Assembly: GCA_036676455.1 (NCBI GenBank) | Contig: JAKFCW010000101.1 | Location: 5,211-69,210, forward strand | Length of the DNA: 64,000 nucleotides | Direction: 5' to 3' | DNA from: Candidatus Sericytochromatia bacterium | GTDB taxonomy: Bacteria; Cyanobacteriota; Sericytochromatia; S15B-MN24; UBA4093 | In this document: in pieces, positions 1 to 64,000 of the stretch | Position numbering within the stretch: the stretch's first letter is position 1 | Layout: every line of letters begins with the position of its first letter | The notes under the pieces: model-generated | The model's database searches: none | Told to the model about the DNA's origin: nothing | What the model saw: only the letters and a program-made list of their open reading frames with translations | Position numbers and translations under genes: made by a program

Positions 1-437
1 TCGATCGAGAAGCACGAGACCACGTCCGCCGTGTTGCTCCGCCGGTGGAAGGCCAGCGATAGCTCCTGGAGGTGGGCGAAGACCTTGCGGCGCAGATCCC
101 GCTGGATCAGGCTGACGACCTTGGCGTACAGGTAGTCGCGCCCCAGGCTCGCCAGCGAGACCAGGACCAGGGCCCCCATGAGGGCGCTCAGGGTCCAGAC
201 GAGGGTCGCGTGCTGGTTCTTGGTGATCCCCTCGTCGATCAGGTGCTTGAAGCTCATGGGGATCAGCCCGGTGAAGCCCATCTCGAGCAGCAGCGCCAGC
301 AGGATGAGCAGCCCCTGGCCAGGATAGCGCGCGAAGGGCGCGCAGATGCGAGCGAGCGTCGCGCCCACACCGAGGACTTTCAGCGGCGCCGACTCGCCGT
401 CATGGCTGGCGGAAATCCGGAGGGGACCCGTGGACAT
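1..437 (-). CDS. ABC exporter, N-terminal transmembrane part (MsbA-like ABC_membrane region). The gene runs off the left edge.
   Basis: This ORF is absent from the track because it is open at the window edge. Reverse-strand reading from the ATG at 437 (AAGGAG 5 nt upstream) gives MSTGPLRISASHDGESAPLKVLGVGATLARICAPFARYPGQGLLILLALLLEMGFTGLIPMSFKHLIDEGI...LIQRDLRRKVFAHLQELSLAFHRRSNTADVVS. That is the typical start of a type-I ABC exporter membrane domain. Confidence 0.6.
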   Translation of the reverse strand, partial: MSTGPLRISASHDGESAPLKVLGVGATLARICAPFARYPGQGLLILLALLLEMGFTGLIPMSFKHLIDEGITKNQHATLVWTLSALMGALVLVSLASLGRDYLYAKVVSLIQRDLRRKVFAHLQELSLAFHRRSNTADVVSCFSI

Positions 438-555
438 GTGCGCTCCTTGCAGGGGGGATGGGGGACTACCAGCATATCATCGGGACCCTCTGGCCAACCG
501 GATGAAAACCGAGTAAAACATGTCAGTTCAGTAAACACCACGACGGCGCATCGCC

Positions 556-1242
556 ATGGGGGCAACCGTGATCCATCCGGCCACCGAGCTTCGCTTCATC
601 GACCCGGCCATCGGCTACGGGGTCTTCGCCACCCGCTTCATTCCCCGCGGAACCATCGTCTGGACCCTCGACGAGTTCGACCGCATCCTCAGCCGCGACC
701 AGGTGCGCGACCTGCCCGGCCTGCTGCGCGCCCAGGTGGAAACCTACGCCTACGTCGATTCGAACGGCCAGTTCATCCTCTGCTGGGATTTCGGCCGCTA
801 CATGAACCACTCCTGCGAGCCCACCAGCCGGAGCGTCGGAGAGGCCTTCGAGATCGCGGTCAGGGACATCCAGCCCGGCGAGCAGCTCACCTGCGAGTAC
901 GGCGTGCTCAACATGAGCGGCACGTTCGCCTGTGCCTGTGGCACGCCGTCGTGCCGGGGGAGAATCGGCGCGGAGGACCTCGCCTCGCACTGGCCGCGCT
1001 GGGATCAGGAGGCCGCGGAGGCCTTCCGCGCCTCCTTTGATGTCGAGCAACCCCTCCTGCCCTACGCCAAGCTGAGCTCGGGGGACCGGGCGATCGCCGA
1101 GGCCATCCGCGACGGCCGCCTGATCCCCCTGCCCAGCAGCCAGGACTACCAGGCCGAGGCCCCGGAGCGGGCGCCGGCGGGCGGCGGCCTCTGGGCCGTG
1201 GACGCTCCGGTCACGGCCTCCGAGCGATCGGCCTCCCGATGA
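556..1242 (+). CDS. SET-domain protein (putative lysine methyltransferase), 228 aa
   Basis: Contains GYGVFATRFIPRGTIV, the RYMNHSCEPT (NHSC) motif, GEQLTCEYG, and a post-SET-like Cys cluster FACACGTPSCRG. Confidence 0.75.
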   Translation: MGATVIHPATELRFIDPAIGYGVFATRFIPRGTIVWTLDEFDRILSRDQVRDLPGLLRAQVETYAYVDSNGQFILCWDFGRYMNHSCEPTSRSVGEAFEIAVRDIQPGEQLTCEYGVLNMSGTFACACGTPSCRGRIGAEDLASHWPRWDQEAAEAFRASFDVEQPLLPYAKLSSGDRAIAEAIRDGRLIPLPSSQDYQAEAPERAPAGGGLWAVDAPVTASERSASR

Positions 1243-1844
1243 TCCATCCCGATACCGCGCTCGTGCGGATCGATGAGACCGTCGGCTACGGCCTCGTCGC
1301 CACGCGCCCCCTGCCCCGGGGCACGATCACCTGGGTGCAGGACGCCCTCGACCAGGTCATGCCTCCCGAGCAATGGCGCCGCCTGCCGGCGGCCTACGCC
1401 GATCTGATCGACCGCTACACCTACGGAGACGCGCAGGACAACCGGATCCTGATCTGGGACCTGGGGCGCCAGATGAACCATTCCTGCGCGCCCAACTGCT
1501 TCGGCACGCTCTATGGCTTCGAGGTGGCCTTGCGCGACATCGCGGCCGGAGAGCAGCTGACCAACGACTACGGCACGCTCTTCCAGGAGCCCCACGAAGG
1601 CTTCGCCTGCACCTGCGGCGCCCATGGCTGCCGCGGAACCACCGGCGCCCCCATCACCCCGGATCAGCTCGCCCGGTTGCGCGCCATGCTGCGCGACTCC
1701 CTCGCGGAGCTGCCCTGGCGGCCCCAGCCCCTGGGCGTCCTGCTGCACCCGGATGCCCTGCTGAACGCTTGCCGCGATCTGGGCGCGGACGACGTCGTGA
1801 CGATGTCGGTCCGCGAGGCGCTCAGCGCCCGCCCCAGGTCGTGA
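1239..1844 (+). CDS. Second SET-domain protein, 201 aa, paralog of the upstream gene
   Basis: Contains GYGLVATRPLPRGTIT, RQMNHSCAPN, GEQLTNDYG and FACTCGAHGCRG. Its ATG overlaps the upstream TGA (ATGA at 1239-1242). Confidence 0.75.
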   Translation: MIHPDTALVRIDETVGYGLVATRPLPRGTITWVQDALDQVMPPEQWRRLPAAYADLIDRYTYGDAQDNRILIWDLGRQMNHSCAPNCFGTLYGFEVALRDIAAGEQLTNDYGTLFQEPHEGFACTCGAHGCRGTTGAPITPDQLARLRAMLRDSLAELPWRPQPLGVLLHPDALLNACRDLGADDVVTMSVREALSARPRS

Positions 1845-2640
1845 AGGTGGTGGACAGGGACGCGAAGGGACCCGGGGGATACGCGGACAGCGGGTCGTTG
1901 CCGAAGGCGTAGCCCGCAGCCAGGTAGGTGCCGCCGGCGGTCTGGAAGTGAAGCGCGACGTTGGTCCCGCTGTAATCGCTCTCGCCGCCGACGTGATCGA
2001 CCGCCAGGTACCACGGCCCAAGAGAGGGCGACTCGTAGCCCGCCATGAGCAGCGCCGTCGACGGGCCCGCGAACGGAAACGTCCCCAGGAAGCCGGCCGA
2101 CGCTCCCTGCAGGACCGCGGATCCGGCTCCCGCCGAGACGCGCCCCAGGTCGAGGTCCTTCCATGTCAGGGTCCTGGTGGCGGAGAGATAAATCAGGTTC
2201 AGGCTCTGGTCGGCCCGGCTCGGGTTGACCCCCATGAACCCCACGGCCAAGGCGGGCCAGAGGGCGTCCTCGCCCAGCAGCTGGCCCTTGAGGCTGAGCG
2301 CGACGCGGGCGTCGATGGGATCTCCGCCCCAGCCGATCAGGTCGGCCCCGAACTCCCAGCCCTCGAAGGCCTTGCCGGAGCCGCCATAGGCGAAGCCTCC
2401 TCCCAGGCCGAGGTTCAGGCCACCCCAGACCTGGTAGCCGTCAGGGTAGTAGGCGTCGTAAAGGAAGGCGCTCCCCTCGCCCGTGGCCTGGACCTCGCCG
2501 GTCGGGCAGGAGATGATGGAGGAGGGATAAGCACTCGCCTCTCGCGCCGGGGTGGCCAGCAACAGGCCCGCGAGCAGGAGGGCGCGACGCCGCACGCCGC
2601 ACGGCCGGAAGGGTTTCGACGCCAAGGCTTGGTCCTCCAT
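1822..2640 (-). CDS. Secreted Gly/aromatic-rich protein, probable outer-membrane beta-barrel
   Basis: Start is placed at the internal ATG at 2640 (MEDQALASKPFRPCGVRRRALLLAGLLLATPAREASA signal-like N-terminus). The rest shows alternating hydrophobic/aromatic strand patterns (GGFAYGG, WEFGADLIGWGG, YLAAGYAFG). The longer track ORF (to 2706) adds a non-signal extension. Confidence 0.5.
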   Translation of the reverse strand: MEDQALASKPFRPCGVRRRALLLAGLLLATPAREASAYPSSIISCPTGEVQATGEGSAFLYDAYYPDGYQVWGGLNLGLGGGFAYGGSGKAFEGWEFGADLIGWGGDPIDARVALSLKGQLLGEDALWPALAVGFMGVNPSRADQSLNLIYLSATRTLTWKDLDLGRVSAGAGSAVLQGASAGFLGTFPFAGPSTALLMAGYESPSLGPWYLAVDHVGGESDYSGTNVALHFQTAGGTYLAAGYAFGNDPLSAYPPGPFASLSTTFTTWGGR

Positions 2641-2802
2641 CTCTCGCTGTGTCGCTTGTCGCCTGGTGATGCCTCTAGGATGACACCGCGGGGGGTCAAC
2701 GGGCAAGGGTTTCGCCGGCGCTATCCATTCGGAGGGGGCGGGTATAAGTCCTGTAGCGATCGTCGTTGCCGCACGACCGCGCGCTCAGGAGGAAGAATCC
2801 CG

Positions 2803-3573
2803 GTGATCACGAATCTGCCTCTCAAGGACAACCCGAAGCTCGACGCCTTGATGGCCAAGCTGGAGGAGGACGGCTTCGTTCCGGCCTGCTGGAAGCTCGC
2901 CGACCTCAACTCGATCCGCGCGGGCGTCAACGACCATGGGCCCACCCACGTCAAGATCGTCGCCCACATCGCCTCGAAGCTGTACATGCTGCTGGCCGAG
3001 GCCGGCGTGCCCATGAGCGTCGTGACGGACCACGGCATGGATCCGCATGATGCCCAGGTGGTGGTCGTGATGGCCGCGTTGCTTCACGACATCGGCATGG
3101 ATGTGCACCGCGACAAGCACGAGGAGCACTCGCTCTTCATGGCCTACGAGTACCTCTTCGATCTCTACGACGCGGTCTACCCCGAAGCGCAGCGCATGAT
3201 CATGATCGGCGAGACCCTGCACGCCATGATTGGCCACAACTCCAGCAAGCGCTGCCTCACGATCGAGGCGGGCATCGTGAAGGTGGCCGACGCCCTCGAC
3301 ATGACCAAGTGGCGCTCGCGCTCGATCATCAAGACCGGCAAGGTCTCCATCCACGCGATCTCGGTCTCGGCGATCGACCGGGTCCAGATCGATCAGGGCA
3401 AGTCCAAGCCCATCGGCGTGGAGATCGTCATGAACTCCTCGGCGGGCATCTTCCAGGTGGACGATCTGCTCAAGCACAAGGTTCTCAAGAGTGGTATCCA
3501 CCCTTACATCGAGGTCTCGGCGCACATCGAGTCCGAGGCCGAGGACACGGTTCTGGGGGTCTACAACTTCTGA
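2803..3573 (+). CDS. HD-domain metal-dependent phosphohydrolase, 256 aa
   Basis: GTG at 2803 is preceded by AGGAGG at 2787-2792. Motifs are HVKIVAHIASK ... AALLHDIGMDVHR (H...HD). The 5' 855 nt of the track ORF 1948..3573 is antisense to the previous gene and lacks any motif. Confidence 0.75.
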   Translation: MITNLPLKDNPKLDALMAKLEEDGFVPACWKLADLNSIRAGVNDHGPTHVKIVAHIASKLYMLLAEAGVPMSVVTDHGMDPHDAQVVVVMAALLHDIGMDVHRDKHEEHSLFMAYEYLFDLYDAVYPEAQRMIMIGETLHAMIGHNSSKRCLTIEAGIVKVADALDMTKWRSRSIIKTGKVSIHAISVSAIDRVQIDQGKSKPIGVEIVMNSSAGIFQVDDLLKHKVLKSGIHPYIEVSAHIESEAEDTVLGVYNF

Positions 3574-3611
3574 TTCCACCCGCGCGAGCGTCGCTCCCGC
3601 TGCCCCATGAC

Positions 3612-3668
3612 CGTCACTCCCGCGAAAGCGGGAGTCCAGCCTGGATTCCCGCTTTCGCGGGAATGACG
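3612..3668. repeat. REP-like palindromic element, family 1 (double unit, head-to-head)
   Basis: Sequence is cgtcactcccgcgaaagcgggagtcc-agcct-ggattcccgctttcgcgggaatgacg. Each half is itself a hairpin. It lies between convergent genes, and translating it gives the tell-tale IPAFAGMT / SRESG(S/N)P peptides in the spurious ORFs 3309..3689 and 3561..3887. Confidence 0.85.
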
Positions 3669-3685
3669 ATCATGGGGTGTGGGTC

Positions 3686-5437
3686 TTAGACGGCCGATTT
3701 CTCGCGGCGGCCGACCCCCGCCGAGCGGCCCGAGGCCAGCCATGAGGCCTGGATCTCGCTTTGCAGGGACGTCGGAGCGGGAAGCGGCTCGATGACGTAG
3801 CGCTGATCGGCGCCCAGCCTCAGCATGGTCTCGCAGAGCTGATCGCCCCGGAAGAAGTGCACGGGCACCAGCTCGTCGGGCAGCCACTGCGCGGCGATCT
3901 GGGGCAGCAGCGCCTCGGTGGCGCGGTTCCCGCCAATGGCCACGACGTGGTCACCCGCCATGAGGCCGGCGGCTTGGGCGGCGCCGCCGGCCCGCACGTC
4001 CTCGACGTGAAGGCCGCCGTCGCGGCCCGTCAGGCGGGCCTGCAGGCTCGCCGTGCGGCTCGCGACCGCCAGGCCCAGGCCGGCATGCGCCAGGTACGGG
4101 GCCAGATCGGTCTCGCCCGGCGTGCGCAGGTGCAGCTCGAAGAACTCCGACAGGTCCACGCCGGCGACTTCCGAGGCGACAGCCTCCACGTCCGACGGGT
4201 GGTAGGGCATGTCCGTCTCGCCGAAGCGCGCCCACAGGGCCCGCATCACGTCATCGAGCGACTGGCGGTTCTCGGTGCGGTGCCGGATCTCAAGGTCGAG
4301 CGCGAGCCCCACCAGGGACCCCTTCAAGTAGTAGTTGATCGCCCCGTTCCAGCGGTCGTCCCCGAAGTTCCAGGTGATGAAGCTGGACTCCGAGAGGCTG
4401 GAGATTAGGCGGCCCGGCGATTGCTCGAGCATCTGCAGGCTGCCGGCCACGCCCCGGAGGTAGTCCGAGCGGTTCTGCAGGCCGGCGCGCAGGACCATCA
4501 GCTCGGTGTAGTACTCGGTCAGCCCTTCGACCACCCAGAGCGCCGTCGTGTGGGCCGGCTTCTGGTAATCGAACGGTCCCAGGCCCACCGGGCGCAGGCG
4601 CTTCACGTTCCAGGCGTGGAAGACCTCGTGGGCGGTCAGGGCGAAGAACCCGTGGGCATTGCCGTGCAGGTCCATCGGGCCGACGATCATCATCGAGTCC
4701 CGGTGCTCCAGGCCGTTGAGGAAGTTCTCGGGGCCGTGCTGGTACTGGAAGACGTAACGCGTGTAAGGCAGCTTCACGGCGTCAGCCTCCGGGCCCGACC
4801 AGAAGGCGGCTTCGGCCTCGACGATCCGCTTCAGGCCCTCGACCACCCGGTCGCGATCCATCGGGTAGGGCGCCTGCCAGGTGATCTCGTGCATCACGCC
4901 CAGCGCCTCGAAGCTGGCCCGCTCGAAGGTGCCGGCCTGGATCGGCGCGTCGATCAGGGCGTCGTAGCTGCTCGCCGTGTAGGTAAAGGGAGACGTCTCC
5001 TCCAGGGCCACGGAGATCTCCCAGCCCTCGGGCAGCGCGACATTGAGCTCGCAGGGCCAGTCCTGGCCGCCGGCGGGGTAGACGAAGATCGCCGCGCCGT
5101 TGATCATCGCATGGGTCGCGGTGACCTGGGCCTGGTGGATCTGGGGCTTGTCGCCGAAGACCTTGTAATCGACCGTGAAGTCGGCCCCGCCGTGGTGAAT
5201 CCGCCAGGTGTGCAGGTCGATCCGCTCGACCGGTAGGATCCCCTGGGGGCCCTTGGCGACCAGCGCGCGCAGGTTGCGGGCGTTGTCGACCAGCTTGTAG
5301 GCCCCGGGAGCCCAGCTCGGGAGCTTGAGGTCGATCGACGGTCCGGGAGCGTCCGCCACGTCGAGTTTCACCTCGAAGAGGTGGCAATGGGGCTGGGGCA
5401 TGGCGAGATGGTATCGCAAACGGGCGTGCTGAGGCAT
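3686..5437 (-). CDS. M61-family (glycyl aminopeptidase-like) zinc metallopeptidase with C-terminal PDZ domain, 583 aa
   Basis: The N-terminus YHLAMPQPHCHLFEVKL is typical of M61. The HEXXH motif is present as TAHEVFHAWN with a downstream E (VVEGLTEYY). A PDZ-like segment is LHVEDVRAGGAAQAAGLMAGDHVVAIGG. GGAGA RBS before the ATG at 5437. Confidence 0.8.
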   Translation of the reverse strand: MPQHARLRYHLAMPQPHCHLFEVKLDVADAPGPSIDLKLPSWAPGAYKLVDNARNLRALVAKGPQGILPVERIDLHTWRIHHGGADFTVDYKVFGDKPQIHQAQVTATHAMINGAAIFVYPAGGQDWPCELNVALPEGWEISVALEETSPFTYTASSYDALIDAPIQAGTFERASFEALGVMHEITWQAPYPMDRDRVVEGLKRIVEAEAAFWSGPEADAVKLPYTRYVFQYQHGPENFLNGLEHRDSMMIVGPMDLHGNAHGFFALTAHEVFHAWNVKRLRPVGLGPFDYQKPAHTTALWVVEGLTEYYTELMVLRAGLQNRSDYLRGVAGSLQMLEQSPGRLISSLSESSFITWNFGDDRWNGAINYYLKGSLVGLALDLEIRHRTENRQSLDDVMRALWARFGETDMPYHPSDVEAVASEVAGVDLSEFFELHLRTPGETDLAPYLAHAGLGLAVASRTASLQARLTGRDGGLHVEDVRAGGAAQAAGLMAGDHVVAIGGNRATEALLPQIAAQWLPDELVPVHFFRGDQLCETMLRLGADQRYVIEPLPAPTSLQSEIQASWLASGRSAGVGRREKSAV

Positions 5438-5561
5438 GGGTTCTCCGTTCTGGCTAGACGCGACCTCCTGATTTTAACCGAGTTCCAACGGCTTGTCCCC
5501 CCTTGCCGCATCGGCGCCCGCCCCGGCGGTGCTCGTCTCGGGGCTAAGCCATGCGCGAAGC

Positions 5562-5570
5562 GGGTATAAG
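5562..5570 (+). promoter_or_regulatory. Putative -10 element (GGGTATAAG)
   Basis: Member of the recurrent GGGTAwrAG motif, 27 nt upstream of the ATG at 5598. Confidence 0.3.
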
Positions 5571-5597
5571 ATCGCGCAAGAGAGGAGCCTCGTCTGC

Positions 5598-6371
5598 ATG
5601 CAGCTCAATCCCGACATCCTACTCGCCACCGAAGGAAGCCCGGAGCTTCTCAGCGGCGTCTCGGAGCGCCTCGACGCCGCCGCCCACTGGCTGGCTCCCT
5701 TGAGCGTCATCGGCTTCACCATCGAGGACCAAGGCCTCGACGGCAAGATTCCCCCCGAGCGTCTCGCCAAGATGGCCTCCCATGCCGAGCGTCTCATCAA
5801 GCGCTCGGTGCGCTCGGAGGCGACCGAGAAGCGCCGGGTCACCGACGCGCTATTCCGGGTGGGGCCCGTGCTCTTCCTGGTGCTCTACAACGCCGACCGG
5901 CAGAACTACCTGGTTCCGCTGGCCCGGATCATCGAGGCCTTGCGCCAGGAGGCCTACTCGGTGCTGGGCTCCACGGGGGCCGCTTATCGCCGGCGCATCG
6001 TGATCGGCTCCGCGACCTGGCTGCCCAAGCATGGCATGCTTTCCGCCGAAGCGGCGGTCGGCCGGGTGATCGAGGCGATGACCATGGCGCAGATCCTGCC
6101 GGCGACGGAAGAAGCCTACACGCGCCTGGGCATCACGGCCTCCGCCTCGGATGAGATTCGCTTGAACGAGTACGGCTGGGATGAGGCCCTGTTCCAGCTT
6201 CAGCTTGAGAAGGCGCAGGCTCCCGAGCCCCCGGGAGGCCGCGGCGCCAGGGCAGTCTCGGCCGAGAGCCGTGGAGCCGAGAAGAAGAAGTCCCCTGCCC
6301 AGAAGGCGGGTCGGAGCGCGCCCGCGAAGCCTCCGGCGCCGAAACCCTGGTGGCAGTTCTGGAAGCGCTGA
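5598..6371 (+). CDS. Hypothetical protein with Lys/Pro/Ala-rich basic tail, 257 aa
   Basis: ATG at 5598 is preceded by AGAGGAG at 5581-5587. No motif recognised. The C-terminus is AEKKKSPAQKAGRSAPAKPPAPKPWWQFWKR. Confidence 0.6.
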   Translation: MQLNPDILLATEGSPELLSGVSERLDAAAHWLAPLSVIGFTIEDQGLDGKIPPERLAKMASHAERLIKRSVRSEATEKRRVTDALFRVGPVLFLVLYNADRQNYLVPLARIIEALRQEAYSVLGSTGAAYRRRIVIGSATWLPKHGMLSAEAAVGRVIEAMTMAQILPATEEAYTRLGITASASDEIRLNEYGWDEALFQLQLEKAQAPEPPGGRGARAVSAESRGAEKKKSPAQKAGRSAPAKPPAPKPWWQFWKR

Positions 6372-6374
6372 ACG

Positions 6375-6404
6375 AAGAGGCCGGGCAATTGCCCGGCCTC
6401 TTCG
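6375..6404. terminator. Bidirectional hairpin terminator
   Basis: Perfect 13-bp stem gaagaggccgggc/gcccggcctcttc with an aatt loop, between convergent genes ending at 6371 (+) and 6477 (-). Confidence 0.7.
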
Positions 6405-6444
6405 ACTCCTGAGAATCGTCGGTGATTTTACCAGCGTGTCGCCC

Positions 6445-6479
6445 GGCTATCCGGCAACCGGCTATCCGGCAACCGGCTA
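6445..6479. repeat. Short tandem repeat (15-bp unit ggctatccggcaacc, about 2.3 copies)
   Basis: Direct reading of 6441-6480. It overlaps the stop codon of the small minus-strand ORF. Confidence 0.8.
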
Positions 6480-6686
6480 GCTGAAGGTGATGCCGCCACC
6501 CGGCTTGCTCGCGCGCTTCGCCTCGACCATGGCCAGGGCGAGGTAGGCGCAGTACTCTTCGTAGTCGGGATGGCCCTCGGGCGGCGTGTAATCCCGGAAC
6601 TTCTCCTGGAGCACCCGGTAGTGGTAAACCGTCGTCTTCTTGGTTGAACTCGTTGAACTTTGGGCTTGGGGGTCCTGCTCGTGCAT
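6477..6686 (-). CDS. Small hypothetical protein, 69 aa
   Basis: ATG at 6686 with GGGAG upstream. The composition (KFRDYTPPEGHPDYEEYCAYLALAMVEAKR) is protein-like, not Arg/Gly-rich antisense-like. No family recognised. Confidence 0.45.
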   Translation of the reverse strand: MHEQDPQAQSSTSSTKKTTVYHYRVLQEKFRDYTPPEGHPDYEEYCAYLALAMVEAKRASKPGGGITFS

Positions 6687-6818
6687 GCTTATACTCCCGC
6701 TCGACCAATGGTTGCCTAACCTGAACGTACCCGGTTTGCTTGCCTACCTAACGGTTTCTTCATCGCGCGTCTTGCCACCGGCAGGCAGGACGGATCGGCG
6801 AAGCAAGCCTATTTGCCT

Positions 6819-6827
6819 GGGTATAAA
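6819..6827 (+). promoter_or_regulatory. Putative -10 element (GGGTATAAA)
   Basis: Recurrent motif, upstream of the SLH gene with REP copy 6858..6912 in the leader. Confidence 0.25.
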
Positions 6828-6857
6828 CCCTTTGGATGGGCATCAGCCCTAGTAAGC

Positions 6858-6912
6858 CGTCACTTCCGCGAGAGCGGGAGTCCAGGGGATTCCCGCTCTC
6901 GCGGGAATGACG
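6858..6912. repeat. REP-like palindromic element, family 1 (double unit)
   Basis: Sequence is cgtcacttccgcgagagcgggagtcc-agg-ggattcccgctctcgcgggaatgacg, with the same architecture as 3612..3668. Confidence 0.85.
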
Positions 6913-6959
6913 AGCCTGGGGAAACCCGCGCATGTCGTCAACTCGGAAGGAGGGAGTCA

Positions 6960-7613
6960 TTGAGGGCTTGGGCTTTGCCGGCAGGCATGGTCGTGGCGGC
7001 GGGCGTGCTCGCTGCGGGTCTGGCGCCGGTCTGGGCGAAAGACGTCGGGGATGGCGATCGCCCCTTCACCCGCCGCGACCTCCTCGCGGCCTTGTACCCC
7101 TTGGTCAAGCGCATGGAGGCTCGGGGGGCGATCGCCCCGTCTACCATGCCGTCGATCATGACGTACGCGGATCTGGAGGGGCGTGACCGGGACTGGGCGG
7201 TCGAGCTGGCAAGCCAGTTCCACCTTTTCGTGGGCATGCCGGCCCTGACCACCGGGCGCTTCAATCCCTCGCTGCCTTTGACCCGCTGGGAAGCGAGCGT
7301 GGTGCTGGGAGAGCTGCTTGAGCGCACCCATCCGGAAGCCCGCAAGCTGCTGGCCTCGAACGAGCCCCGGGTCTTCTCGGATCTCACCCCCGCGGAGGGG
7401 CGGCGCCTGGAGCCGCTCGTCACGCAGGGCGTCTTGATCGGCTTTCCCGACCAGACCTTTCGCACACAGGAGCCGCTGACGCACGCGCAGTGGGCGCGCG
7501 TCTCGGAGCGGCTGGGCTCCCTCGACGCCTTCCAGGCCCCGGCCGCCGCTCCGCGCAAACCCCTCTCGCTGCAAGACGATTACCGGTTGCTCAATTCCGT
7601 GCGCGATCGTTGA
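6960..7613 (+). CDS. Secreted protein with two SLH (S-layer homology)-like domains, 217 aa
   Basis: TTG at 6960 lies 5 nt after GGAGGGAG. The signal peptide is LRAWALPAGMVVAAGVLAAGLAPVWA. SLH-like segments are YADLEGRDRDWAVELASQFHLFVGMPALTTGRFNPSLPLTRWEASVVL and FSDLTPAEGRRLEPLVTQGVLIGFPDQTFRTQEPLTHAQWARV. Confidence 0.55.
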   Translation: MRAWALPAGMVVAAGVLAAGLAPVWAKDVGDGDRPFTRRDLLAALYPLVKRMEARGAIAPSTMPSIMTYADLEGRDRDWAVELASQFHLFVGMPALTTGRFNPSLPLTRWEASVVLGELLERTHPEARKLLASNEPRVFSDLTPAEGRRLEPLVTQGVLIGFPDQTFRTQEPLTHAQWARVSERLGSLDAFQAPAAAPRKPLSLQDDYRLLNSVRDR

Positions 7614-7637
7614 CAGGTTTCGGACGCGCCGGGTTCT

Positions 7638-7646
7638 GGGTTTAAT
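7638..7646 (+). promoter_or_regulatory. Putative -10 element (GGGTTTAAT)
   Basis: Variant of the recurrent motif, about 70 nt upstream of the ATG at 7718. Confidence 0.25.
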
Positions 7647-7717
7647 GAGCATGACGCTTGCTTGCCCGGCATTTTGCCCGGCGGGCGGGAAACGTACACG
7701 CCGCAGAGGACTCCGTC

Positions 7718-8236
7718 ATGTTTGATTTCGGGGGCTGGTTCCAGAAGAAGCCGGAGCCGTCCAACCGCTACTCCGATCAGCTCAAGGAGCTTCGCAAGCA
7801 GGTTTCGACCGAGCACCGCCAGCGCTTCAAGCGCCTGCGCGAGGGTGCCGGTCTCTGGTTGACCACCGAGGACCGCAAGCAGGCTCAGTTGATGACCATT
7901 CGTGACATCGAGGCCTGGCTCGCGATGAAGCCCGCCGAATGTGAGGCCTGGTTCGAACGGGTAGAGACCTACATCCAGCAGAAGGATGCCAGCTGGCAGC
8001 GCTGGCAGCAGCACGAGGAGAGCCGGTCTGACCAGGACCCGGAGCCGGATCAGGGCGAGCTGGTGCGGGACATCCGCCATGCCGCCGAGCTGCTCGGAGT
8101 CGCCGTGGATGCCGACAAGACCGAGATCCGCCACGCCTATCGCGCTGCTAGCAAGCAGCACCACCCCGACATGGGCGGTGACGTCCGTCAGTTCACGGCC
8201 ATCCAGCATGCCTATGACGTCCTGATGAGCCGCTAG
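7718..8236 (+). CDS. Protein with C-terminal J domain (DnaJ-like co-chaperone), 172 aa
   Basis: ATG at 7718 follows AGAGGA. The C-terminus AAELLGVAVDADKTEIRHAYRAASKQHHPDMGGDVRQFTAIQHAYDVLMS carries the HPD motif. There is no Gly/Phe or zinc-finger region. Confidence 0.7.
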   Translation: MFDFGGWFQKKPEPSNRYSDQLKELRKQVSTEHRQRFKRLREGAGLWLTTEDRKQAQLMTIRDIEAWLAMKPAECEAWFERVETYIQQKDASWQRWQQHEESRSDQDPEPDQGELVRDIRHAAELLGVAVDADKTEIRHAYRAASKQHHPDMGGDVRQFTAIQHAYDVLMSR

Positions 8237-8252
8237 CCCAAACTAGCCTTTC

Positions 8253-8319
8253 GTTGCTACAGGTCAGCTTCGCTTTCCTCGTTGCCGGCCGCGGGCGCTC
8301 CGCAACAGCCGCGGCGCTC
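8253..8319. repeat. Intergenic repeat, family 2 (copy a, with a ~20-bp internal insertion)
   Basis: gttgctacaggtcagcttcgctttcctc...cgcaacagccgcggcgctc matches the copies at 16337..16380 (reverse complement) and 38354..38397. Confidence 0.7.
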
Positions 8320-8465
8320 ACCCTTCCGAAAAGTGAATCACCGCCGGGATCTGCGGGTACATGAAGGCACGTGACCGAGGTACCAGACACTCCCGCTGCG
8401 ACGCGCCATGATGGGGGCGTTGGGGCGAGCGCGCCTGCGGCTGGAAACGACGGGAAGGACGTGCC

Positions 8466-10448
8466 GTGCGAGATCTTCGAGGCAGACGATATTCCGTGGG
8501 GATCTTGCTCACCGGAGCGCTGATCCTGGCGGGTTTGCCCATGGGTACTCCGCTTTCCGGCATGTTTGCCGTCGGCTCCGCGCGGGCGAACGAGGATCCC
8601 GCGGCCTTCGACCGCTCCTACAAGGAGTCCGGGAAGCTGGCCGCTCAGCTGGCCCAGCGCTATGAGGGCGCCCTGCGGCAGACGGCGCTTCGCCTCGGTG
8701 AGGTGGCGCGGCAGGACGCGGGCGCGCTCGCCCGAAATCCCGTGGCGATCGAGACGTCGCGCTCTCCCTGGCCCATCGTGACCTACGTCCTGAATGGCGA
8801 TCGCCTCTCGCTGATCCCGGAAGGAAAGTCCCACCTCTCGCCCGAGGATCTCCAGGGCGTTTCCGGTCGCCAGCCTCATGTCTTCCTCAAGGGATCCACG
8901 GTCCTCGTGACGGTTCTGGCGGGCTCGAATCGCTACACGACCGCCGAGATCCCCCTGGAGGCCTTCACGGGGCCTCTGTCGAGCATCTCGCTGGGAGGCG
9001 ACTCCGCCCTGATGCTCCTCGATGATCAGGGCCGCAGCCTCGGCGCGAAGCCGCTGGGCTCCGAGGATCAGGAGCTGCTGAAGAGCGTCTCGACGGAGGC
9101 CGCGACCACCCTGGTTTCCAAGACCTCGGTCCTTTCACTGGCTCGGATCCCGTCGGCGGGGTGGACCGTGATCGTGCGCCTCCCGCTTGCCGAGGCCTAT
9201 CGCGGCATCGCCATGCCAGAACTCGACGAGCGCGCCCTCCCCAACCCCCTTTACCTCGTGAAACGGACCCCGGGTGCCTCGCTGGAAGGGGTCGGCCAGG
9301 GCATCCTCTTCTCGTTCGGTGGGTTGGCCCTGCTGGTCGTCGCGTTGCTTCTGCTCCGGAGGCGCCTGCGCGATCCCCGCCTCAAGTCCATCCGGATGCC
9401 TTTCTCCGAGCAGGGCCCCTTCAGCGCCCCGCTATCGGCCGCCCAGACGGGAGGCCTGGCGGTGCTCGAGGCCCTGGTGGGCGAGAAGGCCGGCGCCATG
9501 CCCGACGAGAGGCTCGCCACGGAGAGGCCCAGCACCGAGCGACGGCTTGACGAACGGGCGCTGTTGCCTGCTCCGGCTCCGGCGTCCTCCGAGGGGGCGG
9601 CCTCCGGCGTCTGGCGCGATACCATGAAAGCCGAGGTCGATTACCTGCAGGCCGAGCTCCGCAAGACCCAGGAGCAACTGCAGCAGCTGACCCAGCAGCC
9701 TCAGCTCGGAGCGCTGCAATCCCGCCTGGAGAGCGAGCTGAAAGAGGCCGAGCGTCGCCTCGCGGTTCAGCAGGAAGCCGAACTTCGCGAGTTCTCCGAG
9801 GCCCTGCGGCAGCGGCTGGACCTCGAAGCGCGGCGCCTACAGGCACTCGAGCAAAACTCACGGCAAGCCCTGGATGCTCTCGATCGCAAGGTCGTCCAGC
9901 AGGAAGGGCAGATCCGCTCGCACGTCGAGAGCCTCCAGTCCAAGTACGACGGGCTCTCGGATGGCCTCCGGCAGCGCTTCGAGCAGGATGACCAGCGACT
10001 GGAAGCGGTTCAAACCAAGTTTGATAGACTCTCGGAGGGTCTCCGGCAGCGCTTCGAGCAAGAGGATCAGCTGCTGGCGTCCCTGGATCAGGAGGTCGAT
10101 CGCACGCGGGTCGAGATCGAGGCCTTGCGCGCGCAACAGGCGGGTCTGGGCGAGCTGAGCGAGAGCAAGTTCGGCCTTCTCGAAAGCGAGTTGGAGAGCT
10201 ACCGCAACCAGGGCCAGCAGGCCGATCGCCAATCGAACGAGCGCATCGAGGTGATGGCGAAGGCGCTTCAAGAGCTGCATGCGGCCCTGGGCCAGGTCCA
10301 GTCGTCGAACGGCAAGCTGCGCCAGGAGGTCCAGGCCGCACTCGCGCAGGCCCATCAAGAGAACGCGAAGCTGCATGAGGAGCTAGGCACGCTGTCGGCG
10401 CGCGTGCACCGGGTGGTCCAGTTGCTGGCCAAGGGGCGACCGGCTTAG
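8466..10448 (+). CDS. Membrane-anchored protein: N-terminal signal/TM, about 260-aa periplasmic sensor-like domain, TM, long C-terminal coiled coil. 660 aa.
   Basis: Hydrophobic segments are VGILLTGALILAGL and ILFSFGGLALLVVALLLL followed by RRRLR. The C-terminal ~270 aa is heptad-like and Q/E/L/R-rich, with an internal duplication (GLSDGLRQRFEQDDQRLEAV / RLSEGLRQRFEQEDQLLASL). No kinase, GGDEF or MCP signalling motif seen. Confidence 0.65.
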   Translation: MRDLRGRRYSVGILLTGALILAGLPMGTPLSGMFAVGSARANEDPAAFDRSYKESGKLAAQLAQRYEGALRQTALRLGEVARQDAGALARNPVAIETSRSPWPIVTYVLNGDRLSLIPEGKSHLSPEDLQGVSGRQPHVFLKGSTVLVTVLAGSNRYTTAEIPLEAFTGPLSSISLGGDSALMLLDDQGRSLGAKPLGSEDQELLKSVSTEAATTLVSKTSVLSLARIPSAGWTVIVRLPLAEAYRGIAMPELDERALPNPLYLVKRTPGASLEGVGQGILFSFGGLALLVVALLLLRRRLRDPRLKSIRMPFSEQGPFSAPLSAAQTGGLAVLEALVGEKAGAMPDERLATERPSTERRLDERALLPAPAPASSEGAASGVWRDTMKAEVDYLQAELRKTQEQLQQLTQQPQLGALQSRLESELKEAERRLAVQQEAELREFSEALRQRLDLEARRLQALEQNSRQALDALDRKVVQQEGQIRSHVESLQSKYDGLSDGLRQRFEQDDQRLEAVQTKFDRLSEGLRQRFEQEDQLLASLDQEVDRTRVEIEALRAQQAGLGELSESKFGLLESELESYRNQGQQADRQSNERIEVMAKALQELHAALGQVQSSNGKLRQEVQAALAQAHQENAKLHEELGTLSARVHRVVQLLAKGRPA

Positions 10449-10462
10449 CGGTAGCCGGCACC

Positions 10463-10490
10463 CGTCATTCCCGCGGAAGCGGGAATCCAG
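10463..10490. repeat. REP-like element, family 1 (single unit)
   Basis: cgtcattcccgcggaagcgggaatccag, located immediately after the stop at 10448. Confidence 0.8.
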
Positions 10491-10506
10491 CGGATGAATA
10501 GCCAGA

Positions 10507-10544
10507 AGCACGAGGCCCCGTCCACTGGACGGGGCCTCGTGCTT
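10507..10544. terminator. Bidirectional hairpin terminator
   Basis: agcacgaggccccgtcc / ggacggggcctcgtgct forms a 17-bp stem between convergent genes (8466..10448 + and the pilin gene -). Confidence 0.7.
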
Positions 10545-10562
10545 TGCGGGGTGGAATCCGGC

Positions 10563-11105
10563 TTACTTGCCGCCGACCACGAAGTTGGGGCCTTCGCCCT
10601 TCCCGTTGTGGATCCAGACGGCGAAGTTGCGAACCGAGACGGTCGCTTCGCGCTGCATGTCGAAGATGTCGACCACGCTGGTGTTGGCGGACTTCCGGTA
10701 CTCGATGGCACCGACGAGGGTCGTGTCGGCCGCGGTGGCCGCGGCGACGCCGGCCAGCGAATTGCCGGCGCGAATGCCCTGGGCGTAGACGTCTCCGCCT
10801 GCTGCGGGAGTACCCGCCGCGCCGCCCCAGGGGCTGGACTTGAAGTCATCCGGACGGTTGCGCTGCCACATGGTGGAGAACTGGGCGGCGGTCGGGTAGA
10901 CGCCGAAGTTCTTGGCGGCAAACTCCTCGGCGGTTGCCGTTGCCGCGTTGACCTTGCTCTGGGCCGCGGTGTTGGCGGCGCTGTTCTTGGCCTGGTTATA
11001 GAGAACCGTGGCGCCCGCGATGACCACGACTCCGATAACGATTGCCAGCGTGACTTCGATCAGGGTGAAGCCGGATTCCGAGTGTTTGAGCCGATTTGCA
11101 GACAT
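10563..11105 (-). CDS. Prepilin-type pilin (candidate major pilin or pseudopilin), 180 aa
   Basis: ATG at 11105 follows AGGAGAGAGAAG. The leader MSANRLKHSES-G|FTLIEVTLAIVIGVVVIAG is the class III signal with the N-methylation motif. SPWGG motif present. The gene is monocistronic with its own terminator. Confidence 0.85.
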   Translation of the reverse strand: MSANRLKHSESGFTLIEVTLAIVIGVVVIAGATVLYNQAKNSAANTAAQSKVNAATATAEEFAAKNFGVYPTAAQFSTMWQRNRPDDFKSSPWGGAAGTPAAGGDVYAQGIRAGNSLAGVAAATAADTTLVGAIEYRKSANTSVVDIFDMQREATVSVRNFAVWIHNGKGEGPNFVVGGK

Positions 11106-11135
11106 CTTCTCTCTCCTACATTGGGGACCTTTCCC

Positions 11136-11144
11136 CATATACCC
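11136..11144 (-). promoter_or_regulatory. Putative -10 element (GGGTATATG on the minus strand)
   Basis: About 30 nt upstream of the pilin ATG. Same motif family as the others. Confidence 0.3.
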
Positions 11145-11197
11145 CTTGGTTGGCTGCCTAAACGCGCGAACCGCGTGAATTCTTGGTGAGCTTCCGA

Positions 11198-11851
11198 TCA
11201 AGGAGCAGGAAGCGGTTCACCAAGCTTTTCCAGGGACCGTTTCGCCACCTCCCGGATGCTCGGGTTGCCGGCCCGGAGGTAGATGGCGCGCCACGTGGCG
11301 ACCGCCAGCTCCGTGCGCGCGCCCCGCTCGTACATGCGCGCGGCGAAGTAGCCGGCCTCGGGCGGAGCGCCCGGGAGCTCTGCTGCGCGCTCGAAGTACT
11401 TGGCGGCCAAGAGGGGGTCGTCGCCAAAGAAGAAGAGGGTCATCCCTGCCTGATAGGGAAACCACCAGTTCGTCGGGTCGTGCTTGGCGCCCTTCGCAAG
11501 GAGGTCCACGGCCTTGAGGGACTCACCCGAATCTCCCAGTGCGAGCGCTCCGAGCTCGTAAGCGGCATGGAAGCGGGGATCCAGCTCGACGATGGCAGAC
11601 AGCAGCGGGTAGAGGTTGTGAAAGTTCCGGCCATGCGTGAGCTGATAGCCCCAGTAGCCGATGAAGCGCAGGTAGAGGGCATCGGCGGCCATGTTCCGGA
11701 AGCCCATGGAGCCCAGTTTCAGCGCGGCGGCCGGCGGCACGGAGAGGAGGCCGGCAGGCCGCGCGGCGGCTTCGGTCTCCCAGCGAACCAGCGAGCCCAG
11801 GGCGCAGCTGCCCGCGACCAGAAGGACGAGGACCGAGCGGAGGGGTTTCAC
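11198..11851 (-). CDS. TPR-like helical-repeat protein, possible lipoprotein (PilF/Tgl-like pilotin candidate), 217 aa
   Basis: GTG at 11851 overlaps the upstream TGA (GTGA). The N-terminus VKPLRSVLVLLVAGSC has a permissive lipobox. The rest is TPR-like (AAYELGALALGDSGESLKAVDLLAKGAKHDP, AAKYFERAAELP, YFAARMYERGART). The 550-aa track ORF 11198..12850 is a read-through of another frame. Confidence 0.55.
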   Translation of the reverse strand: MKPLRSVLVLLVAGSCALGSLVRWETEAAARPAGLLSVPPAAALKLGSMGFRNMAADALYLRFIGYWGYQLTHGRNFHNLYPLLSAIVELDPRFHAAYELGALALGDSGESLKAVDLLAKGAKHDPTNWWFPYQAGMTLFFFGDDPLLAAKYFERAAELPGAPPEAGYFAARMYERGARTELAVATWRAIYLRAGNPSIREVAKRSLEKLGEPLPAP

Positions 11852-12609
11852 GGGAGTTCCTTGCGCGCGAAGATCAGGTTGGCCAGGGTGAGGAGGACGA
11901 CGATCAGGCAGGCTCCGTAGGCGATCGCCCAGAGCCACTGCCCGAGGGCGAAGGTTTCGCCGTAGACCACCTGGTTCTTGAGGTTGAACGTTTCGAGGTT
12001 GGGCAGCCCGTAGTAAATCATGGTCGAGACGGCCTTGGCCACGGGATCCGCCTTCTCGCCGAACTGCTTGATGATCTCCGAGCCGTGCCCCAGGACGTAG
12101 AAGCCCAAGGCATAGAGGATGCTGAGCATGGGCGAGGTCATGGTGGTGAAGAGCATGGTCAGGCCGAGCATGACCATGGCCTCGAGGCCGAAGAGGACCA
12201 AGGGGCCGAGGTAGATCGGCTCGAAGCGGCGGGTGATGAGGGCCATCAGGCCGTAGAAGAGCAGTCCCAGCAGGGCCAGCAGGCACCAGAGCGCGGCCGA
12301 GGAGCCCAGGAATTTGCCCGTGAGGAACTGTCCCCGGGTGATGGGTTTGCTGAGGAGCGTGTAGACGATGCGCTGCTCGAGATCGCGCGAGATCAGGCGG
12401 GAGCCCAGGAAGACGGCGAGCAGGACCAGGAGGGCGTTGATGGTGCCCAGGCCGAAGTCCTGGATGATCTTGAGGTCCGCGCCGGCGGAGAGTCCGCCGA
12501 GCAGGAGGGTGAAGCCGATCAGCAGGGCTCCGAAGAGGGCGGCGACGTGGAGGAGTTTGTCTCGGAGGGCTTCCTTGAGGGTGATGGAGGCAATCGCGAG
12601 CGGGATCAT
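11848..12609 (-). CDS. ABC-2 type transporter permease (NosY/GldF-like), 253 aa
   Basis: Starts MIPLAIASITLKEALRDKLL and has six hydrophobic spans. No cognate ATPase gene is present in this window. Confidence 0.7.
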   Translation of the reverse strand: MIPLAIASITLKEALRDKLLHVAALFGALLIGFTLLLGGLSAGADLKIIQDFGLGTINALLVLLAVFLGSRLISRDLEQRIVYTLLSKPITRGQFLTGKFLGSSAALWCLLALLGLLFYGLMALITRRFEPIYLGPLVLFGLEAMVMLGLTMLFTTMTSPMLSILYALGFYVLGHGSEIIKQFGEKADPVAKAVSTMIYYGLPNLETFNLKNQVVYGETFALGQWLWAIAYGACLIVVLLTLANLIFARKELP

Positions 12610-12614
12610 CTTTC

Positions 12615-13175
12615 CTATTCGACTTCGACCGAGATGGGAACCGTGATTTGCCAGGTGATCGTGCTACCGAACTGGTTGCGGCCCTGGAAGGTGACATTGG
12701 CCTGGACGTCGATCTCGGGAATCTTGCTGCCCGAGTCCGGGTTGGTGGCATCGACCAGCTGGCTCGTGATGATTTGCCCCAGGTTGAGGGAAACCGGCGT
12801 CTCGCCCTGCAGGCGGGCCAGGAAGGGCATGATGGCGGTATCGACGCCATCGATGAAGAGCAGCTCGCCGTTCTCGAAGTCTCCGACCGGCGAGTAGTAA
12901 TCGACCTTGGCCATCTGGAGGTCCACGGGCGAGGAGCCGGGGATCAGCGCGACGCTGAGAACGGGGGCGGTCTTGGAGACCTCGTAGATCACGCTGCCGT
13001 CATCTTGCTCGGTCTGCTTCCAGGCGATCTTGCCCTTGGTGGTGACGGTGCCGTCGATCCCGGAGGTGTTGAGGAGCCCTCGCCAGTAGGAGGCCGTGCA
13101 GCCCGTGGCGAGCAGCATGGAGGCGAGCAGCAGGGTGGCGAGCAGGAGGGAAGGAAGCTTAAGCGGCCGCATCAT
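12615..13175 (-). CDS. Lipoprotein of unknown function immediately downstream of the secretin, 186 aa
   Basis: MMRPLKLPSLLLATLLLASMLLATGC has the lipobox LATGC. The start overlaps the secretin 3' end by 17 nt. The body is beta-rich. Confidence 0.7.
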   Translation of the reverse strand: MMRPLKLPSLLLATLLLASMLLATGCTASYWRGLLNTSGIDGTVTTKGKIAWKQTEQDDGSVIYEVSKTAPVLSVALIPGSSPVDLQMAKVDYYSPVGDFENGELLFIDGVDTAIMPFLARLQGETPVSLNLGQIITSQLVDATNPDSGSKIPEIDVQANVTFQGRNQFGSTITWQITVPISVEVE

Positions 13176-14868
13176 TGACGATCTCCGGAGTGATGAGGAT
13201 CTGAACCTCAGTGCGGGTCTGATCCACGACCGTGCGCTGGAAGAGCCTGCCGAGGAAGGGGATGTCTCCCAGGAGGGGGATCTTCTCGACCGTCTCGCGG
13301 CCGGAGTCCTGGATCAGGCCTCCGATGACGATGGTCTCGCCGTTGAGGACGCGGATCTCCTGGGTCTGGAATTCTCGCTTGCTCTTGAGCGTGGCCAGGA
13401 TGTCCTGGTTCGTCGCGCGCTCTTCCTTGCGCACGACGGAGATGACGGGGTGGACGTTCATGGTGATGCTACCCTGCGGGTCGATCCGGGGAGTCAGCTC
13501 GAGGGTGATGCCGACCTCGTCGAGTTCGACCGTGCGGGTGGTCAGGGTCTGGTTGGCGTTCTGGGTGATGGTGGTGGTGGTCTTGCCGACGATATCGTCG
13601 GTGATCTTGATGATCGACGAGCGGTTGTTCATGGCCAGGACCGAGGGGCTGGCGAGCACCTTCGCCTTGTTCTGCGAGACCAGGGCGTCCAGGGCCACCC
13701 GGAGGTTGGCGGCCTGATTGGTCGCGCTCTCGAAGGTGAAGCGGCCGTTGTCGGGGGAGTTGGTGTCGAAGTCGCCGCTGAACTGCTTGGAGCCGAGGCC
13801 GTAGCTGAGGCCGAGCCGCTGCAGGGCTCCCTGCTCGATCTGGACGATCTGCGTGCGGATCAGGACCTGCGGGGGCTTGCGATCCAGGACCTTCAGGATC
13901 TGCTCGGCCAGGGCCAGCTCCGACTGAGAGCCGACGGCCAGGAGGGCGTTACGGCTGCCGAGCGGGATGAAGCGGGGGGTCTGCTCGCCGATGGCGATGG
14001 TGTCCGTCTTCGTCGCGGGGAGCTGGCCGGGGGCGGTTCCCGCGAAGTCCCGGTAGGTGTTCTTGACGCTGGCGCCGGATCCGCTGCCGCCGGCGCTTGC
14101 TCCGCCAGCCGCCGCTCCGCTTGCCGCTGCTCCGCCGGACGGGGCTGCAGCAGTGGCGGGTGCGTAGAAGCTCGCCTTCAGGACCTCGATGGCCTCGCTG
14201 ACCGTGACGTACGAGAGCGGGAAGACGCGGTTGGGCAGGAGGACGTCCATGCGCTTGACCAGCTGCTCGACGACCTGCACGTTCGCTTCTTGACCCGAGA
14301 CGATCAGCGCGTTGCTGTTGGTGTCCGGGCGAACCTGGGTGGCGAAGAGCTTGGCGGACTCGCCGCCCGCTGCCGTGCCTCCGGAGGATTCGGCCAGGAC
14401 CGATTTGACCATGGTCGCGGTGTTGGCGGCGTTGGCGTAGGACAGAGGGATGAAGCGGATGACCGGGCGGCCGTAGCGGCCGCTGCGGTAGACGACGTAG
14501 GTCGAGCCGATCCGCTGCAGCTCCAGGCCGTTGGAGCTGATCAGGGTCTCGAGGATGTTGTTGAGCGGGGTGTTGAAGAAGTCGAGGTTGAGGTTCGCCG
14601 ACTTCTCGCTCGAGATGGAATCATCGAGCGTCAGGTTGAGGCGCTTCTGCTCGGCGATCAGCTGCAGGGCCTCACGCAGCGAGGTGTCGCGCAGGCGGAT
14701 GGTGAGCTTGTCCTCGCCTCCAGGAACGGAAATCTTGCTCTGGAGCGAGACGCCCTGCGCCATGGCGGGAGCCACGGATATGGCCGGCGCCCAGAGGGCG
14801 AGCAGCAGGGCGATGCTTTTGGTCCACTTTCTCACGCGAGTCCCCCATGGGCTTAAGCTAGGAGTCAT
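13159..14868 (-). CDS. Secretin (PilQ/GspD family), about 569 aa
   Basis: The C-terminal secretin domain ends in VLNGETIVIGGLIQDSGRETVEKIPLLGDIPFLGRLFQRTVVDQTRTEVQILITPEIV. N-terminal N0/N1-like repeats are present (LRDTSLREALQLIAEQ..., VFPLSYVTVSEAIEVLK). Start is ATG at 14868, or GTG at 14835 giving VRKWTKSIALLLALWAPAISVAPAMA. The track ORF start at 15054 is unlikely. Confidence 0.9.
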   Translation of the reverse strand: MTPSLSPWGTRVRKWTKSIALLLALWAPAISVAPAMAQGVSLQSKISVPGGEDKLTIRLRDTSLREALQLIAEQKRLNLTLDDSISSEKSANLNLDFFNTPLNNILETLISSNGLELQRIGSTYVVYRSGRYGRPVIRFIPLSYANAANTATMVKSVLAESSGGTAAGGESAKLFATQVRPDTNSNALIVSGQEANVQVVEQLVKRMDVLLPNRVFPLSYVTVSEAIEVLKASFYAPATAAAPSGGAAASGAAAGGASAGGSGSGASVKNTYRDFAGTAPGQLPATKTDTIAIGEQTPRFIPLGSRNALLAVGSQSELALAEQILKVLDRKPPQVLIRTQIVQIEQGALQRLGLSYGLGSKQFSGDFDTNSPDNGRFTFESATNQAANLRVALDALVSQNKAKVLASPSVLAMNNRSSIIKITDDIVGKTTTTITQNANQTLTTRTVELDEVGITLELTPRIDPQGSITMNVHPVISVVRKEERATNQDILATLKSKREFQTQEIRVLNGETIVIGGLIQDSGRETVEKIPLLGDIPFLGRLFQRTVVDQTRTEVQILITPEIVNDAAA

Positions 14869-14971
14869 GCCGTCATCGGGATGGTAGCAGGAGAGTGAGA
14901 CGCATGGCTGTGAGCGCTGCACGCCTCCCGTACCCGGGAAGCAAAGGCTTGAAACAACCTTGCCTTGAGGA

Positions 14972-15541
14972 TTAATCCCCGATCTCGCCTTCCACCTGGC
15001 CGCCGGTCTTGGCCTGGGCGCCGTTGACGTAGAAGTAGCGATCGCCGTTGGCATCTGCGATGGCGACCGCGTAGAAGCGGGTCTGGGTCTTGATGCCGCC
15101 CTTGGCCAGGTCCGTGAACGTCAGGAAGCCCTCGATGTCCGCGGGGGCGAGCTGGTAGTAGTAGAGGATGCCGGAGTCCCCTACGTTGGAGTCGTGGCTG
15201 GAGTAGTCGTCGCCGCTCAGCGTCCGCCCGCGGATGCCGTCCGCGGTCTCGCCTGCATCGCCTCCGATGGCGGGGCCGCCCCAGGGGCTGACGGCGTAGT
15301 CCAGCGGACGCTTGTTCTTCCAGACCACCCGCAACTCTTCGACCGTGGGGTAATTGCCGGCGTTGGCGACGGCCATGTCCTCGACCGTGGTCTGCAGCGC
15401 GAGGACTCGCTGCCAGGCGTTGGTGTGGCCGGAGTTGTTGCGCATCTGGTTGTACAGGGCCAGGGACGACCCCAAGAGGATAGCGCCGACCACCAGGACC
15501 AGCATGACCTCCGTCAGCGTGAAGCCGTCTTGCCGTTTCAT
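14972..15541 (-). CDS. Prepilin-type pilin, 189 aa
   Basis: MKRQD-G|FTLTEVMLVLVVGAILLG, with an SPWGG motif. AAGGA lies 7 nt before the ATG at 15541. An alternative ATG is at 15556. Confidence 0.85.
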   Translation of the reverse strand: MKRQDGFTLTEVMLVLVVGAILLGSSLALYNQMRNNSGHTNAWQRVLALQTTVEDMAVANAGNYPTVEELRVVWKNKRPLDYAVSPWGGPAIGGDAGETADGIRGRTLSGDDYSSHDSNVGDSGILYYYQLAPADIEGFLTFTDLAKGGIKTQTRFYAVAIADANGDRYFYVNGAQAKTGGQVEGEIGD

Positions 15542-15562
15542 CGGGTGTCCTTTCATGAGGCG

Positions 15563-16102
15563 CTACCTTCCGCTCTGCACGTGGAAGAAGAGGCGCCCTT
15601 GGCCGTTGATCGGTTTGTCGCCGGCGACCATGTAGGCGGTGGCGGAGACCGTCGCTCCGCGTGTGACGTCCCAGAAGTTCGCGGTGCCTGCTGCCCCGGC
15701 ATTGTCGATCCAGATGTAATGGAGCGCTCCACCGGTGCTCGAATCCTTCTCTTCTTCCTCGTAGTGCGTGGCGCCGTGGCTGATGGTCTGGGAGAGGATG
15801 CCCCGGTTGGCCTCGCTCGAGCCGATCACGGGACCGCCCCAGGGGCTGCTCTTGTAATCATCGGGCCGGCGCGCCTTCCAAGCGCTGCGCAGGGTATCGG
15901 GGGTCGGGAAGGCGCTGGTGGGGGCGTAAAGCTCCTCGACGAGCGTGCGGAGATCCTGGACCCTCTGGCGCATCGCGGCGTCTCCGCTCTGATCGCGCAG
16001 GGCCTTGTAGCCGTAGACGGCCGTGCCCGTGAGCAGGATGCCGATCGAAAGGGCCAGGCCCACTTCCATGAGCGAATAACCGCCTTCTTTTTTCCGATCC
16101 AT
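15563..16102 (-). CDS. Prepilin-type pilin-like protein, 179 aa
   Basis: MDRKKEG-G|YSLMEVGLALSIGILLTG, with an SPWGG motif. First gene of the minus-strand pilin-secretin operon. Confidence 0.8.
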   Translation of the reverse strand: MDRKKEGGYSLMEVGLALSIGILLTGTAVYGYKALRDQSGDAAMRQRVQDLRTLVEELYAPTSAFPTPDTLRSAWKARRPDDYKSSPWGGPVIGSSEANRGILSQTISHGATHYEEEEKDSSTGGALHYIWIDNAGAAGTANFWDVTRGATVSATAYMVAGDKPINGQGRLFFHVQSGR

Positions 16103-16158
16103 GCCTGACTCCCTTGCTCCGGCTACTGCCGCTCGTCGCCCGATCCGGCTTCCTCCTT

Positions 16159-16167
16159 ACTATACCA
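16159..16167 (-). promoter_or_regulatory. Putative extended -10 element (TGGTATAGT on the minus strand)
   Basis: About 55 nt upstream of the ATG at 16102, in the divergent intergenic region. Confidence 0.3.
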
Positions 16168-16336
16168 ACCAGCAATGCCCCTCTAACCAAGATGGCCGTT
16201 GGTGACCGATCTCTCAGACAAGCCTGGGGAGATCGGCGATAATCCGAACGGAAATCCAGTCGCCTTCAGCCTTCCGTGGGTTTCAGTCTCCTCGGCAACG
16301 GGTACTTTGTTGCTTGGTTCTGTCGGGATGCGATGT

Positions 16337-16380
16337 GCCCGCGGCTGTTGCGGAAGGCAGCGAAGCTGACCTAAAGCAAC
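16337..16380. repeat. Intergenic repeat, family 2 (copy b, inverted)
   Basis: The reverse complement reads gttgctttaggtcagcttcgctgccttccgcaacagccgcgggc. Confidence 0.7.
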
Positions 16381-16404
16381 GTTTGCGCAAGGAAGAGGCC
16401 TGCC

Positions 16405-17946
16405 TTGTCCAAGCTCTACGAGTGCGTCGTTCACTCGGGAAATGAATTGCGCCGGGAGTCTGTCGAAGCCGACAGCCTTCGGGACGTTCGCGCCATTCTC
16501 CGGGGACAGGGCCTCTTCCCGCTGGAGATCAAGGAGGCGAAGAAGCCGCGCCGCAACGTCATGGCCGAGCTGAAGGCCCAGCTCGCGACCGACAAGACCG
16601 AGCGCGAGGCGCTTCGCGAGAACAGCAAGCAGGCCAAGAAACGCAAGTATTACTTCGAGGCCGTTCCCGTCAACGGCGGTGAGCCGATCCAAGGGGACAT
16701 CATGGCCCCGGACATGAAGTCGGCCCGCCAGATGCTCCGGGATCAGGGGCTGAGCGTGGGACTGCTCGAGGTGAAGCAGTTCTGGCATGACTTCAAGCCC
16801 AAGGATGCCAAGGCCATGCTGCAGCTGGGGGACGAGGCGCGGGCCAAGGCCCCCAAGCGCACGGCAGCGCAGCAGTTCCAGGACCTCTTCATGCGGAAGA
16901 GGGTTCCGATGAAGGCCATGTCCTTCTATGCCCAGCAGCTGGCCACGATGCTGGATGCGGGGCTGTCGATCAACCAGACCCTCGATATCTTGCAGGAGGG
17001 CATCACGGACCCCCGGCTGATGATGATCAACCGGGAGGTCAAGCAGCGGATCATGGAGGGCGTCGGCATGGGCGAGGCGTACAGCACGTTCGACCGCTAC
17101 TTGCCGCCGATCTTCATCGACCTGATCTCCGTGGGTGAGCTCTCGGGTAACGTCGAGGAAACCTTGAAGCGCCTCTCGGAGTACTTCGAGAAGGAGCTGG
17201 AGATCCAGGCCAAGATCAAGTCCGCCCTCTCCTACCCGACCATCCTGGTGGTCCTGATCGTCCTCATCGTGATCGGAATGATGCTCTTCATCGTGCCGAG
17301 CTTCCTGGACCTCTTTGCGGAGTTCAACCTGACCTTGCCTTGGACCACGAAAACCCTGCTGGCCTCCAGCGCCTTCGTCTCCACCAAGTGGTGGACCCTT
17401 CCGCTCTTCGGCGGCGGGGCCTTCGTGGGCTGGCGCTGGTTCAGCTCCACGCGGTTCGGCTCGCTCGTCGTGGACTACTTCGAGTTCAAGGTGCCCTTGA
17501 TCGGCAAGCTCAAGTACAAGGTGCTGATTGCCAGGTTGCTTCACAACCTGGCGCTGATCCTGCGCTGCGGAGTGCCGATCATGGTCGCCCTGGATCAGGT
17601 GCGCCAGGGCGTGCAGAACCGCAACGTCGCCCTGAAGCTGGGCGAGATCCGCGCGGGCGTCGCCCAGGGCGTGCGGGTCGCCACGCTGTTCCAGGCCTCG
17701 GGGTTGTTTCCCCCGTTCATCATCCACCTGCTGGTGGCCGGCGAGGAATCGGGCTCAATCGACGGCTTGCTGGCCAAGGGAGCCAAGTACATGGACGCGG
17801 AGGTCGAGCAGGGAGTGAAGGCCATGACCACGGCCATCGAGCCCATCCTCACCGTCATGGTCGCCGGAACCGTCCTCTTCATCCTGGGCAGCCTCTACAT
17901 GCCCCTCATGGGCCTCATGGGCTCGGGAAGCAAGGTGCCGACATGA
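16405..17946 (+). CDS. Type II secretion / type IV pilus platform protein (GspF/PilC family) with duplicated N-terminal cytoplasmic domain, 513 aa
   Basis: Two T2SSF-like regions are present (FYAQQLATMLDAGLSINQTLDIL..., ARLLHNLALILRCGVPIMVALDQV...) with the usual TM segments. Two copies of the small F-Y/E-x-A...G...A...LR.QGL N-domain are present (YECVVHSGNELRRESVEADSLRDVRAILRGQGLFPLEI and YYFEAVPVNGGEPIQGDIMAPDMKSARQMLRDQGLSVGLLEV). Start codon is TTG. Confidence 0.9.
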   Translation: MSKLYECVVHSGNELRRESVEADSLRDVRAILRGQGLFPLEIKEAKKPRRNVMAELKAQLATDKTEREALRENSKQAKKRKYYFEAVPVNGGEPIQGDIMAPDMKSARQMLRDQGLSVGLLEVKQFWHDFKPKDAKAMLQLGDEARAKAPKRTAAQQFQDLFMRKRVPMKAMSFYAQQLATMLDAGLSINQTLDILQEGITDPRLMMINREVKQRIMEGVGMGEAYSTFDRYLPPIFIDLISVGELSGNVEETLKRLSEYFEKELEIQAKIKSALSYPTILVVLIVLIVIGMMLFIVPSFLDLFAEFNLTLPWTTKTLLASSAFVSTKWWTLPLFGGGAFVGWRWFSSTRFGSLVVDYFEFKVPLIGKLKYKVLIARLLHNLALILRCGVPIMVALDQVRQGVQNRNVALKLGEIRAGVAQGVRVATLFQASGLFPPFIIHLLVAGEESGSIDGLLAKGAKYMDAEVEQGVKAMTTAIEPILTVMVAGTVLFILGSLYMPLMGLMGSGSKVPT

Positions 17947-18380
17947 CGAAATCCCGAGGAATCTCGCTCCTGGAGGTCTCCCTGGCGGTCTCGGTGAGCT
18001 TGATGCTCACGGCGGGCGGAGTCTACGCCTACCGCCAGCACATGCAGTCCACCCGCGTCTCCCAGGCCAAGATCATGCTCGCGACCATGCGCCAGGGGAT
18101 CGAGATGCAACGCTACCGGACCGGGGCCTTCCCGACGGTCGCGTCGATCAGCGTGAACGTGGACGACACCGGCAGGGGGTTCTACGGCAAGGCCGGCTCG
18201 CCCTTGCGCGATCCCCTCAACCCGCCGATGGATGCGGCCGCCTTCTCGCGGATCATCGACTTGACGGCAGCCGCAACCGGCTCTCCCTGGGGAGGATGGG
18301 CGTATCATCAGGGGACGGGCTATCTTGAACCCAACCTGGATCCCGCGGCATTCCCGGGCGATCCGCCGAGTGCGTGGTAG
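17943..18380 (+). CDS. Prepilin-type pilin-like protein, 145 aa
   Basis: The ATG overlaps the upstream TGA (ATGA). MTKSR-G|ISLLEVSLAVSVSLMLTAG, with an SPWGG motif near the C-terminus. The track ORF 17340..18380 carries a spurious 5' extension. Confidence 0.8.
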   Translation: MTKSRGISLLEVSLAVSVSLMLTAGGVYAYRQHMQSTRVSQAKIMLATMRQGIEMQRYRTGAFPTVASISVNVDDTGRGFYGKAGSPLRDPLNPPMDAAAFSRIIDLTAAATGSPWGGWAYHQGTGYLEPNLDPAAFPGDPPSAW

Positions 18381-18392
18381 ACAGGAATAGGC

Positions 18393-20051
18393 ATGGGAGT
18401 GAAGAAGGTAAAACCTTTCGTTGGGCTCTACATCACGGCGGACCGCCTCGAGGCCGCCGTCGTCGGAGGCACGCCTGGCGAGCCCGTCATCGAGACGCAA
18501 TACCTGGCCGAGTTGCCGCCCGATCTGGTCGACGCGGACGGCGCCATCCAGGACGTCGCCGCCCTGGGCGCCGAGCTGAAGCGCTTCTGGAAGGAATCCG
18601 GCCTGCGCAACCGCCGGGTCGTGCTGGTCATCGACTCGCGCAAGGCCCTGCTGCGCCAGATCCGCCTGCCCAAGATGCCGATCAACAGCCTGGACCAGGC
18701 GATCCTGAGTGAGGCCGAGCAATTCGCGCTTTACCGCGACGAAGAGCCGCTGATCGACTACTTCGTGAACGAGCTCGAGCACGAGTTCATCCAGACGACC
18801 TACGGGGTGGTTCCCGAGGAGACCGTGAACGCCTACTCCAAGGCGCTCAAGACGGCGGGCCTGAACCTGATCGCCCTCGATCTCGCCCAGCTGGCGGGTC
18901 AGCGAGGCATGGAGTTCTACCACCCGCTGGAGGACGATCACTGGACGGGCGTCATGGTGCAGCCCCAGCGCCTGATCATCTCGTGCTGGATGGAGCGCCG
19001 CCTCTGGGTCATGCGCGAGATCATCCTGCCGGAGCGCATCTCCCACGACATGGCCATGCTGGCCCAGAGCTACCTGCCCAATATCGCGCACTCGGTCGCA
19101 AGTGACACCAACTCCTTCGACGATCCGCACATGGTGCTGGCCTGCGATCGCTTCGAGGACGCGCGCGTGCTGGCCGATCATGCCAAGAGCCTCCTCGAGG
19201 GCCGCATCAGCATCGCGGGCCCCGGAGAAGATTCCGACGACGACGAGGCCTCGGATCCCTGGGGCGATAGCGTCGACAGCGCCCTCGACGGAGCCTTTGG
19301 CGCGTCGGACGCGCTGGATCCCGAGGATGGCTTCGCGCTGACCGCCACGCTGCCCCAGGCGTCTCCTGGTGCGGACTCCGAGGAGGACGAGGACGGCGAG
19401 GACGACCTGGAGGACGATCTCGACGACGAGGGTCCGCAGATCTCCTATATCGCCCTGGGTGCCGCCCTCTGGGGGCGCCCTGGCGTCGTGCCCTCGCTCA
19501 ACCTCCTGCCCAAGGGCAAGTCCACTGCCAGGACGCTACCCAAGCTCGAGTTCGACCTGGATCGCCGCGTGCTGATGGGCCTGGCGGCGACCCTGCTGGT
19601 CGGCGCCGCCTTGACCGGCTGGCAGATCTGGCAGAAGGGCGAGCGCGAGGCCCAGGTGAAGATCCTGATGCGCCAGCTTGCCGACGCGCAGGTCCAGACG
19701 CAGGGCAACCAGCAGATGATGGACTCCCAGCCTCCCGAGGCAGAGCTGCTCAAGCAGTGGATCCCTCACCTGGAGGAGAACGTCTTCGCCCGCCAGTTCC
19801 TCGAGACCCTGCGCGAGACCACGCCTTCCGACGCCTGGATCTCCAAGGTCACGTACACGGCGGGCAAGGAGATGGTACTCTCGGGTGGGGCCTTAAGCCA
19901 GACCTCCTGCCTGTACTTCGCCGATCAGATCGCTGCCCTGGATCGCGTCCGCCAGGTCAAGATCCTCAAGATTGAGAAGAGCGGCGCCGCCTACACCTTC
20001 GAGATTCAAGCCGGTCTGGGCACGCAGACCGCAGGCCAGGCGCTGCCATGA
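18393..20051 (+). CDS. PilM-PilN fusion (actin-like ATPase fold + acidic linker + TM + PilN-like periplasmic domain; GspL-like architecture), 552 aa
   Basis: The N-terminus VGLYITADRLEAAVV...VVLVIDSRKALLRQIRLPKMP...AILSEAEQF is PilM-like. An Asp/Glu-rich insert follows (GEDSDDDEASD...SEEDEDGEDDLEDDLDDEG). The TM segment is VLMGLAATLLVGAALTGW, followed by a coiled coil and a C-terminal alpha/beta domain. Confidence 0.7.
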   Translation: MGVKKVKPFVGLYITADRLEAAVVGGTPGEPVIETQYLAELPPDLVDADGAIQDVAALGAELKRFWKESGLRNRRVVLVIDSRKALLRQIRLPKMPINSLDQAILSEAEQFALYRDEEPLIDYFVNELEHEFIQTTYGVVPEETVNAYSKALKTAGLNLIALDLAQLAGQRGMEFYHPLEDDHWTGVMVQPQRLIISCWMERRLWVMREIILPERISHDMAMLAQSYLPNIAHSVASDTNSFDDPHMVLACDRFEDARVLADHAKSLLEGRISIAGPGEDSDDDEASDPWGDSVDSALDGAFGASDALDPEDGFALTATLPQASPGADSEEDEDGEDDLEDDLDDEGPQISYIALGAALWGRPGVVPSLNLLPKGKSTARTLPKLEFDLDRRVLMGLAATLLVGAALTGWQIWQKGEREAQVKILMRQLADAQVQTQGNQQMMDSQPPEAELLKQWIPHLEENVFARQFLETLRETTPSDAWISKVTYTAGKEMVLSGGALSQTSCLYFADQIAALDRVRQVKILKIEKSGAAYTFEIQAGLGTQTAGQALP

Positions 20052-21211
20052 ACCAGACCGAGAAGATCCTGATCGCCGTCGCCCTCGTGCTGGCCCTGGC
20101 CGTCCCCGCGGGGATCCATTTCATGGGGGTGAAGGCTGCGGAGGGCAACCTCACGCGCCTGCGCCAGCAGATCGACCAGGCGATGCGCGATCGCGACTCC
20201 AGCGATCGCCTGCTCTCCCTGCGTCAGCAGGAATGGCAGAAGGTCACCACCGAGATCGAGCGTCTCCGGCTCTTCGACCTCCGCAAGGAGGAGCGCTACG
20301 AGACCGTGATGATCAACCGCTCGAACCTCGGGTTGATCGCCCTCTCGGAGATCTTCGAGAAGAACGGCATCGCCATCGACGCCCTGGAGCCCCAGCCCAG
20401 CGAGTACAAGCAGGTGATGATCGCCGAGGCCCCCCAGGCCGGCGTGGCGCGCCGGCGCTACGTGCTTCTGGCCCGGGGCCCCTACCAGAGCCTCTTGAAG
20501 GTCTACGACGCCCTGAAGACCCTGCCTCCCACCCTGGAGGTCAGCGGCTACGAGGTCTCCTACCTCGACTCCAGCGCCCAGCGCGCCACGGTCTCCCTGA
20601 AGCTGGATCTCGCCTTCAACTACCTGCTGACGCCCGAGCAGCTGAACCAGGCCCAGGCCGCCGAGCAGACGCCGGGCGCCGCTCCGCCGCCGCCGATCAG
20701 CTGGCATCCGGGAGAGGCGTGGAAGGTCGTGATGGACTGGGTCATGCCGCCGGCATGGGCGCAATCGCCCGCCCCGGAGAAGCTTTACACCATTCCCGTC
20801 CGCAAGACTCCGCAGATGGGACGTTCGGAGCCCTTCCTGCCGCTGGCTCCCACGGGAACCGAATCCCTGGGGGTCAAGGCCGCGCCGAAGCCCACCTTGC
20901 AGGTTGCCTTGATCGGTGTCTTGCTCGGAGGGGACGGCCTTCCCGGCGCCATTCTCAGCTCGGGCGGGCAGCGGATCCGCGTGCGGCCGGGAAGCGTCCT
21001 GCCCTCTGGAGCCGAGGTGCTGGCCATCGGGGATGGCTACGTGTTGATCCGCTATTCGGGATCCATCCACCGGGTGGGCTTGAGCCGGGACATGCGCGCC
21101 CCGGAGCCGGCGGAGCCGACTCTCGGCGTACCGAACACGCAGCCTCCTCCGATCCCGGGCCTTCCCCTCCCGGGGTCGCCCCTGGATTCCTTGTTGCCGC
21201 GTGGAGAGTGA
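20048..21211 (+). CDS. PilO-like N-terminal half fused to a PilP-like C-terminal beta domain, 387 aa
   Basis: The ATG overlaps the upstream TGA. The N-terminal TM ILIAVALVLALAV is followed by a coiled coil and a ferredoxin-like region (PilO/GspM pattern). A Pro-rich linker leads to LIGVLLGGDGLPGAILSSGGQRIRVRPGSVLPSGAEVLAIGDGYVLIRYSG (PilP / GspC-HR-like). Confidence 0.55.
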   Translation: MNQTEKILIAVALVLALAVPAGIHFMGVKAAEGNLTRLRQQIDQAMRDRDSSDRLLSLRQQEWQKVTTEIERLRLFDLRKEERYETVMINRSNLGLIALSEIFEKNGIAIDALEPQPSEYKQVMIAEAPQAGVARRRYVLLARGPYQSLLKVYDALKTLPPTLEVSGYEVSYLDSSAQRATVSLKLDLAFNYLLTPEQLNQAQAAEQTPGAAPPPPISWHPGEAWKVVMDWVMPPAWAQSPAPEKLYTIPVRKTPQMGRSEPFLPLAPTGTESLGVKAAPKPTLQVALIGVLLGGDGLPGAILSSGGQRIRVRPGSVLPSGAEVLAIGDGYVLIRYSGSIHRVGLSRDMRAPEPAEPTLGVPNTQPPPIPGLPLPGSPLDSLLPRGE

Positions 21212-21215
21212 GCTG

Positions 21216-22994
21216 ATGGAAACGAACGAACGGGCTCTGATCCCGACCAACCAGATCGAACGCCGGCAGACGCAAGACGGCCCCATCAAGAAGCTCCGCG
21301 TCGGCGAGTGGCTCAAGAGCCTCGGCTTCATCTCGGAGTTCCAGCTTTCCGAGGCCCTGACCATCCAGATGGAGACGGGCAAGAAGCTGGGTGAGATCCT
21401 GGTCGCCAAGGGCTATGTCGCCGCCAAGGAGCTGCAGGAGATCCTCAACCTGCAAGAGGTGCTATCCAGCAAGTCCACGCTCGCTGATTTCGTGGTCGAT
21501 GCGGGAATCCTGGCCATGGTGCCCGAGACCTTTGCCCGCCAGCACCTGGTCATTCCCCTGGTCAAGGTGGGCCGCCGCCTGGTCGTGGCCGTGAACCGCG
21601 CCGACGACACCAAGCTGCTCGACCATCTTTCGCTTCTGACGGGCCACTTCATGGTGCCCCTGGCCTTCCGCAAGGAGGACCTCGAGGGCGCGCTCACGAC
21701 GTTCTACGACAGCCGCCACCGCAGCAACACCAGCGCCATCGAACGGGCCATCAAGTCCGGTACCCATGAGACCGGGCAGCCGCAGCGCCAGGTCCAGGAG
21801 ATCAACGCGACCGGCAACTCCGACGCTCCGATCATCGAGCTGGTCAACGCCATGCTCTCCGAGGCGGTCGAGCGCGGGGTCAGCGACATCCACATCGAGC
21901 CCCGCGAGACCTTTATGGAGATTCGCTTCCGGATCGACGGCGTCCTCAGCAAGTACCTGGACGTTCCCAAGGCCATCGAGAACTCCGTCGCCACTCGCCT
22001 CAAGGTCCTGGGCAACATGAACATCACCGAGAAGCGCCGCCCCCAGGACGGCCGCTTTGGGGCCAGCTTCGCGAACGGCGAGAAGGTGGACTTCCGCGTC
22101 TCCTCCATCTCCACCCACTGGGGCGAGAAGCTGGTCCTGCGCCTGCTGCGCCAGAAGTCCATCGCGCTCGGCATGGAGAAGCTCGGCTTCGAGGAGGACC
22201 ATGCGAAGCTGATCGATCGCCTGCTTCACAGCCCCACGGGCATCATCCTCGTCACCGGCCCCACGGGTTCGGGCAAGACCACGACCCTATACGCGGCCCT
22301 GCAGAAGTTCGATCGCGAGACCGACTCGATCGTCACGATCGAGGACCCGGTCGAGTACCCGGTGGAGGGCATCGCCCAGATCGGCATCAACAACAAGATC
22401 GACCTCAACTTCGCCGGGGCCCTGCGCACCATCCTGCGCCAGGATCCGGACGTCATCATGCTCGGTGAGATCCGCGACCACGAGACCCTGGAGACCGCCA
22501 CCCACGCGGCCATGACCGGCCACCTGGTGCTCTCGACCCTGCACACGAACGACGCGGTCTCCACCGTGGGCCGCATCGTCGAGATGGGGATCCCCCCTTA
22601 CGTCGTCTCCTCGACGGTGATGGGAGTCATCGCCCAGCGCCTGGTCCGGAGGATCTGTCCGGGCTGCACCGAGGAGTACGAGGCCACGCCTGAGGACCGC
22701 GCCTTCCTGGGAGTCGCCCCGGATCGCCCCCTCACTCTCGCGCGCGGCAAGGGCTGCGACCTCTGCAACATGACCGGCTACAAGGGTCAGCTGGGCGTCT
22801 ACGAGATCCTCATGATCTCCCGGCCGCTTCAGGCGATCATCAACCGGGGAGGCTCGACCATGGAGCTGGCCGAGGAGGCCCACAAGGGCGGCTTCCGCAC
22901 GATGATCTTCGACGCCAAGCGCAAGGTCATCCGACGGATGACCAACGTTCCCGAGGTCATCCGCGTGCTGGGTTACGGCACCGACGGCTTCTAA
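21216..22994 (+). CDS. Type II/IV secretion assembly ATPase (GspE/PilB family), about 592 aa
   Basis: Contains an N-terminal T2SSE_N-like helix pair (LGEILVAKGYVAAKELQEILNLQ), Walker A GPTGSGKTTT, an Asp box / Walker B DPDVIMLGEIRD, a His box GHLVLSTLHTN, and a tetracysteine motif CPGC...CDLC. An alternative GTG start is at 21201. Confidence 0.92.
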   Translation: METNERALIPTNQIERRQTQDGPIKKLRVGEWLKSLGFISEFQLSEALTIQMETGKKLGEILVAKGYVAAKELQEILNLQEVLSSKSTLADFVVDAGILAMVPETFARQHLVIPLVKVGRRLVVAVNRADDTKLLDHLSLLTGHFMVPLAFRKEDLEGALTTFYDSRHRSNTSAIERAIKSGTHETGQPQRQVQEINATGNSDAPIIELVNAMLSEAVERGVSDIHIEPRETFMEIRFRIDGVLSKYLDVPKAIENSVATRLKVLGNMNITEKRRPQDGRFGASFANGEKVDFRVSSISTHWGEKLVLRLLRQKSIALGMEKLGFEEDHAKLIDRLLHSPTGIILVTGPTGSGKTTTLYAALQKFDRETDSIVTIEDPVEYPVEGIAQIGINNKIDLNFAGALRTILRQDPDVIMLGEIRDHETLETATHAAMTGHLVLSTLHTNDAVSTVGRIVEMGIPPYVVSSTVMGVIAQRLVRRICPGCTEEYEATPEDRAFLGVAPDRPLTLARGKGCDLCNMTGYKGQLGVYEILMISRPLQAIINRGGSTMELAEEAHKGGFRTMIFDAKRKVIRRMTNVPEVIRVLGYGTDGF

Positions 22995-22998
22995 GGGC

Positions 22999-23052
22999 CG
23001 TCACTCCCGTGACAGCGGGGACCACTGGATTCCCGCCTGCGCGGGAATGACG
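22999..23052. repeat. REP-like palindromic element, family 1 (double unit, diverged)
   Basis: cgtcactcccgtgacagcggggacc-act-ggattcccgcctgcgcgggaatgacg, between convergent genes. Confidence 0.8.
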
Positions 23053-23059
23053 CCACTCG

Positions 23060-24205
23060 TCACGCGGTCGGCTCGCGCCGCCGTAGCAGCCGTGCACTCC
23101 AGGCGGTGACGAGCAGCGTGGCGACCATGCCGATCAGGCCGGATTCCCAGGCCAGCATCACCGAGACGAAGTAGTCGTAGTTGAAGAGCCGAACCAGCGA
23201 GACCTTGATGGAGGTCACGTCGCCCAGGCGTGTGATCAGCAGCAGGGAGAGCGAGAGCCCGAAGTACATGAGGCCGGTGCCAATCGCGAGTGCAGGCAAG
23301 ACCTTGCGGCCTTCCCGTAGGCCGGCTTCCAGAGCGTCCTCCTGCGGGTGTTGGGTGATCGCCCGCGCTGTCACCAGGCTCGCCAAGATCAGCCCCCCGA
23401 GAGTGGTCAGGACGGACCCGGCCAGCCAGAGCTGGCGGTAGTCGAGCGTGCGGGACTGGTTGACCTGCGTGTACAACACCAGGGCATCCGGGGTCGCGAG
23501 CCCGCTGACGTGTCCGGTCGCGTAGGCGATCGCCATGACGGCAATCGTTACGACCAGCCCCGCTCCCAGGCCCAGCATGGCGGCTCGAAGTGCCGTCGAA
23601 CGCTTTTCCAGTGCGAGGCGGAGGGCGCCCAGGCCGATGGCCAGGCCAGCGAGGCCGCTCAGCGCGGCCGGAGAAACGCCGCGGATCAAGAGGGGGAGCA
23701 CGACGACGTAGAGCCCGCCGAAAACCGCGATGACCATGGCCAGGGCCTTCAGGCCTGCCTGCCGGCCGACCAGCAGCAGGGCCAGGGCGCTCAGGGCCGA
23801 AACCCAGGCCAGGGCTGGCCGGCGGTCGTAGTCGACCACCCGGTAGAGCATGCGCCCATCGGAGAGCCGGCTTTCGGCCACGATGACTCGCTCACCGAGG
23901 CGCGGATCGACATCGACGCTGGGGTTGCCGAAGAGGTAGTGCTCGACCGTGACGCGCTGGCCGTGGTGTGCGCCGCTCAGCAGCTCGACCGTCAGTGAGA
24001 GCTGGGGAGGCTCCTGGAACAGCCCGCCTGGCATTCGCGGGAGAGCGTCCGGGGCGAACGTAGCGGGGATCTCGACGATCACGCCCGATACGTAGGTTTC
24101 CGCCCCCTGGAAGAGCTGGATCGGCATGTGGGCCTGGGCCTCGCGGGGCATGAGCGCCGCGAGCAGGACGATCGCCAGGGCGATCAGGGCTCGGAGGAGG
24201 CTCAT
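23060..24205 (-). CDS. YibE/F-like integral membrane protein, 381 aa
   Basis: ATG at 24205 overlaps the upstream TGA (ATGA). The order is an N-terminal signal/TM, a ~130-aa extracytoplasmic beta domain (QLSLTVELLSGAHHGQRVTVEHYLF...YRVVDYDRRPAL), then 6-7 TM segments, which is the YibE/F arrangement. The 962-aa track ORF is a frame read-through into the upstream gene. Confidence 0.6.
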   Translation of the reverse strand: MSLLRALIALAIVLLAALMPREAQAHMPIQLFQGAETYVSGVIVEIPATFAPDALPRMPGGLFQEPPQLSLTVELLSGAHHGQRVTVEHYLFGNPSVDVDPRLGERVIVAESRLSDGRMLYRVVDYDRRPALAWVSALSALALLLVGRQAGLKALAMVIAVFGGLYVVVLPLLIRGVSPAALSGLAGLAIGLGALRLALEKRSTALRAAMLGLGAGLVVTIAVMAIAYATGHVSGLATPDALVLYTQVNQSRTLDYRQLWLAGSVLTTLGGLILASLVTARAITQHPQEDALEAGLREGRKVLPALAIGTGLMYFGLSLSLLLITRLGDVTSIKVSLVRLFNYDYFVSVMLAWESGLIGMVATLLVTAWSARLLRRREPTA

Positions 24206-26796
24206 GGGGTCCAGTTGACCTGCGCATAGTCGAGGGTCGGGGCGAGGCCTGCGGCCTGCTTGAGCATGAGGATCTTCAGCCTCAGCTCGGGGTAGGCGAT
24301 GGTCGACAGGCCGGCGAGCGAGACAGGGGTCGTGCTGAAGCCGGAGGAGTTGTTGGGCAGGACGGTGTCGGGCAATGCCACGCCGTCCTTGGAAAGCACC
24401 TGGATGCGGACAGCGCTTCCGGCGGGCGTTGCGGCCGAATAGCTGAGATCGCCCCACGCGGTGAGGGAGTTGGGGGCGATCGCCAGGGTCGTCGCCGTCG
24501 AGGCGGTCGAGCCGATGTCCACCCGGCTGAGCAGGGGCTTGGATTCGATGCTGTTGGTCGTCAGAGTCGCCTTGTAGCGCAGGTAGCGCCCGGTGACCCC
24601 GGCAGGCACCGCGCCTGGAGCCGAGTACGAGGTGCCGGCCGTTCCGTCGGGTCCCTTCCACGCGAGGTCCGTGGCGCCCGCATCGTCGGTCGCGGCCACC
24701 TGGAAGCTGATCTTGGTATCGGTGCTGGGATGCGCCGAGACCCAGCTGAGGCGGGTGCCGGCCCAGTTGTAGCCATTGGCCCCCGAGTTGAAGGCGCGCG
24801 AGGTGAAGCTGCCCGAGACCGAGGTGCCGCGGTCGAAGGTGTAGTACATCGAGTTGATCATGGCCTTGGCCTCGAACTCGCTGGGCACCGCCTGCGTGTG
24901 GCCGTAGCTGAAGAAGGCCGCGTTGGAGTTGGCCGTCGTGAACGTGGTCCAGTAGGGGTAGGCCTTGGCATCGGCCTCGGTCGTCACCTTGAAGGCATAC
25001 CAGACTGTCGCGGGATTCGCCACGTGGTTCGAGGAATGGGAGTTCTGGATCGAGAACTGGCTGACGGCCGAGAGGTTGAAAGGCTTGTTGAGCACGGGGC
25101 TGGACGTGTTGACCCCCGGAGCCTGGTAGACGGTGGTGGCTGTGAGGGCGCTGCCTCCGGCGGTCATGCCGTGCAGGTCGGTGAGCGAGAAGAAGTTGGG
25201 CCGGCTGGTCGGCAGGGTATCGTGGGTGAAGACGATGCCCCGTCCCAGCAGCGCGAAGCTGCGCGTGAGATCCCGCGAGTTGGTCGTGAGGTCCATGCCG
25301 CCGCCGCCGAAGGCGGCCGACTTGGCGTAGGAGTCGGCCACGCCGAAGTAGAGGATGTCGTAGTCCTGCAGGGTGCGCGTCACGGTGCCGCCCAGGGTGG
25401 CGGTGGCCGGGGCGACGGTGCCGGACTTGTTGACCACCGTCACCGAGAAGGTCGCGTCGAGCGTGGTCAGGGTGTTGTAGGTGGTGACGGGCAGGGTGTC
25501 GAACGAGAAGAGATCCGGCCGCCAGTTGTAGACCCCCTGGGCCGCCACGATCTGGCTCTGGCCGTCGGGGTAGACCTGCAGAACCCGCAGGGCACCGATC
25601 TGAAGCGTCACCGCACCGTCTCCGCCGTCGACCGGGTCGGGCACGTCCTTGCTCACGGGGCCGCTCACGGCGCCCGCGGCGAAGTCGGCGTTCGTCGTGT
25701 CGACGAAGCCCAGGCCGGTGCCTCCCTGCATGGTCAGCGCTCCACTGCTGACGGTGGTGTTGAAGAGGTCCTTGAGGTCGTTGGAATCGTCGTAGGGATC
25801 CTTCCAGCCGGTTTGCGTCCAGACCGGGCCGGTCTTGAGCAGGCCTCCGACCTGGACGGAGATCGGGCCCGACAGGCCCAGGCGGCGGGGCACCTTCACG
25901 GAGAGGACCTCGCGATCGGCGCTCACGGAGAGGACCTCGCCCTTCCAACCGTTGAACTTCACCACGTTGTTGGACGGGATGGGATCGAAGGCATACCCCG
26001 CGAGAGTCACCGTGTCCTGCGACATGCCGGTGGTCGGAGTCACGCTCTGGATCGAGAAGCCCTGCTCCGTGCGCAAGTACCGGCGCGGGGGGCCCATGTC
26101 CATCGAGACGGCGAAGACGGGATCCACGTCGCGATCCAGCGCCTCGTTGACCAGGGCGAAGACCTGGTGGTACTCGTCATTGCCGATCTGCGAGGCTCCC
26201 GGCTGGAACGTGTCGGACGTGGCGGGGCTCAGCGAGGAGTCGGGGAAGCCGACGTTGAGCGCGTTGATCATGCCCTCGGTGTTTACGGTCTGGCCCGCCG
26301 CGTTGCGGAGGTTCGTGATGATCGAGAGGGCCGTGGTCGAGCGGTTGACGATGATTCCCTGGCGGGAGATGCTCTTCCAGGTGCCGCTGCGCCAGTAGAT
26401 CAGCGTGCGCACGCGAGCGAGCGATGCCCCGGCCCGGTTGGAGTCTCCCCCGGCCGAGAGGCCCTTGGCTGCCTCGAGGAAATAGGCGGCCGTGCGGCTG
26501 GGGCGGAAGGAGCTGCCGAACTTGAGGCTGAAGATGCCGTCCACGTCCGTCACCGAGGAGGCGATCGTCTCGTTGGTGGCGGCGTTGATCAGGCTGACCG
26601 TCGCGCTGACGGCGACCTCTCGCATGTCGGCCTGGACGGAGCGCTCGGCGAAGCGGACGCTTCCCGTCAGCTCGGGGGTCGGGCCGTTCTCCTCGGGCGC
26701 CTGGGTCGGGACGATCGGGCGGGTGCAGCCCACCAGCACGAAGAGCGCCAGTAGAACGGAGAGTACCGTCCTCGCCGATTGCGTGATTCCGCGCAT
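24202..26796 (-). CDS. Large lipoprotein with the shared N-module (CarboxypepD_reg-like + linker + IPT/TIG) and a unique ~550-aa C-terminal region, about 864 aa
   Basis: MRGITQSARTVLSVLLALFVLVGC lipobox. Family motifs are VSATVSLINAATNETIASSVTDVDGIFSL, AYFLEAAKGL, NRAGASLARVRTLIYW, STTALSII and LDRDVDPVF. The IPT-like segment is IQSVTPTTGMSQDTVTLAGYAFD...VKFNG...LSVKVP...SGPISVQVGG. ATG at 26796 (GGGG 5 nt upstream), or GTG at 26802. Confidence 0.8.
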   Translation of the reverse strand: MRGITQSARTVLSVLLALFVLVGCTRPIVPTQAPEENGPTPELTGSVRFAERSVQADMREVAVSATVSLINAATNETIASSVTDVDGIFSLKFGSSFRPSRTAAYFLEAAKGLSAGGDSNRAGASLARVRTLIYWRSGTWKSISRQGIIVNRSTTALSIITNLRNAAGQTVNTEGMINALNVGFPDSSLSPATSDTFQPGASQIGNDEYHQVFALVNEALDRDVDPVFAVSMDMGPPRRYLRTEQGFSIQSVTPTTGMSQDTVTLAGYAFDPIPSNNVVKFNGWKGEVLSVSADREVLSVKVPRRLGLSGPISVQVGGLLKTGPVWTQTGWKDPYDDSNDLKDLFNTTVSSGALTMQGGTGLGFVDTTNADFAAGAVSGPVSKDVPDPVDGGDGAVTLQIGALRVLQVYPDGQSQIVAAQGVYNWRPDLFSFDTLPVTTYNTLTTLDATFSVTVVNKSGTVAPATATLGGTVTRTLQDYDILYFGVADSYAKSAAFGGGGMDLTTNSRDLTRSFALLGRGIVFTHDTLPTSRPNFFSLTDLHGMTAGGSALTATTVYQAPGVNTSSPVLNKPFNLSAVSQFSIQNSHSSNHVANPATVWYAFKVTTEADAKAYPYWTTFTTANSNAAFFSYGHTQAVPSEFEAKAMINSMYYTFDRGTSVSGSFTSRAFNSGANGYNWAGTRLSWVSAHPSTDTKISFQVAATDDAGATDLAWKGPDGTAGTSYSAPGAVPAGVTGRYLRYKATLTTNSIESKPLLSRVDIGSTASTATTLAIAPNSLTAWGDLSYSAATPAGSAVRIQVLSKDGVALPDTVLPNNSSGFSTTPVSLAGLSTIAYPELRLKILMLKQAAGLAPTLDYAQVNWTP

Positions 26797-26870
26797 CGTC
26801 ACCCCCTGTGTCGCGACTGTCGTGACCCGCTGGCCACCCCTTGGTTCTTATTCCCGCCGGCGAGCGATCG

Positions 26871-27965
26871 TTACGGGACGAAGACGTGGACCCGGTGGCC
26901 CGTCTCGTCCGTCACCCAGAGCCGGCCGCCCGGAGCGAAGGCCAGGCCATGGGGCCGTAGGCCGATGGTGTAGTTCTTGACGAATGCGCCCGACGCGTTG
27001 AACTTCTCGACCTTCCCGGCGGCCGGGACGCTGACCCAGGCGTTGCCGGAAGCGTCGATGGCCATGTCCGCGGGGGCGCCGCTGAGCCCCCGGTTCAGGG
27101 TCTCGTCCGTCGCGGGGTCGATCCGCCAGACGCTGTTGCCGCTGTGGTTGAGCACCCAGATGGCGTCCGCGGACGCGCGGATCACGCCGGGGTTGCTCCC
27201 GACGGGGATCGTGCGATCGGGGTTGCCCTGGCCGTCGTAGACCTCGACCCGGTCATTCTCCGTGTCGGTGACCCAGATCTTCCCGCCATGAACGGCGACT
27301 CCGCCGGCGGCGAGGGTGGCGACGGACTGGGTCGCGTTGTTCTGGGTTGCCAGCTTGACGAGGGCGCGAGCGCCCTCCAGGGCCACCCAGAGGTTCCCGT
27401 CGTTGTCCGCGGCGAGATCGCGGGGGCCGGCGCCGACCTGGACCTGGGACATGGTTCCGCTGGCAGTGAACTTGGTGAGGGTGTTGCCGGAGCGATTGGC
27501 CACCCAGATGTTGCCCGACTTGTCGGCCACGACCGCCGAGGGAGCGTCTCCGGTCGGCGGGTCGCCGAGGAGCTGGCCGGTAGAGTCGACTTTTGCCACG
27601 TTCCCGGACTCGTTCAGGGCGACCCAGGCGTTACCGCTCCAGTCGAAGGCCAGGCCGCGCGGGTCGCCGTACCCGATGGTGACGGCGAAGGCGACGCTCT
27701 CGGAGGGAGGAGGCGTCGGGGTGGGCGTGGGCGTGGGAGTGGGGGAGGCGACCACGGGAGGCGGGCTCTCCTGGCCGCCGATGTTGCCGCCGAGGTTGCT
27801 GCCGTCGGGAGTTGGCGTGCTGCCGTCCGTTCCGGACGTGCCGCCGGGTCGGGTGCCGGTGCGGCCTCCGATGAGCAGACTGTCATCCTCGGCACAGCCC
27901 ACTCCGATCATGGTGAGGGCGAGCCCCAGGGCCACCGCGGAAATCAGCTGTCGGCTCGCGACCAT
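26871..27965 (-). CDS. Lipoprotein: S-type leader (GCAEDDSLL) + Pro/Thr linker + single NHL-type beta-propeller, 364 aa
   Basis: The leader is LALTMIGVGC-AEDDSLLIGG and the linker is [13 protein letters not shown]. About six repeats of the G-N-(I/L)-W-V-A pattern follow (GNAWVALNESGNVAKV, GNIWVANRSGNTLTKF, GNLWVALEGARALVKL, GKIWVTDTENDRVEVY, DAIWVLNHSGNSVWRI, GNAWVSVPAAGKVEKF, GRLWVTDETGHRVHVF). Confidence 0.8.
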   Translation of the reverse strand: MVASRQLISAVALGLALTMIGVGCAEDDSLLIGGRTGTRPGGTSGTDGSTPTPDGSNLGGNIGGQESPPPVVASPTPTPTPTPTPPPSESVAFAVTIGYGDPRGLAFDWSGNAWVALNESGNVAKVDSTGQLLGDPPTGDAPSAVVADKSGNIWVANRSGNTLTKFTASGTMSQVQVGAGPRDLAADNDGNLWVALEGARALVKLATQNNATQSVATLAAGGVAVHGGKIWVTDTENDRVEVYDGQGNPDRTIPVGSNPGVIRASADAIWVLNHSGNSVWRIDPATDETLNRGLSGAPADMAIDASGNAWVSVPAAGKVEKFNASGAFVKNYTIGLRPHGLAFAPGGRLWVTDETGHRVHVFVP

Positions 27966-28004
27966 CGCTCCTCCAAGACCTCAAGCGCCGGGATTGCTGG
28001 GGAG

Positions 28005-28013
28005 ATCATACCC
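28005..28013 (-). promoter_or_regulatory. Putative -10 element (GGGTATGAT on the minus strand)
   Basis: About 40 nt upstream of the ATG at 27965, in the divergent region shared with the 28092 gene. Confidence 0.3.
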
Positions 28014-28044
28014 CCTGCCCGTCTGGCATAAACAGGCGCATGGT

Positions 28045-28053
28045 CGGGTATAA
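28045..28053 (+). promoter_or_regulatory. Putative -10 element (GGGTATAAA)
   Basis: About 40 nt upstream of the ATG at 28092. Confidence 0.3.
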
Positions 28054-28091
28054 AGCGCTCGAGTCGATGCCGGATGAGGGAGGGTTGCCTG

Positions 28092-30206
28092 ATGTCGCGG
28101 ACGAGGTTTCGGGGAACTGACGCGAAACGAATCGCCGGCGTGCTGCTCGTCCTCTCGATGCTGGCGCTCGCGGGCTGCCCCCGGCCGATGCTCTCCACCA
28201 CCGGGGACATGGCTCCGCCCGTCGTGGGCGCGATCGACTTCACCTCGGAGCTATCGACCCAGGCCACCATGGCCGAGATCGCCCAGGCGGCGACCGTGAG
28301 TCTGATCGACCCTTTCCAGGGGCAGACGGTCGCGACCTCGATCACCGATTCCAACCGTCAGTTCCGTTTGACCTTCGACTCCACCTTCAAGCCGGGCAAC
28401 GCGCCCTACTACCTCGAGGCGGTCAAGGGCCTCCAGGTGGGCGGGGCGGCCAACCGGGCGGGCGCGCCCGCCGCGCGCATCCGGACGCTGATCCAGTGGA
28501 CCGACGCCGGCTGGCAAAGCGTCTCCTCGGGCTCGATCACCGTCAGCGCGACCACCACCGCCCTCAGCGTGATCGCGAGCCTGCGCTCCGACGATGTCTC
28601 CCGGCCTGCGCTCATCAACTCGCTCGTGATGGATACGCCCGACACGTCCGTTCTGCCGCAAACCCCGGACACCTTCGCGCCGGGCGCCTCCGGGGTCACC
28701 AACGCCGAGTTCCACCGCGCCTACGAGCTGGTCTCCAACGCCCTCTCGCTCGATCAGGATCCCCTGCAGGTGATCTACCGGGCCGAGGACGGCAGCTACC
28801 AGCGCGTGACCCAGGGCTCGACCGTGCAGCGGGTCAGCCCCACGAACGCCGCGATCGGGGCGGCCGTGACCATCGTGGGGCACGGCTTCGCCACGCCGGC
28901 GGCCAACAACGTGGTCACCTTCACCGGGGGCGTCACGGCCGTCCCCACGGCCGTGAACGCCGATCGCACGCAGCTCACGGTGACGGTGCCCGCCGGAGCC
29001 GGCACGGGCCCCGTGGCCGTCTCCTCCACGACGGGGGAGCTCTCGGTATCGGGCGGGTTTTTGGCGATCGCCAACGCTCCTTTAGCCGGCACCCGCTTCA
29101 TCGGTCTGAATGCCGGCGACATCGACCCGACGGGACGCGACCTCGGCAACTTCGCCCGGATCGTCGCCCTGCACCCGAACACCCGGATCACCCTCCACAC
29201 CATCCGGAGCACCGGCGCGGTCGATCATACGGAGAGCCGACTTCTCATCTCGGCCGGCAGCGTCTGGGAGCCCGCCCTGCTCGCTGACCGGATCGGCATG
29301 TTCCAGATTCTCAGCGACAAGCCCGTGCTCGCCAGCTACGACGCGATGGCCTACGACGCTCTGGCCACCGGCCATGCCAGCGACGACGAGTGGGCCACCC
29401 AGACCGGAACCGATTACTATATCCGGGTGCCGCGGACCCATGGCGAGTACCAGATCATTTCGCATGCCTCCAACAACACGGTGTCGCTCACCTGCGCGAT
29501 CGACCCCACCCTCAACGAGACCCAGACCCTGGCGGAAGGCGGAACCCTCAGTCGCACCAGCGTCCCGAGCGGAGCCACCAGCTACTGGTTCCGGGTCCAG
29601 AGCACCCATCCCACCACCGCGATCTACGGGATCTTCGCCGACAACGCCTCCACCCAGGTCTTCTCGGCCGACATGAAGACCTTCTACGCGGCGCACCTGA
29701 GCGGAGGAGCGGCGGCCAAGTACCAGCTCGTCGGCTACGAGGACGGCACCTCGGTGACGGTCACCAACCTCATGACCGGCGTCCCGGAAACCATCGCGCT
29801 CAACGCCGGCCAGCTCGCCGCACGGCCCTACGGCACCACGGGCCTGGTCAAGACGCGGGTCGTCTCGAACAAGCCGCTCGGCTTCTACGTGACCGACTAC
29901 GGCATCTACTACGAGAACAACCAGCACGGCAGCGTGGACCAGCCCGGATCCATCGGCAAGACCTACCGGATCGTCGCGCCCGGCACGACGGCGACCAACG
30001 TCTACGTGCTGTCGCTCTCGGGTTCCAACACGGTGACGCTTACCGGCGGCCTGACCGGAACCCAAGCCCTTGGAGAGCTCCAGTGGAAGAACGTGGGCTC
30101 GCTTGCCCCCAACACGGTCCTCACCCTGAGCGCCGATGAGCCGATCGCCGTCTTCACGGCCGATAACTACCCCAACGAGTTCAACTACACGCTGTTGCCT
30201 TACTAG
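28092..30206 (+). CDS. Large lipoprotein with the shared N-module and a unique repetitive beta-rich C-terminal region, about 704 aa
   Basis: ATG at 28092 follows GAGGGAGGG. The lipobox is LALAGC-PRPM. Family motifs are AATVSLIDPFQGQTVATSITDSNRQFRL, PYYLEAVKGL, NRAGAPAARIRTLIQW, TTTALSVIASL and LDQDPLQ. The IPT-like segment is VQRVSPTNAAIGAAVTIVGHGF...VVTFTG...LTVTVPAGAGTGPVAV. Confidence 0.8.
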   Translation: MSRTRFRGTDAKRIAGVLLVLSMLALAGCPRPMLSTTGDMAPPVVGAIDFTSELSTQATMAEIAQAATVSLIDPFQGQTVATSITDSNRQFRLTFDSTFKPGNAPYYLEAVKGLQVGGAANRAGAPAARIRTLIQWTDAGWQSVSSGSITVSATTTALSVIASLRSDDVSRPALINSLVMDTPDTSVLPQTPDTFAPGASGVTNAEFHRAYELVSNALSLDQDPLQVIYRAEDGSYQRVTQGSTVQRVSPTNAAIGAAVTIVGHGFATPAANNVVTFTGGVTAVPTAVNADRTQLTVTVPAGAGTGPVAVSSTTGELSVSGGFLAIANAPLAGTRFIGLNAGDIDPTGRDLGNFARIVALHPNTRITLHTIRSTGAVDHTESRLLISAGSVWEPALLADRIGMFQILSDKPVLASYDAMAYDALATGHASDDEWATQTGTDYYIRVPRTHGEYQIISHASNNTVSLTCAIDPTLNETQTLAEGGTLSRTSVPSGATSYWFRVQSTHPTTAIYGIFADNASTQVFSADMKTFYAAHLSGGAAAKYQLVGYEDGTSVTVTNLMTGVPETIALNAGQLAARPYGTTGLVKTRVVSNKPLGFYVTDYGIYYENNQHGSVDQPGSIGKTYRIVAPGTTATNVYVLSLSGSNTVTLTGGLTGTQALGELQWKNVGSLAPNTVLTLSADEPIAVFTADNYPNEFNYTLLPY

Positions 30207-30712
30207 TCGAGGCCCAGTCGCCGTTTGATTCGCTGCCAGAGGCTTTCCGGCTGCAGGCGGGGCGTCGGGCCGAAGCGCGCATCGGTGACGGCAAGCATCG
30301 GCCAGTGATCCATGGTGCTGAGCCGGTGGATCCGGCCCGCGAGGTCGATCGTCACGATGAACGGAGTCTCTTCCACCTGCAGGCGCGCGACCTGCGCCGG
30401 GAGGATCCAGCCCGCCTTCACGATCCCCCCGCCGTAGGGAGTCACCCCGGCGGCCCTGCCCTCGCGGATTTGTAGTGACAGGGCACTCACGTTCGGGCGG
30501 CTGCCGACCAGCTCAACCAGCTTCGCCTCGCCGAACCTGCGCTTGGTCGTGCCATCCTGGGCATGCCAGACCAGCAGGGCGGCGGGCGGCTGAATGGCCA
30601 GCTCTGCTGCCAGGGGGAAGGCCCGGTTGGTGAGGGGATGGGAGCCGTCGGCATCCGCCCAGGCCGGCGCCGCCAGCAGCAGGAAGGCGAGAAGGGTGTG
30701 GATCGGAAGCAT
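30203..30712 (-). CDS. Secreted hypothetical protein, 169 aa
   Basis: MLPIHTLLAFLLLAAPAWA signal peptide. The stop codon overlaps the convergent gene's stop (CTAG at 30203-30206). Confidence 0.55.
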   Translation of the reverse strand: MLPIHTLLAFLLLAAPAWADADGSHPLTNRAFPLAAELAIQPPAALLVWHAQDGTTKRRFGEAKLVELVGSRPNVSALSLQIREGRAAGVTPYGGGIVKAGWILPAQVARLQVEETPFIVTIDLAGRIHRLSTMDHWPMLAVTDARFGPTPRLQPESLWQRIKRRLGLD

Positions 30713-30809
30713 GCGGTTTCCTCCTGGGCTTGCGATGCCGGGGCGAGTGCATCATGCCCTCTAGGGGCTTGAAATCACCCGATCGCGCGGATTCAAGGAG
30801 GGGGCGCCC

Positions 30810-30818
30810 GGGTACAAG
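30810..30818 (+). promoter_or_regulatory. Putative -10 element (GGGTACAAG)
   Basis: About 50 nt upstream of the A1 start at 30869. Confidence 0.25.
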
Positions 30819-30868
30819 CTTGATATGACTTCGAGCGAGAAACCGATTCGATGCCTGAGGAGGCCTTG

Positions 30869-33800
30869 ATGATCGATATCAGGCTCCTGCCGGCTTTCCG
30901 GCGCTTCCTTGCGTTCGCGCTGATCATGACCCTCGCTCTGGCCTTGACGGCTTGTCCTCGTCCGCTCACGCCTCCCATGGGCCTGCCGGGCGACGGCTCG
31001 GTGATCCAGGCGGCCGATCACGTGGAAGGCCGCATCAGCTTCGGCTTCCGCCACACCCAGGCCGGCATCAAGGAAGACGTGGCTCCCGGCGCGACCGTCT
31101 CGCTGATCGAGCTGACCACGGGCAACACCGTGAGCACCACGCGCACGGACGCGGACGGCAAGTTCCTGCTCACCTACTCCAACGGCTTCAAGCCGAAGTC
31201 CGGAGATCTCTACTACTTCGAGGCGGTCAAGGGGCTTTCGGGTGGGACGAGCGCGCCCAACGCGGCCGGCTCCGACGCCGTGAGAGTCCGCACCATCGCG
31301 AGCTACTGGAGCGGCGGCTGGGTCACCCTGACCAGCGGCAACCCCGGGACGTCCATCCTGATCTCTCCGATGACCACCGCGCTCTCGGTGGTGGTGAGCC
31401 TGCGCCAGGCCACCTCCAAGAAGCTCGATCCCACGGCCCTCTTCGGGGCCATCAAGGCGGGGCGGCCCGCGGGCGGCTACCCGGACACCGTGCAGATGTC
31501 GAGCCCGGAGCTCGTCCAGATGGTTCAGCGGGCCTACGACCTGGTGGTCGGCTCCCTGGAGAAGGATCGCGACCCCCTGCGCTGGATCCAGCTGTCGAGC
31601 GCGGACCTGGACTTCAACACCGTCACGCTGCCGGAGCTTCCCTTCTCGATCTCGTACCTCGACCCGCCGAACGCGGTCGCCCTGGAGACCATCGATCTCG
31701 TGGGCAGCAACTTCGAGGGCGAGCCGGTGGTGGACTTCCAGGCCGACGGAGGCCAGCTGGCGCGCGCGACCGAACTCAGCGTGAGCTCGGACCTCACGCG
31801 GATCACGGTCCGGGTGCCCCCGACCGCCGTCACCGGCCATGTCCGCCTGAGCATCGGCGAGCGCACCCTCACCGGCCCCATCTTCCGGCTTGACACCCGG
31901 GACGGCCACTCCGTGGTGGACGCCCGGGGCAACCTCTACGCGGCGAACCGGGGTCTCGGCACCGTGGCCATCCTCGAGCCGGTGAGCGGCTCCGACCGCA
32001 CCAGCGTGCGCTCGCTGATCACCGATCTCGGAGAGCCCTCGGCGTTGACGTTCGGCCTCTCGGGCTTCGGCGCCCTGTTTGTCGCCAGCACCGGCGGAGT
32101 CGTCTGGAACGCCTCGCTCGACGTGCCACTGGACGCCGCCACCCCCATCTCCTTCCTCTCGAAGGCCTCTTATTCGACGGGCGGGGCCGCGGATCCGGGC
32201 GGCATGGCCTTCCGGAACAAGCCCGGCGATCCTGGCCACGGCGTCCTCTACGTGACGGACGCGGCCAACCACAAGCTTTACGCCGTGCGGGCGGGGGGCG
32301 GCGTCGCCCAGCTCGTGACGTTGACCGGGGTGGCGTTGTCCCAGCCCCGGGGGCTCTCGTTCGGGCCTGACGGCCGCCTCTACGTCGCCAACGCGGGCGC
32401 CAACAACGTCGTGGCCATCACCCTGACCTCGGATACGACCGGCACCTCCGAGGATTTCGTGAGCGGCTTCAGCATGCCCTGGGGCATCGCGTTCGACAAC
32501 CGGGGCAACTGCTACGTCAGCAACCACCGGGGCAACTCGGTCTACCGCGTGCCGGTGACCTCGGAGCCCGGCGTTACCCCGATCGCCTACGGAAACGTCG
32601 GCGCCTTCTCGAGCATTCCCAGCCCCGCGGGCCTGGATGCCGACGCATCGGGTTACCTCTACGTCGCCGATCGCTTGACCAACGGGGTCTACCGGATCAA
32701 CACCCTGGCGGAGAGCCAGCAGATCGCCTTCGGGATGAACGCGCCCACGTCGACCTGGGTGGATGCGGACGGCCTCTTCCTGCTCACGGATTCCGGCCGG
32801 CTGCTTCACTCGAACAAGCTCGACAGCACGGGCGTCCTCAAGGTCGTGGCCCAGGGGTTGCTCACGGCCAAGGGCCTGGTTCGGGACACCGACGGCAACT
32901 TCTACACCCATCAGGCGGCCCTCGACGCCATCACCCAGATTCGCCCGGACGGCTCCACCGTCCAGGTGGTGGTCGGCGTCAGCACGTCGGACGGCGCGGG
33001 CCTCTCCATCCGCGGAGACAAGCTCTACCTGCGTTCGAACACCAGCTTCGATCCGGGCGGCGACTCCTACGCGGTGCAAGGCGAGGTCCTGGAGTTCACC
33101 CTGGTGCGAGGCGGAGACGGCAAGGTCTCGCACGTCTCCGGTCCGACGGCACGCCTCCGGACCCCCGTCGACAAGCTCACGGGCCTGAGTGGCGGCGGCG
33201 GCACGCTCTACACCATGAACCCGCGAACCAAGACCTTCTTCGCGATGACGGTGGCCGGCACCACGAACCAGAGCGTCGGCCGCAGCTCGACCATGACGCG
33301 CCTGAAGTCGGATCCCTCCCTGGCGGATCCCAAGAACCTCCTGGTCGTGAACGGCAAGATCTGGGTGGCGGATTACGCCGGCGGAGGCAACGGCAGCATC
33401 CGGGTCTATGGGCTCGACGGGACCTTCGAGCAGGAGATCGCGGACATCGAGACCCCGACTCACCTGGCCTACGACGGGACCTACGTCTACGCCAACTCGT
33501 ACACGGGCGGCTACCTGCGGGCCTTCGAAACGACGGCGCCGTACGCCAAGGTCGCCGCGCGCGAGCGCACGGGCTTCAGTAACCCTCGCCCATTCGCCTT
33601 CGAGGGAACCACGCTCTACGTCAACGAGTGGGGCCCCAACCGGATCTCGAAGATCGACAACTACGCCGCGAGCACGGTGATCACTCCCCTGCTCACGCAG
33701 TCCGACCGCAATGATCTCGCGGTCATGGCGGGGACGATCTACGTCACCTCGGGGGCCAGCGTCTACCGGATCACCGATGACGGGAGCGGCTGGACCCAGG

Positions 33801-34378
33801 AGGGCGTGGCGTGGAAGGACTACGACCGGACCCTGAGCACCCTCAGCGTGATCGACGGGGCGCTCTATGCCGTCAGCGACAGCGCCCGGATCCATGACCT
33901 GCGGGAGTCCTCGTACCGGGCGATCGCCACCAGCCTCTACTACCAGTTCGGCCTGTACGGCTACTCGGGCATCCATGGGGATCCGTCGGGCTGGGGCCTC
34001 GTGAAGGGGACGGACCTCGTCTCGTACGGCCGGGGGGATTCGCACTCGACCTACGTCGTCGAGACGGCGCTCGACGGCTCCATGCATCGAACCTACCGGT
34101 TGATCGGCATCACGCTCGGAGGCATGGTGGATGACGGAGCGGGGACCGTTTATCTGACGCACGTCGGCCACGGCACGATCTACCGCCTGGCAGGCAACAG
34201 CTTCGCGCAGTTCGCCTCGGGGCCGTACGGCTCGCTGGATCGCATGTACGGCGGGATCTCGTATCACGGCGGCAAGATTTACCAGGCCATCTACACCAGG
34301 CACTGGATCGACCAGATCGACGCCACCAGCGGCGCCCGGACGACCCTGAAGCTGGGCCTGGTTACCCCGGAGTTGTAG
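30869..34378 (+). CDS. Giant lipoprotein, class A (A1): lipobox-CPRPL + CarboxypepD_reg-like + linker + IPT/TIG + about 800 aa of NHL-type beta-propeller repeats. About 1169 aa.
   Basis: ATG at 30869 lies 6 nt after GAGGAGG. The leader is MIDIRLLPAFRRFLAFALIMTLALALTAC-PRPL. Motifs are GATVSLIELTTGNTVSTTRTDADGKFLL, LYYFEAVKGL, RVRTIASY, MTTALSVVVSL, DRDPLRW, an IPT segment (ISYLDPPNAVALETIDLVGSNF...RITVRVPPTAVTGHVRL), then DGHSVV. NHL-like blades follow (LYVTDAANHKLYAV, LYVANAGANNVVAI, CYVSNHRGNSVYRV, LYVADRLTNGVYRIN). It ends LGLVTPEL. Confidence 0.85.
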   Translation: MIDIRLLPAFRRFLAFALIMTLALALTACPRPLTPPMGLPGDGSVIQAADHVEGRISFGFRHTQAGIKEDVAPGATVSLIELTTGNTVSTTRTDADGKFLLTYSNGFKPKSGDLYYFEAVKGLSGGTSAPNAAGSDAVRVRTIASYWSGGWVTLTSGNPGTSILISPMTTALSVVVSLRQATSKKLDPTALFGAIKAGRPAGGYPDTVQMSSPELVQMVQRAYDLVVGSLEKDRDPLRWIQLSSADLDFNTVTLPELPFSISYLDPPNAVALETIDLVGSNFEGEPVVDFQADGGQLARATELSVSSDLTRITVRVPPTAVTGHVRLSIGERTLTGPIFRLDTRDGHSVVDARGNLYAANRGLGTVAILEPVSGSDRTSVRSLITDLGEPSALTFGLSGFGALFVASTGGVVWNASLDVPLDAATPISFLSKASYSTGGAADPGGMAFRNKPGDPGHGVLYVTDAANHKLYAVRAGGGVAQLVTLTGVALSQPRGLSFGPDGRLYVANAGANNVVAITLTSDTTGTSEDFVSGFSMPWGIAFDNRGNCYVSNHRGNSVYRVPVTSEPGVTPIAYGNVGAFSSIPSPAGLDADASGYLYVADRLTNGVYRINTLAESQQIAFGMNAPTSTWVDADGLFLLTDSGRLLHSNKLDSTGVLKVVAQGLLTAKGLVRDTDGNFYTHQAALDAITQIRPDGSTVQVVVGVSTSDGAGLSIRGDKLYLRSNTSFDPGGDSYAVQGEVLEFTLVRGGDGKVSHVSGPTARLRTPVDKLTGLSGGGGTLYTMNPRTKTFFAMTVAGTTNQSVGRSSTMTRLKSDPSLADPKNLLVVNGKIWVADYAGGGNGSIRVYGLDGTFEQEIADIETPTHLAYDGTYVYANSYTGGYLRAFETTAPYAKVAARERTGFSNPRPFAFEGTTLYVNEWGPNRISKIDNYAASTVITPLLTQSDRNDLAVMAGTIYVTSGASVYRITDDGSGWTQEGVAWKDYDRTLSTLSVIDGALYAVSDSARIHDLRESSYRAIATSLYYQFGLYGYSGIHGDPSGWGLVKGTDLVSYGRGDSHSTYVVETALDGSMHRTYRLIGITLGGMVDDGAGTVYLTHVGHGTIYRLAGNSFAQFASGPYGSLDRMYGGISYHGGKIYQAIYTRHWIDQIDATSGARTTLKLGLVTPEL

Positions 34379-34388
34379 GAGGAGGCCC

Positions 34389-37300
34389 GTGGTGAGAACG
34401 CTTTTCGTGATGCTGCTCGCCCTGGTGCTGGCAAGCTGCAAGCTGCCTTCCCTCGTGCCGCCGCTTTCCTCGTCGGGAGTGGCGCCCGCGCGCCTGGCCA
34501 GCTCGACGCAGATCGCGGGCCGGATCGCCGCGTCGAGCGGAGTGCAGGCGAGCATCCTGGACATCGCCAAGGGCGCTTCGGTCGCCCTCATCGACGCGGC
34601 CACGGGCCTCACGCTCTCCACCACGGTCACCAATCCCGATGGCACCTTCTTCCTGCAGTTCGCAGAGGGCTTCGTCCCGGTGGACGGTCGGTCCTACATC
34701 CTCGAGGCGTTCAAGGGCATCAAGGGGGCGAATCCGGATTACAACCAGGCGGGCGCCGACACCATGCGCCTGCGGACGCTGCTCACCTACCGCGAGGCGG
34801 AGAAGGGCTGGGTGAGCCTGGCCAACGCCGTGCCGGGGCCGATCGACCTGACGATGTCGACCACGGCGGTTTCGGTGGCGATCGCCCACATGAGCCAGGC
34901 CGGCACTCCCGTGGATCCTACCCTCTTCATCGGCTGCTTGAACGGCGATGCCTACGACGAGGCTGCCCGCCCGCTCTCGCTGGTCGCCTTCACGGCCCTG
35001 CGCGCGGAGGTGGAGAAGGCCATCACCGAGGACCGCGACCCCCTTCACTACGTGGTCTACGACAGCAAGACCGGCTCGTTCCTGAGCTCGTTCGTGGCCT
35101 TCGCGGTCTCCGAGATCACTCCGAGCAGCGGCAACATCGGGACCCTGCTCGACATCCGGGGCGACGGCTTCACCTCCGGTCCGCTCGAGATGGTCACCAT
35201 CAACGGGACCCAGGCCGAGATCCAGCCCGGTACCCTCGCGGAGGACCGGGTGGTCGTCAAGGTCCTTCCTGGCACGCGCACGGGCCCCGTCTCGATCGTG
35301 ATCAACGGCGTCGTCCAGGCGGGCCCGACCTTCACCGTCACGATGACCGACGGCCACCGCTCGGTCCGCGGCGAGACCCTCTACGTGGCCAACCCCGCCT
35401 GGGGAACCGTGGCCGAGGTCAAGCCGAACGGCGAGATCCGGACCCTGAGATCCGGGCTTTCGACCCCGCGGCAGGCCGTCGTGGGCCCCGACGACCTGAT
35501 CTACGTCTCCAACGAGGGGGACAACACCGTCGTCCGCTTCGACGCGGCCGGGGGCGCCTTCGAGACCTTCTCGACGGCCGTCACCAAACCCTACGGGCTG
35601 GCCTTCGACGGCGCCGGCAAGCTGCATGTCTCGAGCCGGCAGGCCGCGGGCTCGGTGGTCAAGCTCGATGCCGCGGGCAATGCGGCCGCCACCGTCACGG
35701 GCCTCGCCCTGCCCGAGGCGATCGCCTTCAACGCGGGGGGCGACCTCTTCGTCGCCGAGGACGCCGGCTCCATCCGCCGCGTTCCCGCCGGAAGCCTCAC
35801 CCCGGAGGCCTACTCCTTCGTCGCGACCCCCATGGGCCTGGCGGTCGACTCGGCGGGTGACCTCTACGTCGCCAGCAACGACAACTCCGTCGTCTACCGG
35901 ATCGGGGCCAACCGGGCGCTCACGGTCTTCGCCATGCTCAACCGTCCCGGCGGTCTGACCTTCGATCCGAACGGCAACCTCTACGTGTCGGATACCGAGC
36001 GCAACCTCATCAACCGCGTCTCGCCCTCGGGCGACGTCCGGGTGCTCGCCTACGGCATCAGCATGCCGCGCGGCCTCGCGGTCGATCCGACGACCCACAA
36101 GGTCTACGTCTCCCTCAACCGCTCCAATGCCATCCTGGAAATCGACGGGGATGTCCTGCGGCCCTTCGTCACCGGCATCGCCAACCCGTTGACCCTCACC
36201 TACCGCGGGAGCGGCCTGTACATCGGCCAGCCCGAGATCGACACCATCTCCTTCGTCACCACGCCGGGAGGCCGCCTCTCCACCGTCGCGAGCGGCATCT
36301 CCGAGGCCAGTGGCGCGGATGCCTCCGCGGACGGCACGGTCTACGCCGGTCGCTGGGGACGCGAGGACGCATGGCAGCCCAACCGCAACCCCATCTACGA
36401 GGGCGGCTTCCAGAGCCTCGATCCGCTGGGCGTCCTCCAGCCCATCCGCTATCCCTACGTCCGAAAGACCCGCTTCCGGGCCATCGCGCCGGACGACACC
36501 GTCTACGAATCGAGCCACGACGAGCGGACGATCGCGAAGATCACCCCGCATGCCAACGGCTCGCGCACGGTCGAGCAGCTTTGGCGCTCGGACACCGAGC
36601 GCCCTCGCCACATCGTCCTGGACGCCTCCGGCAACCTCTACGTCTCCTTCCTCGATCAGGACAAGGTCGTGCGCTTCCGCCCGCCAGCCTACGCTCCGGA
36701 AGCGATCACGGGCTTCAGCCAGCCCTTCGGCCTGGCCTTGCACCCGGGGGCCGACGCCGTCAGCCTCGCGGACGACAAGCTCTACGTCTACAACCGCGGC
36801 AATGGGTTCCTCTCCTGGATCAACAACCCGTCGGTCGCCGCGACCAAGACCGCCGACTCGGCCGGCCCCTCGACCGGCATCGCCACCGCCGGGGACACCT
36901 ACGGGCTCGCGCTCGCCCTGAAGCCCGGAGACGACGGCGTCTACCTCGCGGCCCAGAGGAAGGTCGTGCGCTACGACATCGGCGACGGGCTCTTCGCGTC
37001 CTACCTCACCAAGGACCTACCGATCGCGATCACCGAGATCAAGGCCTGGCCCGACGGCACGCTCTTCGCTCGCCCGGAGAACGAGGACTTCGTGACCATC
37101 TCGCCCTCCCTGGTCGTGACCCAGTCGAGGCTGCGCAGCTATGGCGGAGCCAAGAACTGGAAGGACGACGTGGGGCGCACCCTCTTCCAGGGTGATACCT
37201 ATGGCCACCAGATCTGGAGAGGCTCCGAGACCTTCCTCGGCGCGCTCGGCCGGACCTTCGAGGTCGCGGTCGACGGCTCGAGCTACCTCTATCTCGCCGG

Positions 37301-37661
37301 GGCCGGGACCCGCGGGGACACGGGCACCGACTACGGCGGCCTGTTCCGCTACGAGCTCTCCGGGGCCTCTCCCAAGGAGCTCTACGTCCCGATCGGCAAG
37401 GGGCGGGTCTACTCTCTGGTCGTGGCTTCCGACCGCACGGTCTACGCCGGCTCCGGGGATCAGAAGATCTACCAGGTCGACCTGAACGGAGCCGTCACGC
37501 CCAAGTGGTCGCTAGGCACCCTCCCCTACGGCCTCGATCGCGATGGCGACACCCTCTGGGTGGTGGGAGAGAACAACCGCATCTTCTCGTTCGCGCGGAC
37601 CCTGTCCGAGGCGCTGACCCCGCCGTCCCAGACCTACGGCATCATGGAGCCCGTCTTCTGA
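34389..37661 (+). CDS. Giant lipoprotein, class B (B1): [15 protein letters not shown] + the same N-module + NHL-type beta-propeller repeats. 1090 aa.
   Basis: GTG at 34389 follows AGGAGGAGG, 10 nt after the A1 stop. The leader is [24 protein letters not shown]. Motifs are [60 protein letters not shown], an IPT segment ([22 protein letters not shown]...[17 protein letters not shown]), then DGHRS. Blades include [42 protein letters not shown] and [14 protein letters not shown]. It ends YGIMEPVF. Confidence 0.85.
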
Positions 37662-38032
37662 TGCGCATGCTCGTCACCCGCCTCGCCCTCGTCTCCCTCT
37701 GCCTGCTCCTCGGCTGCGCCGAGGATGACGGCTTGCTCGCGGGCCGCCCCTCCGCCCGGGCCTCGAGCCTCCCGGCTGACGGCTCGCCGACCCCCACCCC
37801 CACCCCGACCCCCACTTCGGACGCCACGGCGACGCCCACTCCGGCGCCGACACCGACTCCCACCCCGTCGCCTAGCCCCTCGCCCAGCCCGTCTGCCAGT
37901 CCGTCCCCCCCGCCGAGTCCCGCGGTGAATCCCACCCCGCCCGCGACTCCCGACCCGGAGCCCAGCGAGTTCCAGCCGGGCGAGGACGACGGGGGGATCG
38001 TCGGAGACGGCGACGTCGGCGGCGGGGCCTGA
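37661..38032 (+). CDS. Small Pro/Thr-rich lipoprotein (S1), 123 aa
   Basis: The ATG overlaps the B1 stop by 1 nt (TGATG). The leader is [38 protein letters not shown] / SPSPSPSP low-complexity region follows, then an acidic tail. Confidence 0.75.
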
Positions 38033-38192
38033 GCTCGTCGAAGCCCGCTCCCGAGGGACTCGCGTTCGCCGGAAGGACCTGCAATCAAGAAACTTCCGCT
38101 TTCAGCCTAAGAGGGCCCTAGTAGCCTGTCTGTTACCCCCTCGAACGTGTTGATGGCGCTGCGGAGTCTGGCGACCCCGGCGGGAGGAAATC

Positions 38193-38339
38193 ATGCGAGC
38201 CATCGCGTCATCGGGTCTCGCCGGCCGCGTCCTGAGGGGGGTGCTGGCGGCTTGCCTGCTGGCATTCGTGACGGCGTGTCCCCGCCCCCTGACCCTCGAC
38301 ACGACGCCCACCCCCGGTGAGGAGCTGCTGCCGTTCTAG
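38193..38339 (+). pseudogene. Orphan 48-codon ORF encoding only a class-A-type signal peptide and lipobox (possible gene remnant or leader peptide)
   Basis: ATG at 38193 follows GGGAGGA. It translates as MRAISSGLAGRVLRGVLAACLLAFVTAC-PRPLTLDTTPTPGEELLPF-stop. It is below the ORF-track size cutoff and was read directly from the sequence. Repeat family 2 copy c follows immediately. Confidence 0.5.
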
Positions 38340-38353
38340 ATCGCTAGCCGGTG

Positions 38354-38397
38354 GTTGCTACCGGTCAGCTTCGCTGCCTTCCGCAACAGCTGCGGGC
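38354..38397. repeat. Intergenic repeat, family 2 (copy c)
   Basis: gttgctaccggtcagcttcgctgccttccgcaacagctgcgggc. Confidence 0.7.
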
Positions 38398-38430
38398 GCT
38401 TCTCCTGCGAGGTGTATTCCTCCTCTCGCT

Positions 38431-38439
38431 GGGTATGAG
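38431..38439 (+). promoter_or_regulatory. Putative -10 element (GGGTATGAG)
   Basis: About 100 nt upstream of the A2 ATG at 38541. Confidence 0.25.
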
Positions 38440-38540
38440 AAAGTTAGCGCTTGTCCGGATCACGGACGTCAAACCGGCCACTCCTTCTTCCACCCTCTGG
38501 AACCTTGCATGGGAGTCGCCGGTACCATGCGGGAGGGTGC

Positions 38541-41500
38541 ATGCGAACTTTCGCCTCAGCGATCACTTCACGGCGAACCTGGCGGATCGTTCTAACGGTC
38601 TGCCTGCTGGCACTGCTGACGGCGTGTCCTCGCCCCCTCGTTCCCCCCGCCTCGACTCCCGGCCTCGGTGCTGATCCCAGCCTCTCGGCCACCGAGCAGG
38701 TCCTGGGCCAGGTGGACTTCGGCGGCCAAACAGTGCAGGCCGATATCTCGGACGACATCGCCCCGGGCGCCACCGTCGCTCTGATCGACGTGCAGACCGG
38801 GCAGACCCTGAGCACCACCCGCACGGACGAGAACGGCCGCTTCGTGCTCGTGTACTCCAACGGCTTCAAGCCGGTATCGGGAGGGCTCTACTACTTCGAG
38901 GCCCTCAAGGGCCTGAAGGGTTCCAGCGGGCTTCCCAACGCCGTAGGCGCGGACGTGGTTCGGGTCCGGACCATCGCCAGCTATCGCAACGGCGGCTGGG
39001 TCACCCTCACCAGCCGGACTGTCACCACCTCGATCCTCATCAACCCCATGACCACGGCCCTGTCGGTCATCGTCAGCCTGCGGCAGGGCTCCGTCGCTCC
39101 TCTCGACGTCAGCACCCTCTTCGGCACGATCAAAGCGGGCCGTCCGGAGGGGAGCTATCCCGACACGCTGGACCTGCCGGATCCCTCGCTGGTACCGCTG
39201 GTCCAGAGCGCCTACGACCTGGTCATCGACGCCCTTGCCAAGGAACGGGACCCCGTCCGCTGGATCACGCTCGATAGCGAGAACCCCAACGTCGTCCGCT
39301 TGCCGGACATCCCCTTCTCGATCAAGTTCCCGGATCCCGGCGTCCAGGAGATCGGCAAGGAACTCGATCTGGTCGGGGTCAACTTCGCCCCGGAAGCCGC
39401 ACAGAACCTGGTCTCTTTCCGCACCGACGGCGGCTGGATCCCCGCCACGGTCGTCTCGGTCCTGCCTGACCTGACCCGCCTCAAGGTCATCGTCCCCGAC
39501 GGCGCGGTCAACGGTCCCATTCGCCTGCAGATCGGCGACAAGATCCTGGTCTCGGATTTCAACTTCCAGCTCGCCGTCGTCGACGGCCACAGCGTCGTGC
39601 GCCCCTTCGGAGGCATTTCCTACCTCTTCGTCGCCAATGCCAGCCTCGGCACCATCGCCTACGTCTCCCCTTCGGGCGAGGCCACTCCGCTGATCAAGAA
39701 CCTCTCGAGCCCGCAGGCGCTGACCTTTGGCCCGGATGGATTCCTCTACGTCGCATGTGGCGGCACCACGAAGCGCGTCGTCCGCTTCGACGTCACCCTC
39801 GACGGCAACGGCAACCTCGTGCCGGGCATCCCAACCGATTACTCCGGCTTGCTTTCCAATCCCTCGGGCATGGCCTTTGATCTCTCCGACCCCAACCCCG
39901 ATCCCAGTCAGCGGCTCTATCCGCTTTACGTCGCGGACCGTGGCCTCAACCAGTTGCACCGGGTGGAGTGGACGGCGAACCGCACCGCGGTCCAGCCCAC
40001 CGCGCTCTTCCCCGTGGCAGGGCTCAATGAGCCGCGCGGCCTCTCCTTCGGTGCCGATGGCCGCCTCTACGTGGCCAACGCCGGGGCCAACAACGTCCTC
40101 GCCGTGTCCAAGCTGAGCGGCGAGAGCGAACCCTACCTCTCGGGTCTCGGCAAACCCTGGTCCGTGGCCTTCGACAGCAAGGGCAACTTCTACGTCAGCA
40201 GCAACACCGGCAACTCCATCTTCCGGCGCGACGCCGTCTCGGGAGTCCTCTCGGCCTTCGCGAGCGTCCCCAGCCCCGGTGGCCTGGACGCCGACGCCTC
40301 GGGTTACATCTACTGCGGAGACAACGTCAGCAACCAGATCTACCTGGTCAACTCGCTGGGCGAGACGCGCATGGTCGCCACGGGCATCAGTTCTCCGATG
40401 GGCATCCACGTCGACGCGGACGGCCTCTTCGTGGTGACCGGCAGCGGCCAGTTGCTCAAGGTCACCCACGACACCGGCTCTCTCTCCGTGCTCGCGGATG
40501 GCCTCACGGGCGCGGGCGACCTGGGCCGCGACTCCGCGGGCAACTTCTACGTCTTCCAGAAGAGCCTCGGTCGCATCTCCCGGATCACCCCCGCGGGGAT
40601 CATCAGCGTCTTCCTCAACGTCACGAACACCTCCGACATCTACGTCAAGGGCAACAAGCTCTACCTCAAGAAGACCAACACCCTACGCCCTGACGGCAAC
40701 TGGTCCGGCATGGGAGGAGTCGAGGTCCGGGATCTCTCCGACCGGGAAGTCGTGCAGGACTTGAAGGTCAGCTACATGCGCGATGCTATCGGCATGGCCT
40801 TCGATACCACTCCGGCCGGCGCCTACCGCGATTGGCTCTACGTGGCCAACCTCGACGATCGCTCGGTCGTGAGGCTCAAGCCGGAAGGCGACGGAGACCT
40901 CAAGCGGCACAAGGTCCATCGCTTCCTCGACCGCGTCAACGCCCCCGAGCTGGATCGGCCATGGGACGTCTGGGTGGATCCGGCCAGCGGCAACGTCTGG
41001 GTCTCGGATCAGGGCACGTCCACCGCCGATGATGGCCTTTACGTCTACAACTCAGCCGGTACCCGGATCGCGGACTATTCGGGCATCGTCGATCGCCCGC
41101 TGAAGTTCGGTTACGACGGCTCGCGCCTCTACCTCGCGAACTACGGAGGCCACGAGGTCATCCGGATCGACCCGACCAGCGGGGCCGAACTGGGGGCGAT
41201 CGCCGTCCCCTACCCCCGCTCGATCGCCTTCGACACGGCCAGCAACCGCATGTTCATCGGGACCTGGGACGGCTCGAGCGGCAGCCGCCCGATCAAGAAG
41301 GTCGACGCTTACGCCACCGCGCCGGTGATGGCGGACTACTACGACCTGCTGGCCTACGACCTGGTCTTCGAGAACGGCAACCTCTACACCGCCGCCGGCT
41401 CCTCCTACAAGATCTCCGCCGACCTGACCCGCCACGATCGCTTCATGTCCTCGCGATCCACCCTCTACGACTTCGCGCGCCGCGCCGACGGCAAGATCTA

Positions 41501-42035
41501 CCACATCACCCGCGACGGCCGCCTGGGCCGCTGGACCACGGACTGGGACGGGGAGATCGCCGCCATGATCGAGTACGCGGGAGGCGGCCCCGTGGTGGTG
41601 GATGGCCTCGGGAACTGGATCTCGGCCTTCATGACGGGCTGCTCGGCCAAGGACATCCTGCTGGGCCGGCTCGACGACTCCGACCCCGCCAGCTTCCAGA
41701 TCACGCCGATCCGCTTCGGAACGGACGACTGCTGGGTGCCGGAGGCCAACATGGCCAGCGACGGAGGCGACCTGGTCTTCATCACGGCCAACCCCAAGGC
41801 GGAGCTGGTCCGCTTCAACACCACGACCTACGCCTTCCATCGCCTCGGCAAGCGTTTCGGCATGACGGATCGCAGCCACGGCGTCAGCGTCTACAACGGC
41901 AAGGTCTACCAGACCATCATGACCCGCCACCAGATCGACGTCTACGACGCCAACGGAGCGTCCGGAGGGGAAGGGTCCAACCCGCCGGCATACCTCGAGA
42001 CCCTGCCCGTCGGGCTGGTCGCACCGGAGCTTTAG
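38541..42035 (+). CDS. Giant lipoprotein, class A (A2). About 1164 aa.
   Basis: ATG at 38541 follows GGGAGGG. The leader is MRTFASAITSRRTWRIVLTVCLLALLTAC-PRPLVPP. It has the same module order as A1 (GATVALIDVQTGQTLSTTRTDENGRFVL, LYYFEALKGL, VRVRTIASY, ERDPVRW, IPT, DGHSVV, NHL-like blades such as LYVANAGANNVLAV, FYVSSNTGNSIFRR and IYCGDNVSNQIYLVN). It ends VGLVAPEL. Confidence 0.85.
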   Translation: MRTFASAITSRRTWRIVLTVCLLALLTACPRPLVPPASTPGLGADPSLSATEQVLGQVDFGGQTVQADISDDIAPGATVALIDVQTGQTLSTTRTDENGRFVLVYSNGFKPVSGGLYYFEALKGLKGSSGLPNAVGADVVRVRTIASYRNGGWVTLTSRTVTTSILINPMTTALSVIVSLRQGSVAPLDVSTLFGTIKAGRPEGSYPDTLDLPDPSLVPLVQSAYDLVIDALAKERDPVRWITLDSENPNVVRLPDIPFSIKFPDPGVQEIGKELDLVGVNFAPEAAQNLVSFRTDGGWIPATVVSVLPDLTRLKVIVPDGAVNGPIRLQIGDKILVSDFNFQLAVVDGHSVVRPFGGISYLFVANASLGTIAYVSPSGEATPLIKNLSSPQALTFGPDGFLYVACGGTTKRVVRFDVTLDGNGNLVPGIPTDYSGLLSNPSGMAFDLSDPNPDPSQRLYPLYVADRGLNQLHRVEWTANRTAVQPTALFPVAGLNEPRGLSFGADGRLYVANAGANNVLAVSKLSGESEPYLSGLGKPWSVAFDSKGNFYVSSNTGNSIFRRDAVSGVLSAFASVPSPGGLDADASGYIYCGDNVSNQIYLVNSLGETRMVATGISSPMGIHVDADGLFVVTGSGQLLKVTHDTGSLSVLADGLTGAGDLGRDSAGNFYVFQKSLGRISRITPAGIISVFLNVTNTSDIYVKGNKLYLKKTNTLRPDGNWSGMGGVEVRDLSDREVVQDLKVSYMRDAIGMAFDTTPAGAYRDWLYVANLDDRSVVRLKPEGDGDLKRHKVHRFLDRVNAPELDRPWDVWVDPASGNVWVSDQGTSTADDGLYVYNSAGTRIADYSGIVDRPLKFGYDGSRLYLANYGGHEVIRIDPTSGAELGAIAVPYPRSIAFDTASNRMFIGTWDGSSGSRPIKKVDAYATAPVMADYYDLLAYDLVFENGNLYTAAGSSYKISADLTRHDRFMSSRSTLYDFARRADGKIYHITRDGRLGRWTTDWDGEIAAMIEYAGGGPVVVDGLGNWISAFMTGCSAKDILLGRLDDSDPASFQITPIRFGTDDCWVPEANMASDGGDLVFITANPKAELVRFNTTTYAFHRLGKRFGMTDRSHGVSVYNGKVYQTIMTRHQIDVYDANGASGGEGSNPPAYLETLPVGLVAPEL

Positions 42036-42044
42036 GAGGCCGCC

Positions 42045-45000
42045 ATGAAGAAGCTGATCGGATGGAGCCTCCTGCTGGCCGTACTCGTCACGGGCTGCCG
42101 CCTGCCGTCGCTGCTGCCGCAGACGCCGACGGGCTCGCCCCAAGCCCTCGCCTCCGCCCATGTCCTCCAGGGCCGCCTGGAACCCCCCAGCCGCCTGCAG
42201 GCGGAGTCCGAAGAGGACCGCAAGCTCCGCGAGATCGCCGAGGCCGCCACCGTCACCTTGATCGACGGCGTCACGGGCCACACCGGCGCAACCACCGTCA
42301 GCAACCCGGACGGCACCTTCGTCATGCGCTTCCAGGACGGCTTCGCGCCCATCGAGGGCCGTCCCTACTTCCTGGAAGCCATCAAGGGCATCAAGGGCCG
42401 TGGCCCGAACACGACCCCCAACGACCTCTTCAACCAGGCCGGTGCCGATGCCGTCCGCCTGCGCACCATCCTTTACTACCAGGATTCGCCCTCGGGCTGG
42501 ATCAGCCCGTCCAACGCCTCGCCCGCCGGCATCACCATCAGCCGGCAGACGACGGCCCTGGCGCTCGCGCTCTTCCTGAAGCAGCACACCATTCCCATCA
42601 ATTACGCGGACTTCATCGGCTGCCTGGCGACCGAGACCTACCAGCCGGTGGCCGGCCTCACGGCGCCTGAGTTCGACAGCGCCTTGCTGATCGTCAAGGA
42701 AGCGATCCTCCAGGACCGCGACCCCATCCAGTTCCTGGCCTACGATTCCAGCTCGCAGTCCTTCATGAACCTCTACAACGGTCACTCGATCGACACCCTG
42801 GTCCCGAGCAGCGGAGGCATCGGCGAGGAGGTCACGATCATCGGCGACGGCTTCGACCTTCCCGGCGAGCTCACCGTGAAGTTCAACGGGGTCGAGGCCT
42901 TCCTGACCGCGCCTCCCACCAAGGACCGCCTCAAGGTGAAGGTCCCCCTCGGCGCTCGCTCGGGCCCGGTTTCCGTCCGCATCGGCACGGTCACCCAGGG
43001 CGGCGGCGAGTTCCGGGTCGACTCCTTCGACGGTCACCGCGCCATGCTCGACGGAGTGCTTTACGTCGCCAACTACGACCGCTCCAAGATCGTCAAGGTC
43101 TTCAGCGACACGATCGACGGAGCGCGCGTCGACGGCATCGTCGAGGACGTCGCCGACGTCCCGGCGGGTCCCACCCAGCTCGCCCTCTACACCACGGAGG
43201 CGGATCCCTCGGTGAAGCGGCTCTTCGTGGCCTGCCGCACCGCCGGGAAGATCGTCACGCTCGACCTGAGCGCCCCCGCCCCGCTCGCCACCGACTTCGT
43301 CGCCTTCTCCGAGCCCACCGCCATGGCCTTCATGGGCAACGTCCTGTACGTGGCCAGCAACACGGGCAAGATCTCGCGCTTCAACCTCGACGGGTCCTCC
43401 GCGGGGCCCGACCTCACCGGCCTCACCGCCCCGACGGCCCTGGCGTTCGACTATGCCGGCAACCTCTTCGTGGCCCTGGACGGGGCCGAGGACCGGATCA
43501 AGCGCATCGAGTTCAACCCGGACGCCTCGATCAAGGCCATGCAGGACTGGGCCTACCTCACCGATCCCAGGGGCCTCGCCATCGACTCGGGCGGCGCCCT
43601 CTACGTGGCCAGCTACACGGACGCTCTGGTCTACCGGATCCTGCCCAGCCTCGCCATGTCGGTCTTCGCGCGGGTCCCCGCTCCCGCGGGCGTCATGCTC
43701 GACGAGGAGGGCTTCCTCTACGTCGCCTCCGACACGCAGCACCAGATCTACCGCGTCTCCACGCTGGGCGACATCAAACCCTACGCCTTCGGCATCAGCC
43801 ACCCGCGCGGGGTCGCCGTGGACGGCAACGGCACGCTCTACGTCTCTTTGAGCGAATCGAACGCCATCCTGAAGGTGGAGGACCGCGGAGCCGCCGGCTA
43901 CCGCACCCGGCCCTTTGTCACCGGCATCGCCAACCCGCACTCCATCACCTGGCGCAATGATCGCCTCTACATCGCCCACCGCGAGGCGGGCGTCATCTCC
44001 TCGGCGGACGCCTTCGGCAGCATGCGCACCGAGGCGACGGGCTTGACCATCCCCGGCGGCGTGGACCTGGGGCCCGACGGCACCCTCTACGCGGGGCGCT
44101 ACGGTGCGAGCGGGCATGCGGCGACCGTCCCCCCCAACGTTCCCTGGCACCAGCGCGGAGACGACGGAGGCATCGAGATCGTCGGGCCCGACGGCCTGGT
44201 CACGGTCAAGCGGCGGATCCTCAGGACCAGTGATCGCGCGATCACCGGCCTCAACGACGGGACCCGCTTCGCCATCAACACGGGCACGGACCAGCTCGTC
44301 ATGTACCAGGCCACCAACGGCCACAACTCGAGCTACCGCTACCGCACGATCCGGCAGTTCGGCGCCAACCCCTTCGCCCTCGAACGCGACGCCACCGGCG
44401 CCAACCTCTTCGTCGTCACCGAGAACACCCCGAGCGTCTATCGCTTCACCGGCGCCGGAGCCGCCTGGACCGAGACCGTCATCGCGATTCCCGGTGTCAC
44501 CGACCCCGAGGCCCTGACCTACGATGCCGATAACGACCGGCTCTACGTCCTGCATGGCACCACCACGATCAAGCGCGTCCTGAACGCCACGCAGCCCACG
44601 GCCGCGCTCGACGGCGCCTGGTCGGCCACGGTCTCCAGCGTCTACGACCTCGCCTACCGCGCGGGCACGCTCTTCCTGGCCCGTAGCACCAAGGACGTGC
44701 AGCAGATCGACCTCACGGCCCCGACGCCCACGCCTACCCTCTACGTGGACGGCTTCGGCGAGACCCCGCGCAACATCGTGGCCCATCCGACCAACGGCGA
44801 GCTTTACGTACGCTCCAGCAACAACCAGTATGCCTACCGGGTGACCGCCACCAAGGTCCTCCAGCTCGACGCCGACTACACCGGTTGGGGGCGCCTCACG
44901 GCCTACGGCATCGCGCCGGACGGCAACCGCATGCGCTCGGAAAGCACCTTCCCGAACTACTACTTCCAGGGCAAGACCACGATCTCGAGCCTGATCCAGA

Positions 45001-45422
45001 GCCACGAGGTGGCCTTCCACGACAACCGCGTCTTCGTCGGCTCGTACATGGGAGGCGGCTACACCGGGGTCTACGCCTACAACCTCGCCGACGGCACCGA
45101 GATGTTCATCCGCGGCACCTTCGACTCCGGCGACGATGCCACCGGAGCCGGAGTGCTCGCCGTGAACCCGGAGGCCAACCAGCTCTACGTGGGAACGGCC
45201 AAAGGCAAGATCTTCAACGTGGATGTCGCCGCCGGGGCCACCGAGGGACAGGTCTCGTCCTTCGCGACGCTCAAGAGCGGGGAATGGCTCTACGGCCTCG
45301 ACATCACCAGCACCCGGGACAAGCTCTGGGCGGTGGGTGGATCTCGTAGCCTCTTCTCGCTCCGTCTGAGCGACAAGGTGGTCACCGAGGTCAAGCCCGG
45401 CCTTTCCCAGCCGAGATTCTAG
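42045..45422 (+). CDS. Giant lipoprotein, class B (B2). 1125 aa.
   Basis: ATG follows AGGAGG, 9 nt after the A2 stop. The leader is MKKLIGWSLLLAVLVTGC-RLPSLLP. Motifs are ATVTLIDGVTGHTGATTVSNPDGTFVM, PYFLEAIKGI, NQAGADAVRLRTIL, QDRDPIQF, IPT, DGHRA. The propeller core includes FGISHPRGVAVDGNGTLYVSLSESNAILKV and [16 protein letters not shown]. It ends KPGLSQPRF. Confidence 0.85.
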   Translation: MKKLIGWSLLLAVLVTGCRLPSLLPQTPTGSPQALASAHVLQGRLEPPSRLQAESEEDRKLREIAEAATVTLIDGVTGHTGATTVSNPDGTFVMRFQDGFAPIEGRPYFLEAIKGIKGRGPNTTPNDLFNQAGADAVRLRTILYYQDSPSGWISPSNASPAGITISRQTTALALALFLKQHTIPINYADFIGCLATETYQPVAGLTAPEFDSALLIVKEAILQDRDPIQFLAYDSSSQSFMNLYNGHSIDTLVPSSGGIGEEVTIIGDGFDLPGELTVKFNGVEAFLTAPPTKDRLKVKVPLGARSGPVSVRIGTVTQGGGEFRVDSFDGHRAMLDGVLYVANYDRSKIVKVFSDTIDGARVDGIVEDVADVPAGPTQLALYTTEADPSVKRLFVACRTAGKIVTLDLSAPAPLATDFVAFSEPTAMAFMGNVLYVASNTGKISRFNLDGSSAGPDLTGLTAPTALAFDYAGNLFVALDGAEDRIKRIEFNPDASIKAMQDWAYLTDPRGLAIDSGGALYVASYTDALVYRILPSLAMSVFARVPAPAGVMLDEEGFLYVASDTQHQIYRVSTLGDIKPYAFGISHPRGVAVDGNGTLYVSLSESNAILKVEDRGAAGYRTRPFVTGIANPHSITWRNDRLYIAHREAGVISSADAFGSMRTEATGLTIPGGVDLGPDGTLYAGRYGASGHAATVPPNVPWHQRGDDGGIEIVGPDGLVTVKRRILRTSDRAITGLNDGTRFAINTGTDQLVMYQATNGHNSSYRYRTIRQFGANPFALERDATGANLFVVTENTPSVYRFTGAGAAWTETVIAIPGVTDPEALTYDADNDRLYVLHGTTTIKRVLNATQPTAALDGAWSATVSSVYDLAYRAGTLFLARSTKDVQQIDLTAPTPTPTLYVDGFGETPRNIVAHPTNGELYVRSSNNQYAYRVTATKVLQLDADYTGWGRLTAYGIAPDGNRMRSESTFPNYYFQGKTTISSLIQSHEVAFHDNRVFVGSYMGGGYTGVYAYNLADGTEMFIRGTFDSGDDATGAGVLAVNPEANQLYVGTAKGKIFNVDVAAGATEGQVSSFATLKSGEWLYGLDITSTRDKLWAVGGSRSLFSLRLSDKVVTEVKPGLSQPRF

Positions 45423-45430
45423 GAGGACCC

Positions 45431-45760
45431 ATGTCGCGCAAGGCGTTGCCGCTACTGCTCTTACTCGTCGCGCTGGCCATCGGCTGCGCGGAGGAGGACG
45501 GCCTGATCGGTGTCGGGCGACCGGGCGACCCGTCTCGGACCGCGGACGCGTCGGCGACTCCCGCCGCGTCGGCGACTCCGAGCCCCGGGGCCTCTCCCGA
45601 GGCCACGCCCTCTCCGGCATGGACTCCCAAGCCCTCGCCCACCCCGGAGCCTCAGCATTCGATCGAGCCGCCTCCCCAGCCCACGGAATCCGAAGCTCCA
45701 GTTGAAAGTCCGTCGCCGGATAGCTATACTTCCCCCGATCCCGATAGCGTTAACGGGTGA
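45431..45760 (+). CDS. Small Pro/Thr/Ser-rich lipoprotein (S2), 109 aa
   Basis: AGGAGGA RBS. The leader is MSRKALPLLLLLVALAIGC-AEEDGLIGVG, followed by a low-complexity P/S/T/A/E region. Confidence 0.75.
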   Translation: MSRKALPLLLLLVALAIGCAEEDGLIGVGRPGDPSRTADASATPAASATPSPGASPEATPSPAWTPKPSPTPEPQHSIEPPPQPTESEAPVESPSPDSYTSPDPDSVNG

Positions 45761-45782
45761 GGTCACGATGAAAGAGGAAACC

Positions 45783-45971
45783 ATGAGATCCAGCTTCCCG
45801 ATCCTGGGCATCGCGTTGGCGGCTCTGTTGGCCTTCGGGGCCGGTTGCGCGGAGGAGGACGGCCTGTTCGGCGTTGGCGGCACCGGAGGCAAGAAGGCCA
45901 CGGCTTCCCCCACGAACGGCACTCCGACGCCCACTCCGAGCGGCAGCGGCTTCTCCGGCGGCATCAAGTAG
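45783..45971 (+). CDS. Very small lipoprotein (S'2), 62 aa
   Basis: ATG at 45783 follows AAAGAGGAAA. It translates as MRSSFPILGIALAALLAFGAGC-AEEDGLFGVGGTGGKKATASPTNGTPTPTPSGSGFSGGIK, a clear paralog of 55078..55269. Confidence 0.65.
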   Translation: MRSSFPILGIALAALLAFGAGCAEEDGLFGVGGTGGKKATASPTNGTPTPTPSGSGFSGGIK

Positions 45972-45990
45972 CCTCGCCCTCGCTCAACAA

Positions 45991-46053
45991 AAAAGCCATC
46001 GGCTCCAGCCTCCCCGCCTCTCGGCGGCAGGACGGCTGGAGCCGATGGCTTTT
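45991..46053. terminator. Strong bidirectional rho-independent terminator
   Basis: A 20-bp perfect stem aaaagccatcggctccagcc / ggctggagccgatggctttt is flanked by an A-run and a T-run, between the converging S'2 gene and the minor-pilin operon. Confidence 0.85.
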
Positions 46054-46061
46054 ATCAGGTG

Positions 46062-46646
46062 CTAGGGGATGTTGCGCAGGAAGACGGTCGTCGTCAGGTA
46101 GCGCGGAGGGGACTCCGGCTTGGACTGGATGACCATGTAGATCTCGATGCGCCGGACGTTCGCGAGCAAGGCGGTGGGGTTGCCCGCTGCATCCAGGTAG
46201 GTGAAGAGGCTGATCGGCGTGGTGGCCTTGCTGCCGTCTCGCCGGCGCAGCGAGAGTGCGCCGGGGTTATGGTTCTGGATCAGGCGCTCCGAGCTGATGG
46301 GTAGCGCTCCGCTGCCCAGGTCGAGCCGCAAGGGGCGGAGGCGGGGATCGGCGGCAATGGCGGGTGCCAGGGAGATCTGCCGGGCGGTGGCGCCGTTGTC
46401 GACGACCGAGGTGTAGCTTATCGAGCTGGTGGCGATCGCCGTCAGGCTCCGCGCGTTCGCGAGCTCCTGGCTGATCAGGGACAGGGGTTGCATGGCCTGG
46501 CGGGCGCCCTTGAACTCCCCGACCACCGTCGTGACGGTTTGCTGCTGGCTGCGGAACAGCATGAACAGCCCCGTCATGAAGCCCGCCATCAGCGTCAGGG
46601 CCAGGGTCGTCTCCAGCAGGCTCATGCCCTTCTGAGCGCGGTTCAT
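46062..46646 (-). CDS. Minor pseudopilin (GspJ/PilW-like), 194 aa
   Basis: MNRAQK-G|MSLLETTLALTLMAGFMTGLF prepilin motif. The start overlaps the upstream stop by 1 nt. Confidence 0.75.
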   Translation of the reverse strand: MNRAQKGMSLLETTLALTLMAGFMTGLFMLFRSQQQTVTTVVGEFKGARQAMQPLSLISQELANARSLTAIATSSISYTSVVDNGATARQISLAPAIAADPRLRPLRLDLGSGALPISSERLIQNHNPGALSLRRRDGSKATTPISLFTYLDAAGNPTALLANVRRIEIYMVIQSKPESPPRYLTTTVFLRNIP

Positions 46647-47068
46647 CAGAGCCCCCCCTTCGCGGGGCCGACGATCTTGTCGAATAGCACGGTGCCCACC
46701 ACGGCCTTCGCTGCACCGATAGCCTCGTACTCGGCCGTCGCGGTGTAAGTGGCCTTGCTGAAGCCGTTGACGGGCCCGACGAGGGCCGTGCGATCGGCGC
46801 GCACCGAGTAGGTCGCCCCCGACATGACCAGCACCGCGCCCGTGTGCAGCACATCGGCGGCCGGGCGCGCGCGCATGGTCTCGACCTCGTCGCGCAGCAG
46901 GTGATCGACGATCTCGGGGTGAGGCAGGGGCCCCCGATTGGCAGGCGAGACGCTGGCCACCATGCTACGCGTCAGCTGCGTGATCCCGACGACGCCCGCC
47001 ATCAGGATGAGGACGGCCAGCATGGCCTCCAGCAGCGAGAACCCTTGCTGACGCTTACTTCTGTTCAT
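46646..47068 (-). CDS. Minor pseudopilin (GspI/PilV-like), 140 aa
   Basis: MNRSKRQQ-G|FSLLEAMLAVLILMAGVVG prepilin motif. It overlaps the upstream gene by 14 nt. Confidence 0.75.
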   Translation of the reverse strand: MNRSKRQQGFSLLEAMLAVLILMAGVVGITQLTRSMVASVSPANRGPLPHPEIVDHLLRDEVETMRARPAADVLHTGAVLVMSGATYSVRADRTALVGPVNGFSKATYTATAEYEAIGAAKAVVGTVLFDKIVGPAKGGL

Positions 47069-47537
47069 AGCGCTGTATCACCCAGTGGCTTCCGGTGGCG
47101 ACATCGACGAGGATCTTGCGGGTGGCCTTGGGCCAGTTCGTCGATCCCCCGACCGGCCGAGCCTCGCCCGTCACCTCGAACCGGTAGACGTTCGGGGCGG
47201 GATCGGGAGGGACCGAGACGACCCGGTAGACGACGTTCTGGGTCACTGCGCCCTCCGGGTAGGGTATCACGCGGTTCGGCAGGGCGGAGGCGGGCGGAAT
47301 CTCCAGCGGCGCGTTGCGGGTGGCCTTGGAGTTGTTGCGGTACATCAGGTCGTTGACCCCCATCTCGGCGGCATACAGCGCCTGGGTGCCCGGGTAGCCC
47401 GCGTACTTCATGCCGGCCGCATCGGAGGCATGTCGGCGCAGGAACTGGCTGGCCCCGAGGCTCAGCAGCGTCATGCCGAGGATCAGCACCATGACGATCA
47501 GGAGGGTGTTTCCGCGTTCGGAGGATCGTTCTCGCAT
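47055..47537 (-). CDS. PilX/GspK-like minor pilus protein (hydrophobic N-helix, no canonical G|F cleavage motif), about 160 aa
   Basis: Start is placed at ATG 47537 (MRERSSERGNTLLIVMVLILGMTLLSLGAS), which resembles PilX_N-type N-termini. The track ORF start at 47690 is unlikely. Confidence 0.55.
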   Translation of the reverse strand: MRERSSERGNTLLIVMVLILGMTLLSLGASQFLRRHASDAAGMKYAGYPGTQALYAAEMGVNDLMYRNNSKATRNAPLEIPPASALPNRVIPYPEGAVTQNVVYRVVSVPPDPAPNVYRFEVTGEARPVGGSTNWPKATRKILVDVATGSHWVIQRYEQK

Positions 47538-47661
47538 ACCGCCTGCATACCCGCCATTGGCCAAAATGCACCTCTGACGGGCTGACGGGGGCTTCTCGCA
47601 CGAAAGCTTGAATGAAGAATTGGTGAGCCCTGGCGAGGTGGTGCAGATCTGCTGCAATTCT

Positions 47662-47670
47662 GGGTAAAAC
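47662..47670 (+). promoter_or_regulatory. Putative -10 element (GGGTAAAAC)
   Basis: About 70 nt upstream of the A1' ATG at 47739. Confidence 0.2.
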
Positions 47671-47738
47671 GTGCTCACAGTCGCTCGCAACCTGAGGGGG
47701 CGCTCGCTCTAGTCGCGCGTGGGGAAAGAAGGCCAGTC

Positions 47739-50700
47739 ATGAGAATCACGTCGTTCATCCAGGCGCTAGCCCGCTTAAACGCCCTGGTACTCGCGGCCGT
47801 GCTGCTGCTCGTCCTGACGGCCTGCCCTCGGCCGCTGGTCCCGCCGATCGGCCTGGGGGGGGCGCAAAGCCTCACGTTGGACGCGGAGAGCGGCGTGACG
47901 GGCCGCGTGGAGTTCGGCGCGCGCGCCACCCAGGCCACCATCAAGGACGACGTCGCCCCTGGCGCCACCGTCTCCTTGATCGAGGTGGCCACCGGCAACA
48001 CGGTGACCACCACCCGGACGAACGCCGATGGCACCTTCGTGCTCAAGTACTCCAACGGCTTCAAGCCGGTGAACGACTCCATCTACTACTTCGAGGCGAT
48101 CAAGGGGCTTTCCGGCGGTACGGACCAGCCGAACGCGGTCGGAGCGGACGCCGTGCGCGTGCGCACCATCGCGAGCTACCGCCGGGGCGGCTGGGTGACC
48201 CTGTCGAGCCGGGGCGTCTCCACGGCCATCTCGATCACCCCCATGACCACCGCCCTCTCGATCGTGGTCAGCCTGCGCTCCACCACCAACCGCCCGCTCG
48301 ACGTGAACACCCTCTTCGGCACCATCCGCCTGGGCCAGGCCTCGGACGGCTTCAACGATACCGTGGACATCGCCGATCCCGCGCTGGTCGCCATGGTTCA
48401 GAGCGCCTACAACCTCGTCCTGGACTCCTTCAACAAGGACCGGGACCCGCTGCGCTGGATCCTCCTCAACGCGGCGGATGCCTCGCATAACTCGGTGCTC
48501 CTGCCCGACGTCCCCTTCTCGATCGTCAGCCTCTCGCCCGCCGAGCAGGAAGCCGGCGGCGAGATCCAGCTGATCGGCAGCAACTTCGCCTCCGTCCTCG
48601 CGGACAACGAGGTCGCCTTCCAGACCAATAACGACGCCACCGTCTCCGCCTCGGTCCTCGCCGTCAGCCCCGACCTGGCCCGCCTCACGGTCAAGGTCCC
48701 GCTGACGGCCGTCAACGGCCCCGTCACCCTCACCATCGGGCAGGGCGATAAGCGCAAGACCCTCTTGGGCCCCGCCTTCCGCGTGGCGACGCGCGACGGC
48801 CACAGCGTGGTCGATGCCGCCGGCAAGGTCTACGTGGCCAACCGCGACCTCGGGACGGTGGCGGTGATCGGCCCCAACGCGACCACGGGCAAGACCGAGA
48901 TCCGGGCCTTGATCGAGAGCCTCGACAAGCCGGGTGCGCTCACCTTCGCCCCGGGCGACTACAAGACCCTCTACGTCGCCCTGGGCGGCACCACTCGCAA
49001 GGTCAGGAAGTACGACATCACGGCCCAGCCCATCACCGGCGTGGATTACTCCGGGGCGGGCGGCGTGGCCAACCCCTCGGGCGTCGCCTTCCAGGTCTCG
49101 ACCGGCGCCCTTTACCTCACGGACGCGACCGCCAACAAGCTATACGTGGTCGCCGCGGAGGGCGGAGCGGCCCAGGAGGTCGCACTTACCCTTCCCCTCG
49201 GCGTCAGCCTGAACGGCCCGCGCGGCCTCTCGTTCGGTCCCGACGGCAAGCTCTACCTGGCGAACTCCGGCGCGAACAACGTGCTCGCGATCGACCTGAG
49301 CGCCGCCGCCATCGGCAGCGGGGCCGTCTACCAGACGGGCCTGAGCTCGCCGTGGGGCCTGGCCTTCGACAACAAGGGCTCCTTCTACGTCAGTAACAAC
49401 AAGGGCAACTCGATCTTCACGGTCCCCGTCACCTCGGAGCCGGGCGTCATCCCGCTTGTCTACGCCTCCCTGACCTCCTTCGCGAGCATCCCCAACCCCG
49501 GGGGCCTCGATGCGGACTCCTCGGGCTACCTCTACGTGGCCGACAACGTCAGCAACGGCGTCTACCGCGTCAACCCGGCCGCCGAGTCCCGCCAGATCGG
49601 CTTCGGCATCAGCTACCCCGTGGCCACCTGGGCGGATGCCGAGGGCGTCTTCACCCTTACCCAGGAAGGCCGACTGCTGCAGATCGACACCCAGAACGCC
49701 CTCTCCGTCTATGCCGAGGGCCTCACGGCCTCGGCCGGCCTGGTGCGCGACATTCGCGGCAACTTCTACACCTACAACACCGTCCTCAAGACGCTGATCC
49801 TCGTCCGACCGGACGGCTCGAGCGTGCAGGTCATGTCGGCCCTCGACGCCTACTACCCCGAGCTGTCGATCAACAACGCGCGCGATCGGATCTACTTCCG
49901 CCGCCGCAACTCCGACATCTCCGCCATGGGCCAGGTCGACGCCTATGATCTCAACCTCGACGCCGGGGCTCCATACATGCCCCACTTCAACGTCGGACCC
50001 GATCTCCTCGCCGCTCCCAATCAGGTCTACAAGTCCCCCATGCGCCGCGTGATCGCCATCGCGGCCGACCGCACGGCCGCCGGCCCCCGCCGAGGCGAGT
50101 ACTACGTGCTGCAGGACAACACCAACTCCGAGCAGGCCGTCATGCGCGTCACCTCCGTGGATTCCAACACCTACGACGCCGTCCGGATCGTCAACAACGC
50201 CGACGGACGCCTCAAGGACCCCTCCGACATCGCCATCGATTCCGAAGGCAAGATCTGGGTGGCCGATCGCATCGGCGCCTCCGGGACCGGCGGCCTGATC
50301 ATCTACGACGCCAACGGAGCCTACCTCGACGAGATCGCCGTCGCGCGCCCTGTCCGCCTCGCGTACAACGGGACCCATGTCGTCGCGAGCTGCTACGACT
50401 CGGGCGAGGTCCGCTTCTACAACGCCGACAAGACCCTGGCCCAGAACCTGTCGGGTATCCCCAACCCCGTCGGCGTGGCCTTCTCCAACACCGCTCCCCA
50501 TGTGAACGCCATGTTCGTCAACTCCCACTCGACCGGAAAGGTCTACAAGTTCGACAACTACGCCGCCCTGGGCACCGCCAACGTCGCGGCCTCCCTGGCC
50601 GCGAACGACTACTACGACACGGGCAACAACAACGACATCGAGATGGTGGGCAACGCCCTGATCTTTACCAGCGGCGGCCAGGCGCGCCGGCTCGAGGCCG

Positions 50701-51284
50701 ATCGCCTCACGCGCAACGACTCCTGGATGAACCAGTACTCCTCCTACCTGCGCTTCAACGTCGATCACAACGGCTCGCGCATCTTCGTCACGGACAACTC
50801 CTGGTCCCACCTCGCTCACAACGGCTCGTACAGCGCCGCTTTCGCGGGGCTGCGCGGTTACTCCGCCTCAGGCATCGGCACCCCCATCGTCCTCAACAAC
50901 TCCATGGTGTCGTACGCCCACATCGGCTACAGCGCCAACGCCATCGTCGTCGACTCCGAGCACGATGGGATCAACCAGCGCACCCGCAACGGCCTGGGCT
51001 ACCTCGGAGCGGCCACCAGCAACGGTACGGACACCGCCTTCTTCGCCTCCACGACCGGCGGCACCATCTACAAGTGGAAGAAGGACGCCGTCACCGGCAA
51101 GGGCGTCGCCACCACGGTCGTCAGCGGAGGCTACTCGGGATTCGACTACGTCCGCGGTCTCAGCTACTACAACGGCTACCTTTACCAGCCGATCCGCGAG
51201 AAGCACGTGATCCGGAAGGTCAATGCCGACAACGGGGCCGACAAGGTCGAACTCAAGGTGGGCGTCGTCGCCCCCGAGCTCTAG
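47739..51284 (+). CDS. Giant lipoprotein, class A (A1', closest to A1). 1181 aa.
   Basis: The leader is MRITSFIQALARLNALVLAAVLLLVLTAC-PRPLVPP. Motifs are GATVSLIEVATGNTVTTTRTNADGTFVL, IYYFEAIKGL, VRVRTIASY, DRDPLRW, IPT, RVATRDGHSVVDAAGKVYVANRDLGTVAV (compare A1: RLDTRDGHSVVDARGNLYAANRGLGTVAI). It ends VGVVAPEL. Confidence 0.85.
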   Translation: MRITSFIQALARLNALVLAAVLLLVLTACPRPLVPPIGLGGAQSLTLDAESGVTGRVEFGARATQATIKDDVAPGATVSLIEVATGNTVTTTRTNADGTFVLKYSNGFKPVNDSIYYFEAIKGLSGGTDQPNAVGADAVRVRTIASYRRGGWVTLSSRGVSTAISITPMTTALSIVVSLRSTTNRPLDVNTLFGTIRLGQASDGFNDTVDIADPALVAMVQSAYNLVLDSFNKDRDPLRWILLNAADASHNSVLLPDVPFSIVSLSPAEQEAGGEIQLIGSNFASVLADNEVAFQTNNDATVSASVLAVSPDLARLTVKVPLTAVNGPVTLTIGQGDKRKTLLGPAFRVATRDGHSVVDAAGKVYVANRDLGTVAVIGPNATTGKTEIRALIESLDKPGALTFAPGDYKTLYVALGGTTRKVRKYDITAQPITGVDYSGAGGVANPSGVAFQVSTGALYLTDATANKLYVVAAEGGAAQEVALTLPLGVSLNGPRGLSFGPDGKLYLANSGANNVLAIDLSAAAIGSGAVYQTGLSSPWGLAFDNKGSFYVSNNKGNSIFTVPVTSEPGVIPLVYASLTSFASIPNPGGLDADSSGYLYVADNVSNGVYRVNPAAESRQIGFGISYPVATWADAEGVFTLTQEGRLLQIDTQNALSVYAEGLTASAGLVRDIRGNFYTYNTVLKTLILVRPDGSSVQVMSALDAYYPELSINNARDRIYFRRRNSDISAMGQVDAYDLNLDAGAPYMPHFNVGPDLLAAPNQVYKSPMRRVIAIAADRTAAGPRRGEYYVLQDNTNSEQAVMRVTSVDSNTYDAVRIVNNADGRLKDPSDIAIDSEGKIWVADRIGASGTGGLIIYDANGAYLDEIAVARPVRLAYNGTHVVASCYDSGEVRFYNADKTLAQNLSGIPNPVGVAFSNTAPHVNAMFVNSHSTGKVYKFDNYAALGTANVAASLAANDYYDTGNNNDIEMVGNALIFTSGGQARRLEADRLTRNDSWMNQYSSYLRFNVDHNGSRIFVTDNSWSHLAHNGSYSAAFAGLRGYSASGIGTPIVLNNSMVSYAHIGYSANAIVVDSEHDGINQRTRNGLGYLGAATSNGTDTAFFASTTGGTIYKWKKDAVTGKGVATTVVSGGYSGFDYVRGLSYYNGYLYQPIREKHVIRKVNADNGADKVELKVGVVAPEL

Positions 51285-51296
51285 AGGAGAACGCCG

Positions 51297-54200
51297 ATGA
51301 AACGCCTGACCACTCTCGTTCTGCTCGCGTTCCTCCTCACGAGCTGCCGGCTGCCCTCCCTGCTTCCGACTTCCATGACGTCCGGGGATGGCGCCGGCGG
51401 TACCGCGGCCCGGCAGACCGTCGTCCTCAAGGGCCGCATCGAGGAGCCGCGCTCCGTCATGGCCACTCCCGCCGACATCGCCAACGGCGCCACCATCGCC
51501 CTGATCGATGCGGAATCCGGCCTGACGCTCGGCACCAGCCTCTCGGATCCCCTTGGTAACTTCTTTCTCAGTTTCGGTGACGGCACGAACCTGGTGGACG
51601 GCCGCGCCTACTACCTCGACGTCATGAAGGGCGTCCGCCTCGACGCCAATCAACCCGATTCCCCCTTCAACCAAGCCGGCGCGGATACCCTGCGGCTGCG
51701 CAACATCCTCTTCTACCAGGAGGCCTCGATGGCGGGCTCCGCGGGCTGGAAGAGCCTGATGAACGGCACCGCCGGCAACGTGGTCAACGTAGGCAACCGC
51801 TCGACCACCATGAGTATCGCGCTCGCCCTCAAGCGCCAGGCCGGCGAGACCGTCGTCCTCTCCGACTTCGCGGGCGCCCTCGAGGCGGATATCGAGAACG
51901 ATCCCGCCTGGACCATGGGAGGGCTGACCCAACCCGTTTACACCACCCTGAAGTCGATCGTCCTGGAGGCCATCGCCAACGACCGCGATCCGATCCAGTA
52001 CGCGGTCTACGACGAGGGAAGCAAGACCTTCATGAACCCCTGGATCGGCTTCTCCATCGCCTCCGTCACCCCCGCCGAGGGACCCATCAACCAGGTGATC
52101 ACCATCTCGGGGGAGGGCTTCGACCTCGGCGACCCGACCGTCGCGGTCAACGGCCGCGAGGCCCAGGTCCTCACCCGGACCGCCCAGGTGATCACGGCCA
52201 AGGTCATGCCCGGATCCCGGACCGGCCCCGTCTCCGTCAAGATCGGGACCACCCTGCAGGCCGGCAACACCTTCAAGGTCAACTTCCACGACGGCCACAG
52301 CGCCCTCTACGATCGCACCGTGCTGGGCCAGCCCGTTCGCATGCTCTACGTGGCCAATCCCGCGTGGAACACCATCGTCGAGGTCTCCCCGGACGGCGCC
52401 ATCACCAAGGTCTGGGACGACACCACCATCCCCGAGCTGAAGACCCCTCGCCAGGTCGCCGTCTGGAACGGCAAGCTCTACGTCTCGTGCGATCCCTCCG
52501 GGACGGCCAACGACAAGATCCTCCAGCTCGATCCGACGAATCCCGCCGCCAAGGTCGTCTACAGCACGGCGGTCCAGCACCCCTACGGCCTGGCCTTCGA
52601 CCTCGATGGCTTCCTGCACGTCTCGAGCTATCAATCGGCCGGATCGGTCGTCAAGCTCGATGCCGCGGGCGCCGTCGTCGCCCAGTACGCCGGCCTGGCG
52701 TCGCCCCGTGGCCTCGCCTTCGATTACCTCGGCAACCTCTTCGTCGCCGAGGAGGGCGGTAGGGTCGTCAAGCTCACCGCTCCCGCCATGACCGCCGAGA
52801 CCTGGGGCCTGCTGCCGTCTCCGCTTGGCCTCGCCGTGGACTCGGCAGGAGATCTCTTCGTCGCCAGCAACACCAACGACGTCATCTACCGCATCAGCAG
52901 CCTGCGCGCCATGTCGGTCTTCGCCATGCTCAACAAGCCCGGCGGCCTCACCATCGACGAGCGGGGCTACCTCTACGTCTCGGATACCAGCCAGAACCTG
53001 GTGCGCCGCATCTCGCCCTCGGGAGACGCCAAGATCTACGCCTACGGCATCAGCAACCCGCGCGGCCTCGCCGTGGATCCCACCAACGGCACCCTCTTCA
53101 TCTCGCTCAACAAGTCCAACGCCATCCTGAAGGTGGAGAATGGGGCGCTCAAGCCCTTCGTCACGGGCATCGCCAACCCCATGACCATCACCTTCCGCGG
53201 CAAGGGCCTCCTGATCGCCCATCCGGAGACCCATACCATCTCCTACGCGGAGCGCGACGGCAAGATCAGCACGCTGGCGACGGGCCTGGAGTACCCCGGC
53301 GGAGCCGATCAGGCTGCCGACGGCGCCGGCAACCTGACGGGGCCTCTCTACGCCGCACGCTTCGGCGACATGGAGAGCCCCTTCTCGGCCCGCCTGCCGC
53401 GCTACGACTCCTACGAAGTTTCTAACGGCTCCCACAACGGGGTCGACGTGATCGGCGGCGCCTCGCCTGGCCTCCGGCGCTGGCTCTACCGCCAGCAACT
53501 CAACTACATCGCCGTCGACGCCGCCAAGAACATCTACGCCATCCACTCCGGCGATCGCACCCTGACCAAGATCGCGGCCGAGCCCGGCGGCGGCAACGCG
53601 TCGCGCAAGGTCACCCGGATCGCCGGCCCCCGCTCCCCCTACACCTTCGGAGGCAATCCCGGCTGGGTCTCGGTCGACGCCAACTCCAACATCTACGTCG
53701 TGGTGCCCAGCGAGCACTTGATCTACCGCTTCAAGCCCACGGGCGGCACCTACGCCATGGACACGATCACGGGCTTCAACAGCCCCTGGGGCATCGCCTT
53801 CTCGGATACCACGCCTCAGGCCATGTTCGTCTCCAACACGGCGGACGGCAAGATTCGCCGGGTCCTCGACGCCGTCAACGACGCCGCAGCCCAGCCGACC
53901 ACGACCTTCGAGATCCCGGCCAGCACCGGGGTCCGGGGCCTCGCGTACATGGCCTCGGGCGTGGCGGGCACGGGCACCCTCTACATGGCCAACGGGACCA
54001 GCATCATGATGGCCGGGATCTCCGGCAACGCCTACACGGCCGCCTCCTATGCGACCTACTTCTCGGGCCTGCCGGGCTCTTGCTCGTACCTCTACGCGAA
54101 GCCTTTGACCGGCGAGGTCTTCGCCTGGGCAAACGCGACGTTTGCCTACGTGGTGCCGCCGGATCTTCCCCTGGTGCCGTACGTATTCAAGGATTACACC

Positions 54201-54710
54201 GGCTGGAGCCGCTTCCGTGGCTTCACCTTCGATCCGTCGTTCAATACGTCCACTAACCGCAACACCGGCTACTACGCGATCGAAGATCAGTACTCCGGAT
54301 TATCGACCTTCCGCTCGCAGACGACGACCCGCGAGGTGCAGCTCAAGCCCGATCCCGATCCCCTCAAGTCCGGCGTCCTCTACGTCGCCTCGCCGGATAG
54401 TGAGGGTGCCGGCGGCATCCTGCGCATCGATCTCGACACCCAGGAGGAGCTGATGATTCCCCTGCGGACCTACTCGATCGGCCTGTACGGCGCCGACCTC
54501 TACGCGGGAGCCTCCGACAACTGGATTTACCACGTCGACGCGGCCGGCAAGCATACCTCGAAGTGGAATCTCTCGACCCTCCCGTACGGGCTCGACATCT
54601 ACGGGGACACCGTCTGGGCGGTGGGAGCGAACTCGCTGGTCTTCGAGCGCCCCATCGGGGCGGGAGTGGCCAAGGATCACAAGTTCGGCATGATGGGACC
54701 GGTGTTTTAG
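51297..54710 (+). CDS. Giant lipoprotein, class B (B1', closest to B1). 1137 aa.
   Basis: The leader is MKRLTTLVLLAFLLTSC-RLPSLLP. The core [66 protein letters not shown] parallels B1. It ends FGMMGPVF. Confidence 0.85.
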   Translation: MKRLTTLVLLAFLLTSCRLPSLLPTSMTSGDGAGGTAARQTVVLKGRIEEPRSVMATPADIANGATIALIDAESGLTLGTSLSDPLGNFFLSFGDGTNLVDGRAYYLDVMKGVRLDANQPDSPFNQAGADTLRLRNILFYQEASMAGSAGWKSLMNGTAGNVVNVGNRSTTMSIALALKRQAGETVVLSDFAGALEADIENDPAWTMGGLTQPVYTTLKSIVLEAIANDRDPIQYAVYDEGSKTFMNPWIGFSIASVTPAEGPINQVITISGEGFDLGDPTVAVNGREAQVLTRTAQVITAKVMPGSRTGPVSVKIGTTLQAGNTFKVNFHDGHSALYDRTVLGQPVRMLYVANPAWNTIVEVSPDGAITKVWDDTTIPELKTPRQVAVWNGKLYVSCDPSGTANDKILQLDPTNPAAKVVYSTAVQHPYGLAFDLDGFLHVSSYQSAGSVVKLDAAGAVVAQYAGLASPRGLAFDYLGNLFVAEEGGRVVKLTAPAMTAETWGLLPSPLGLAVDSAGDLFVASNTNDVIYRISSLRAMSVFAMLNKPGGLTIDERGYLYVSDTSQNLVRRISPSGDAKIYAYGISNPRGLAVDPTNGTLFISLNKSNAILKVENGALKPFVTGIANPMTITFRGKGLLIAHPETHTISYAERDGKISTLATGLEYPGGADQAADGAGNLTGPLYAARFGDMESPFSARLPRYDSYEVSNGSHNGVDVIGGASPGLRRWLYRQQLNYIAVDAAKNIYAIHSGDRTLTKIAAEPGGGNASRKVTRIAGPRSPYTFGGNPGWVSVDANSNIYVVVPSEHLIYRFKPTGGTYAMDTITGFNSPWGIAFSDTTPQAMFVSNTADGKIRRVLDAVNDAAAQPTTTFEIPASTGVRGLAYMASGVAGTGTLYMANGTSIMMAGISGNAYTAASYATYFSGLPGSCSYLYAKPLTGEVFAWANATFAYVVPPDLPLVPYVFKDYTGWSRFRGFTFDPSFNTSTNRNTGYYAIEDQYSGLSTFRSQTTTREVQLKPDPDPLKSGVLYVASPDSEGAGGILRIDLDTQEELMIPLRTYSIGLYGADLYAGASDNWIYHVDAAGKHTSKWNLSTLPYGLDIYGDTVWAVGANSLVFERPIGAGVAKDHKFGMMGPVF

Positions 54711-55040
54711 ATGATGACGCGCAAACCTCAGTTCGTGATGTTGGGACTCGTGGCCTTGAGCCTCCTGATCGGCTGTGCGGCCGACGAGGATGGCTTGACC
54801 GGGGTGAGCGGCTCCGGGCGTCGCACCGCCTCGCCCAGCCCCCAGGTCACGGCCACGCCGACTCCCACTCCGAGCGCGGGCTCGGCGACGCCGACCCCGA
54901 AGCCTACCCTGACGCCGTGGCCCAGCCCGACGCCCACCCCCACGCCTTCGCTGGCTCCCCTGCCGGATCCGGTCGGAGGCCCCTCCACCGGCGACCTTGA
55001 ACCGCCACCCGACTCCACCGAGTCCATCGGGGTCGAGTGA
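54711..55040 (+). CDS. Small Pro/Thr-rich lipoprotein (S3), 109 aa
   Basis: The ATG directly abuts the B1' stop (TAGATG). The leader is MMTRKPQFVMLGLVALSLLIGC-AADEDGLTGV, followed by a PTPTP-rich region. Confidence 0.75.
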   Translation: MMTRKPQFVMLGLVALSLLIGCAADEDGLTGVSGSGRRTASPSPQVTATPTPTPSAGSATPTPKPTLTPWPSPTPTPTPSLAPLPDPVGGPSTGDLEPPPDSTESIGVE

Positions 55041-55077
55041 CGCGCATGCGTCGAGTTCCGTCCAGAAAGAGGTTCGC

Positions 55078-55269
55078 ATGAAATCCCTGTTTCCCATCCT
55101 CGGTCTGATCCTGGCGACCGCCATGGCCTTCGGGGCCGGGTGCGCGGACGATGGCGCACTCTTTGGCGTGGGGGGCAGCGGAGGCAAGAAAGCGTCCGCC
55201 GCTCCCCAGGCGAGCCCGGCCCCATCGGCCAGCCCGTCGGGCACCGGAGGCTCGATCGTCAACGATTGA
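55078..55269 (+). CDS. Very small lipoprotein (S'3), 63 aa
   Basis: AAAGAGG RBS. It translates as MKSLFPILGLILATAMAFGAGC-ADDGALFGVGGSGGKKASAAPQASPAPSASPSGTGGSIVND. Confidence 0.65.
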   Translation: MKSLFPILGLILATAMAFGAGCADDGALFGVGGSGGKKASAAPQASPAPSASPSGTGGSIVND

Positions 55270-55297
55270 GTTTGGGCTCCCCGCTCACGATCAACGC

Positions 55298-55345
55298 GCG
55301 AAGCAGCCCCCGCCGCCGGCGGGAAGGGCTGCTTCGCTCCTTTTG
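55298..55345 (+). terminator. Rho-independent terminator
   Basis: A 12-bp stem gcgaagcagccc / gggctgcttcgc is followed by tcctttt. Confidence 0.7.
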
Positions 55346-55366
55346 GTGCGTATTTCGGTGGTTTCC

Positions 55367-55375
55367 GGGTAAGAG
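55367..55375 (+). promoter_or_regulatory. Putative -10 element (GGGTAAGAG)
   Basis: About 60 nt upstream of the A2' start. Confidence 0.25.
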
Positions 55376-55436
55376 AACCTCGATTACTCGCTTGCTCTCG
55401 AAGGGCCCTCGCGCGTCCCGGTGGAAAGGAGCTCGA

Positions 55437-58400
55437 TTGCTCGCAAGTGCACATGCTCGACGCTCGAGCCTCGCCATCGTCTACGTGCTGCTGGCCGCGC
55501 TGGTTGCGCTGCTGACGGCCTGTCCCCGTCCGCTGCTCGCTCCGACCGGAGCCGGGGGCGCGCAGGGCATGGCCCTGGATCCGGAGGCGGCCGTTTCCGG
55601 GCACGTGGATTTCGGCGCCCGAAAGACGCAAGCCACCATCAAGGACGACGTCGCCCCCGGGGCCACCGTCTCGCTCATCGAGGTCACCTCCGGCCAAACC
55701 CTCGCGACCACCTTCTCTCAGCCGGATGGTCGCTTCGTGCTACAGTTCTCGAATGGCTTCAAGCCCGTCTCCGGGGGGCTCTACTACTTCGAGGCCGTCA
55801 AGGGCCTCTCGGGGCCGACCGGCCAGCCCAACGCCGTGGGGGCGGATGCCGTCCGGGTCCGGACGATCGCGAGCTATCGGAGGGGCGGTTGGGTGACCCT
55901 CAGCACGAAAGGCGTCACCACCAGCATCTCGCTCTCCCCGATGACCACCGCCCTCTCGGTCGTCGTCAGTCTGCGCACCGGCACCGCCAAGAGCATCGAT
56001 CCCACCACGCTTTTCGGAGCGGTCCGGGCGGGCCAGGGTGAGGGCAGTTATCCCGATGCCCTCACCCTTCCGGACCCGACCCTCGTCCCACCCTCCATGG
56101 TCTACGAGGCGTACGATCTGGTGGTCGACGCGCTGGCCAAGGAGCGGGATCCGATCCGCTGGATCACCCTGGATAGCGCTGATTTGACGTCCTTGAGCTT
56201 GCCGACGATTCCCTTCTCGATCAAGTACCTCGTGCCGTCGATGCAGGAGGTCGGCCAGAAGCTGGACCTCGTGGGCGTCAACTTCGCCCAGAACCCGGCC
56301 GATAACAAGGTCTCCTTCACGACGGACGGCGGCTGGGTCCCGGTCACCGAGATCGGCCCCGTCTCGGCGGACCTGACGCGCCTGACCGTCACGGTGCCGA
56401 ACGGGGCCATCAGCGGCCCGGTTCGCCTCGAAATCGGCGGCAAGATGCTCTCCACGGACCCGGACAAGTCCTTCAGCCTCGCCGTCATCGACGGTCATAG
56501 CGTCGTACGGGTCCTGGACCGAAAAGCCTATCTCTTCGTGGCGAATCCGGCGAAGGGCACGATTTCCAAGGTCACCCCCGAGGGCGAGGTGGTTCCTTTC
56601 CTCTCGGGCTTGACGAGCCCTCAGGCCCTGACCTTCGGGCCGGATGGCTGCCTTTACGTCGCCTGCGGAGGGGCCAAGAACCAGATCGTGCGCATCACGC
56701 TCACGGCGGCCCTGACGGCTGCGAGCAGCGACGTCCGGGATTACTCGACCCCCCTCGTCAATCCGACGGGTCTGGCCTTCGACATGACCCAGGTCTCGAC
56801 GCAGGCCACGGTCGCCAGCGCTCCGTTGTACGCAGTGACGGGCGACGGCCAGCTTTATCGCTTGCCGTGGACCGGAGCGCTCGAGAACGTGGTGCCGGTC
56901 CTGGTTCCGCTCCAGGGGGCCAGCTTGAGCGGCCCCCGGGGGATCTCCTTCGGTTACAAGGACGACGACTGGCGCTTGTGGATTCCCAACGCGATCGCCA
57001 ACAACGTCGTGATCGTCGATCCGGCCACCGGTCAAGCCACCGTCGAGCTTTCCGGCATCGGGAAACCCTCCGGCGTCGCCTTCGACAGCAAAGGCAACCT
57101 CTACATCTCCAGCAACACCGGTAACTCCATCTTCAGAAGGGAAGCCGGCCAGAGCGAGCTGAAGCCCTTCTCGAGCGTACCCACTCCCGCGGGCCTGGAT
57201 GCCGACGCCTCGGGCTACATCTACTGCGCCGACAACGTCAGCAACCGCATCTACATGGTCAACTCCCAGGGTGAGAGCCGCATGCTCGCCACCGGCATCA
57301 GCTACCCGCTGGGGGTTCACGCCGACGCCGACGGCATCTTCGTCGTCACCGAGATCGGCCAGATCCTGAGAATCTCGCACGGCAGCGGCGTGGTCTCGCT
57401 CTTTGCCGACGGCCTCTCGAATCCCATGAGCCTGGGACGCGACGCGGACGGCAACTTCTACGTGCATCAGCCCGCCCTGAAGCAGATCACCCGCCTGGCC
57501 ACGGTCACGGATGCCTCCGGCCGACTCACCGGCATGATCGACTCCTACCTCCCCGTCTCCAACGTCCGCGACATCCACGTCGCGGGCCGCAAGCTCTATC
57601 TCCAGAAGACCCTCATCAAGAATCCCCAGGGCGAGGACGAGGGCCGAGGCGGCGTCGAGATCCGGGATCTCTCCGACTGGGGAACCACGGAGTCCCTCTA
57701 CACGGGCTTCATCCGGGACGGCGTCGGCATGAGCTTCGACAACTCCACGGGGCCCTTCCAGGGCGCCCTCTACCTCGCGAACTTCACCGACAACTCGATC
57801 GTGCGCATGGACGCAGACGCGGCCAACCCCCCGCGAGGCAAGATCCGGCCCTTTCTCAACGGCACCCAGAACCCCAAGCTGGTGCGCCCGAACGACGTCT
57901 GGGTTGACCCTGCCAACGGCAACGTCTGGGTTTCCATTCAAGGCATCAACACGGATACGGATGGCTTGATCGTCCTCGACTCGGCCGGCGTCGAGCTCAA
58001 GGACTACTCGACGCTGGTCAATCGTCCGCGCAAGCTCGGCTTCGACGAGACCCACCTCTACCTCACCAACGAGGGCGGAAACGAGGTCATCCGGATCGAC
58101 CGCACCACGGGCGCCAAGCTCGCCTCGTACGCGGTGCCCAAGCCGCTTTCGCTTGCCTTCGATACGGCCACCGACACCATGTACGTGGGCTCCAACGATG
58201 GCCAGATCTACCGGATCACCGGGTACCGCACCGCGACGCCCGCTGCGGCCGCTCCCTTCCATGCGCTCCATGCCTACGATCTGTATTTCCACACCGATAA
58301 CTACCTTTACGCGGCGAACTCCTCGACCTGGAAGATCGAGAAGGACGGGTCCACCCGCTTCGTCTACCGCCGGCATTACGGGCAGATCTACGACTTCGCG

Positions 58401-58937
58401 AAGCGCGCCTCGGACGGCAAGATCTTCCACCTCACGCGAGATGGCCGCTTCGATGCCTGGACCAACAACTATGTCACCTCCTCGGGGACCATGTTCACGG
58501 GAGGCAGCTCGGCCGTTCCGGACGGCAAGGGCAACTGGGTCTCGGTCTTCGAGACGATCTGCGGAGGCAAGAGCCTCATCGTCGGCGACCTGGCCGGCAC
58601 GTTCCAGCAGTATGCGGGCAGCCGGATCGGCATGACGCAGTGCTGGGTCACGGTCGGGTCGATGACCAGCGATGGCGACGGGAAGGTCTTCGTGGTGAGC
58701 AATCCGCAAGGTCGCCTGCATCGTTACGACGTGGCGACGGGAGTGCTCGAGCACCTGCCCAAAACCGGCGGAGCCTACAACGACGGGGACCAGGGGCTCG
58801 GCGTCGCGGCCTACAACGACAAGGTCTACGTGACGATGCGCAACCGGCACGTGGTCGACGTCTTCAACGCCGATGCGGCGGCGGACGGCGCCTTCATCGA
58901 GACGTTGAACGTCGGCCTGGTCAACCCCGAGCTTTGA
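55437..58937 (+). CDS. Giant lipoprotein, class A (A2', closest to A2). About 1166 aa.
   Basis: TTG at 55437 lies 5 nt after AAAGGAG. The leader is LLASAHARRSSLAIVYVLLAALVALLTAC-PRPLLAP. The track ORF start at 55140 would span the terminator hairpin. Motifs match A2 (LYYFEAVKGL, ERDPIRWITLDS, LAVIDGHSVVR, TSPQALTFGPDGCLYVACGG, IYCADNVSNRIYMVN). It ends VGLVNPEL. Confidence 0.8.
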   Translation: MLASAHARRSSLAIVYVLLAALVALLTACPRPLLAPTGAGGAQGMALDPEAAVSGHVDFGARKTQATIKDDVAPGATVSLIEVTSGQTLATTFSQPDGRFVLQFSNGFKPVSGGLYYFEAVKGLSGPTGQPNAVGADAVRVRTIASYRRGGWVTLSTKGVTTSISLSPMTTALSVVVSLRTGTAKSIDPTTLFGAVRAGQGEGSYPDALTLPDPTLVPPSMVYEAYDLVVDALAKERDPIRWITLDSADLTSLSLPTIPFSIKYLVPSMQEVGQKLDLVGVNFAQNPADNKVSFTTDGGWVPVTEIGPVSADLTRLTVTVPNGAISGPVRLEIGGKMLSTDPDKSFSLAVIDGHSVVRVLDRKAYLFVANPAKGTISKVTPEGEVVPFLSGLTSPQALTFGPDGCLYVACGGAKNQIVRITLTAALTAASSDVRDYSTPLVNPTGLAFDMTQVSTQATVASAPLYAVTGDGQLYRLPWTGALENVVPVLVPLQGASLSGPRGISFGYKDDDWRLWIPNAIANNVVIVDPATGQATVELSGIGKPSGVAFDSKGNLYISSNTGNSIFRREAGQSELKPFSSVPTPAGLDADASGYIYCADNVSNRIYMVNSQGESRMLATGISYPLGVHADADGIFVVTEIGQILRISHGSGVVSLFADGLSNPMSLGRDADGNFYVHQPALKQITRLATVTDASGRLTGMIDSYLPVSNVRDIHVAGRKLYLQKTLIKNPQGEDEGRGGVEIRDLSDWGTTESLYTGFIRDGVGMSFDNSTGPFQGALYLANFTDNSIVRMDADAANPPRGKIRPFLNGTQNPKLVRPNDVWVDPANGNVWVSIQGINTDTDGLIVLDSAGVELKDYSTLVNRPRKLGFDETHLYLTNEGGNEVIRIDRTTGAKLASYAVPKPLSLAFDTATDTMYVGSNDGQIYRITGYRTATPAAAAPFHALHAYDLYFHTDNYLYAANSSTWKIEKDGSTRFVYRRHYGQIYDFAKRASDGKIFHLTRDGRFDAWTNNYVTSSGTMFTGGSSAVPDGKGNWVSVFETICGGKSLIVGDLAGTFQQYAGSRIGMTQCWVTVGSMTSDGDGKVFVVSNPQGRLHRYDVATGVLEHLPKTGGAYNDGDQGLGVAAYNDKVYVTMRNRHVVDVFNADAAADGAFIETLNVGLVNPEL

Positions 58938-58941
58938 GGAG

Positions 58942-61900
58942 ATGACCATGCCCTTCATGCGCGTTTTGAACTTGCTCTTGGTCGTGCTGCTCGCGGGGTG
59001 CCGCCTGCCGTCGCTACTGCCGCATGCCGCTACCCCGCTTGACGGAACCTCCGCCGCCATGCCGGCGCATGTGCTGCAAGGGCGAATCGTGTCGCCGCCT
59101 CAGGTGCAGGCTTCCCTGACCGACATCGCCTCGTTCGCGAGCATCGCCCTGATCGACTCCGAGACGGGCTACACGGCCGCGACGACCGTCAGCGGCGCGA
59201 ACGGCACCTTTACCCTGAGGTTCGAGGCCGGCTTTTCGCCGGTCGATGGCCGTGCCTACTACCTCGATGCCATCAAGGGCATCAAGGAGACCGGGCCCGC
59301 CACCGACCCCAACCCCCTCTTCAATCAGGCGGGCGCTGATGCCGTGCGGCTGCGCACGGTCCTCTTTCATCAAAGCATGCCCGAAGGCTGGGTGAGCCTC
59401 AAGAACGCCGCGCCAGGCGCGATCTACATCAGCCGGGGCACCACGGCGATCGCCATGGCGGTCTTCCTCAAGCAGCAGTCCCAGGCCATCGCCTGGAGTT
59501 CCCTCATCGGGGCCCTGCACGTGGAGACCGACGCCTATACCGAGGTCCCGGCTTCACTGACCTCCACCGAGTTCCAGGATGCCTACGCCATCGTGGACGA
59601 GGCGATCACCCAGCATCGCGACCCGCTTCAGTTCCTCGCCTTCGACTCGGCCGTCGGCTTCGTCAACCTTTACAACGGCCACTCGGTCGATTCCCTGGAG
59701 CCCGATCACGGCGCGATCAACCAGCAGATCGTGATCAAGGGGGACGGCTTCCTGACCCCCGGCGACGTGACGGTCACCTTCAACACGACCGAGACGGTCC
59801 CCCCGACGGGAGCCAACCGCACCAAGGACAGGCTCGTGGTGACGGTTCCCCCGGGAGCCCGAACCGGGCCGGTGCTCGTCAAGATCGGCACGGTGACCCA
59901 GGCCGGCCCGGCTTTCACGGTGGATTCCTACGACGGGCATCGCGCCAAGCTGGGCGACACCCTTTACGTCGCGAACTTCGACCGCGCCAAGATCGTCAAG
60001 GTCTCGCCGGACGGCGTGGTCGAGGATTTCGCCGACGTGCCGGCCGGTCCCACGCAGCTTGCGATCTACACGGACGACTCCGATCCCCTTCAGCCGATCG
60101 AGCGCTTGTTCGTTGCCTGTGAGACCGCCGACCAGATCGTGACCCTCGACCTGCGCGAGCCCGCTCCGATCGCCCAACCCTTCGTGAACCTCACCAAGCC
60201 TGCAGGCCTGGCCTTCCTCGGAAACGTCCTCTACGTCTCCAGCAAGTCCCTCAAGACCGTCTCGCGCTTCAACCTCGACAAGTCCTCGGCAGGGGACGCG
60301 CTCACGGGCTTCGAGGCTCCAGCAGCCCTGGCGTTCGACTTCGAGAGCCAGCTCTTCGTCGCGGACGGCAACAAGGTCCTCCGGGTCAACCTGACGACGG
60401 GAACGTCGCTGGTCTGGATCTACCTCTCCAGCCCCCGGGGCCTGAGCGTCGATTCCGGCGGCACGCTCTACGTGGCCAACTACGACGACGGCGTGATTTA
60501 CCGGATCCTCGTCATCCCGCCCACCAACCGCCGGGCGGCCTACGTCTTCGCCCGCGTCCCCAATCCCACCGGCATCATGCTGGATGCCGCCGGGTACATG
60601 TTCGCCGCCTCGGAGACGCAGCATCAGATCTCGCGGATCTCTCCGCTGGGCGACATGAAGCCCTACGCCTACGGCATCGCGAACCCCCGCGGCCTGGCCG
60701 TGGATGGCGCCGGGAACCTCTACGTCTCCCTCAGCCAGTCGAACGCCGTCTTGAAGGTGGAGCAGAACGGATCCTATCGAACCCGGCCCTTCGTCACGGG
60801 GATCCCCAACCCGCATTCCATCACGTGGCGCAACGACAAGCTCTACCTCGCCCACCGGGATGCCGGCGTGGTCTCCTCGGCGACCGCCGCGGGGAGCATG
60901 AAGACGGAGGCCGTGGGGTTCACCATGCCCGGCGGCGCGGACGTGGCGGCCGACGGCACGATCTTCGCGGGGCGCTACGGCGCGAGCTGGCACCTGGAGG
61001 TCTGGCCGCCCGATCCCACCCATGTCCACTACAACCGGGGTGGCCTGGAGTCCTACGCCAACGGAGTGATTTCCCTCGACCGCGGCTTCGTCAGGACCAG
61101 CCTCAAGGGCCTGGTGGGCCTGGACGACGGCACACGCTACGTCCTGACCTCCCAGAACACCTTGCTGGAACTCAAGGCCACCAACGGGCCGTCGTCATCC
61201 TACCGGTATCGCCAGCTGGATGCCTACGCCCAGACCCCGCTCCGGATCGAGCGGGATGGAGCGGGCAACCATCTCTACGTGCTCCTGGAGGGCTCGAAGG
61301 ATGTCCTCCGTTACGAGAAACTAGGCGACTCCTGGGTCAAGTCCGTGCTCGACCTCGATCCCGCGCTCGACAAGACGGGTTTCACCAATCCGACGCGGAT
61401 GACCTTCGATGCGGCCGGTGACCGCCTCTATGTGCTCGATGGCGGAGTGCTGAAGCGCGTCGAGGGCGCCACGACCGCGACTCCGGCGCTTTCCACGAAG
61501 GCGCCCGGAGAGCTTTGGTCGGTCTCCTTGACCGGAGCGAACAGTATTTCCTACAAGAACTCCCGGATTTACGTGACCTATGGCAACACCTGGATTCGCT
61601 CTCTCGATTCGACCCTGGCTTCCCCGACCGTCTCGGACTACGCCCAGGGACCGGTCAACCTGACCGGGGTCATCGCCCATCCCGTGAGCGACTATCTTTT
61701 CGCTTACCAGGGTGAAGACGGCTACAAGGTCCCGCCCAGCGGGGTCTTCGAGTACCTCACCGGATACGGCGGCACGGCCTTCGCCTACACGCCGGACGGC
61801 ACCTTCATGCGGGACTACGTCAGTTACATGCCGCTTTATTTCGGCAAGACCACGCTGCCGGGCTTGGTCCAGACCCACGAAGTGGCGGTCGACGGTGACC

Positions 61901-62271
61901 GGGTCTACGTCGGAAGCTCGATGAACGATGAGTACACCGGGGTCTATCGCTTCGATCGCGATACCGGCGAGCAATGGCTCATCCGGGGTCTGGGATCCTC
62001 GGGGGCCAGCGCCATCGCCGTCGGGCCTGACCGGACGCTCTACGTGGGTGGGGGCAACGGCAAAATTTACCAGGTGGACGGCAACGGCGCGGCCTCGGCA
62101 GCCTGGGTGACGACTCCCGCCATTCCAAGCGATCGCCTCTACGGCCTTGACATCACGGCCAACGGCACCAAGCTCTGGGCGATCGGCAGTTCGCGCACCA
62201 TCTACGGCATCACGGTGGCCGGCAAGACCGTCGAGCTGGTCAAGCCGGGCCTCTCGTCGCCACGCTTCTAG
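58942..62271 (+). CDS. Giant lipoprotein, class B (B2', closest to B2). 1109 aa.
   Basis: The leader is MTMPFMRVLNLLLVVLLAGC-RLPSLLP. Motifs match B2 (AYYLDAIKGI, NQAGADAVRLRTVL, QHRDPLQF, VDSYDGHRAKLGDTLYVANFDRAKIVKV, YGIANPRGLAVDGAGNLYVSLSQSNAVLKV). It ends KPGLSSPRF. Confidence 0.85.
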   Translation: MTMPFMRVLNLLLVVLLAGCRLPSLLPHAATPLDGTSAAMPAHVLQGRIVSPPQVQASLTDIASFASIALIDSETGYTAATTVSGANGTFTLRFEAGFSPVDGRAYYLDAIKGIKETGPATDPNPLFNQAGADAVRLRTVLFHQSMPEGWVSLKNAAPGAIYISRGTTAIAMAVFLKQQSQAIAWSSLIGALHVETDAYTEVPASLTSTEFQDAYAIVDEAITQHRDPLQFLAFDSAVGFVNLYNGHSVDSLEPDHGAINQQIVIKGDGFLTPGDVTVTFNTTETVPPTGANRTKDRLVVTVPPGARTGPVLVKIGTVTQAGPAFTVDSYDGHRAKLGDTLYVANFDRAKIVKVSPDGVVEDFADVPAGPTQLAIYTDDSDPLQPIERLFVACETADQIVTLDLREPAPIAQPFVNLTKPAGLAFLGNVLYVSSKSLKTVSRFNLDKSSAGDALTGFEAPAALAFDFESQLFVADGNKVLRVNLTTGTSLVWIYLSSPRGLSVDSGGTLYVANYDDGVIYRILVIPPTNRRAAYVFARVPNPTGIMLDAAGYMFAASETQHQISRISPLGDMKPYAYGIANPRGLAVDGAGNLYVSLSQSNAVLKVEQNGSYRTRPFVTGIPNPHSITWRNDKLYLAHRDAGVVSSATAAGSMKTEAVGFTMPGGADVAADGTIFAGRYGASWHLEVWPPDPTHVHYNRGGLESYANGVISLDRGFVRTSLKGLVGLDDGTRYVLTSQNTLLELKATNGPSSSYRYRQLDAYAQTPLRIERDGAGNHLYVLLEGSKDVLRYEKLGDSWVKSVLDLDPALDKTGFTNPTRMTFDAAGDRLYVLDGGVLKRVEGATTATPALSTKAPGELWSVSLTGANSISYKNSRIYVTYGNTWIRSLDSTLASPTVSDYAQGPVNLTGVIAHPVSDYLFAYQGEDGYKVPPSGVFEYLTGYGGTAFAYTPDGTFMRDYVSYMPLYFGKTTLPGLVQTHEVAVDGDRVYVGSSMNDEYTGVYRFDRDTGEQWLIRGLGSSGASAIAVGPDRTLYVGGGNGKIYQVDGNGAASAAWVTTPAIPSDRLYGLDITANGTKLWAIGSSRTIYGITVAGKTVELVKPGLSSPRF

Positions 62272-62284
62272 CACGGGGGATCCC

Positions 62285-62632
62285 ATGAGACGAGACCTGT
62301 TGCCGACCCTTTTCATTGCCCTTGCGCTCGCCCTGGCGGCCGGCTGCGCCGGCGAGGACGACCTGCTCGGCGGAGCGGGAGCACGGAAGCCGGCTTCCGG
62401 CACGGCCGTGGAGGGTGCGGCGAGCGATACCGGGGCGGGATCGCAAACTCAGACCCCCACCCCCACCCCCACGCCGACTCCCTCGCCCACCGCGACCCCG
62501 ACGCCCGTGCCGACGCCGACGGAATATGCGACCATGCAGCCGCCGCCGGTCAACGATGAACCGGAGGGCCCCGAAGCGAGCCCGCCGCCGATCGATCAGA
62601 CCGAGCCGATCGAGGATGAGAATACCGTCTAG
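62285..62632 (+). CDS. Small Pro/Thr-rich lipoprotein (S4), 115 aa
   Basis: The leader is MRRDLLPTLFIALALALAAGC-AGEDDLLGG, followed by [22 protein letters not shown] and an acidic tail. Confidence 0.75.
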   Translation: MRRDLLPTLFIALALALAAGCAGEDDLLGGAGARKPASGTAVEGAASDTGAGSQTQTPTPTPTPTPSPTATPTPVPTPTEYATMQPPPVNDEPEGPEASPPPIDQTEPIEDENTV

Positions 62633-62705
62633 TCACCCTCGCCCTCCCGAAAACGCTTGCCTGTGCCCGATGCTGCGGGGACGTCGTTACCCGCGTTGAG
62701 CAAGC

Positions 62706-62714
62706 GGGTATACG
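62706..62714 (+). promoter_or_regulatory. Putative -10 element (GGGTATACG)
   Basis: About 50 nt upstream of the ATG at 62761. Confidence 0.25.
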
Positions 62715-62760
62715 AGGGGTAAACGGGCGGCCGAGCAAAGGAGAGCAGGAGCGAAAAAGC

Positions 62761-64000
62761 ATGAGGAAGCGGGGAAATCTCTGGCTGACGTTGCTGATGG
62801 CCGTGCTGCTGGCAGGATGCCCTCGTCCCCTCGTTCATCCCCCCACCTCCGTGCCTCAGTCTCCCCCGGCGTTCGGCGTCCAGGTCATGGTGCCTCCGCT
62901 CCAGGGAAAGGTCGCCACCACCCCGCGCCAGATCCAGGCCGGCATGGAGGACATCGCCGTGGGGGCCACCGTCGCCCTCATCGACACCGGGACCAACAAC
63001 ACCGTCTCGAGCACGGTCACGGATAACGAGGGGCGATTCGTCCTCACGTTCAGCTCGGGATTCGTGCCGCAATCCGGCAAGACCTACTATCTGGAAGCTC
63101 TCAAGGGCCTGCCGGTCAACGGGCAGCCAAACCGCGCCGGCGCCTCGGCCGCTCGCGTGCGGACCCTCATCGCCTGGGAGCCGGCCGGCTGGATGAGCCT
63201 GACCAACGCCGATCCGGCCGGCGGGATCATCATCAGCCGCGCCACGACGGCGATCGGCATCATCTCCTCGCTTCGCACCGCCGCCAACGACGCCCCGACC
63301 CTCGCGCAGCTGATTGGCAACGTCGTCGACGGCACCACCTTCACCCCCTCCGGGGGGATCCAGGCCTCGGAGTTCGACACGGTCCTGGGCTTCGTGAACG
63401 ACGCGCTGTCCCAGAACATTGATCCCCTCTACTACGTCGCTTACGATGCCCTGAGCCGGCAATACCTGCCGCAGCCTCCCGGCGTGGATATCAAGCCTCC
63501 CAGCCCGCTGAAGGGGGGGATCGGGACCGCCGTTTTCATCGAGGGTACCGACATGGGCGCGAATCCGGAGGTGCGCTTCAACGGCGTCCTGGGCACGGAC
63601 ATGGTCGTGAGCCACTCAGGGGTCACGGTCAAGGTTCCCGCCGGCGCCACCAGCGGTCCCCTGACGATCCTGATCGACTCGCTGGCCTTCAACATCGGCA
63701 ACTTCGCCGTCACCAACTGGGATGGTCACAATCCCTTCGACTCCCAGGACAACCTCTATGTCGCGAGCGCCCTTTCCGACCAGATTCTCCGCATCACGCC
63801 CGCGGCGGACCCCAGCGTCTTCGCCGAAGACGCCCGGCTCGCCTACCCACGCGGCATCGTGGTCGACGCGCAGGACAACGTCCTCGTCTCGAGCTGGAAC
63901 GGCAACCAGATCCTCAAGGTCAGCCCGCTCGGAGTCATCACCGACTTCTCCACCCAGGGCGGCTTGATCTACAACCCCTGGCACCTCACCATGGACGGAG
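62761..64000 (+). CDS. Further family member (class-A-like lipobox CPRPL, N-module + start of NHL propeller). Open at the right edge.
   Basis: This ORF is absent from the track because it has no stop in the window. Reading from ATG 62761 gives MRKRGNLWLTLLMAVLLAGC-PRPLVHP...GATVALIDTGTNNTVSSTVTDNEGRFVL...TYYLEALKGL...NRAGASAARVRTLIAW...QNIDPLYY...IPT-like (GIGTAVFIEGTDMG...VTVKVPAGATSGPLTI)...NWDGHNPF...LYVASALSDQILRI...VLVSSWNGNQILKV. Confidence 0.8.
   Translation, partial: MRKRGNLWLTLLMAVLLAGCPRPLVHPPTSVPQSPPAFGVQVMVPPLQGKVATTPRQIQAGMEDIAVGATVALIDTGTNNTVSSTVTDNEGRFVLTFSSGFVPQSGKTYYLEALKGLPVNGQPNRAGASAARVRTLIAWEPAGWMSLTNADPAGGIIISRATTAIGIISSLRTAANDAPTLAQLIGNVVDGTTFTPSGGIQASEFDTVLGFVNDALSQNIDPLYYVAYDALSRQYLPQPPGVDIKPPSPLKGGIGTAVFIEGTDMGANPEVRFNGVLGTDMVVSHSGVTVKVPAGATSGPLTILIDSLAFNIGNFAVTNWDGHNPFDSQDNLYVASALSDQILRITPAADPSVFAEDARLAYPRGIVVDAQDNVLVSSWNGNQILKVSPLGVITDFSTQGGLIYNPWHLTMDG

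Follow-up and report, generated by a model that had tools for sequence, protein, structure and literature searches.

The Pseudomonas fimU-pilVWXY1E cluster is a minor-pilin and large tip-protein module of a type IV filament. Surface lipoproteins exported by type II secretion include PulA of Klebsiella, SslE of E. coli, and MtrC/OmcA of Shewanella, and tandem arrays of variable surface lipoproteins form a general class that is shaped by birth-and-death evolution and recombination. Myxococcus xanthus possesses three minor-pilin/PilY1 clusters (PMC9109919), and the Kil Tad pilus has four interchangeable minor-pilin "Tip" complexes (PMC12075869).

We analyzed a 64,000-nucleotide stretch of a Candidatus Sericytochromatia contig (the window). 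It probably carries part of a very old array of lipoprotein cassettes of the form A-B-C(-D) with single-cassette turnover, the products being machine-linked surface binding modules, a function that we infer; the 30.9–62.6 kb region would be the middle of this larger array. An earlier note made from the letters alone had listed eight large A/B ORFs; all eight were found on the plus strand at the positions given there, and the peptides and C-terminal motifs that it quoted occur in the sequence exactly as quoted. The features of the array are as follows.

30869..38032, plus strand: cassette 1 (type 1), A1-B1-C1
30869-34378, plus strand: A1, ORF for a large lipoprotein
34389-37661, plus strand: B1, ORF for a large lipoprotein
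37661-38032, plus strand: C1, Pro/Thr-rich small lipoprotein
38541..45971, plus strand: cassette 2 (type 2), A2-B2-C2-D2
38541-42035, plus strand: A2, ORF
42045-45422, plus strand: B2, ORF
45431-45760, plus strand: C2, small lipoprotein
45768-45971, plus strand: D2, small lipoprotein
47739..55269, plus strand: cassette 1' (type 1), A1'-B1'-C1'-D1'
47739-51284, plus strand: A1', ORF
51297-54710, plus strand: B1', ORF
54711-55040, plus strand: C1', small lipoprotein
55078-55269, plus strand: D1', small lipoprotein
55437..62632, plus strand: cassette 2' (type 2), A2'-B2'-C2', without a D gene
55437-58937, plus strand: A2', ORF
58942-62271, plus strand: B2', ORF
62285-62632, plus strand: C2', small lipoprotein
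62761..64000 (window end), plus strand: X, 5' part of a further family member (tblastn, 32–36% against A/B N-termini)

Judged from its sequence, each cassette appears to be an operon for two lipoproteins of ~1,100–1,200 aa and one or two short Pro/Thr-rich lipoproteins. By inspection, each of the 18 family and small proteins (the A, B, C, and D proteins, X, and U364, U710, and U866) carries the lipobox [LVI][ASTVI][GAS]C. The N-terminal module of A and B consists of the lipobox, a transthyretin-like β-sandwich, helices, and an IPT/TIG domain, and three six-bladed NHL/YWTD-type β-propellers follow it. Seven A/B proteins exceeded the gathering cut-off of 20 bits for the Pfam NHL profile (PF01436), scoring 23.9–55.8 bits; the eighth, A2', matched related propeller families with no NHL match above the gathering score. 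The AF2 models (pLDDT 85 and 82) showed three six-bladed propellers each; their best PDB matches were the multi-propeller ectodomains of LRP2/LRP6, at a sequence identity of only 11–17% in the structural matches. A and B share tandem six-bladed propellers with the NHL/YWTD propeller proteins (PF01436; LRP2/LRP6), from which they differ in their bacterial lipoprotein context and their extra N-terminal sandwich-helix-TIG module. The propellers are as close to enzyme families (SGL/lactonase and Vgb lyase) as to binding domains.

The family extends beyond the range described before, to X downstream (from 62761 to the window end) and to U866, U364, and U710 upstream. X has the A-type lipobox CPRPL and the same N-terminal module as A and B, and runs off the window end. 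In other assemblies (Logan contigs) X is complete at 1080 aa, and the gene after it encodes an NHL/TIG partner of 1071 aa (Pfam on the ortholog). The upstream segment contains TIG and NHL Pfam matches and the following genes, of which U866 and U710 have a ~320 aa N-terminal module in common with A/B (31–36%; BLASTP over the first ~320 aa).

22995..30791, both strands: 7.8 kb segment with U866, U364, U710, and U169
24202-26802, minus strand: U866, N-terminal module of A/B with another C-terminal part
26871-27965, minus strand: U364, one NHL propeller behind a lipoprotein N-terminus of the C/D type
28074-30206, plus strand: U710, N-terminal module of A/B with another C-terminal part
30203-30712, minus strand: U169, gene in the 7.8 kb segment

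An assembly that had expanded one or two true cassettes would also give a repeated array, but no observation favored this. The copies are only 68–71% identical at the nucleotide level, and Logan assemblies from several runs reproduced every junction at ~100% identity, those of cassette 2' included. Since these assemblies are independent, the array is not an artefact, and we give that explanation practically no credence.

The two cassette types do alternate, in the order 1,2 / 1',2'. The pairings A1-A1', A2-A2', B1-B1', and B2-B2', previously aligned by eye, were upheld by BLASTP and by bootstrapped trees, in which the closest paralog of each gene within the genome was the gene at the matching position of the other block. 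In pairwise BLASTP, A1-A1' shared 42.7% aa identity (36.6–38.5% for A1 vs the type-2 A genes), A2-A2' 51.7% (36.7–38.9% for cross-type A pairs), and B1-B1' and B2-B2' 38.4 and 49.6%, respectively (33–34% for cross-type B pairs). Self-BLASTN gave the strongest diagonal at an offset of ~+16.9 kb, with 68–71% nt identity over 0.7–2.3 kb. The example of ~80% nt identity proved to be exactly 80.0% for 31211-31340 vs 48084-48213; its coordinates were 3 bases out of register, and 31211-31340 vs 48081-48210 as originally given are only 30% identical.

The trees were constructed by neighbor joining on Kimura distances near saturation. A1 grouped with A1' and A2 with A2', the B proteins likewise, and no A1+A2 grouping appeared. 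The type-1 and type-2 superclades were supported at 96–100%, and the A and B trees were congruent, which indicates that A-B pairs duplicated together. For every A/B gene of the window the trees showed a separate ortholog clade (100% support), the orthologs being on other Candidatus Sericytochromatia contigs. Only ~37 full-length relatives of A and ~32 of B were found; metagenomes or MAGs were the source of all of them, and those with a name belong to Candidatus Sericytochromatia. The cassette array is specific to this non-photosynthetic cyanobacterial relative.

Comparison with related contigs showed how the cassettes come and go. The following features lie between cassettes 1 and 2.

38193-38338, plus strand: 48-codon A-type stub (MRAIASSGLAGRVLRGVLAACLLAFVTACPRPL...), matching the first ~36 codons of A2x (JGI contig and contig L008)
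38354..38402, plus strand: repeat element of ~50 nt, at the junction of the A2x-B2x-Cx deletion

The relative has ~7 kb (A2x, B2x, and Cx) between the counterparts of window positions 38312 and 38404, and the stub is the leftover 5' end of a third type-2 cassette, A2x-B2x-Cx, deleted from between cassettes 1 and 2. The repeat was not present at the equivalent site of the JGI contig. Other copies lie at 8252-8304 (plus) and 16329-16381 (minus); its core had three exact matches, and six matches at ≤3 mismatches vs 1.3 expected. The alignment with L008 is broken exactly around the copy at 16329-16381. It also leaps from 22993 to 30792, the 7.8 kb upstream segment being missing in L008.

Orthologs of cassette 1 were 83% (L008), 58–62% (L005 and L007), and 86% nt (JGI contig) identical, cassette 2 and X were 92.3 and 88.5% nt identical, respectively, to the JGI contig, and cassette 1' was 99.9% identical to one Logan contig. 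The JGI relative lacks the whole of cassette 2' (~55300-62680), with X directly after D1'. Against its contig the window is a mosaic, with 86–92% nt identity in B1C1, A2B2C2D2, and X and 66–78% in A1'B1'. A1' and B1' shared 66 and 62% aa identity, respectively, with their counterparts in codon alignments (63 and 59% by BLASTP), at dS values of 0.68–1.33. The pilin+A1'B1'C1'D1' module had dS values of 0.7–1.3, against ~0.2 in its flanks, and has been replaced as a block by divergent alleles in this close relative. Other genomes have differing cassette orders or lone cassettes. The lone cassettes lie amid housekeeping genes, distant from any such machine as that described below. As in variable lipoprotein arrays, the locus is multigene, whole units are gained, lost, or allelically replaced between close relatives, and the anchoring part is conserved while the distal parts vary.

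The ~15 kb segmental duplication proposed earlier stands as to the repeated blocks, and its great age is borne out by 38–52% aa and 68–71% nt identity and by saturated synonymous sites; a single double-cassette event is not supported, in view of unequal split ages, extra lineages, and D asymmetry. Such an event (A1B1C-A2B2C to A1'B1'C'-A2'B2'C', with the pilins at the junction, then an A2/A2x duplication, divergence, and losses) would account for the reciprocal closest paralogs in the same gene order, the similar block lengths, and the congruent A and B trees, and the B tree (B2',(B2x,B2)) lets A2x be a later copy. Against it, the Kimura distance d(1,1') was 1.00 and d(2,2') 0.71, the type-1 split being deeper (bootstrap 95% interval of the difference 0.21–0.37, which excludes 0), despite equal relative rates, all four lineages being equidistant from the other type (1.18–1.25). 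The unequal depth of the two splits could come from a rate change over time. Type 2 comprised three well-supported lineages (A2, A2', and A2x; B2' outside (B2,B2x) at 96%), and type 1 many, each with orthologs in other genomes, which does not support a two-copy history. A small D gene is found after A2B2C2 and after A1'B1'C1', and after neither cassette 1 nor cassette 2', so the proposed 15 kb unit is not symmetric; with the extra-cassette stub at 38193-38338, this placement led us to reject full collinearity of the blocks. An opposite-strand pilin operon between tandem copies also needs extra steps, and the order 1,2 / 1',2' was seen in no relative examined. Alternation as an ancestral trait found no support, the stub being the 5' end of an A2x that still lies between C1 and A2 in relatives; given this stub, the earlier order was 1,2x,2 / 1'. 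A very old double-cassette duplication, followed by an A2/A2x duplication and losses, is possible with more steps, and we regard the single 15 kb event as unlikely. The locus evolves by single cassettes, or by a pilin+cassette module, not by the 15 kb double cassette. The cassette duplications probably took place at separate times, well before the divergence of the sampled lineages, and cassettes have since been deleted, become present or absent between relatives, or been replaced as blocks by divergent alleles.

Gene conversion and diversifying selection had been offered as causes of the divergence pattern. Either process, if ongoing in this genome, would keep the copies partly alike or drive them apart. 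The N-terminal ~200 aa would fit it, since the four A proteins share 65–73% identity there and the two types cannot be told apart, as would A1'-A2' being the best nucleotide match of this part (73.9% over 498 nt). The four-fold identity of the N-terminal part was nevertheless 0.45–0.62, as elsewhere: it was 0.4–0.6 in every paralog pair and region, and the longest exact match between paralogs was only 26 nt. Even the conserved N-terminal third recovered the ortholog clades across genomes at 89–100%, and trees of this part gave no sign of conversion. The dN/dS values of A2 and B2 against their orthologs were 0.14–0.15 (0.07–0.36 over the length of A2, and no higher than 0.54 over that of B2), which indicates that the A/B genes are functional and speaks against diversifying selection. 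Both causes are largely refuted, and we consider either highly improbable. The locus differs in this respect from variable lipoprotein arrays, its copies being ancient and under purifying selection, with no sign of conversion-driven or phase-variable switching.

Three minus-strand genes separate the two blocks.

45977..46067, no strand: inverted repeat flanked by D2 and p1, which converge on it; likely a bidirectional terminator
46062-46646, minus strand: p1, prepilin-like N-terminus by eye, no profile match
46646-47068, minus strand: p2, Pfam N_methyl (E 7.8e-6) and weak PilV
47055-47537, minus strand: p3, prepilin-like N-terminus by eye, no profile match

The earlier note had three minor pseudopilins here as the sole non-family genes of the array. 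The three genes are in place, and a pilin profile matched p2 alone (N-terminal methylation motif, PF07963/TIGR02532, 25.7 bits vs a cut-off of 21.2); p1 and p3 gave no PF07963/TIGR02532 match and are pilin-like by eye only (KGMSLLE and a hydrophobic N-terminus without Glu5). They are not the sole such genes, as C1, C2, D2, C1', D1', and C2' also lie in the array. The JGI relative has pilin genes at the same position and orientation, with 39–42% aa identity in codon alignments (36–42% by BLASTP) and dS values of 0.86–1.1; p1 and p2 had no nucleotide match to the JGI contig. The pilin set and the neighboring large-protein cassette differ together between strains. In this co-variation, and in combining alternative sets of large β-propeller proteins with small genes of pilin type close to, or serving, a type IV filament machine, the locus resembles minor-pilin/tip modules. 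It differs from them in that A and B are lipoproteins whose six-bladed propellers are of the NHL/YWTD type and which lack a PilY1/PilC or vWA domain, and in that pilin transcription diverges from that of the cassette, one pilin set serving at least five cassettes. No PilY1/PilC (Neisseria_PilC) or vWA domain was detected in any A/B protein (Pfam, E ≤0.01), and the 50 best PDB fold matches listed included no PilY1; A and B were accordingly rejected as PilY1/PilC tip adhesins.

A secretion or pilus machine was identified upstream using Pfam and NCBIfam.

13159..22994, both strands: type II secretion/type IV pilus-like machine
13159-15054, minus strand: secretin
14972-15556, minus strand: pseudopilin of the machine
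15563-16102, minus strand: pseudopilin of the machine
16405-17946, plus strand: GspF/PilC-like protein
18393-20051, plus strand: PilM-PilN fusion
20048-21211, plus strand: T2SSC-like protein
21201-22994, plus strand: PilB/GspE-like ATPase with an MshE-type c-di-GMP motif

The ATPase scored 539 bits for PilB vs 534 for GspE, each below its own cut-off, and 55.5 for the MshE-type motif against a cut-off of 38; GspF and GspD were the best matches of other machine parts, likewise below cut-off. The machine is collinear with that of L008 at 78–84% nt and of L001 at 80%, and in L001 a cassette lies directly 3' of the ATPase. A cassette occupies this position in three genomes, despite their differing cassette content. 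Linkage of cassettes to the machine is not obligatory. Like PulA, SslE, and MtrC/OmcA, the A/B genes encode large lipobox proteins beside a secretin/GspE/GspF-type machine, a linkage seen here in three genomes. Each of those known cases is one enzyme or cytochrome; the present locus is an array in which triple-propeller paralogs come in pairs, with small Pro/Thr-rich proteins as partners.

A and B could instead be periplasm-facing NHL-propeller enzymes of the lactonase or lyase type, with the machine adjacent by chance. Their Pfam similarities include SGL, Vgb_lyase, and Lactonase, although most of these matches are below the curated cut-offs, save NHL and SGL, and the placement of lone cassettes amid housekeeping genes would suit such enzymes. 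The cassette after the ATPase in three genomes with differing cassette content, the pseudopilins inside the array that are replaced together with the adjacent cassette, and the multi-propeller receptor ectodomains as best structural matches argue against this view, which we hold to be doubtful. The gene neighborhood, signal sequences, and fold suggest that A, B, C, and D may be lipid-anchored surface binding modules served by the machine. The adjacent machine would export or display these proteins, and the three embedded pseudopilins may be a matching tip or recognition set. If so, cassette variety and swapping would alter what the cell surface binds or exposes.

The genes between 24 and 64 kb were mapped by ORF listing, GC3 filtering, and translation; G+C is ~67% across the window. 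In the map below, A and B are large lipoprotein genes, C and D are small lipoprotein genes, and a cassette is one A-B-C(-D) set.

Genes mapped between 24 and 64 kb
24202–26802, minus, U866
26871–27965, minus, U364
28074–30206, plus, U710
30203–30712, minus, U169
30869–34378, plus, A1
34389–37661, plus, B1
37661–38032, plus, C1
38193–38338, plus, 48-codon stub
38541–42035, plus, A2
42045–45422, plus, B2
45431–45760, plus, C2
45768–45971, plus, D2
46062–46646, minus, p1, pilin-like
46646–47068, minus, p2, pilin-like
47055–47537, minus, p3, pilin-like
47739–51284, plus, A1'
51297–54710, plus, B1'
54711–55040, plus, C1'
55078–55269, plus, D1'
55437–58937, plus, A2'
58942–62271, plus, B2'
62285–62632, plus, C2'
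from 62761, plus, X, running off the window end at 64000

Within a cassette, neighbouring genes overlap or are spaced by 0–13 nt, which gives each A-B-C(-D) set the appearance of a single operon. A promoter and terminator scan of 37.6–48 kb gave a site count not above that of shuffled sequence, and the window as a whole had no Rfam match at gathering thresholds. In other assemblies, X is 1080 aa long and the gene after it encodes a 1071 aa NHL/TIG protein (L016, 4477–8348), which indicates that the array goes on past 64000 with at least a fifth pair. Two neighbouring SET-domain proteins (228 and 201 aa; 556–1844), which are unusual for bacteria, bear no relation to the array.

The pairing of the copies proposed from the sequence was borne out by BLASTP: A1-A1' (42.7%), A2-A2' (51.7%), B1-B1' (38.4%), and B2-B2' (49.6%), with 33–39% for every other same-family pair and 26–32% across the first ~650 aa for A vs. 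B. The self-comparison recommended in the earlier note, performed with BLASTN, gave a main diagonal at an offset of ~+16.9 kb with 68–71% identity; the 80% nucleotide identity cited there as an example is correct in value, and its second range needs a 3-nt shift. Copies at 68–71% identity are too unlike for assembler collapse or expansion. Logan contigs from several sequencing runs contain the same junctions (U710-U169-A1-B1, D2-pilins-A1'-B1', B1'-C1'-D1'-A2'-B2', and A2'-B2'-C2'-X-next gene), and an assembly artefact was rejected on this basis. The small C proteins, which are of low complexity and show 36–46% identity in all pairs, did not discriminate for or against a ~15 kb unit.

Full-length relatives of A (~37) and B (~32) were found among 5.8 billion protein clusters, in every case of metagenome or MAG origin and with PknD, YvrE, or NHL-repeat protein as the sole annotations in the sources. 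A locus search of a species-level genome collection, with the four A proteins as query, placed the relatives in Candidatus Sericytochromatia MAGs and in one MAG labelled Stenomitos. Neighbour-joining trees (Kimura distances, 100 bootstraps) were congruent for A (n = 43) and B (n = 41), in agreement with the proposal that A and B duplicated together as two alternating cassette types, type 1 (cassettes 1 and 1') and type 2 (2, 2', and 2x). The type-2 superclade, which joins the A2/B2, A2'/B2', and A2x/B2x lineages, had 100% support in both trees. Each of its A lineages also had 100% support; in the B tree the B2 and B2x clades had 100% support and B2' was a lone branch outside (B2,B2x) at 96%. 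Support for the type-1 superclade was 96% for A and 100% for B; it comprised an A1/B1 clade (100%) and a broad group with A1'/B1' and many further lineages. Orthologs occur elsewhere at 55–94% identity for all window A/B genes except B2', which indicates that the duplications predate the split of the sampled lineages and upholds the old age suggested for them.

The earlier note had explained the array by one ~15 kb double-cassette duplication with a pilin operon at the junction. Over the A+B columns common to all four copies, the distance between cassettes 1 and 1' was 1.00, versus 0.71 between 2 and 2'; the difference had a bootstrap 95% interval of 0.21–0.37 and the same direction in A alone and in B alone. 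The mean distances of each copy to the opposite type were nearly equal (1.18–1.25), which indicates equal overall rates, and under roughly clock-like change the type-1 split would be older than the type-2 split. A D gene lies 3' of A2B2C2 and A1'B1'C1' in the window and in relatives (JGI contig, L007, and L001), and none follows A2'B2'C2'. The stub at 38193–38338, which encodes MRAIASSGLAGRVLRGVLAACLLAFVTACPRPL..., matches the first ~36 codons of A2x, a gene that both the JGI contig and L008 have immediately after C1, and the JGI contig contains a complete A2x-B2x-Cx cassette (~7 kb) between the equivalents of 38312 and 38404. The stub and this cassette indicate that the window lineage lost a cassette and that the earlier order was 1, 2x, 2 | 1'. 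The 1,2|1',2' order was absent from the relatives compared below.

Gene orders in the compared relatives
JGI contig: A1, B1 C / A2x B2x C / A2 B2 C D / pilins / A1' B1' C D / X (A1 put on this contig by cluster look-up)
L007: A2 B2 C D / HupE / A1 B1 C / A2x B2x
L001 (LC028): machine / A1'-type / another type-1 cassette
L005 and L012: lone A-B-C cassettes amid housekeeping genes

The unequal split distances, the D-gene placement, the stub, and the differing orders speak against one ~15 kb duplication as the source of both blocks. The tree topology is compatible with a very old double-cassette event that preceded the A2/A2x duplication and later losses, but this history needs more steps and misfits the split-distance difference and the D-gene placement, and we consider it unlikely. 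Cassette-level birth and death of an old array is the probable evolutionary account. Viewed as a duplication, the array is a set of ordinary old tandem paralogs under birth-and-death evolution.

Gene conversion or diversifying selection had also been offered to explain the divergence of the copies. The identity at four-fold sites of conserved codons was 0.39–0.64 for all paralog pairs and regions with no outlier, and exact nucleotide matches between pairs of the eight A/B genes reached at most 26 nt. The N-terminal ~200 aa are 65–73% identical among all A proteins without type signal, and trees of the N-terminal third recovered the cross-genome ortholog clades at 89–100%, which indicates that the N-terminal similarity reflects constraint and not homogenisation. 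All three tests (four-fold sites, exact-match lengths, and region-wise trees) were negative, and gene conversion was rejected. With regard to selection, A2, B2, and D2 gave dS values of 0.19–0.24 and dN/dS values of 0.14–0.15 against their JGI orthologs, which argues against diversifying selection; judged from these ratios, they are functional genes under purifying selection.

The nucleotide identity to the JGI contig was 86% for B1-C1, 92.3% for A2-B2-C2-D2, 88.5% for X, 77.7% for p3 with the 5' two-thirds of A1', and 66–69% for B1' and the remainder of A1'; p1 and p2 had no nucleotide match. Codon alignments against the same contig gave amino acid identities of 39–42% for p1-p3 (dS 0.86–1.1), 66% for A1' (dS 0.68), 62% for B1' (dS 0.86), 57% for C1' (dS 1.33), and 77% for D1' (dS 1.0). 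The pilin+A1'B1'C1'D1' segment exceeds its flanks three- to sixfold in dS, which indicates a common ancestor much older than that of the surroundings and not mere fast evolution; on this divergence, the segment either was exchanged as a block or is made up of non-orthologous alleles. A1' (47739–51284) and the JGI allele (L011, 19128–22589) form a mosaic, ~78% identical in nucleotides over the 5' ~2.1 kb and ~66% over the rest, and the A1' clade was recovered in the C-terminal tree only; this pattern suggests recombination within the A1' gene group. A2'B2'C2' (~55.3–62.7 kb) is missing from the JGI contig, where X directly follows D1', and the U segment (22995–30791, 7.8 kb) is missing from L008, where A1 lies ~190 nt after the ATPase gene of the secretion/pilus-like machine. 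Cassettes are gained, lost, and replaced, and the pilin trio embedded in the array is replaced jointly with the adjoining cassette.

Two repeat families were observed in the window. A ~50 nt repeat with the core GGTCAGCTTCGCT..C.TC is present upstream of a Cache-domain gene (8252–8304, plus), upstream of the pseudopilin/secretin operon (16329–16381, minus), and at the deleted-A2x junction upstream of A2 (38354–38402, plus); it matched no Rfam family at gathering thresholds. Since it is absent at A2 in the JGI contig and the L008 alignment breaks around the 16329–16381 copy, its behaviour is that of a shared regulatory site or of a small element that is mobile or prone to insertion. A REP-like palindrome family (…GTCATTCCCGCGAAAGCGGGAATCCAG…) is intergenic at 3603–3677, 6857–6921, 10463–10544, and 22997–23052, the last of which comes immediately after the stop codon of the ATPase gene and lies at the left border of the 7.8 kb segment absent in L008.

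The machine (13.2–23.0 kb; genes at 13159–22994) encodes a secretin, two pseudopilins, a GspF/PilC-like protein, a PilM-PilN fusion, a T2SSC-like protein, and a PilB/GspE-like ATPase, and cannot be assigned to either canonical type II secretion or type IVa pili. In the ATPase (21201–22994), an MshE-type c-di-GMP-binding motif scores higher than its curated cut-off, so the machine is probably under c-di-GMP control. A cassette comes next after the ATPase gene in three genomes, with varying type: A1 in the window and L008, and A1'-type in L001. The lipoprotein cassettes are genetically linked to a type IV filament machine. Nothing relevant on type IV pili or secretion systems in Sericytochromatia came up in literature searches.

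The array beside the machine comprises at least 18 lipoprotein genes. All proteins mapped at 24–64 kb save U169, the pilins, and the missing remainder of the stub have a signal peptide with a terminal lipobox cysteine.

Lipobox regions
A and X: ...LTAC/AGC-PRPL
B: ...[ST][SG]C-[KR]LPSL
C, D, and U364: ...GC-A-[ED]-[ED]-D-G-L

C, D, and U364 (37661–38032, 45431–45971, 54711–55269, and 62285–62632, plus; 26871–27965, minus) share the acidic motif C-A-[ED]-[ED]-D-G-L from the lipidated cysteine, followed by Pro/Thr-rich low-complexity sequence. Lipoproteins of other phyla have acidic surface-export signals, of which this motif may be reminiscent. The extreme C-termini are strictly conserved as G-[LV]-V-x-P-E-L in all A proteins (e.g., 34355–34375) and G-x-[MS]-x-P-[VR]-F in all B proteins (e.g., 37635–37658), and could serve for sorting or form the strand that closes the last propeller. 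AlphaFold2 models based on family alignments (mean pLDDT 85.1 for A2 and 82.3 for B1) contain an N-terminal beta-sandwich with a weak Pfam CarboxypepD_reg match, a helical segment, an IPT/TIG domain, and three six-bladed propellers. In a PDB search with Foldseek, they matched the multi-propeller ectodomains of LRP2, LRP4, LRP6, and ROS1/Sevenless at 8–17% identity. PilY1 was not among the top 50 matches listed, and since a PilY1 domain hit was absent too, membership of A/B in that family was rejected. The N-terminal ~320 aa module is common to U710, U866, X, and A/B, and the C-terminal parts of U710 and U866 differ, which suggests a common anchoring or docking module with variable heads. U866 and U710 are domain-shuffled members that join this module to non-propeller C-terminal parts, and U364 combines a C/D-type lipoprotein leader, a Pro/Thr linker, and a single NHL propeller.

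PulA, SslE, and MtrC/OmcA, which are lipoproteins secreted by type II systems, provide precedents for machine-exported lipoproteins. The machine may export the A, B, C, and D lipoproteins or display them on the cell surface; the pilin trio would form a tip or recognition complex and the variable propeller heads would bind differing targets. We put this export and display model forward tentatively; its main functional rival is that A and B are periplasm-facing enzymes. For the idea that one filament machine is served by several interchangeable accessory sets, Myxococcus offers precedents (PMC9109919, PMC12075869); A and B were found to lie outside those families, so the resemblance is functional only. 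It is rather doubtful that the cassettes are undescribed accessory modules of a type IV filament machine, giving c-di-GMP-responsive display of lipid-anchored triple-propeller pairs with the pseudopilin trio as cognate tip or recognition complex, in several alternative modules per genome with block exchange between strains. If so, non-photosynthetic cyanobacterial relatives would have, assembled from unrelated parts, a functional counterpart to the interchangeable PilY1/minor-pilin tips.

Candidatus Sericytochromatia is an uncultured sister lineage of the photosynthetic cyanobacteria. The machine-linked array is a lineage-restricted variant of known themes; its interest lies in an A/B family seen only in this lineage and packed beside a secretion/pilus machine, and in the swapping of entire modules, pseudopilin trio included, among close relatives. 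Should its connection with the machine prove functional, the array would reveal the way in which Candidatus Sericytochromatia vary surface exposure or binding, and type IV filament systems would gain a novel type of cargo or partner.

Follow-up and report, generated by a model that had tools for sequence, protein, structure and literature searches.

Does a fixed string of residues directly after the lipidated cysteine tell a lipoprotein where to go? The question is raised by a 64,000-nt stretch of DNA (hereafter the window; JAKFCW010000101.1, positions 5,211 to 69,210, assembly GCA_036676455.1) from Candidatus Sericytochromatia, an uncultured sister group of photosynthetic cyanobacteria. Most phyla lack an agreed account of how lipoproteins come to lie on the cell surface, only a few cultured lineages have known sorting rules, and work on how the T2SS deals with acylated substrates is at an early stage (GspN, 2025). 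The window offers three sharply defined class-specific motifs, on genes physically linked to a secretion machine, in an uncultured lineage. A first-pass annotation had suggested that such strings may be recognized by sorting or export machinery. The genes concerned are:

24202..26802 (-): X866, 866-aa N-module lipoprotein; Cys codon 26727; CTRPIVPT
26871..27965 (-): NHL beta-propeller lipoprotein, 364 aa, with an S-type tether; Cys codon 27896; CAEDDSL; CAEDDSLLIGGR
28092..30206 (+): A0, 704-aa N-module and TIG lipoprotein; Cys codon 28176; CPRPM
30203..30712 (-): 169-aa secreted protein; related loci also keep it ahead of the first cassette, on its upstream side
30869..34378 (+): A1, class A, 1169 aa; Cys codon 30953; LTAC-PRPL
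34410..37661 (+): B1, class B; Cys codon 34437; CKLPSLVP
37667..38032 (+): S1, small low-complexity (Pro/Thr-rich) lipoprotein; Cys codon 37715; CAEDDGL
38193..38339 (+): orphan leader ORF, 20 residues after the Cys; Cys codon 38277; CPRPL
38541..42035 (+): A2, class A; Cys codon 38625; CPRPL
42045..45422 (+): B2, class B; Cys codon 42096; CRLPSLLP
45431..45760 (+): S2; Cys codon 45485; CAEEDGL
45768..45971 (+): S2', mini-lipoprotein, 67 aa, identical to P0304; Cys codon 45846; CAEEDGL
47739..51284 (+): A3, class A, identical to P0015; Cys codon 47823; CPRPL
51297..54710 (+): B3, class B; Cys codon 51345; CRLPSLLP
54714..55040 (+): S3; Cys codon 54774; CAADEDGL
55078..55269 (+): S3', mini-lipoprotein; Cys codon 55141; CADDGAL
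55437..58937 (+): A4, class A; Cys codon 55521; CPRPL
58957..62271 (+): B4, class B; Cys codon 58999; CRLPSLLP
62285..62632 (+): S4; Cys codon 62345; CAGEDDL
62761..64000 (+): A5, N-module lipoprotein running past the window end; Cys codon 62818; CPRPL

A six-frame regex search of the window recovered all 18 N-termini that had been listed earlier in three classes with fixed post-Cys strings: CPRP[LM] seven times, C[RK]LPSL[LV]P four times, and the acidic strings, all at the Cys codons given above. The CPRP[LM] motifs stand, while the positions first quoted for them were ORF starts and not Cys codons. The range 30869-62800, given originally for the motifs, does hold motifs, but A0, the NHL lipoprotein and X866 fall outside it. 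X866 is a 19th N-terminus that had been missed. As judged by a rule-based scan and manual reading, all 18 have a signal peptide whose n-region is basic and h-region hydrophobic, ending in a lipobox of the form [LVI][ASTVI][GAS]C. The heads follow the consensus C-x-[RK]-P-φ-x-P (A-type), C-[RK]-φ-P-S-φ-φ-P (B-type) or C-A-[ED]-[ED]-[DG]-x-L-x-G-x-G-[KR] (S-type, acidic and Gly-rich). In A0 and A5 the A-type head is joined to a different lipobox, A-G-C. The leader of the orphan ORF is identical to that of A2 at 55 of 70 nt (~79%) and so is not independent evidence for CPRPL; the ORF is a leftover duplicate of that leader. Six extra CPRP strings in the six-frame translation were rejected as out-of-frame noise of the 67% G+C sequence.

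The strings had been described as strictly conserved in otherwise diverged N-termini, and the alignments bear this out. The window paralogues share 36–42% identity in class A and 34–38% in class B; nevertheless, their motifs are invariant. Homologues from many metagenomes hold them to ~36% identity, as L-T-A-C-P-[RK]-P-[LM] (class A) and C-[RK]-[LM]-P-S-φ-φ-P (class B). Motif positions hold 3.2–4.3 bits of information across non-redundant homologues (28 for A, 34 for B), compared with ~1–1.5 bits in the linker after them. Over the full-length alignments the motif segment ranks 34/1125 (A) and 32/1042 (B) among all segments, within the top 3%, while the 15 columns that follow fall below the median and are among the least conserved of these ~1,100-aa proteins. 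This conservation far exceeds expectation from shared ancestry alone. Moreover, the motif codons vary synonymously, which argues for selection on the peptide.

In the AF2 models of A1 (mean pLDDT 84) and B3 (mean pLDDT 84.8), residues 24–48 of A1, containing Cys29, the motif and the linker, and residues 11–41 of B3 have values below 50. The lipid-proximal tether carrying the motif is predicted to be disordered and unpacked against the fold. Classes A and B are giant multi-propeller proteins with NHL propellers, and their models match multi-propeller structures. The likeness to the ScyD/ScyE family and to tandem propellers of the LRP6/megalin type lies in these NHL propeller bodies; it concerns the body only, is uninformative on the N-terminal motifs and allows no specific function to be transferred. 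The mature chains of S and S' are low-complexity and Pro/Thr-rich throughout, and the NHL lipoprotein has the same S-type N-terminal tether.

At least two acidic residues at +2 to +7 were present in 16 of 18 S-type N-termini and in none of 95 other lipoproteins of related genomes, made up of 37 unrelated (0/37) and 58 N-module lipoproteins (0/58). The enrichment has a Fisher p = 1.4e-17, calculated on sequences that are not independent. The acidic head sits on differing bodies: S, the mini-lipoprotein S', beta-propeller lipoproteins, and a 160-aa protein whose C-terminal part is not low-complexity. Neither CPRPL nor C[RK]LPS was found on the 37 unrelated lipoproteins of related genomes; the heads do not represent a lineage-wide default, and their restriction, which the first-pass annotation had put forward as a check, holds at this level. 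Beyond one homologous superfamily the motifs of classes A and B were never seen; all 11 of its paralogues in the window have Cys1 and Pro4. Owing to this confinement, a portable signal is inseparable from a family signature in these two classes, and by sequence their motifs look like subfamily forms of a shared C-x-x-P-φ N-terminus.

The lipoprotein genes have the following neighbours:

10563..22994 (both strands): T2SS-like type IV filament cluster, with the next eight lines as members
10563-11201 (-), 14972-15556 (-), 15563-16102 (-): pseudopilins
11848-12609 (-): ABC-2 permease
12615-13175 (-): small lipoprotein
13159-15054 (-): secretin
16405-17946 (+): GspF
18393-20051 (+): GspL/PilM-like
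20048-21211 (+): GspC-like
21201-22994 (+): GspE/PilB ATPase with MshEN domain
46062..47690 (-): three minor-pseudopilin-like genes, between cassettes 2 and 3

The full T2SS component set was detected with the Pfam families Secretin, Secretin_N, T2SSE, T2SSF, PilM_2, T2SSC (weak) and N_methyl. NCBIfam equivalog scores were all under the curated cut-offs, and GspD/PilQ and GspE/PilB scores were near each other; we therefore keep to the cautious name of a T2SS-like type IV filament system. Pfam and NCBIfam scans of the window gave no GspN or AsmA-like protein. Lipoprotein genes are linked to the T2SS-like machine in five independent loci, a point absent from the earlier reading. Loci L003, L019, L084 and L085 show the linkage, and L022 shows it in part; in L003 and L019 the cluster encloses the lipoprotein genes. 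The A-B-S cassette of L081 has zero T2SS genes within 10 kb. T2SS-linked N-module lipoproteins of other lineages have different heads (CFWAPNTP, CKPPAALAP, CPNPFGTP and CQFFKPAPL), so CPRPL and CRLPSL are dispensable for linkage. Taken as a whole, the proposal of recognition by machinery draws support from the conserved islands, the predicted disordered tether, the specificity and the T2SS linkage, but is weakened for A and B by their confinement to a single superfamily.

T2SS-dependent lipoproteins such as PulA and, in Acinetobacter baumannii, InvL carry a post-Cys sorting motif of two classes (Roberts, Gura and Sandkvist 2025, PMC12802150). These classes, GGG or ND(N/D) at P2'–P4', are needed for T2SS-dependent surface display; export requires the secretin GspD and the AsmA-like GspN, and a Gly/Asp hybrid motif occurs in Burkholderia and Shewanella (PMC12802150). 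The heads described here likewise stand directly after the lipidated Cys, form more than one class and are absent from the organism's other lipoproteins. Their genes are associated with a secretin-based T2SS(-like) system. In addition, the S-type head C-A-E-E-D-G-L-x-G-x-G is rich in acidic residues and Gly. Its A-[ED]-[ED] followed by Gly-rich sequence resembles the Burkholderia/Shewanella hybrid without being identical to it. Nevertheless, its Glu/Asp residues follow Ala at +2 and do not form GGG or ND(N/D), and nothing there corresponds to the Pro/Arg-based heads of A and B. The lineage is Cyanobacteriota/Sericytochromatia and not Proteobacteria, and a secretin adjoins in the window, where no GspN was found.

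The lipoprotein export signal (LES) of Bacteroidota, C-X-K-(D/E)2-X, SDDDD or SDDFE, directs surface export of lipoproteins and is enough to flip a periplasmic one to the surface (Lauber et al. 2016, PMC5080379). Invoked earlier as a precedent, it is resembled by the S-type heads, whose acidic cluster has two or three residues, lies at about +3 to +6 and marks a subset of lipoproteins. It differs in phylum and in the residue before the cluster, which is Ala, Gly, Pro or Thr here and Lys, Gln or Ser in LES; the LES studies cited describe no T2SS, in contrast to the T2SS-like linkage seen here. Sorting residues are species-specific, with Asp at +2 in E. coli/PulA, +3/+4 in Pseudomonas and Lys at +2 in Myxococcus (PMC3222651). 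The other precedent offered, the +2 Asp of pullulanase, fails: all seven S-type N-termini in the window have Ala at +2, while class A has Pro there and class B Arg/Lys. Lol-avoidance and inner-membrane retention signals likewise consist of residues next to the Cys, which set the membrane by lineage-specific rules, and the basic +2/+3 residues of A and B recall the Myxococcus Lys, but the motifs here are longer (5–8 residues) and bound to protein families. Synechocystis, a model species of the phylum to which Sericytochromatia belong, is without many Lol components (PMC5033237).

A sorting role is plausible for the motifs, with the strongest support in the acidic class, and the tags are good candidate address labels toward the cell surface. 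Each string would be a short linear motif in the lipid-proximal tether, predicted to be disordered, of one of the three co-encoded classes, and A-B-S appears to form a conserved Candidatus Sericytochromatia module that is coupled in the genome to a T2SS-like type IV filament machine. Judging from the leaders, Sec would export the proteins, and the lipobox Cys would be the site of lipidation and cleavage. The residues after the acylated Cys, through a putative recognizing partner, may then block the default route or pass the anchor to the neighbouring secretin-based machine, and the proteins would end up lipid-anchored at the cell surface. The S-type head may correspond to the Asp/Asn/Gly-rich sorting motif of T2SS-dependent lipoproteins and to the LES of Bacteroidota. 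The heads of A and B are probably subfamily versions of the superfamily C-x-x-P-φ, with a less certain role in sorting or assembly. Our tentative preference, put forward as a fair possibility, is that motifs in the disordered tethers of a T2SS-coupled A-B-S module decide the fate of the lipid anchor and lead it to the cell surface. As targeting signals, they would extend post-Cys codes for T2SS lipoproteins beyond Proteobacteria, give localization predictors sequence rules for Sericytochromatia and provide portable surface-display tags.

A serious rival to sorting is assembly of A, B and S, although we hold it to be somewhat unlikely. The heads would bind one another and close, zipper-like, into a collar near the membrane, keeping a co-translated A-B-S complex together at the lipid surface. 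Their charges are complementary, with one positive charge in A (Arg at +3), one in B (Arg/Lys at +2) and about three negative charges in S. Close packing or overlap of the genes points to stoichiometric co-expression, and because S-bearing cassettes (the window, L003, L081 and L083) carry one gene per class, mutual assembly fits them as well as sorting does. With one common destination for A, B and S, three separate class-specific signals are not obviously required. The heads also diverge jointly, to CPRSL, CRMPGL and CTDPGALEV in L002 and to CPRLV, CIARPG and CPSSENSAF in L010, but phylogeny alone also predicts co-divergence. An S gene is missing from the L082 cassette, which holds A and B, and the acidic head is also present on S' and propeller lipoproteins, surplus to a 1:1:1 scheme. 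As assembly motifs, the heads would represent a new way for lipoproteins to be put together into complexes at the membrane surface. Sorting and assembly might even act together, an arrangement that we consider distinctly improbable: a T2SS-like machine would place the A-B-S complex on the surface, with the acidic head routing it (export/Lol-independent) and the Pro/Arg heads docking A and B to the acidic one, the three complementary motifs making up a combinatorial code. This would be a new surface-export route for lipoproteins, with signal and assembly read from the first eight residues.

It is very improbable that the residues flanking the Cys tune Lgt, LspA or Lnt, in the efficiency or type of acylation, and not destination. 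Class A conservation does cross the cleavage site (L-T-A/C-P-R-P-L), and the +2 Pro or Arg stands out from the Ala, Ser or Gly found there in the lineage's other lipoproteins. These enzymes are general to all lipoproteins, yet the unrelated ones are without these heads; it is difficult to see why one enzyme would need three different solutions, and the A-type head is compatible with the second lipobox of A0 and A5. A family signature with no part in recognition, kept by descent and generic biophysical constraints, is unlikely in our view. The motif would be the start of the N-terminal module, possibly a Pro-rich rigid stalk setting membrane distance or orientation. A, B, A0, X866 and A5 share this ~300-aa module, whose alignment begins at the invariant Cys, and Pro is found at +4 in 55% and at +8 in 45% of the 58 N-module lipoproteins, compared with 14–16% in others. 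The lipobox residues -2/-1 of class A (T-A) are conserved as well, despite removal at cleavage. Conservation of the observed rank is nevertheless unexpected of a spacer whose adjacent linker is free in sequence and length, the A1 and B3 models give the motif no packing on the fold, and the acidic head persists on differently built proteins and in the most divergent loci. Heads differ by subfamily, in keeping with a signature. Orthologues of A0 (54–62% identity) have CPGALVPP, CPAAIAPP or CPAPN in place of CPRPM, which counts against the sorting reading, and those of X866 begin with CLRPMNPT, CPRPLIPP or CTRPLIPS.

A six-frame search of the window recovered every N-terminus listed in the first-pass annotation as carrying a class-specific motif directly after the lipobox Cys (+1), referred to here as the head. 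Ahead of every motif lies a credible signal peptide, in which a basic n-region and a hydrophobic core lead to the lipobox. A further lipoprotein with a related start was absent from that list.

Cys codons at 28176, 30953, 38277, 38625, 47823, 55521 and 62818: CPRP[LM] behind a lipobox
Cys codons at 34437, 42096, 51345 and 58999: C[RK]LPSL[LV]P
Cys codons at 37715, 45485, 45846, 54774, 55141 and 62345, plus strand, and 27896, minus strand: acidic heads
24202-26802, minus strand: 866-aa lipoprotein starting with CTRPIVPT

Four cassettes lie in tandem, each with an A (~1,170 aa), a B (~1,100 aa) and an S gene (~110 aa). Two of the four contain an additional S' gene (~65 aa), and a fifth A-like gene is cut by the window end. 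The orphan ORF (38193) was discarded as independent evidence, being a remnant of the A2 leader with ~79% identity to it. An Rfam scan of the window returned no match.

Within the window, class A paralogues share only 36-42% identity and class B paralogues only 34-38%. Database homologues comprised 37 A-family and 34 B-family matches, nearly all metagenomic, among which L-T-A-C-P-[RK]-P-[LM] (A) and C-[RK]-[LM]-P-S-φ-φ-P (B; φ, hydrophobic) are kept down to ~36% identity. Motif positions carry 3.2-4.3 bits in class A and 2.5-4.3 bits in class B, compared with ~1-1.5 and ~1 bit in the linker after the motif. In the full-length alignments, the motif window ranks 34/1125 (A) and 32/1042 (B); the next 15 columns have mean information of 1.67 and 1.42 bits, against a median window of ~2.5. 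The motif codons vary synonymously, which argues for selection on the peptide and rules out a DNA-level cause such as gene conversion or a conserved nucleotide element. In the AlphaFold2 models of A1 and B3, the Cys, motif and linker all have pLDDT <50, and this segment is predicted to be a disordered tether. Such a pattern, a short stretch of high conservation surrounded by variable, disordered sequence, is typical of recognition motifs.

Both models have a mean pLDDT of 84-85 and contain an N-terminal module (beta-sandwich, helical part and TIG-like domain) followed by tandem propellers; NHL beta-propellers are present in both classes. A homologous N-terminal module of ~300 residues (N-module) is common to A, B, A0 (the 704-aa N-module and TIG lipoprotein), the truncated A-like A5 and the 866-aa protein. 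The Cys opens its alignment, and all 11 window copies have Cys1 and Pro4. Searched against the folds in the PDB, the A1 model gave generic tandem-propeller matches only (LRP6, megalin, DDB1) and no functional lead. A search of 1.84 billion representatives with an N-module profile was obscured by the TIG domain at the end of the module: multi-TIG repeat proteins dominated the best 150 matches, leaving only ~17 informative N-module lipoproteins. The minor pilin genes nearby led to consideration of A and B as PilY1-like pilus tip adhesins, an identity that was set aside in view of their NHL-type propellers and their lipoprotein nature. B1 (34410-37661) barely meets the NCBIfam cut-off for the ScyD/ScyE scytonemin-associated propeller family (82.9 bits vs 80), a match that probably reflects merely the shared NHL propeller. 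The C-termini are also conserved, as GLVxPEL in class A and [YF]G[LIM]M[EG]P[VS]F in class B (at 34350-34378, at 37630-37661 and at the corresponding 3' ends of the remaining A and B genes). Their common pattern, G-φ-φ-x-P-x-[LF], is folded in the models; its role may be to close a propeller and not to signal.

S and S' gave no Pfam or NCBIfam match. Of low complexity throughout, they combine an acidic head with a Gly-rich stretch, Pro/Thr repeats and one or two basic residues. The S proteins (37667-38032, 45431-45760, 54714-55040 and 62285-62632), lipoproteins without a recognizable folded domain, additionally have acidic C-terminal tails. That of S2, DSYTSPDPDSVNG, is nearly identical in an orthologue from the related locus L083, a likeness that points to a second short motif with a function. 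S' is a true conserved mini-lipoprotein family of 61-69 aa, and the 364-aa NHL lipoprotein has its propeller behind an S-type tether. A search with the 41-aa acidic N-termini had low sensitivity, yielded six S'-type mini-lipoproteins only and was uninformative on motif portability.

The A-B-S family is restricted to MAGs of Candidatus Sericytochromatia and Tanganyikabacteria. The specificity of the heads was assessed on the lipoproteins predicted in the window and 36 related loci, classed by BLAST.

Table. Residues after the lipobox Cys in three groups of lipoproteins
Group; n; head; at least two acidic residues at +2..+7
Unrelated lipoproteins; 37; Ala/Ser/Gly at +2, nearly uncharged at +2..+9; 0/37
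N-module lipoproteins; 58; Pro+4 55%, Pro+8 45%, Lys/Arg at +2 or +3 22-28%; 0/58
S-type N-termini; 18; acidic; 16/18

The acidic contrast between S-type and other N-termini gives p = 1.4e-17 on sequences that are non-independent. The observation of class-specific heads is confirmed and statistically robust. Given the contrast between groups, the heads are not a lineage-wide default, the main objection that the first-pass annotation had raised against its own reading. Among the lipoproteins of the window and the 36 related loci, no A or B head was found outside the N-module superfamily. Other N-module subfamilies have heads on a C-x-x-P-φ theme (CQPALAPTG, CLKP[IM], CPKPP, CQIPFVAP and CVRLPPL). 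C-x-R-P-φ-x-P is kept in orthologues of the 866-aa protein, and CPRPM is lost in A0 orthologues at 54-62% identity. The acidic head is found on S, S', propeller lipoproteins and a 160-aa protein whose C-terminal part is not of low complexity, and it persists in the most divergent loci. In these sequence comparisons, it is more portable than the A and B heads.

The lipoprotein genes are immediately preceded by a T2SS-like cluster. The list also gives genes within it, beside it and between the cassettes.

10563-22994: complete T2SS-like type IV filament cluster
46062-47690, minus strand: three minor-pseudopilin-like genes between cassettes 2 and 3, one with a clear prepilin N-methylation motif
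8466-10448, plus strand: 660-aa membrane protein whose tail is a long coiled coil, not AsmA-like by sequence
11848-12609, minus strand: ABC-2 type permease

The cluster encodes a secretin, three pseudopilin paralogues, GspF, GspL/PilM-like and GspC-like proteins and a GspE/PilB ATPase with an MshEN-type c-di-GMP-binding domain (NF053729, 55.5 bits vs cut-off 38). The linkage is seen again in independent genomes: GspD-F-L-C-E precedes A-B-S-A-B (L003), an S-like protein and N-module lipoproteins are encoded within the cluster (L019), and GspE is followed by A0, the NHL lipoprotein, the 866-aa protein and A cassettes (L084 and L085). The linkage is partial in L022. A metagenome scan with GspE found two close loci only, both informative. 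L081 has a single cassette and no T2SS gene within 10 kb, so the linkage is not obligatory; such isolation is expected if these genes are spread over several loci. In both L019 and L022, the coiled-coil membrane protein and the permease are conserved beside pseudopilin genes. A small lipoprotein encoded immediately downstream of the secretin (12615-13175, minus strand) has no family match; its head, C-[TS]-[AN]-S-Y-W, is kept in L003, L019 and L085, and it is a possible pilotin-like partner. No GspN, AsmA-like or pilotin family was detected among all well-supported ORFs of the window.

Post-Cys residues are known to sort lipoproteins by lineage-specific rules (PMC3222651). The Bacteroidota LES is acidic, C-X-K-(D/E)2 or SDDDD (PMC5080379). 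T2SS-dependent lipoproteins of Acinetobacter baumannii have a post-Cys motif of two classes, GGG or ND(N/D), and those of Burkholderia and Shewanella a Gly/Asp hybrid (PMC12802150). Many Lol components are missing from Synechocystis (PMC5033237). On paper, the S-type head, C-A-[ED]-[ED]-[DG]-x-L-x-G-x-G, would act like the LES and T2SS-lipoprotein motifs; it is not identical to them. The +2 Asp of PulA, also invoked as a precedent, does not apply, as +2 is never Asp in the S-type heads. Unlike in the T2SS-dependent lipoprotein system, GspN was not found in this window. No precedent for the Pro/Arg heads of A and B was found. Post-Cys lipoprotein motifs tied to a T2SS are known; those described here occur in an unexplored lineage and on an undescribed protein module.

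The proposal that the heads may be sorting or export signals is partly supported. The circumstantial case is strong: the motifs form conserved islands within a disordered tether, they are specific, their genes are linked to a T2SS-like cluster, and there is a recent precedent. Targeting is the favoured but tentative reading. The three heads, with complementary charges (+1, +1 and ~-3), could instead be an assembly code for an A-B-S complex. This serious alternative would fit the one-of-each-class design of the cassettes at least as well as targeting does, and it is considered less likely. A family signature devoid of any recognition role is unlikely, and it is very improbable that the heads are processing determinants.

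Several loci have further features of note. In a related metagenome contig (L082, 5862-9417), an A-B pair occurs without an S gene, preceded by four other lipoproteins that have unrelated heads (CSLASL, CMSLPQ, CALHPS and CTSLPP) and a common conserved N-terminal region. Between GspE and the 866-aa lipoprotein, ~1.2 kb (23000-24200) contains no clean ORF and may be a decayed gene, as suggested by a frame of high third-position G+C that is broken by stops. A 169-aa secreted protein (30203-30712, minus strand) has no family match; homologues of ~60% identity immediately precede the first A cassette of L083, L084 and L085.

Follow-up and report, generated by a model that had tools for sequence, protein, structure and literature searches.

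The conserved C-termini of paired propeller lipoproteins in a Sericytochromatia bacterium are probably truncated inter-blade connectors

The window analysed herein, a stretch of 64,000 nucleotides from a Candidatus Sericytochromatia assembly, carries four pairs of genes, each encoding a class A protein followed by a class B protein (Table 1). With a signal peptide ending in L-[AST]-[GAS]-C as the lipoprotein criterion, both classes are putative lipoproteins by their lipobox, which reads LTAC in class A and LASC, VTGC, LTSC or LAGC in class B and is conserved in the homologs. The lipobox is followed by a CarboxypepD_reg-like sandwich, a helical domain, an IPT/TIG domain and then about 18 blades. 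All of the A and B proteins of the window except A4 scored 23.9 to 55.8 bits against the NHL model (PF01436; cut-off 20), and A4 matched the related Vgb_lyase, SGL and SBBP propeller models; the Pfam matches of A1 were NHL, Vgb_lyase and CarboxypepD_reg. Class A and class B were aligned by hhalign with a probability of 100 (columns 14-1154 versus 7-1095), and they are ancient paralogs over their full length, with about 18 four-stranded blades in each. The literature on Sericytochromatia lipoproteins yielded nothing relevant, and the paired propeller lipoproteins A and B of Sericytochromatia constitute an undescribed family.

The probable start of A2 is the Met at 38541, immediately upstream of the signal peptide. 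Since 54711-55269 is taken up by the small lipoprotein genes c and d, the true start of A4 probably lies near 55400-55440, again immediately upstream of the signal peptide. In B4, GGAG is better spaced from the second ATG, at 58948, than from the first. The stop-to-start spacers between A and B measure 10, 9, 12 and 4 nt in pairs 1 to 4, as in a preliminary description of this DNA, which placed each B start within 4-12 nt of the A end; the two genes are apparently translationally coupled in the window. The adjacency of A and B was observed at every Sericytochromatia locus with a complete A gene and downstream sequence. The window also encodes a secretin, GspF, a PilM-PilN fusion, a GspC-like gene, GspE and pseudopilin genes.

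Table 1. Genes of the A/B pairs, their C-terminal tails and a peptidase gene in the window
Feature	Description	Coordinates	Strand	Basis
A1	putative class A lipoprotein, 1175 aa, lipobox LTAC/PRPL	30851..34378	+	ORF; Pfam matches
A1 tail	G-L-V-T-P-E-L, then TAG stop	34355..34375	+	translation
B1	putative class B lipoprotein, 1090 aa, lipobox LASC/KLPSL	34389..37661	+	ORF; Pfam
B1 tail	G-I-M-E-P-V-F; stop TGA overlaps ATG of small lipoprotein gene c	37638..37658	+	
A2	ORF from 38451	38451..42035	+	ORF; Pfam
A2 tail	G-L-V-A-P-E-L	42012..42032	+	translation
B2	1125 aa	42045..45422	+	ORF; Pfam
B2 tail	G-L-S-Q-P-R-F	45399..45419	+	translation
A3	1181 aa, AlphaFold2 model made	47739..51284	+	ORF; Pfam
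A3 tail	G-V-V-A-P-E-L	51261..51281	+	translation
B3	1137 aa, AlphaFold2 model made	51297..54710	+	ORF; Pfam
B3 tail	G-M-M-G-P-V-F	54687..54707	+	translation
A4	ORF from 55140	55140..58937	+	ORF
A4 tail	G-L-V-N-P-E-L	58914..58934	+	translation
B4	1109 aa	58942..62271	+	ORF
B4 tail	G-L-S-S-P-R-F	62248..62268	+	translation
M61 peptidase	with PDZ domain	3689-5437		

The C-termini read G-[LV]-V-x-P-E-L in all four class A proteins and G-[ILM]-x-x-P-[VR]-F in all four class B proteins, just as the preliminary description had reported from the translations, and the same class-specific ends were found in a fifth A/B pair on another contig (C114). The motif L-W-[AV]-[VI]-G that it gave for the residues preceding the class B ends stands except for its first position and is correctly [LV]-W-[AV]-[VI]-G, given the V-W-A-V-G of B3. 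Among 24,052 ORFs of the 4.0-Mb assembly, searched for terminal PEL, terminal PxF and the full motifs, G-Φ-x-x-[PA]-[ED]-[LMI]-COOH occurred only in the five A genes and G-Φ-x-x-[PT]-x-[FY]-COOH only in the five B genes. The remaining matches were three, namely a hibernation-factor-like ORF, a short 81-aa ORF and an antisense ORF, versus about five predicted from composition alone. Sharing of the tail with other proteins of the genome, which had been raised as a possibility, was not observed: only the A/B family carries it, and paralogs encoded in the same cluster end quite differently. The eight-tail pattern exceeds chance. Synonymous codons at the Gly, Pro, Leu and Phe of the tail vary, and therefore the constraint acts at the protein level.

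The tails are retained in about 80 homologs, nearly all of them from Sericytochromatia MAGs and metagenomes, as a conserved element of the family would be expected to be from the preliminary description, and the ends of these homologs follow the same two patterns. Neither terminal extension nor truncation past the tail was observed in this set, and the homolog alignments have no indels between strand D and the C-terminus. When residues were counted in the 34 distinct A tails and 28 distinct B tails, Gly at -6 was invariant and Pro at -2 was present in 29 and 27 of them, respectively; Glu at -1 was observed in 32 of the 34 A tails, and position 0 of class B was Phe in 27 of 28 and Phe or Tyr in all. 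In the ranking of 7-mer conservation, the class A tail was first of 475 in the C-terminal 480 residues, and the class B tail was ninth of 431 in the C-terminal region. Tail conservation is therefore higher than that of the surrounding C-terminal blades and equals that of the best internal connectors, so that the notion of tails without extra conservation fails for the former comparison and holds for the latter. The total lack of C-terminal extensions is stricter than a plain structural linker requires.

Several results relate the tail to the repeat itself. First, a regular-expression survey of all eight proteins showed that internal blades start with G-[LIF]-x-x-P-x-G-[LIV]-[AS]-[FV]-D, for example GLSSPWGLAFD at 534 of A3 and GISNPRGLAVD at 584 of B3, and in the class A alignment the spacing of the tail pair G1175/P1179 is G+4P, as it is for the invariant pairs G534/P538 and G623/P627. 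Second, with a PSSM derived from 33 internal connectors, all eight tails ranked between 3 and 652 of 9203 6-mers (top 7%), the B4 and B2 tails being third and fourth. Third, in a blade HMM the last blade and tail of B4, A4 and A1 are collinear with a blade and its trailing connector. Fourth, the class A C-terminal-domain profile matches the remote multi-blade NHL proteins P0228, P0184 and P0186, in which the tail columns are occupied by internal connectors running on into the next blade (...KGLSSPE/FIAIDASG, ...MGLNTP/QYIAIDSS and ...AGLSAP/YGVAVDGG, respectively). In addition, the hhalign match between class A and class B extends to the ends, and therefore both kinds of tail represent one ancestral element. 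Judged from these sequence comparisons, the tail is a homolog of the G-Φ-x-x-P-x connector that leads from strand D to strand A of NHL blades. A phmmer search of PDB sequences with the C-terminal 72 residues of B2 returned only chance matches to sedolisin. The Glu of class A (32 of 34 tails) is without counterpart in the connector motif, the equivalent internal position being variable.

AlphaFold2 models of A3 and B3 were obtained from shallow alignments (36 and 27 sequences), with mean pLDDT values of 85.8 and 87.0; the last block, comprising 11 residues in A3 and 7 in B3, has a mean of 93 in both. In both models, DSSP assigned a succession of about 18 four-strand meanders. Residues 1170-1171 in A3 and 1126-1128 in B3 form strand D of the last blade; after it comes the tail, whose penultimate residue (E1180 and V1136, respectively) is in a beta-bridge. 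The models thus disagree with a free-peptide tail, one of the arrangements that the preliminary description had considered. The closing beta-strand, which it had also named, comes closest among its options, in that the tail is ordered after the last blade; it is probably not a classical velcro strand, since both models build the last blade from four strands, A to D, that are contiguous in sequence. When the whole A3 model was compared with the PDB using Foldseek, generic six-bladed propeller arrays (LRP2, LRP6) were matched with low TM-scores. These matches carry no information on the tail.

Known six-bladed NHL propellers (PF01436), among them the sensor domain of PknD (1RWI) and the Pizza proteins designed from it, share with the A/B blades the connector and strand A motif G-L-x-x-P-x-G-V-A-V-D. 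The class A profile matched Pizza7H and Pizza6 with E = 3e-45 to 1e-29 and PknD with E = 3.5e-25, at residues of about 394-690, and the PknD match to the class B C-terminal profile reached position 124 of 126; in the comparison of this profile with PDB sequences, the last blades resembled PQQ/BamB-type 'Cake' blades. Unlike PknD and Pizza, the A/B proteins have about 18 blades, placed behind a lipobox and the sandwich, helical and IPT/TIG domains. Pizza6 opens with a strand D that would complete the last blade, a velcro-type closure, whereas the A/B proteins end after a complete last blade and a connector. A precedent for the ring is the NHL propeller of NHLRC2, in which the terminal strands lie in separate blades, the ring is closed without a velcro strap, and the D-A connectors are on the 'cup' face (PMC6107167). 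However, NHLRC2 runs on into a further C-terminal domain, and a conserved terminal connector with a free carboxylate, as in A/B, is not described there (PMC6107167).

Herein, we propose that the tail is probably not a tag but a truncated strand D-to-A connector with a role in cis, that of a cap or closure for the last propeller. The NHL connector between strand D and the next strand A reads G-Φ-x-x-P-x-(G/aromatic)-Φ-A-Φ-D, and the tail would be the final copy of this blade-opening motif, cut after the first anchor residue of the missing blade. In both classes, all four strands (A to D) of the last blade are present, and G-Φ-x-x-P-x-Φ-COOH comes after them. The connector might run inwards from the rim to the axis of the last propeller, along the face that the D-A loops form, and the tail might dock in cis where the last and first blades meet. 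There, the terminal side chain, aliphatic in class A and aromatic in class B, may fill the would-be pocket of strand A and so cap or latch the ring without classical velcro strand exchange. The difference between E-L and x-F in the last residues might reflect pockets that diverged after the A/B duplication, and the strict end point might reflect a buried or otherwise constrained terminus. Of the interpretations offered in the preliminary description, the closing of the propeller is the one retained in this proposal, and its tag options are not.

Another explanation is that the tail acts in trans as a partner-binding peptide, inserted with its free carboxylate from A into the cup of a B propeller or the reverse, and thereby locks a heterodimer. 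Such a role would fit the adjacency and apparent translational coupling of A and B, kept across Sericytochromatia, as well as the class specificity of the last two residues, which are conserved to the exact terminus, and the Glu, conserved in 32 of 34 class A tails and missing from internal connectors; moreover, D-A loops are on the usual ligand-binding face (PMC6107167). However, the monomer models order both tails (pLDDT 93, beta-bridge), which would be unexpected if the partner were needed, and the tail is contiguous with strand D, with neither a flexible spacer nor indels between them. We therefore regard a trans peptide as rather unlikely, although the conserved A-B pairing means that a heteromer involving the tails could still exist. 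It is quite unlikely that the tails are not passive caps but functional C-terminal plugs that enter a propeller cup with their free carboxylate and class-specific last two residues, either for gating of a binding site in cis or for A-B assembly in trans. If they were, they would represent a prokaryotic counterpart of the recognition of C-terminal peptides by propellers, perhaps with a link to export through the adjacent T2SS/T4P-like system. The C-degron receptors of the KLHDC family use the cup of their Kelch propeller as binding site. In this family, a strictly defined C-terminal peptide is recognised by the receptor (PMC11568203). This eukaryotic ubiquitin-ligase system has no sequence relation to A/B and serves as an analogy for the trans reading only.

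The tail might also be a signal for sorting, secretion or processing, addressed to a T2SS/T4P-like machine, a surface-lipoprotein export route or a PDZ-type C-terminal protease. The secretin, GspF, PilM-PilN, GspC-like, GspE and pseudopilin genes and the M61 peptidase gene of the window are in line with this idea, and in MAG LC028 the PilMN and GspE genes lie immediately upstream of the A/B pair. However, the T2SS neighbourhood is missing at the LC003 locus, and a PDZ peptidase gene was found beside no other A/B locus examined. To our knowledge, T2SS substrates have no linear C-terminal signal, and the Pro at -2 would disfavour the addition of the tail as a strand to a PDZ domain. LPXTG, PEP-CTERM and GlyGly-CTERM resemble the tail in being short conserved motifs near the C-terminus of exported proteins, but there a transmembrane helix and a basic tail follow the motif, and many unrelated proteins are served by a dedicated sortase, whereas the A/B chains stop at the motif and a single family carries it. 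The stop codon comes right after the tail, without a helix, transmembrane segment or cleavage-site context, and the models order it. With the motif confined to five A/B pairs, the sortase-like or sorting tag proposed in the preliminary description finds no support, and a signal of this kind is very unlikely.

A constraint on nucleotides, in which the P-E codons CCG GAG supply the Shine-Dalgarno sequence of the downstream B gene, is extremely improbable. In the fifth pair, GGAG within CCG GAG does lie 8 nt upstream of the B start, but a separate GAGG or GGAG is present in the spacer at all four junctions of the window, A3 and A4 use CCC GAG and so lack GGAG, and synonymous positions vary. In addition, the class B tails are equally conserved without a consistent purine-rich motif, and the seven residues are conserved at the protein level across 35-90% identity. 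This origin of P-E is ruled out by the junction sequences. Finally, the likeness of class B to the outer-membrane (BAM) beta-signal, defined by a terminal aromatic residue, hydrophobic residues at -2, -4 and -6 and a position in the last strand of a membrane barrel, is limited to the terminal Phe (Phe or Tyr in 28 of 28 distinct tails) and has next to no probability, given that the alternating hydrophobic pattern is absent, with Pro at -2 and invariant Gly at -6, that the B3 model comprises propeller blades with the sandwich and helical domains and no barrel, that B has a lipobox, and that in the paralogous class A this element has E-L as its last residues; the resemblance suggested in the preliminary description does not extend further.

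If the tail is a truncated connector, the finding is mostly ordinary: a tag-like C-terminus on exported proteins of 1100-1200 residues would be an inter-blade linker of the repeat itself that persists at the chain end, and the effort of hunting a dedicated sortase, protease or receptor would be saved. The two terminal patterns serve as markers of class A and class B, respectively, and can be used to judge the 3' completeness of a gene model. Two residual oddities are the strict end point and the class A Glu, and the tail may thus offer a cheap handle on non-velcro closure and on an A-B complex in this family.

The window, in which the G+C content is approximately 67%, contains eight very large genes at 30.8-62.3 kb that form four head-to-tail pairs, A1/B1 to A4/B4. 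Each encoded protein starts with a signal peptide and lipobox (LTAC-PRPL in class A and L[AT][SG]C-[KR]LPS in class B), and Pfam identified NHL and related propeller repeats in all of them; B2 and B3 also have an IPT/TIG domain, and A1 and A2 gave a weak match to a CarboxypepD_reg-like domain. The translations end exactly as the preliminary description had given them, with GLVTPEL, GLVAPEL, GVVAPEL and GLVNPEL in A1 to A4 and GIMEPVF, GLSQPRF, GMMGPVF and GLSSPRF in B1 to B4 (these last seven residues are termed the tails), and the distances from A stop to B start, described as 4-12 nt, were 10, 9, 12 and 4 nt for pairs 1 to 4. The motif L-W-[AV]-[VI]-G reported before the class B ends is present, but its first position is corrected to [LV] because B3 has VWAVG. 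A fifth pair, ending in ...VGLATPEI (A5) and ...YFGLMEPSF (B5), was found on another contig of the assembly (4.0 Mb, 150 contigs). The class motifs are confined to the ten A/B genes when all 24,052 assembly ORFs with 80 or more residues are considered, and the proposed genome search for other bearers of such ends thus returned the A/B family alone; a looser common motif gave three further matches (a ribosome hibernation-factor-like ORF, an antisense ORF and an 81-aa ORF) versus approximately five expected by composition. Synonymous codons at the G, P, L and F of the tails vary among the four copies, and therefore selection acts on the protein.

The conservation of these ends extends to homologs from compost and other metagenomes at 35-93% identity. 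In a survey of one genome per prokaryotic species, full A/B pairs were observed in Sericytochromatia or Tanganyikabacteria MAGs and in two other MAGs, one labelled 'Cyanobacteria bacterium' and one named only 'bacterium', and an A gene runs off the contig in a MAG labelled Stenomitos sp. The protein family itself is undescribed and, among the loci examined, is restricted to uncultured Sericytochromatia-type MAGs, some of them labelled 'Cyanobacteria bacterium' or 'bacterium'. In the most distant pairs, with 15-20% identity in the C-terminal domain, B still directly follows A and the ends are still class-specific: ...[FY]GLS[AG]A[ED]M or ...GLGGPEL in class A (...GLSLAGI, with Gly at -1, at one locus, L005) and ...GL(NG|HS|QQ|HA|VA)[PT]xF in class B. 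Counting distinct tails (34 of class A and 28 of class B), G at -6 is invariant in both classes. In class A, 29 tails have P and five have A at -2, 32 have E at -1, and the final residue (position 0) is L in 27 tails, M in four and I in three; in class B, 27 tails have P at -2 and the remaining one has T, and 27 end in F at position 0 and one in Y. No extension or truncation at the terminus was observed in any homolog compared. An additional class A relative from a later search ends in APAL, and the Glu of class A is therefore not absolute.

Several results identify the tail as a copy of the inter-blade connector, the NHL linker between strand D of one blade and strand A of the next. First, profile-profile comparison of the classes (36 class A and 27 class B sequences) gave a probability of 100 over columns 14-1154 of 1155 and 7-1095 of 1096; the two classes are therefore full-length paralogs of ancient origin, whose ends are aligned to each other, with the common pattern G-Φ-x-x-P-x-Φ-COOH. 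Second, every canonical internal blade of these proteins opens with the tail pattern, as G-[LIF]-x-x-P-x-G-[LIV]-[AS]-[FV]-D (GLSSPWGLAFD at A3 534; GISNPRGLAVD at B3 584), and the G+4P spacing of the tail pair G1175/P1179 recurs in G534/P538 and G623/P627, which are among the few invariant columns when the class A sequences are aligned. Third, a position-specific matrix from 33 internal connectors, picked by the strand A sequence after each, placed every one of the eight tails in the top 7% when ranked against 9203 other 6-mers from the A/B proteins, with B4 and B2 at ranks 3 and 4. With modest scores, an HMM of an internal blade and its trailing connector was collinear with the last blade and tail of B4, A4 and A1, the tail falling on the trailing connector. 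The strongest of the four connector tests was a C-terminal profile from the last 290 residues of 15 class A sequences, down to 15% identity, in which only P910, Y1149, H1156 and the tail G1175 are invariant. When 1.84 billion representative proteins were searched, the proteins whose best match reached the last profile column (column 285 of 285) did so at their own C-terminus and belonged without exception to the family. The best match ends one or two columns short of the profile end in a few remote NHL proteins with multiple blades, where the tail columns are internal connectors leading straight into the next blade (P0228 ...KGLSSPE/FIAIDASG; P0184 ...MGLNTP/QYIAIDSS; P0186 ...AGLSAP/YGVAVDGG). 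The tail is therefore a D-to-A connector plus the first anchor residue of an absent next blade. The P-E-F of P0228 shows how P-E-L and P-x-F are both accommodated at that position.

The class A tail is the most conserved of 475 7-mer windows in the C-terminal 480 residues, and the class B tail ranks 9 of 431; their information content is 3.65 and 3.27 bits, versus 3.2-3.8 bits in the best internal connectors. Conservation in the tails is therefore higher than around them but no higher than in the connector motif, so that the extra conservation questioned in the preliminary description exists relative to the surrounding C-terminal blades and disappears relative to the best internal connectors. 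AlphaFold2 models built with family alignments (A3, mean pLDDT 85.8, pTM 0.69; B3, 87.0 and 0.71) contain, after the lipid anchor, sandwich, helical and IPT domains in that order, followed by approximately 18 consecutive four-stranded meanders. Sequence comparison matches the first meanders to the NHL propellers of PknD and Pizza, which are six-bladed; in fold, the complete model is similar to arrays of six-bladed propellers. The last class B blades are more like PQQ/BamB-type blades. In both models the last blade has four strands contiguous in sequence, no low-confidence spacer separates it from the tail, the last 10-residue block has a mean pLDDT of 93, and the penultimate residue (E1180 in A3, V1136 in B3) lies in a beta-bridge; internal connectors are modelled alike, with strand A beginning at the Pro. 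Thus, the tails are modelled as ordered docked segments following a complete last blade, and the free peptides considered earlier are not seen.

Herein, starting from a tail that is homologous to connectors, conserved and ordered, we propose with moderate confidence a docking site and a capping role. The last blade's connector would turn back toward the axis of the last propeller, across the face of the D-A loops, and dock in cis where the last and first blades meet, closing the ring without strand exchange. The class-specific last residues might match pockets that have diverged since the A/B duplication, and the fixed end point might reflect a buried or otherwise constrained terminus. NHL propellers closing without a velcro strap, with D-A loops on the 'cup' face, are known (NHLRC2, PMC6107167), and the closure of NHLRC2 resembles that proposed for A/B proteins. 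It is unlikely that the tails instead act in trans in an A-B complex: the universal gene pairing, the exact terminus and the class A Glu, which the connector reading leaves unexplained, would suit such a role, but the monomer models already place the tails confidently. The exact end point and this Glu are residual oddities, so that a functional plug or trans latch retains a low probability. A sorting, secretion or processing signal, among the tags first suggested, is very unlikely; a T2SS/T4P-like gene set lies nearby and also precedes an A/B pair in one other MAG, but only one family has the motif, no further sequence comes after it, paralogs in the same cluster have different ends, and the tail is modelled as ordered. 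The likeness of the class B terminal aromatic to an outer-membrane beta-barrel signal was discarded, a BAM beta-signal being ruled out by residue pattern and fold, and the junction sequences rule out a ribosome-binding-site constraint.

Residues after the lipobox Cys are also class-specific and kept in homologs (C-P-R-P-L in class A; C-[RK]-L-P-S-[LVI] in class B), and from sequence this stretch would be a better candidate than the C-terminus for a linear sorting signal, if any exists. A small lipoprotein gene (c) lies 0-13 nt after every B gene, and its product combines a lipobox with a Pro/Thr-rich tail and, after the Cys, a conserved C-A-[ED]-[ED]-(E)-D-G-L; a second (d), in cassettes 2 and 3, contains ...FGAGCAEEDGLFGVGG[TS]GGKKA.... 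Each repeat thus comprises A-B-c(-d) rather than A-B alone. The long A4 ORF opens approximately 100 codons before its signal peptide, overlapping small lipoprotein genes. Just upstream of A2, a 48-aa ORF with a class A-type signal peptide and lipobox (FVTACPRPL), then a stop, is probably a duplicated 5' remnant. The T2SS/T4P-like set lies upstream of the cassettes, and PilMN and GspE directly precede an A/B pair in MAG LC028 (L001). Other paralog classes share the N-terminal module of A/B and have their own conserved ends: a 710-aa class ends in ...NYTLLPY, with similar ends in other MAGs, and a pair downstream of B4 ends in ...[FL][HN]YG[TS]F. No link to the cassettes was found for the SET-domain genes or the M61/PDZ aminopeptidase of the window.

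Table. Positions of features (nucleotides of the window unless residues are stated)
Feature	Position	Strand	Remark
Two tandem SET-domain genes	556-1841		
M61 glycyl aminopeptidase with PDZ domain	3689-5437	-	
T2SS/T4P-like gene set	10566-22991		
Pseudopilin	10566-11201	-	
Secretin	13162-15054	-	
GspF	16405-17943		
PilM-PilN fusion	18393-20048		
GspC-like gene	20048-21208		
GspE	21201-22991		
Other paralog classes	28074-30206; 62761-64000 and next gene on contig		also at loci L017, L032
Small lipoprotein genes (c)	37661-38032; 45431-45760; 54711-55040; ~62285 onward		
48-aa ORF	38193-38339		
A2 start	38541		probable
Small lipoprotein genes (d)	~45770-45971; 55075-55269		cassettes 2 and 3
Three genes between cassettes 2 and 3	46062-47690	-	one with N_methyl Pfam match; other two pseudopilin-like by N-terminal sequence only
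Class-specific post-Cys stretch, examples	47820-47840; 51342-51365		N-termini of A and B genes
Long A4 ORF opening	55140-55440 region		real start probably near 55400-55440
B4 start	58948		probable
A3 last-blade strands	residues 1142-1144, 1147-1152, 1157-1162, 1170-1171		AlphaFold2 model
B3 last-blade strands	residues 1096-1102, 1105-1110, 1115-1119, 1126-1128		AlphaFold2 model

Taken as a propeller end-cap, the conserved extreme C-termini of this family would come down to a repeat connector, a feature of known kind; this is a tidy and mostly ordinary result.
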